Shown here in pieces: positions 1-17,275 of a stretch of DNA of 17,275 nt. Below the pieces are notes generated by a model. That model saw only the letters and a list, made by a program, of their open reading frames with translations, did no database searches and was not told where the DNA came from. Position 1 is the stretch's first letter. Every line of letters starts with the position of its first letter. Origin of the DNA: Amoeboradix gromovi X-113 (Eukaryota; Fungi; Sanchytriomycota); contig JADGIF010000148.1 of the NCBI GenBank assembly GCA_018985225.1, positions 1-17,275 on the forward strand, given 5' to 3'. Both the position numbers and the translations under genes were made by a program.

Positions 1-105
1 TCAGTCGCTGGTGTAGGGAGTCAACTGGCATTGTCTCTTTCCTGTGGATATTATCGGTTTCTATGAAGCAGGACTTCTAGTGAGAGCCATGAAATTACGA
101 AACAG
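1..105 (+). ncRNA. Putative Fanzor2 omega-RNA-like scaffold / element right end, copy A (cut by window start)
   Basis: Shares CTGGCATTGTC (25-35), CTGTGGATATT (42-52) and terminal ACAG (102-105) with copies B and D. TTTC...GAAA closing stem. Confidence 0.6.
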
Positions 106-111
106 TTTTCA

Positions 112-378
112 ATGGGTAGACAAAAAATCCCAGTAAACGAAATTATCGTCGATGAACGAAGAAGACAGGTAACCTTGTGCAAAAGAAAAAAAGGATTGTT
201 CAAAAAAGCTATGGAATTGGTAAAATTGACTGGGGTGGACGTGGCAGTTATTATTTTAAATAATGACAAGGCTTATGGCTATTCAAATCGGAATGTTAAC
301 GACATAGTATCACAATACTCTAGTCAAACAAAGATTCCCGAGTTTGATGCAAATGTTAGCATTGGAAACCATTTTTAA
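112..378 (+). CDS. MADS-box transcription factor, MEF2/Rlm1 type, 88 aa
   Basis: MGRQKI...DERRRQVTLCKRKKGLFKKAMELVKLTGVDVAVII is a clear MADS domain, followed by a short MEF2-like segment (KAYGYSN..VNDIVSQY). AATAAA follows the stop. Confidence 0.9.
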   Translation: MGRQKIPVNEIIVDERRRQVTLCKRKKGLFKKAMELVKLTGVDVAVIILNNDKAYGYSNRNVNDIVSQYSSQTKIPEFDANVSIGNHF

Positions 379-407
379 TTTAATAAATTTATTTTTATAA
401 TTCGTGT

Positions 408-668
408 AAGGACTATATTAGTAAAGCATTCAGTTGGTTGATCTAACTCTTCATTAATCTTCAATTAATATTCTTCTTAATTTTAACAACTTACCTCTAT
501 TATTCTACTTACAATATGAATCTGCTTCTCTTCTAATTTGCTAGTATTAAACGAGTCCATTAGCTTATAAACCTGCTCTGCGTTCAAAGGTGCTTGCACT
601 TTTGTAGACAAATTGAAAAGCATCGACCCTTGCTTTATCCTTTTTAATTTCAGATTCCTGAAATAAAC
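408..668 (-). pseudogene. Possible decayed Fanzor2/TnpB C-terminal fragment
   Basis: Minus-strand frame VYFRNLKLKRIKQGSMLFNLSTKVQAPLNAEQVYK...EEKQIHIVS, then ELDQ...TNIVL. Resembles the Fanzor2 pattern NLSKxxKRxL..YKF..xxIVxE..LDRD.NAxxNI. Zinc cysteines are absent. Confidence 0.35.
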
Positions 669-813
669 CTGAGACTAAACTAGAAGCAAGAAGTTTAATG
701 CTTAGAGACCGCTATTTATTAAAGTTCAGTTTAATATATTTCTGACTCGTTCATTGGACGCAATCCAAATCATTCCACCTCAACGTTCAAAACCAATTAG
801 CCCCCATACAGAA

Positions 814-2130
814 ATGAATCAAAATATCGCGGTTTCGCTCTTTGCTGCATGTATTGGTACTTTTCATTTTGGATTTCACCTTGCAGAATTAAATGCTCCT
901 AGAACTCTAATACAATGTCAAAATGCTGCACAGTCCAACTGCATAAACATGACAGATTTTGACTATTCTTTAATTACAGCTGTGTTTGCGATCGGCGGAC
1001 TAATAGGCACCCTATTAGCCAGTTTTCTAACCTATGGCAGAAGACCGCAATTATTTTTATCCGCTATTTTGACTATTGTTGGGTCATTGATTTTAACAAC
1101 TGGATCTCTTATATCCCTGTTAATTGTTGGAAGATTGGTTGTAGGAATTAGCGGTGGTTTAGCCCTATTTAATACTCCAATTTACATAAACGAAATATCA
1201 CCCTTACACTTGCGAGGTACTCTTGGGACAGTAAGTCAAATTGCTATCACGTTTGGAATATTCGTTGCATCTCTGTTGGGATACTTGCTTACAGAGTGGA
1301 GATATATCGTTGGATTTCCTGTTATTACTAGTTGGATTCAGATATTAGCCCTTTCGCGTTGTTATGAATCTCCAAAGTATCTTTTTAGGGCATCTGAGTC
1401 AAACAGAGACGATTCTAGATCGATTCTAGAGAAATTTAGGCCCTCTGGTTATGATACAATTCAAGAAATGGACTCCTGGCACCAAAAGTCTGACACTCTA
1501 GAAATCACGTTTATGGAGTTTTTACGCGACAAGGTATACCTAAAGCTACTTATTGGTATAGTTGCTGCTCATTCTAGTATGCAACTAACAGGTATAAATG
1601 TCGTTTTCTTTTATTCCGTTTCTATCCTAAAACAACTATTTGGAAATCAAGCAGCTTTTTATTCGCTGATCATTTCTGTGTACAACATTCTGTCTACGCT
1701 AATATCTTCTTTGTTAATAGAACGTGTAGGCCGCAAGAAGCTCTTGATGATTAGCATAGTCTGGACATCTGCTTCGCAATTGGGCTTGATGTTAAGTCTA
1801 ATTTGTAACATGCCAGCACTCGCACTAGTGTTCTTTATATCAATAGTTACTGGGTTTTCTGTTGGATTGTGTGTCATTCCTTTTATTCTAATCGGTGAGT
1901 TGTTTGATGGCATATCTGTCGAGTATGCAAATAGCGTAGCAAATCCTGTGAATTGGATTTCTACTTTTCTTGTTTCGTTTGGATTTATTCCCCTTACAGG
2001 GATTTTGAATGAATATGTATTTTTGATTTTCGTAGCATATGGAGCGATATCATTTTTCATAATGCTAAAATGTATTCCGGAAACTAAAGGGATTACACCT
2101 TCTGATTTGCAGAAGAGATTAAGACAATAA
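814..2130 (+). CDS. MFS sugar porter (GLUT/SLC2-like hexose transporter)
   Basis: Motifs GTFHFGFH, YGRR, PIYINEISPLHLRG, ESPKYL, QLTGINVVFFYS, ERVGRK, PETKG, with about 12 hydrophobic segments. First ATG is at 814; the ORF track start at 754 is TTG. Confidence 0.93.
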   Translation: MNQNIAVSLFAACIGTFHFGFHLAELNAPRTLIQCQNAAQSNCINMTDFDYSLITAVFAIGGLIGTLLASFLTYGRRPQLFLSAILTIVGSLILTTGSLISLLIVGRLVVGISGGLALFNTPIYINEISPLHLRGTLGTVSQIAITFGIFVASLLGYLLTEWRYIVGFPVITSWIQILALSRCYESPKYLFRASESNRDDSRSILEKFRPSGYDTIQEMDSWHQKSDTLEITFMEFLRDKVYLKLLIGIVAAHSSMQLTGINVVFFYSVSILKQLFGNQAAFYSLIISVYNILSTLISSLLIERVGRKKLLMISIVWTSASQLGLMLSLICNMPALALVFFISIVTGFSVGLCVIPFILIGELFDGISVEYANSVANPVNWISTFLVSFGFIPLTGILNEYVFLIFVAYGAISFFIMLKCIPETKGITPSDLQKRLRQ

Positions 2131-2163
2131 ATAAATTTGTTTAAAGAATATCCTTCTTGTTTG

Positions 2164-2577
2164 ATGTCGAATCCTGCAAAAGGTGGAACACGACTGGATG
2201 ATTTTGACTTCAAACATACCTTTAAAGGCAAGAATGATTTGTTAAATGAACTAAAAATGAAGGAAAGAGATGCTCGTAAAGAATTAATAGAAGAAACAAT
2301 AAATGGTGAAAAATTGGTGGATTACGAAAGTAGCACAGAGGAAAGCAATAATACAGCGAGTGAAGATACAGACAGTAGCGACAATTTAGAAGATTTACTA
2401 ACAGAACTAGAACACAAGGAGCCCGTGAACATTGAATCACAATTTAAATTAAAACGGAAATGGGACGAAGACGTTGTGTTCAGCAACACGCCATCTGCAC
2501 CAAAGAAAGCCAAACATATTAACGATAAACTGAATAGCGCAGAACATATTAAGTTCATGTCAAAGCTATTCAAATGA
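2164..2577 (+). CDS. CWC15: Spliceosome NTC-associated protein Cwc15
   Basis: N-terminal PAKGG, acidic middle region, and C-terminal FKLKRKWDEDVVFSN...INDKLNSAEHIKFMSK, matching the Cwc15 KRRWDDDVVF...NDxxRSxFHxKFM signature. First ATG at 2164. Confidence 0.88.
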   Translation: MSNPAKGGTRLDDFDFKHTFKGKNDLLNELKMKERDARKELIEETINGEKLVDYESSTEESNNTASEDTDSSDNLEDLLTELEHKEPVNIESQFKLKRKWDEDVVFSNTPSAPKKAKHINDKLNSAEHIKFMSKLFK

Positions 2578-2617
2578 ATTGCATTGGAAATTTATTAAAC
2601 ACGGATAAAAGAAATAA

Positions 2618-3679
2618 ATGCCGTTAATCACAATAACCGGCTATCCTTCTTCTGGAAAGTCTACAAGATCCAGGCAGCTTAAGCAGTTGCTTCGCAGATA
2701 CGCAAATGAATCTGTAGAATATAAAAAACAAGAGCTATTTGGGTCTACTGACATGATAGACCCAATGTCTCGATTTTTTGAACCGCAAATGACAATCAAA
2801 GAAGAAAGCACAATAGCCGAATTAGACAAAAACACCCTAGATCCAATTGAGTGTGAGTCTGTGGTTTTCAATGGCCATAAATTTCAAGTTATAATTTTGA
2901 GTGATGAGTCGTTGCATATTGATGTCAATTTGTATGAAAATTCTTTTTCAGAAAAACAGGCACGCGCGACTCTGTTAAGCGCTGTAGAGAGACACCTTAC
3001 CCCCGATACTATTGTAATTTGCGATGCATTAAACTATATTAAAGGTTTTCGCTACCAGTTGTCTTGCATAGCTCGCGCAGTAGGCACTCAATGGTGTGTT
3101 CTTCATGTTGATACTCCTGCCTCAATTTCGAAAGGCTGGAACAGCAAGTACTCTGATCGGTTGTTTGATAACCTTATTTATCGCTATGAAGAGCCAGTAG
3201 CTTCAAACAGATGGGACTCTCCATTATTTACTCTGGTATATTCTAAGTGCCTATACAGCAGTGATATGCCGCTTAATTCAGCCGATCATGCACCATTAAT
3301 TGACATTTGTGACTTCGTTTTTGGTGGTACCGCTAAAACTCAAAATTTTTCTACCGTCCATAAGCCTGTTTGCGATTCCAATTATCTGCAGGTCTTGAAC
3401 AAAACGACGATGCAGGTAGTGAAGGATGTGTTAAAAATATCAAATACAATTCCGGGTGCGGAAATTAAGCTGTATTCTAATCTTGATGTTGTGTTTATTA
3501 TGCCATTGAGAGTATCTAAACAAAAGTTAAAAGGGTTGCAAAGGTCATTTGTTAATTTAAGAACTAACAATTGCGCAAATGTCTCAGACATCAACTCAGA
3601 AAACGATGAAAATCTTAAAACCCTGTTTATTGAATATTTAAATGAAAGTTTAGAAGAAGTGAATAAAAATTTAGCGTAA
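2618..3679 (+). CDS. KTI12: Elongator-associated P-loop protein Kti12
   Basis: MPLITITGYPSSGKST P-loop, EKQAR, DALNYIKGFRYQL, RYEEP...RWDSPLF. Confidence 0.93.
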   Translation: MPLITITGYPSSGKSTRSRQLKQLLRRYANESVEYKKQELFGSTDMIDPMSRFFEPQMTIKEESTIAELDKNTLDPIECESVVFNGHKFQVIILSDESLHIDVNLYENSFSEKQARATLLSAVERHLTPDTIVICDALNYIKGFRYQLSCIARAVGTQWCVLHVDTPASISKGWNSKYSDRLFDNLIYRYEEPVASNRWDSPLFTLVYSKCLYSSDMPLNSADHAPLIDICDFVFGGTAKTQNFSTVHKPVCDSNYLQVLNKTTMQVVKDVLKISNTIPGAEIKLYSNLDVVFIMPLRVSKQKLKGLQRSFVNLRTNNCANVSDINSENDENLKTLFIEYLNESLEEVNKNLA

Positions 3680-3691
3680 TTTAATAAACTT

Positions 3692-4591
3692 TTACTTTTC
3701 CAGTACCATTTCTATGAATGATTCCGGGTCATTCAGAACTTGATCCACAATCAGTATTTTATTCACGGGCCGAACTGTTTTAGATAGAATTGGCAACTGC
3801 TTCTTACCAATTAGTGTCTTAAACATAGGCAGCAAAGCAATCCCACATATGTTATCGGCATTCTTCTGATAAACTAAATCGCCCTGAAGACTAAACTCAT
3901 AACATGAACTACTAGTACTGCAAACAACATTTTGGCCTTTCCATAATATGTGCTTGCAATCCTCAACTGTTTTCAAGAGTCTGAAAACTTTGTTCTTAAA
4001 CGTACCAACTTCACCATTAACTAGAACAACGCATATGCCATAAATTCCGATGTCAAAATCTACTATACCGTACTCCAAAGTGACATCCTGAATCAGCTTG
4101 TTTTTGTAGCATTTGAGATGCTTATCAGCTGAAGAGATATAAAAAACACTATCCCATAACTTGATTTGAGAAACACCTAAAGAATGCATAAATTCATCAA
4201 CACAAGTGAAAGAGTTAGACAGTATTTGATCTAAATACCACACTTTCACAGAGCCATCTGAGCATCCAGTTAGCAAGTAATACTCGTTATGTTCAATACC
4301 AGTTATCATCTGATAATGTGCTTCAAAAGTACAAAGCAGGTCTCCTTTCAAATTATAAATCAGCACTTTGCCTGTAACAGTCCCAAGAATTAAATAGTCC
4401 CTCAAGTTCATGCAGCTCAGTGAAGGTATGCTGACCATTTTTACTTGACCATGCCAATTTTGAATTGTGATTGTATTGTCATGATAACTAATTATATATT
4501 TATTGCTCATTTGCAAAAGACTGCTGCTTGTGTTAAAAGTCCTTTCCTTTGTGATTATTTGCGATGTTGTATGAATTGCAACGATATTCAT
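3692..4591 (-). CDS. WD40 protein, IPI3/WDR18-like (Rix1 complex, pre-rRNA processing)
   Basis: GKVLIYNLKGDLLCTFEAHYQMITGI...LLTGCSDGSVKVWYL resembles the Ipi3/WDR18 G.LL..F.AHYQ.IT motif. Shortened protein. Confidence 0.7.
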   Translation of the reverse strand: MNIVAIHTTSQIITKERTFNTSSSLLQMSNKYIISYHDNTITIQNWHGQVKMVSIPSLSCMNLRDYLILGTVTGKVLIYNLKGDLLCTFEAHYQMITGIEHNEYYLLTGCSDGSVKVWYLDQILSNSFTCVDEFMHSLGVSQIKLWDSVFYISSADKHLKCYKNKLIQDVTLEYGIVDFDIGIYGICVVLVNGEVGTFKNKVFRLLKTVEDCKHILWKGQNVVCSTSSSCYEFSLQGDLVYQKNADNICGIALLPMFKTLIGKKQLPILSKTVRPVNKILIVDQVLNDPESFIEMVLEK

Positions 4592-4624
4592 TGGTTTGAT
4601 CCTTTGTTATTAAACGCAGGGTTA

Positions 4625-6256
4625 ATGCTTCCAGACTGCAAACCGATAGATCTCGATTATTTCAGTTCGACGCAGGATGGGTTCATTGGTAGTGTTTATG
4701 GTGACGGTTCTACCGGATTAATCTTCAGTCCCCCATTTAGGATTCATATGGGAACCCATTTGAATCGCGGTGATCGACAATTTATTTTAAACGAAATGAG
4801 ACAGAAATATACTGCAGAGTATTTGTATTTAGATAGGATTACCCAAACAGAATATGTTGATAATGAAAAACTGCTAGAGTACCAAAGTCGCTTGTATTAT
4901 CCACTGTACAATCGCTTATATTTAAGTTACAACAACCTTGAATTTCACTCAGATAGCATATGTAGTAGTACTGTTTATGATATTCAAGTTCAAAAGGAAA
5001 CGCTCTTCGCGAGACTAATGTCATCAGTAGTGTACTTCCCAATCTCAGATCCAAAAAAGGTTCGCTATACAAATCAGTCCAGTTTATTATTAGACGTACT
5101 ACCTGATGAAATTTATGATACTCTTTATTTAGGAATTAATAACTATTACCTTAAGATATTTGATCTAGAACATAACAAAAAGATTCGGTCATTTGCTTTC
5201 AAAACATGCTCCAGTGATATACCATTGCCTTACAAGTGGTGCTGCATACAACCTGGTACTTGGCAATTTGAAAAATACTTTGTGAATGAAAAATATATTT
5301 ATCTGGTGGATATTCGCGAGAATCAAGCAAACGCACTTGTGAACCTAAAGCATCTGAAGTACTTTGGATTTAAGAAGTGTAGTGACATGAACTACGTCAG
5401 TTTAGACAGCGATTCTGTGAATCTGTACGACACTCGAATGATATCTACCCCCTTATTATCTCGCAATCACGAAATAAGGAACATGGCGCCCAGATTGTAT
5501 GATGTTAGCATGGCTAAAAATATTCTTTCAGTTCTTGTCGGATCGTTTTCGTATCCAAGCTTGCGTGTTATTGAATTTGAAGAATCTAATAAATGGCATG
5601 TCAATTACAACATAAAAGAAAGTGATGTCTACCCATTTGATGGCGATCATTTTGCTTACTGGGACAACAAAGATACTTCTCATTTAAAGCTTCTTTCCGC
5701 CACGTATAAGAATAAAGAGGATATAATATTGGTTTATAACGATGGCACCCAATGCAATGCTAAGATGAATCGCAAAGAAACTGAATGCTCAAAATTGCCA
5801 GTTTGTTATTCAAGTAAGTTGAAATATGAAGAAGTCGTGGAAGAGAGTTTGATATTGAACGACACAAACATTGTTGGCTCATTGAAATCAGACGAATTTG
5901 ATACTGATTATAAGAAAGCCTTGCCTTTAAAATTTTTCAAGAATGATAGAATAAGAAAATTATTATCAAAACGGCTGGAAAATGACTCAACAGATTTAGA
6001 AACATTACCATGGGATACTGTGGAGATGCCGAGTGAAATGGCATTGATAATTAGTTATCCTGATAACCCTAATAAAATGGTATGGAAATTTGCTCAGAGA
6101 TTCAAGCAAATGATGGCACAAAATGAATCCTGCTATAGTACACTAATAAACTTTCAGGAGACTGGATTTTCCACAAATCTTCCCTCAATTGTGAACACAT
6201 CTGCGTTCAAACTTCAAAAACCTGTGAAAAAGAAGAAGAAGAGAAAGCTTGTTTAA
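4625..6256 (+). CDS. Possible RNA polymerase I core factor subunit RRN6/TAF1C-like protein
   Basis: Long ORF with beta-propeller-like IYLVDIR and LYDTRMISTPLLSRNH (compare D.R.P..PLL.W.H) and a basic KKKKKRK tail. Start placed at ATG 4625 to avoid overlap with the minus-strand WD40 gene. The CDS is likely real; the identity is tentative. Confidence 0.5.
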   Translation: MLPDCKPIDLDYFSSTQDGFIGSVYGDGSTGLIFSPPFRIHMGTHLNRGDRQFILNEMRQKYTAEYLYLDRITQTEYVDNEKLLEYQSRLYYPLYNRLYLSYNNLEFHSDSICSSTVYDIQVQKETLFARLMSSVVYFPISDPKKVRYTNQSSLLLDVLPDEIYDTLYLGINNYYLKIFDLEHNKKIRSFAFKTCSSDIPLPYKWCCIQPGTWQFEKYFVNEKYIYLVDIRENQANALVNLKHLKYFGFKKCSDMNYVSLDSDSVNLYDTRMISTPLLSRNHEIRNMAPRLYDVSMAKNILSVLVGSFSYPSLRVIEFEESNKWHVNYNIKESDVYPFDGDHFAYWDNKDTSHLKLLSATYKNKEDIILVYNDGTQCNAKMNRKETECSKLPVCYSSKLKYEEVVEESLILNDTNIVGSLKSDEFDTDYKKALPLKFFKNDRIRKLLSKRLENDSTDLETLPWDTVEMPSEMALIISYPDNPNKMVWKFAQRFKQMMAQNESCYSTLINFQETGFSTNLPSIVNTSAFKLQKPVKKKKKRKLV

Positions 6257-6319
6257 TAAACCAATTTTTTATTTCAATAGTTTAAAAGAAAATTTGCTCG
6301 ATACACGAGGGAACTTTTA

Positions 6320-6907
6320 ATGACTGGAGTAAAGTTTGCAGTAGTTTGTGCTAGTAACTTCAATCGAAGTATGGAAGGCCACTGCGTAATGCTGGATGCA
6401 GAACTCGATGTAAAGTCATACGGAACCGGAACTAGTTGCAAGTTGCCGGGTAAAAAGCAAAATCAACCAAACATTTACAAATATGGAGAAGCCACTTATC
6501 AGGAGATATATGAAGATTTGGAAAAGCAGGATCTTGAGTTTTATACCAACAATGGATTGATTAAGATGGTTGACAGAAATAGAAAGATCAAAGAGAGACC
6601 GGAAAAGTTTCAAATTAGCGCGAAGAATCATAAGTTTGATGTCATTATATGCTGCGAAGAAAGGGTTTTTGATGCAGTTATTGAGGATTTGGCCAGTAGA
6701 GAATACAGCAACCATCCTGTTCATGTTTTAAATGTTGAAATAAAAGACAATGCTGAGCAAGCTAAACTTGGTGGTGAAATAATTAGAGAGCTGGCTTTGA
6801 GCTTTGAGAAAAGTAGTAACATACACACTGAAGGATTCAAAATTGTTACAGAAACAAAGTCGAAATACTTAAATACAAGATTTATGTACTGCGTTTCAAT
6901 AAACTAA
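6320..6907 (+). CDS. SSU72: RNA polymerase II CTD phosphatase Ssu72
   Basis: VCASNFNRSMEGH catalytic CX5R motif, SYGTG..KLPG, FDVIICCEERVFD. Confidence 0.96.
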   Translation: MTGVKFAVVCASNFNRSMEGHCVMLDAELDVKSYGTGTSCKLPGKKQNQPNIYKYGEATYQEIYEDLEKQDLEFYTNNGLIKMVDRNRKIKERPEKFQISAKNHKFDVIICCEERVFDAVIEDLASREYSNHPVHVLNVEIKDNAEQAKLGGEIIRELALSFEKSSNIHTEGFKIVTETKSKYLNTRFMYCVSIN

Positions 6908-6954
6908 GAGTTATCTACTTTTTCTTTCGATTGCTATTATTCGCACTATCTATT

Positions 6955-7190
6955 ATGGTACTACCTGAAATCTCTAACACCTTCTACAAAAAATTGATGG
7001 CACTTGGAAATATCCCATATATTAAGATTTCATTATCCGAAAAGCCCTTGAAAACACTTGCTTTTTAGTTCTATACTCATACGCAAATATAACCAGAGTG
7101 ATTTACCAAGCGCATACTCTTGTTTCTTACTGCAATGCCACAATGACCCTTTCTGTTTCGCGTATGACTGTCGTTGCCATATAAACCTTC
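6955..7190 (+). pseudogene. Possible heavily decayed Fanzor2/TnpB C-terminal fragment
   Basis: Frameshifted pieces in the expected order: VLPE, KSLTPSTK/KLMAL, C-SYCN (7121-7136), YDCRCHINL (7163-7189; compare YTCTDCHLKI in the remnant near 15980-16010). Confidence 0.35.
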
Positions 7191-7339
7191 TTTCGTCACT
7201 TTATTTCTCTACCACCGTATTTTAACTAGCGGCTTTCCTGGACAGGTTCCCTATACATCAGATTCACCTTATTGAGTTTGGTTCTGCTACAAAAGAAGGA
7301 TGGGACCTATGATGGTCTGATAAGATCTACATACCACAA

Positions 7340-7417
7340 TCTTGTGCCTTTTTGGTGGAATTTGGACTTCTGATATGTTTGTATCTTTTTCTTGTTATCA
7401 TCCGCTTTTACCCCCAG
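7340..7417 (+). ncRNA. Divergent candidate omega-RNA-like 3' domain, copy F
   Basis: GTGGAA (7355), stem GGA..TGATA/TATCA.TCC, GCTTT and terminal CAG (7415-7417): the same architecture as the other copies but with little sequence identity. Confidence 0.3.
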
Positions 7418-7434
7418 TCTGCTATTCATACAAA

Positions 7435-8634
7435 ATGTCCCACTTGTTTTTGTCCGTTAAGAAGCTTGGAAAGCCAAATTTGATAATACTAGGTGCTGGA
7501 CCAGTTGGTTTATGCGCTGCACATTTGCTAAGCAAGACCTGTGATGTGAAATTAATAGATTTTGCAATACCTCATGAGAAACCTACGGAATTTGGAACTC
7601 AGGTAGTATCATTGATTAAGCCATCTTTAAATATGCTGAATTCGATTATTGATTTGAACAGTGTATTGATGCAGCCATATTCAAGAGTCAAATGTCGAGT
7701 AGACTCGTCTGAATTCGCATTTCCAGTTGAAGCATGCATTTTAGACGTAGCCAGCCTAAAATATGAGTTGTATAGGAAATTGCCGCAAAATGTAAAGTTC
7801 ATCCAGGGCAAAATAGAGAGAATAGACTGCACTGCAGACTCTGTAACAGTGATTTGCAACAGTGATTCCCATCATTCCGAGATGGCTTTAAATACCCTAG
7901 GAAAATATAATGTATTTACCAGTAATGTTAAAAGGTTTGATTACCATGAGGTTGGAATAGTGGCTTCGTTAAAATTTACTGATAAAAACAGCCTAGGGTT
8001 TCAAAGATTTTTACCAACTGGTCCCATAGCGCTACTTCCAACTGGATCTGAGAGTGCTTCTTTGGTGTGGACTCTTCCTCGAAATGCTGGCGAGGATGTT
8101 ATCGAATATGCAAATAACTTGGAAAAAAGAACAAATTTGATTAACTTGGCGCTCCAAAATCCAGAGTATGATGTGGATTTTAAGTTGAGCAACCTAAATG
8201 AAGATTTGGAAGTTTGTAGTACAGACTACATCCCGAACGTAAAATCGGTGTCTAGCTTTAAATCATTTCCACTAGGGTTTCACCATTTATCTGAATGTGG
8301 CAAGGAAAGAATACTAGCCATAGGCGATGCTGCCCATTCCATACATCCTTTGGCAGGAATGGGACTAAATTTGGGTTTGGGTGATGTTAAGTCATTAGTG
8401 AGTATATTTGAAAATATGAAAACAAAAGTAGATGCAGAGAAGGTTATTGAGAATTTCGAAAAGCAATCCCATCTTAGAAGTTCATCGATGATATGGGCCT
8501 GTGATTTTATGCACGATATTTTTGCTACTCGTGGATCTTTTGTCTCGTTTGCTAGGGCTGTGTCAATAAAGGTGTTTAGTTCACAGTCATTCTGGTCAAA
8601 TTTTATGAGTGCGAAAGTTAATAAATTATTTTAA
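7435..8634 (+). CDS. COQ6: Ubiquinone biosynthesis FAD monooxygenase Coq6
   Basis: IILGAGPVG, FQRFLPTGPIALLP, SLVWT, FPL, GDAAHSIHPLAGMGLNLGLGDV. Likely ATG at 7435. Confidence 0.9.
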   Translation: MSHLFLSVKKLGKPNLIILGAGPVGLCAAHLLSKTCDVKLIDFAIPHEKPTEFGTQVVSLIKPSLNMLNSIIDLNSVLMQPYSRVKCRVDSSEFAFPVEACILDVASLKYELYRKLPQNVKFIQGKIERIDCTADSVTVICNSDSHHSEMALNTLGKYNVFTSNVKRFDYHEVGIVASLKFTDKNSLGFQRFLPTGPIALLPTGSESASLVWTLPRNAGEDVIEYANNLEKRTNLINLALQNPEYDVDFKLSNLNEDLEVCSTDYIPNVKSVSSFKSFPLGFHHLSECGKERILAIGDAAHSIHPLAGMGLNLGLGDVKSLVSIFENMKTKVDAEKVIENFEKQSHLRSSSMIWACDFMHDIFATRGSFVSFARAVSIKVFSSQSFWSNFMSAKVNKLF

Positions 8635-8794
8635 TTCCACTTGTTCTCGTTAGAAACCTTGATTTTCGGAAAAGTTTTGAATTTTCACAAAGAAATTAGC
8701 TAGGCTAGTAGCTCAGTTACGATGATTCTTACCCTTTAACTACCTTGAGGCTACATTAACTTTAAGTTATTTCTTTCCATTTAACATATTCCGG

Positions 8795-8905
8795 ATTACA
8801 TCACTTGATTCCATTTGTCATTTGAGGAAAGGAAAAATATTTGAGCAATCAAAAATGTTTAAAATAATTTAGTTATCAAGTGCTCGTCATAAATTCGTGA
8901 CAATG
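8795..8905 (+). pseudogene. Decayed Fanzor2/TnpB C-terminal tip
   Basis: A single frame reads ITSLDSICHLRKGKIFEQSKMFKII*LSSARHKF, matching the spacing of YTSKTCSxCG..KIFxCxxC...DRDxNxARNIF. It lies directly upstream of scaffold copy B. Confidence 0.4.
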
Positions 8906-8920
8906 ATTTATCTATTTAAT

Positions 8921-9054
8921 GAGTAGCGAAAGCTGAATTAGCACAAACAGCCGTAGAGCGTGAGCAACCACCTTAACAGGTCTGCTGGCATTGTCAGCCT
9001 TGCTGCGGAAATTCCTGATTTTCTCGTAAATCAGGAGTTCGTTATATAGCACAG
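8921..9054 (+). ncRNA. Putative Fanzor2 omega-RNA-like scaffold, copy B
   Basis: Co-linear with 15927-15821 (-): GTAGCGAAAGC, AGCGTGAGCAACCAC, hairpin CTGGC-ATT-GTCAG, TGCGGAAA, 12-bp hairpin AATTCCTGATTT/AAATCAGGAGTT, terminal ACAG. Confidence 0.72.
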
Positions 9055-9163
9055 TAGCATACTGCTAATAAGTAAATAATATTAAATAAAGTCGTTATTC
9101 TTGTTGCACTGAATTTATTATTTAAAATATTTGCTTTAGTTTTTATATTTGATATCTCCCTTG

Positions 9164-9745
9164 TTAAGCTTCCATATCTTCTTCGGTGCTAACTTCATCA
9201 GGTATTACTCTTAACTTCAGGTCGTGCACAAAGTGCAAGTCAACCGTTCCTTTCAGCAAGCGCTGGATATAAAGCACTTGATCCTTATCTCCAATGATCT
9301 CAATAATTACGTCCAAGTACAGCTGATAAAATTCTTCTCCGTAGAAGAATTTGTCTTTAGGTTCAACAATATTGTAAACCTTTATTGTGGTGTCTTTGTA
9401 TGAATACATATGTCCGATATGCAGTCTATGGGTTCGAACCGCAGATCCAACTGAAGGTAAAAAGAAATGTGCAATCTCAGAAATGTCACCGTGTACCACA
9501 CTGTTAATTCTCTTTCTCCTAGTCAACCCATCCACTTGTTCCGGAGGTGATAGGTACAGAAGTTCCCAGTCCTTGCTATTGAACTCATTCTCCAAAGATA
9601 AGCTATTTGCGAGTTCTACTTTGTATGCTTTAAACTGCTTTGATGTCGTACAGTACAAATCTAAAGTTGTCCAGAGCAGCTTTGGTGGCTCTGCTCCACT
9701 AAATGAGCCATAAAGTGAGTATTCAATTTGTTCAACAATTGTCAT
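9164..9745 (-). CDS. Probable Mediator subunit Med18/Srb5-like protein
   Basis: EYSLYG near the N-terminus, WELLYLSPPE, GHMYSYKDTTIKVYNI and LKGTVDL are compatible with Med18. Likely ATG at 9745. Confidence 0.55.
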   Translation of the reverse strand: MTIVEQIEYSLYGSFSGAEPPKLLWTTLDLYCTTSKQFKAYKVELANSLSLENEFNSKDWELLYLSPPEQVDGLTRRKRINSVVHGDISEIAHFFLPSVGSAVRTHRLHIGHMYSYKDTTIKVYNIVEPKDKFFYGEEFYQLYLDVIIEIIGDKDQVLYIQRLLKGTVDLHFVHDLKLRVIPDEVSTEEDMEA

Positions 9746-9902
9746 GAGAAATAATGAAACTCCCCACAATATTAAAAAATCTATATATATATAGTCGAAA
9801 TTAATAATGGCGAGATTATTTCAGGACCTCTGCCGTAAATGACCTTCAAAGGTCTCCGATTAATTTAAAAGTAAAACGATTTATTTGAAATTCAAGAGGT
9901 CT

Positions 9903-11576
9903 TTAAAATTCAAAAGAAAGTTTCAAAATCAGTCCAGTCATTCCAAAAAACAGGACTATACTCAGCAACTTGGTAATGCTCTGAAATCTTTTTGATCTTC
10001 TATCTTCAAACAACATCATCGTCTTAAAATCTTTTGATTTTATCTTTGCTTCTTGAATCTGTGGTATAACCAGCGATATTGTCCATAATATTATGGTCAC
10101 TACTCCGCTCAATAGGATGGCAAAGTGATTAAAATGCATACATTGGAATAGCGGTCCACCTAAATGAGTTGGTGTCGAAGCGTTGACGCATTCTTGCTTA
10201 TATGCAAAATGAATTGCTAATCTGGTTCCCCCGAGAACTACTCCGATTACAAGCCCAAAATTGGCTGCTAGCTCTGTTATTCGTGGTGATATCATTCCCC
10301 AAACTACCACTGTAGTTAATACAGGTGAAATGTGATTCATTACCATTTGGGTAACCAAGTATATACTATCATGTTGAGTTTTTATTATCCTGGTCCATAA
10401 GATACCTACTACTATCATCGCGACTGTAAATAACCTGCCAACCAACACTAATTCAGAATCAGATGCATTTCTGCGGATAGTTCTTCTGTAAATATCTATG
10501 CTAAATATGGTGCTACTAGCATGAAAACAAGCGCTTAAGGATGCGGTCATGCTCGCAAATATGGCGCCTAGGATGATACCAGTAAGACCTGAAGGGAATA
10601 TATAGAGCATTAAATATGCATACGCTTTATTGGCTTCTTCTCCATTGCTCATATCTAATGAGCACCAGACCTGGTTATTAGGCACTTCCACGCCATGAAT
10701 GCACGATTCATAAAGCATTCTAGCTGTAAACCCAGGCACAATTATAATCCAAAATGTTGATAACTTTAAATATCCAGCTATAACAGTACCTAATCTACTG
10801 TCATCAATCGTCTTGCCACTGTTAGCGCGCTGGCACATCTCTTGGTCCAGGCACCAATACCATAGGCTAGCCAAACCTTGACCTATGAGCATTCCAACTG
10901 GACTATAATTAGGATCATCCAGACCTCTGAACAGTTTTAATAAATTCTCGTTGTTTGTCTGGTAAAACATATGAATTAGGTTACCTAATCCACCGAACAG
11001 GTTTAGACATACAATGCAGGCGCTTATACCACCAATTAAAAATATTGCCAGCTGAGCTATGTCAGTATACATTATGGCTGACAAGCCACCTACCGCTGTG
11101 TAAATACCAGTTAATACTAAAACGGTAGCCACAGAAATTTCAGAATTTAATCCTAAAATAGTCTCGAACAGGATGCTAGCGGCAAATACACTAGCGGATA
11201 TTTTAACTACTGTCGCCGCAAACAGAGTAATAAATGCACATAAAATTCTAGTCGTTTTATTAAATCTCTGCTCCAAATACTCAGGAACTGTACTAACATT
11301 TTTGTAGTAAATTGTAAAGACCCATCCTAGAAGCAGCAGTAGATAAGTAGCGTACCACTCATAAAGTACAACACCCATTCCTGTTGACGATGCAGCCGCT
11401 ATTTGACCCACAAAATGTTCACTGCCTATATTCGCAGCCATTAGAGATGGTCCGATTAACCAATATTCTGCCTTAAACGTAAAGTATTGCGATTTTGGAG
11501 TAGACTTTAAAAACGAGAATCCAAATAAACTAACAACTAGAATACAACATATGGCTATATCCAGGTTGGCGATCAT
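9903..11576 (-). CDS. Sodium:solute symporter, SGLT/SLC5-like
   Basis: SLMAANIGSEHFVG, YEW, TVPEYLEQRF, YTAVGGLSAIMYTD, WYWCLDQEMCQR, STIFSIDIY, ELVLVGR. Confidence 0.93.
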   Translation of the reverse strand: MIANLDIAICCILVVSLFGFSFLKSTPKSQYFTFKAEYWLIGPSLMAANIGSEHFVGQIAAASSTGMGVVLYEWYATYLLLLLGWVFTIYYKNVSTVPEYLEQRFNKTTRILCAFITLFAATVVKISASVFAASILFETILGLNSEISVATVLVLTGIYTAVGGLSAIMYTDIAQLAIFLIGGISACIVCLNLFGGLGNLIHMFYQTNNENLLKLFRGLDDPNYSPVGMLIGQGLASLWYWCLDQEMCQRANSGKTIDDSRLGTVIAGYLKLSTFWIIIVPGFTARMLYESCIHGVEVPNNQVWCSLDMSNGEEANKAYAYLMLYIFPSGLTGIILGAIFASMTASLSACFHASSTIFSIDIYRRTIRRNASDSELVLVGRLFTVAMIVVGILWTRIIKTQHDSIYLVTQMVMNHISPVLTTVVVWGMISPRITELAANFGLVIGVVLGGTRLAIHFAYKQECVNASTPTHLGGPLFQCMHFNHFAILLSGVVTIILWTISLVIPQIQEAKIKSKDFKTMMLFEDRRSKRFQSITKLLSIVLFFGMTGLILKLSFEF

Positions 11577-11640
11577 GTTTTACTCCTAAGTTAATTGCAC
11601 TTCACCTCACTCATTGATTTTGATCGAATAAATCATTTAT

Positions 11641-11823
11641 TATGATTACACGAAACCAGCCAAAGGAGCATGCAATCGGTGCAGACTTTTGCGACTGCAT
11701 GAAAAGTGGACAATCGTTTTCTCAAATATGGCAAATGGCTCCAAATCCTGAGGCTGGGAATTTCTAATCTAGAGAAATCGCTAGCGGATGTAGAGCCGGC
11801 TCTTTGCTCGGAACATTTTCTAG
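11641..11823 (+). pseudogene. Decayed Fanzor2/TnpB C-terminal tip
   Basis: One frame with several stops: YDYTKPAKGACNRC (CNRC at 11671-11682) ... FARNIF* (ARNIF at 11806-11820). It lies upstream of scaffold copy C. Confidence 0.45.
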
Positions 11824-11844
11824 AGATGATATGATGGTTTAAGT

Positions 11845-12038
11845 CAAGCGAAAGTAGTTGGTGGAACGTAATGACGCAATTATTAGTCAAACGTGTAATG
11901 TCTAGAAATATGAGCAAAACATTTGGAATCGTGCACATGAACAAAGACTTACATCTTTATAGCAGGCGACTGGCTTTTTCAATTTATGTGGAAAGTCTTG
12001 ATTTTTAGTAAACTAGGAGCTTTAATAAGCTTGGAAAG
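11845..12038 (+). ncRNA. Putative omega-RNA-like scaffold / element right end, copy C
   Basis: GCGAAAG at 11848, then CTGGC...TGTGGAAAGTCTTGATTTT..TAAACTAGGAGCTTT...GGAAAG. 11962-12038 is the exact reverse complement of 17199-17275. The 5' boundary is approximate. Confidence 0.68.
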
Positions 12039-12054
12039 TAATTTTGTTTATTTC

Positions 12055-13441
12055 TTAACTATATTGGCTTATGGACCTGTAGAAAGTGAGGCATATAAGC
12101 CCATTCAACAATACTACACTTGCAAACATACTCATTAGTATCCTAAATCCTAAAGATGTATATATAAATGTACTTATAGATGGCCCAATAAACATTCCTA
12201 TCGCCCAAGCGCAATTAAACAAACTATACACTTTCCCATGGCTGTTTGTGTTGCTTCCAATTAAGCTAGCAACGGGATTAAACATCAAACAGTTCCCAGT
12301 TCCCAGAAGCAAAAGTGCAACAATTTCCACCCAGAGAGCAGTAGATACACCTACTAGCACGTTAGAGCAGCTAGATAAAAGCATTCCGCATATCATTACT
12401 TTCAGACTACCGTGTTTATCTGCTAAACTGCCAAAGTATGATGAAAACAGAATATTAGGGACTGACATAACAATGAACATTAATCCTATGTGTGACGGGT
12501 TCAGATGAAATTCATCATTCAGATACAATGGTAAGACCGGCTCTAATCCTGATACTATACTAGCATTAAACAGAGTCAGTGTTAAACCGATTTGGACATT
12601 TGGCTTGCTTAACAACCCAGCAAAGGAATCATATCTATCATATTGCTCTTCTTGTTCCATTACCCAATTTCTTTTGACTTGAATTTGATAATCATCACTT
12701 ATTACCAGTCGATGAATAAAAGCCGCAATACTTAAAATTATGATAAATATAAATACAGAATTATACCCGAGAAATTCATAGAGTACACCACCAAGCATAG
12801 GTCCTATATTAATACATATTACCGATAAGGAATCCGATAAAGTTGTAAGTCAACACAGTTCCTAGCAGATTGCCCAAATTATCGGTGGCAATTTCACCAA
12901 TAACTGACAGTCCGATAGTCCAAGAAGCACCACCACTGACACCTGCAAGAAAACGAGCAACGAGTAAATGTGTAAATGCTGTACCAAGCATAAAGAACAA
13001 GCTACTAAGCATTAAACCAATGTATCCGATCAGCATAAAAATCTTTCTTTTTTGGTATTTGTCGCTTAAAAATCCGAATATAGGAGTAGCAATTAGCAAC
13101 CCAAATGCATAAGAGCCAAATAAGATACCGAGATAATCAGGAGATAAATTATATACCTGTGTAATCATTATTGGGAAAATGGGCAATATAATAGAATAAC
13201 TAAGCATGTCTAGAAATAAAGCAACGCATGTGCAGCTAACAACAGCATTAAATCCTAAATACCACGGTATGCTTTGAGAATTGTCTAATAAATTAGTAGT
13301 ATCAACTGGCGAAATCGGAGGGTCTAAGAACCTTTCGTTACTTTCAGCATCAAATTCTTGCTTTAAATTGTTTTGATTTAACAGAGTACCTTCTTCAATC
13401 CTAGCATCTGGTCTTAATAATAGCTGCTTTTTTTGTTTCAT
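12055..13441 (-). CDS. MFS transporter, SLC18/VMAT-like; two exons, join(13441..12823, 12803..12055)
   Basis: ALFLDMLSYSIILPIFP, GFLSDKY..RK, ARFLAGVSG, LEPVLP. Removing the 19-nt intron gives FLIGPMLGGVLYE, restoring the GPxxGG motif. Confidence 0.9.
12804..12822 (-). other. 19-nt spliceosomal intron
   Basis: GTAATATGTATTAATATAG has GT...AG ends, an in-frame TAA and a TTAAT branch-like motif. Its removal fuses two MFS half-ORFs in frame. Confidence 0.85.
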
Positions 13442-13569
13442 TTGGAGATTGCCCGAGCGGAAGCGTTTTTATTGGTACTTGGCACTTTAATGAGAGGACT
13501 TCAAAACGATGATCGAATCGGGGATAGAGGTAGACTCTTGCAAAACTCGGCCACAAAATAGTGTTTTGA

Positions 13570-15039
13570 ATGTTTTTTGAGACAAGCACAAATATGACTA
13601 GAGTTATATTTGACTCAATTCACAAGACAATTGAATTAGAAGACTATCTGTGGAGAATTGTGGATACTGACTACTTCCAGAGGCTGAGGCATTTGAAGCA
13701 AACTGGTATAAATAGTTATGTTTATGCATCTGCTACTCACTCTAGATTTGAACATTCAATTGGTGTATGTCATTTAGCTGGTGTCTTTATTAAGAAGCTA
13801 CATTACAAGCACCCCAATATTATTTCTAAACACGACATTATCTACATACAAATTGCAGCCTTGCTTCACGATGTAGGACACGGTCCCTTTTCTCATCTGT
13901 TCGAACGTGCGATGACACGACTGAATAAGAAGTTTGATCATGAACTGCAGTCTGTTACCATCTCTAAACTTATATTGACTTCAGTCCTCCCTATATGTAA
14001 ATTTGATTTTACGTTGGACTTAAACTTAGTAGCTGCAATCATCACTGGTGATACCGAACATCCTTATATAAAGTCCAAGCCATTTCTAAATGATATTGTG
14101 CACAACAGCAGCTCAGGCTTGGATGTTGACAAATTTGACTATTTGTTGCGCGACTCTTATCAATCTGGTATGTCGGTGACATTTGATGTCGATAGGATAT
14201 TTAAAATGGCTGTTTTGGCTTCCAAAATACCTAATTCATTGGACCCAAAGGATTATGTTCTAGCTTATCCTGAAAAAGAGAAATATCATTTATTAGAAGT
14301 TTTCACGAGTAGACACCGTATGCACAGACTTGTGTACACACATCCTGTATCAAGAGCTATTGAATTTATGGTTATAGATCTGTTTCAACTTGCAGATGAG
14401 TATTTCAATTTCTCAGAACTAATTCAAACCGACTATCTACGGCTGACAGATGACATCCTCTTAGAAATTGGTAGAAGCAGTAATTCTAAACTGAAAGAAG
14501 CCAGAAACATCTCGCAAAGAATAGGTAAAAGGCAGATTTACAAAAAAGTAATGCAGAAGATACTTCCCGAGAAAGTCTACAAGAGCTTGCTACTGCAGCA
14601 CAACAAAGACAAATATTTCATGCTAAAATATGCTGATGACATTGAATTTCCAAAAGATAACGTAATAGTTGATTTATTTAAAGTGAATTTTGGCAAAGGA
14701 ACTCAGAATCCGATTCAATGGATCAATTACGTAGATAGGGACCATAATTTGATTCCATTAGAGTCTTTTAGAATGGAAGATGTGACAGGGACAGGACCAG
14801 TAGCATTTGAGGAGTATATGTTGCGAATATATTGTAAAAATGAAGAATATTTACCAAAAGTACTGGATATTGTTGAAAAGTATTGGAATTTGGAATTGTC
14901 TAATAGTTGTAGAGGACCATTTGTGAATTATACTCCAAAAAAGAATCATGACCATGAGGCTGATAAATTATTGTCAAATGATTTGAGTTTATCACCAACA
15001 CCCGCTGGGAACCATAAAAAAAGAAGATTTGGGGAATAA
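13570..15039 (+). CDS. SAMHD1-like HD-domain dNTP triphosphohydrolase (no SAM domain)
   Basis: FQRLRHLKQ, HSRFEHSIGV, LLHDVGHGPFSHLFE, DVDKFDYLLRD, VYTH. The start could be ATG 13594. Confidence 0.93.
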   Translation: MFFETSTNMTRVIFDSIHKTIELEDYLWRIVDTDYFQRLRHLKQTGINSYVYASATHSRFEHSIGVCHLAGVFIKKLHYKHPNIISKHDIIYIQIAALLHDVGHGPFSHLFERAMTRLNKKFDHELQSVTISKLILTSVLPICKFDFTLDLNLVAAIITGDTEHPYIKSKPFLNDIVHNSSSGLDVDKFDYLLRDSYQSGMSVTFDVDRIFKMAVLASKIPNSLDPKDYVLAYPEKEKYHLLEVFTSRHRMHRLVYTHPVSRAIEFMVIDLFQLADEYFNFSELIQTDYLRLTDDILLEIGRSSNSKLKEARNISQRIGKRQIYKKVMQKILPEKVYKSLLLQHNKDKYFMLKYADDIEFPKDNVIVDLFKVNFGKGTQNPIQWINYVDRDHNLIPLESFRMEDVTGTGPVAFEEYMLRIYCKNEEYLPKVLDIVEKYWNLELSNSCRGPFVNYTPKKNHDHEADKLLSNDLSLSPTPAGNHKKRRFGE

Positions 15040-15283
15040 AAGCAATAAATTTATTTGAATTAAAATGTATTTACTTCTTCAAGAGTGCTGAAATTGGCAA
15101 TTGCTGGTTCAGCTTTGAGTATTTTAAAGCCAGCTGCGATACTGGTATATCTTGTTGTTCATTTGCCAATTGCTTTAATGCTGTCATAGAATCCAATTCC
15201 ATGATATTTAACAGGCGAAACATTGATGACCGCGCTTTTCCATACCGCTAATCCAGGTGCTTGGCGTGTTGCATATAAGTGAA

Positions 15284-15811
15284 TCACTATATGGGACACC
15301 AAATATAAAAACTAGACTAGCTCGTTTTTAAAGGAGGTGCTCCATACGGAGGAAATCATTAATAAAAGATCTTTTATTATACCAATTTTCTTTCATTGAT
15401 TGTATTCCTCTTTTCAAAATAAAACTAGAAGACCCACTATCTCTTTCAAATATATGAGGTCTTTGAGCATCTAAGCAAAAGGTGCATTTTCTTAGACGTT
15501 ATTCTTTTTTAGAGTCATTTTGTAATGTTATGCTAACATCATTACTCTTATCTATTCTAGTTTTTACAGAGTAATAGTGATATTTTGTTTGAAATAAAGA
15601 TTGGATGAAAGAGTAAGAGAATAACTGTACAGAATATTTATTTTTGAATTTCGATACAAAAAGTTATTTATTTTCCTTTCATACTCGTCAACTCCGCAAC
15701 TAGCTGAATGTCCACTCGTCTCTTAAATCCATAAAGTAATAAAGCTGAAATAATGTTCAAAGTTGTTACAGAAAGTTAGTCCAGTTTCTATATTTGATGT
15801 CCCATATGTGA
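15284..15811. mobile_element. Possible MITE / non-autonomous TIR element remnant
   Basis: Inverted repeat of about 36 bp: 15284-15319 TCACTATATGGGACACCAAATATAAAAACTAGACTA versus the reverse complement of 15777-15811 TCAC-ATATGGGACATCAAATATAGAAACTGGACTA. No clear TSD or internal ORF. Confidence 0.5.
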
Positions 15812-15820
15812 CGCTCTGAA

Positions 15821-15927
15821 CTGTCTCCTCGTTAAAAGCCCTGATTTCCGAGAAAATCGAGAATATCCACAGAGAAACTAGCAATGCTAGATCTCCGGTA
15901 CAGTGATTGCTCACGCTTTCACTACCC
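15821..15927 (-). ncRNA. Putative Fanzor2 omega-RNA scaffold, copy D
   Basis: Lies immediately downstream of the zinc-ribbon/DRD remnant. Contains GTAGTGAAAGCGTGAGCAATCAC, hairpin CTAGC-ATT-GCTAG, TGTGGATA, GATTTTCTCGGAAATC and terminal ACAG. Confidence 0.72.
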
Positions 15928-15950
15928 TGAGGCGGGATTGAATAAGGATG

Positions 15951-16170
15951 CATATACTTGATGTATACGTCTCTATCTATCTTCAAATGACAATCGGTAC
16001 AAGTGTAGGTTTCTAAATTAGTTTTCTTCAGAGTACCACACCTTGTACATGGCATCGAATTTCCTGTTTGGACCAGCTTATCAGTCTGAGACGAATGTAT
16101 GCTGTACCTGCTAGTTATTTCTTTAGATTTGATTTACCATTTGCGAAAAGAATTTCGAGTATTTAGGCTA
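15951..16170 (-). pseudogene. Fanzor2 / IS607-TnpB-like RNA-guided nuclease remnant (C-terminal part)
   Basis: SMPCTRCG-x10-CTDC-HLKIDRDV is the TnpB/Fanzor zinc ribbon plus RuvC-III DRD. Upstream frameshifted pieces PKY..SQMV and IRLRLISWSKQ fit the Fanzor2 LPxF.TS.MV and F(R/K)xRL segments. Confidence 0.8.
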
Positions 16171-16758
16171 TTAAAAAAATCTGGAAAAGTCTTGAAGTTA
16201 TACAAAAATACATACAAATTCGCGATAAATGATTTATTAAAGAAAATAGTCAAGCTGTATGCTCCGTTGTAGTGATTTCTCATGCTTCAACTACTCTGAG
16301 ACCAGATTAAACAGGAATGCATGCACTGAAATTATATGATACTTACTACCACATGGTCTCTATCCTTCCAGATTACAACTCAATTGATGAAAAGATAGAA
16401 TGCCAAATATTTTTTCAATTGAAAAGTCTGCAGAGAGACTAATATTGGAGCAATACAGCTCATGTTATCACAATAAATGATTTATTTAATGAAAAGAATG
16501 ATAGGTCATTACAAACGCACGTTGCATTGACACGTTTATTACTTGTAAGATGGATCCTGTGATAATTTAAAGGAAACAAAATAAACTAGCTAAATGTTCC
16601 GCTGCTGCTCGTTGATTTAGTTTTCTGTTTATTCCAGTGAAATTAATTAATTTGTTTTTCAACCAATGAAATGTTGCATTACATTGCCTTCCGCACCTCT
16701 AAAACAATTAGACATGGAGTCGTAATATAAATGGGAGCGAGTCCCTTAAACTATAAAA

Positions 16759-17148
16759 ATGTCCATTTCCAAAGGAATAAAAAACTATCTACACACAATT
16801 CTAAGTGACGAGGTCTACGAGAAGCTAGTTATATTTAAGCATACCTTTAAGATTAACAAGAACGTATTTTTGGTCGCGATCAACTACTACGAGTGCATAA
16901 AGCACCTGAAAATGGAAAACCATACCCCATTTACATTGTTTGCGAGCTGCTTAGTACTTTCATTAAAAACATGTGAAGATGACAAGTGGATGAATAGTTA
17001 CATAGCTGAAGCGTTGGACATTGATTTAAGAACATTGTACACAATTGAAAAGACTATACTGACAAACATGAATTATAATCTCATAAATATTGAGGGAGTC
17101 CAGAGAACTAGGACTCAGTTAAGACGACTATCGATATCGACCATATAA
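16759..17148 (+). CDS. Small cyclin-box protein, Pcl/Pho80-like
   Basis: VFLVAINYYE, LFASCLVLSLKTCEDDKWMNSYIAE and LYTIEKTILTNMNYNL match the Pcl cyclin N-terminal box. Confidence 0.8.
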   Translation: MSISKGIKNYLHTILSDEVYEKLVIFKHTFKINKNVFLVAINYYECIKHLKMENHTPFTLFASCLVLSLKTCEDDKWMNSYIAEALDIDLRTLYTIEKTILTNMNYNLINIEGVQRTRTQLRRLSISTI

Positions 17149-17198
17149 AATAAATTAGATTTATACCATTAAAGTACAACATTTGAATTAGTTTTAAG

Positions 17199-17275
17199 CT
17201 TTCCAAGCTTATTAAAGCTCCTAGTTTACTAAAAATCAAGACTTTCCACATAAATTGAAAAAGCCAGTCGCCTGC
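17199..17275 (-). ncRNA. Putative omega-RNA-like 3' domain / element right end, copy E (cut by window end)
   Basis: 77/77 identical to 11962-12038 in inverted orientation; the two diverge right after GGAAAG. Confidence 0.68.

Follow-up and report, generated by a model that had tools for sequence, protein, structure and literature searches.

Non-autonomous IS607-Fanzor2 mini-elements with predicted omega-RNA right ends in the sanchytrid fungus Amoeboradix gromovi

Mini-element copies in the window

The window (the whole 17,275-nt stretch of Amoeboradix gromovi DNA analyzed, contig JADGIF010000148.1) contains segments, designated A to G, that are right ends or copies of non-autonomous IS607-Fanzor2 mini-elements of ~0.3 to 0.6 kb, with fungal-type genes flanking the copies on both sides. 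A mini-element starts with its left end, in many cases followed by a TnpA stub, and continues with the Fanzor C-terminus and the omega-RNA region. An earlier, sequence-only reading had described five homologous segments, A to E. This homology is borne out by a covariance model, which matches segments in the window at E values from 6e-29 to 5e-5, and by profiles built from other loci only, which recover D, B, C, and A and give 0 matches in reversed DNA. All five segments are real, but the total is seven, since F and G had been overlooked. A literature search revealed no paper covering both Amoeboradix and Fanzor.

The clearest copy is D (minus strand, 15825–16256; covariance model, 128 bits), a member of the main ~600-nt family. 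Its left end starts at 16256 after the target ACAG and is followed by a TnpA stub (~16061–16130), a Fanzor zinc finger (15938–16053) with RuvC-III partly deleted, and the omega-RNA region (15825–15937), which terminates in GAGGAG. Host or older DNA occupies the guide position on the same strand (15805–15824); its final bases serve as target site for an adjacent element with terminal inverted repeats (TIRs). That separate, TIR-carrying element lies at 15291–15806. The insertion of D splits an older mini-element, G (minus strand, 16255–16501; profile E value, 1.4e-19), within a scaffold stem; what is left of G is its left end (16460–16501), a RuvC-III remnant (~16310–16378), and the 5′ half of the scaffold (16255–16306).

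Copy C (plus strand, 11608–12038; 431 nt) begins with its left end at 11608 and contains a Fanzor remnant (11843–11946) corresponding to the alternative-glutamate and zinc-finger region, followed by a right end (~11947–12038) from which the 5′ scaffold stems are missing. The C unitig is 431 nt long and has a depth of 63 compared to ~36. E (minus strand, 17199–17275) is the right end of C's twin, truncated by the contig end and identical to C across 77 nt; the left end of E lies at the start of another contig (G000:C1099). The possibility that E is an amplification chimera was ruled out by two junctions with unique flanks, the doubled depth, and one base difference.

F (minus strand, 8643–8937; 77 bits) is a whole mini-element whose Fanzor ORF is almost entirely deleted, with the left end at ~8890–8937, a TnpA-stub region at 8763–8852, and the right end at 8643–8755; positions 8770–8935 match contig C678 at 71%. 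B (plus strand, 8950–9054; 71 bits) is an old-type right end that has the best-preserved inner and terminal hairpins and adjoins F on its 5′ side. Since B has no close twin (the best other match is 78%), its 3′ end is placed imprecisely. A (plus strand, 1–86), recovered by a profile match, is also an old-type right end, which the contig start truncates to the 3′ part (omega-RNA region); its twin on another contig (G000:C666:3747-3829) is 99% identical over positions 1–83.

These coordinates replace the boundaries given earlier for A to C: A had been drawn to 105 and ends instead at ~83–86. The GYGAAAG motif, proposed as a shared element, is not one in B, where it (8926) is the antisense of the F left-end region, nor in C, where it (11848) sits inside the ORF remnant; neither is homologous to that of D. 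A ruined Fanzor C-terminus had been reported upstream of B, C, and D. It was detected before D (PF07282, E = 0.0012; profile, E = 3e-8) and before C (DNA profile, E = 1.5e-8), but what precedes B is the antisense of the TnpA stub and left end of F, a reading that scores 94 (P < 0.001), compared with 30 (P = 0.04) for a C-terminus.

Predicted omega-RNA region

Fanzor2 omega-RNAs are recognized by transcripts that extend 11 to 21 nt into the flank, by binding to the nuclease, and by guided cleavage beside the TAM. The prediction that the right ends are Fanzor2 omega-RNA regions, as proposed from the sequence alone, is well supported. When built from Amoeboradix copies alone, a covariance model also detects, in an unrelated metagenome, an intact IS607 TnpA-Fanzor2 element by its right end (E = 0.007), with compensated stems and a pseudoknot. 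In the predicted scaffold, a small hairpin pairs through its loop with the last bases and is accompanied by a stem with a GNRA cap, a stem with a bulge, and a terminal hairpin; this agrees with the three stems and guide-adjacent pseudoknot expected of a Fanzor2 omega-RNA. This topology, the GNRA loop, and the compensated pseudoknot are common to three families of unrelated sequence, with 84% pairing and 3 compensated pairs, a comparison that is statistically weak as it includes just four sequences.

The compensation noted between CTAGC/GCTAG and CTGGC/GTCAG is genuine (A-U in 15, G-C in 7, and G-U in 7 of 33). A caveat in the same reading, that the covariation could predate insertion, proved apt, as the compensated pairs go back to older subfamilies. 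A long-range TCTC/GAGA closing stem was not upheld: it uses a flank base and is paired in 59.8% of cases versus 58.4% in shuffles. Only B (z = −2.2) and near-intact D-type copies (z about −2) fold better than shuffled sequences; A (+1.3), C (+0.8), and F (+1.2) do not.

Junctions, proteins, and decay of the family

The Amoeboradix gromovi genome contains roughly 700 to 1100 copies, generated by internal deletions that retained both ends. The elements are preceded by the target motif RCAG and closed by GAGGAG, with an AG dinucleotide common to both junctions and no target duplication. Among 27 copies, the bases before the left end are R in 23, C in 25, A in 18, and G in 23, while the right end has A in 21 and G in 22, followed by random sequence. 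Conservation stops abruptly past this AG, and the guide position is plain flank. No TIRs were found in segments A to G, while Spu-1–type Fanzor1 ghosts have ~30-nt TIRs, CA upstream, and a TA target. Family size and anatomy support the earlier suggestion of a large invasion by non-autonomous copies, and newer copies are nested inside older scaffolds.

TnpA stubs of the mini-elements share 54% identity with an IS607 TnpA scoring above the NCBIfam cutoff, and a genome search for the IS607 serine recombinase, as had been recommended, gave 26 TnpA matches. Two TnpAs, on C542 and C459, pass NF033518. The Fanzor2 assignment is supported by a longer relic on C385, which links RuvC-I to the right end shared with D and contains the DPG RuvC-I motif, the lost canonical and shifted alternative glutamate, the C4 zinc finger, and RD. 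The sole full-length Fanzor2 in the assembly, on C542, aligns to D324, E467, and D501 of ApmFz2, its best PDB match, and is listed in EukProt under Amoeboradix gromovi. It belongs to another family. This listing and the fungal-type genes around the copies point to a eukaryotic host, as opposed to a bacterial pro-Fanzor. A search for intact, domesticated, or catalytically dead Fanzor ORFs of the mini-element family found none in this fragmented, single-sample assembly.

The decay analysis covered ~55 copies in 198 kb, or 2% of the genome, most of them picked for similarity at the protein level; copies under selection would escape these tests if they made up less than about a quarter. Private mutations at paired sites numbered 38 versus 37.0 expected (29 breaking and 9 keeping pairs; P = 0.72). 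In old copies, decay was similar at paired and unpaired sites (28.8% versus 28.4%) and in RNA and ORF (31% versus 28%). The 39 young scaffolds include none that is entirely undamaged, and the same stem deletion occurs in 13 of them. Private changes in the ORF remnant are neutral as well. An open frame common to many copies, considered as a conserved 144-codon mini-protein, was rejected, since its private changes match neutral expectation (synonymous, 33 observed and 34.5 expected; non-synonymous, 122 and 131; stop, 8 and 10.4). Once inserted, the copies decay neutrally in both RNA and ORF. The proposal of an RNA that persists longer than its ORF therefore fails the slower-decay test suggested along with it.

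Origin of the copies and comparison with known systems

The segments are very likely right ends of non-autonomous IS607 transposons that derive from a TnpA- and Fanzor2-encoding parent and decay neutrally. As suggested by IS607 biology, TnpA acting in trans would have mobilized the mini-elements by AG-core recombination; the ends would be kept because TnpA requires them, and the scaffold would be carried passively because the right end overlaps it. As long as an intact parent was present, transcripts of these ends may have guided its Fanzor2 to cut vacated sites (CAG plus flank) and thereby to restore copies. Several waves would have produced the subfamilies, A, B, C, F, and G representing older types and D the main recent one, and the compensated pairs would be explained by the distinct subfamilies that successive waves left. 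Counting against this explanation, right-end candidates outnumber left-end ones (721 versus 525; 18 versus at most 7 among old copies), although left ends, being AT-rich and more diverged, are harder to detect. Neither excision nor an empty allele was observed. Pure fossil decay also leaves the near-identical twins of the badly decayed A and C unexplained.

Such twins suggest recent movement, which would fit a still-active selfish system in which an intact parent, hidden where the assembly is collapsed or incomplete, loads the better-kept omega-RNAs and guards copies against excision loss, as has been proposed for the Spu-1 ghosts, with selection acting on source lineages rather than on most copies. 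The intact pseudoknot in 26 of 37 young copies, the few inherited variants in the terminal hairpin, the open IS607 TnpA frame on C459, and the fragmentation of the assembly at repeats agree with it. We nevertheless consider it unlikely: the parent-specific middle of the protein occurs at only 9 places, where the mini-element family has no frame above 147 codons, typical copies are 4 to 10% from consensus, and the right end of the full-length Fanzor2 is unrelated and occurs only once. It is also quite unlikely that a minority of copies, too small to alter the overall mutation counts, is transcribed and supplies guides in trans to a Fanzor2 that the assembly does not resolve, as a dispersed, still-used guide repertoire; just as doubtful is the extension that the host or the transposon uses it and that the precisely bounded twins (A, C/E) are products of guided copying.

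A library of guides kept by selection for a host function and used by a domesticated Fanzor, as the sequence-only reading envisaged, would accord with the high density (7 copies in 17 kb) and the good fold of B. In old copies, changed pairs are also retained at a higher rate than expected under naive neutrality (38% versus 27%), but the excess is absent among private changes (17 to 25% versus 24 to 25%). Among old copies, only 1 of 7 has an intact pseudoknot and 1 of 11 an intact pseudoknot hairpin, old scaffolds receive new insertions, the guides are plain flanks, and the assembly search revealed no conserved or catalytically dead partner protein. Right ends that decay as fast as a dead ORF are thus unlike a kept guide library, which is very improbable here given that the cognate nuclease is also absent from the assembly. 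That the hairpins are DNA-level transposase recognition features or chance folds, omega-RNA never having been encoded, can be considered only barely credible: RNAalifold found no consensus fold and no pairs across copies, and Rfam gave no match, but the shared topology, GNRA loop, and pseudoknot recur in three sequence-unrelated families, and the overlap with the Fanzor2 3′ end agrees with published omega-RNAs.

The mini-elements extend a known element class, IS607-Fanzor2, compared here through ISvMimi/ApmFz2, ACa-1/2, NlovFz2, and MmeFz2 (PMC3627910, PMC10530073, PMC11832414). Shared features are a TnpA overlapping the Fanzor N-terminus, the DPG RuvC-I, the shifted catalytic glutamate, the C4 zinc finger with RD, the lack of TIRs and target site duplication, a structured right end with a pseudoknot to the last bases, and a 3-nt target motif ending in G. 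In contrast to these elements, the Amoeboradix copies have a fungal host, an RCAG target instead of GGG, CCG, or TAG, and a scaffold of ~115 rather than ~205 nt, and they are internally deleted and roughly a thousand in number; for Fanzor, published numbers go up to 122 per genome (PMC10530073). The Spu-1 ghosts of Spizellomyces punctatus, Fanzor1 elements with 30-nt inverted repeats in a genome with 19 full-length genes, are likewise nuclease-less, non-autonomous copies retaining a right-end omega-RNA, and a repertoire of ghost guides acting in trans has been proposed for them (PMC10432273). Unlike them, the Amoeboradix copies have IS607-type ends without TIRs, an ORF stump, and no intact cognate nuclease in the assembly. 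By analogy with bacterial IS607 TnpB elements (ISXfa1, CboIStron; 10.1101/2023.08.09.552727, 10.1101/2023.11.20.567912), core-dinucleotide recombination, scarless excision, identity of target motif and nuclease TAM, and mobility of mini-elements with TnpA in trans would be expected; the differences are an AG rather than GG core, location on a eukaryotic chromosome, and no group I intron seen. If guides were put to use by the host, the domesticated TldR TnpB repressors (PMC10705468) would serve as the model, but neither a conserved nuclease-dead partner nor selected guides were found in Amoeboradix.

For the ghost-guide idea put forward in the Fanzor literature, the family serves as a natural test, with a negative outcome here, the scaffolds being unmaintained after insertion. 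The copies directly display both target motif and scaffold, and their RCAG motif therefore predicts a CAG TAM; the genome's one full-length Fanzor2, with its own ends, is an assayable candidate. The range of IS607-Fanzor2 elements now includes a parasitic fungus of reduced type, which shows that a serine-recombinase transposon of bacterial type can rise to about a thousand copies within the nucleus of a eukaryote.

Anatomy and distribution of the mini-elements

The five segments of the sequence-only reading (here bounded as A, 1–86, +; B, 8950–9054, +; C, 11608–12038, +; D, 15825–16256, −; and E, 17199–17275, −) are homologous, as had been proposed, and all were scored by a covariance model. 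The model added two matches on the minus strand, at 8643–8755 and 16255–16306, which belong to two further copies, F (8643–8937, −) and G (16255–16501, −). Since A to D were part of the model's training set, profiles built from the main, D-type family alone were used as well; these recovered A, B, D, F, G, and the piece of ORF in C, and gave next to no matches on reversed DNA. Some details of the earlier description had to be revised. The end of A, formerly set at 105, was placed near 83–86. The GYGAAAG of C, taken as the first of the shared motifs, falls instead within a decayed Fanzor ORF piece, and 11843–11946 aligns to the alternative-glutamate and zinc-finger codons of Fanzor (profile, E 1.5e-8). 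The sequence before B, formerly read as a Fanzor C-terminus, belongs to F, whose left end and TnpA stub lie there on the opposite strand, so no C-terminus of B's own is in view. Left ends are kept in C, F, and G too, so these are mini-elements rather than free-standing RNA genes.

Main-family copies are ~600 nt long, have sharp ends, and show, behind the target motif RCAG, a left end of ~150 nt, a TnpA stub (some variants), the last 100 to 140 Fanzor codons, and a right end closing in GAGGAG, past which the sequence is random. Both junctions carry AG, and the copies are without inverted repeats or target duplications; in these respects they are like IS607 elements, which recombine via a core dinucleotide (10.1101/2023.11.20.567912; PMC3627910). 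With the N-terminus of an IS607 TnpA passing the NCBIfam cut-off, the stub shares 54% identity. In a longer relic on contig C385, RuvC-I (DPG), a shifted glutamate, a zinc finger, and RD are joined to a D-type right end.

Genome-wide, there are 560 candidates for the TnpB zinc finger, 721 for the right end of D, and 525 for its left end. Across 198 kb of fetched loci, the density of unselected copies is one per 10 kb, roughly corresponding to about 1,000 in the genome; the window, with seven copies in 17 kb, is a dense spot. It is one whole contig of a eukaryotic assembly of 10.55 Mb in 1,319 contigs (the published A. gromovi genome is 10.5 Mb and was obtained via whole-genome amplification; PMC8371127). 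EukProt lists a Fanzor protein of this assembly under Amoeboradix gromovi. Its genes are fungal-type and tightly packed (MADS box, sugar transporter, KTI12, FAD monooxygenase, sodium-solute symporter, and HD phosphohydrolase). The MADS-box frame (87–378) begins ~25 nt past the end of A, placing A in its promoter or leader; at 88 codons, the frame is short and may resume beyond an intron. Two frames of a single MFS transporter gene are separated by a 19-nt GT-AG segment (12804–12822, −), likely a very short intron.

Predicted omega-RNA at the right ends

The fold of near-intact right ends comprises a small hairpin, a stem capped by a GNRA loop, a bulged stem, and a terminal hairpin. Compared with shuffled sequence, folding is better in B and in near-intact D-type copies but no better in A, C, and F. 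A model trained on the A. gromovi genome alone matches a metagenome contig at the end of an intact TnpA-Fanzor2 element (L083:4876–4982, E 0.007), where the GNRA stem is preserved via compensation. A full-length element on A. gromovi contig C542 has the same fold topology (z −2.9) without a usable sequence match to the model. In all three families (D, L083, and C542), pairing is possible between the small-hairpin loop and the bases immediately preceding the terminal AG, and two positions are compensated among only four sequences compared; the same pseudoknot has been described for IS607 TnpB and Fanzor2 RNAs (10.1101/2023.08.09.552727; PMC11832414). The cross-family match, the compensated stem, and the shared pseudoknot support the earlier identification of the right ends as omega-RNA, here a predicted one. 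The long-range closing stem of that reading pairs no better than shuffles, and its last base comes from the variable flank. Of intact elements, the metagenome one (GCA_013565735.1) is closest to the D family, with 49% over the C-terminus, and lies in a virus-like setting of dense unknown genes, ricin-type lectin domains, and a peptidase S74 gene.

Neutral decay and recent copying of scaffolds

The sequence-only reading held that omega-RNA outlives the Fanzor2 ORF and suggested, as one of two alternatives, a guide library retained for use in trans. In the copies sampled, the RNA does not outlive the ORF. Private substitutions per site in 37 main-family copies were 0.017 for the left end and 0.016 for the RuvC-II remnant; in the scaffold they were 0.017 at paired and 0.020 at unpaired sites. 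Paired sites in these copies had 38 changes versus 37.0 expected, 29 pair-breaking and 9 pair-keeping (expected kept share 0.27; p 0.72). The 16 old copies differ from the main consensus at 28.8% of paired and 28.4% of unpaired sites, and their scaffolds (31% different) are no closer to it than the adjacent ORF remnants (28%). Old copies kept 38% of changed pairs versus 27% under a naive neutral model; this excess stems from states common to them, e.g., CTGGC/GTCAG and CTTG/CAGG, while their private changes are neutral. No scaffold among 39 young ones retains every pair; one 3-nt inner-stem deletion is common to 13 of them, and the pseudoknot is intact in 26 of 37 young copies versus one of seven old ones. 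D is inserted within the stem of G, with comparable nesting on other contigs. The decay sample covers 2% of the genome, chosen largely by protein similarity, and would be compatible with selection on a minority of copies, fewer than about one in four.

C is a 431-nt unit whose twin (E plus the start of contig C1099) is one base different and has its limits at the element ends. For A there is a 99% twin, and both twin pairs break the contig. Such near-identical twins indicate that badly decayed scaffolds were copied recently. This could have occurred by TnpA in trans or by ectopic gene conversion; by either route, an intact scaffold is not needed for copying.

Sources of nuclease and TnpA

For use in trans, an intact or domesticated Fanzor elsewhere had been suggested. 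The parent protein's middle part, which mini-elements lack, was found in nine places, none of which holds a D-family open frame of >147 codons. The one full-length Fanzor2 in the genome, on C542, has 672 open codons and all three catalytic residues; over the C-terminal half it shares only 48% identity with the D parent. Its 2.2-kb IS607 element (L031:1417–3613, −) starts after ACAG, ends in AAAGAG, and has its own folded right end, which is single-copy; its TnpA has a stop codon within the N-terminal domain. Because assembly coverage of this contig is low (0.86) and the element has no recognisable host genes as neighbours, the origin of the element is not certain. A third IS607-Fanzor2 family (L055:1512–3400, L057, L062, L072, and L067) has a different right end, with a shared ending near TTTAACGTAGGC; its one open TnpA frame, on contig C459, lies beside a broken Fanzor2. 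On C459 and C689, the genes that come after this family are paralogs from an unknown family of ~295 aa. A 299-codon open frame on contig C99 (L024:274–1173), with a DP-type RuvC-I, a zinc finger, RD, and PF07282 over cut-off, is a predicted Fanzor1-like protein of a second Fanzor lineage.

A separate element of ~516 nt with 32- to 34-nt terminal inverted repeats (15291–15806, −) lies behind CATA and has TA after it. It carries a decayed zinc finger and RD stump of Fanzor1 type, clearer in another copy (L004:831–1103); NCBIfam gives the stump no score. Genome-wide there are 1,402 candidates, many full length at 83 to 93%. The element is like Spu-1 ghosts in size and ends but differs in that neither CA nor the TA target is constant among its other copies. 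A lone leftover of one terminal repeat lies at 9138–9166. In 3 of 38 copies (15805–15825 in the window; L026 and L030), the element starts ≤25 nt from a D-type right end, and 11 Logan contigs carry such joints; this adjacency may reflect only scarce intergenic space.

Very probably, the copies are TnpA-moved mini-elements with right-end scaffolds that decay neutrally after insertion; their anatomy, the junction motif, the homology of the scaffolds, and the neutral decay are direct observations. Judging from IS607 and TnpB biology, TnpA of autonomous copies would have moved them, and the right end would have been retained for its role as a transposon end. While a cognate Fanzor2 was present, right-end transcripts could have directed cleavage of vacated sites and contributed to the persistence of copies, as proposed earlier for the 134 Spu-1 ghost loci of Spizellomyces (PMC10432273). 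The copies today are fossils of several waves. Although this kind of system is already known, the host group, the eukaryotic copy number of an IS607-type element, RCAG as its target motif, and a single full-length Fanzor2 open to assay are new as far as our literature search shows; the C542 element, with a predicted TAM of CAG, is a candidate for a TAM screen.
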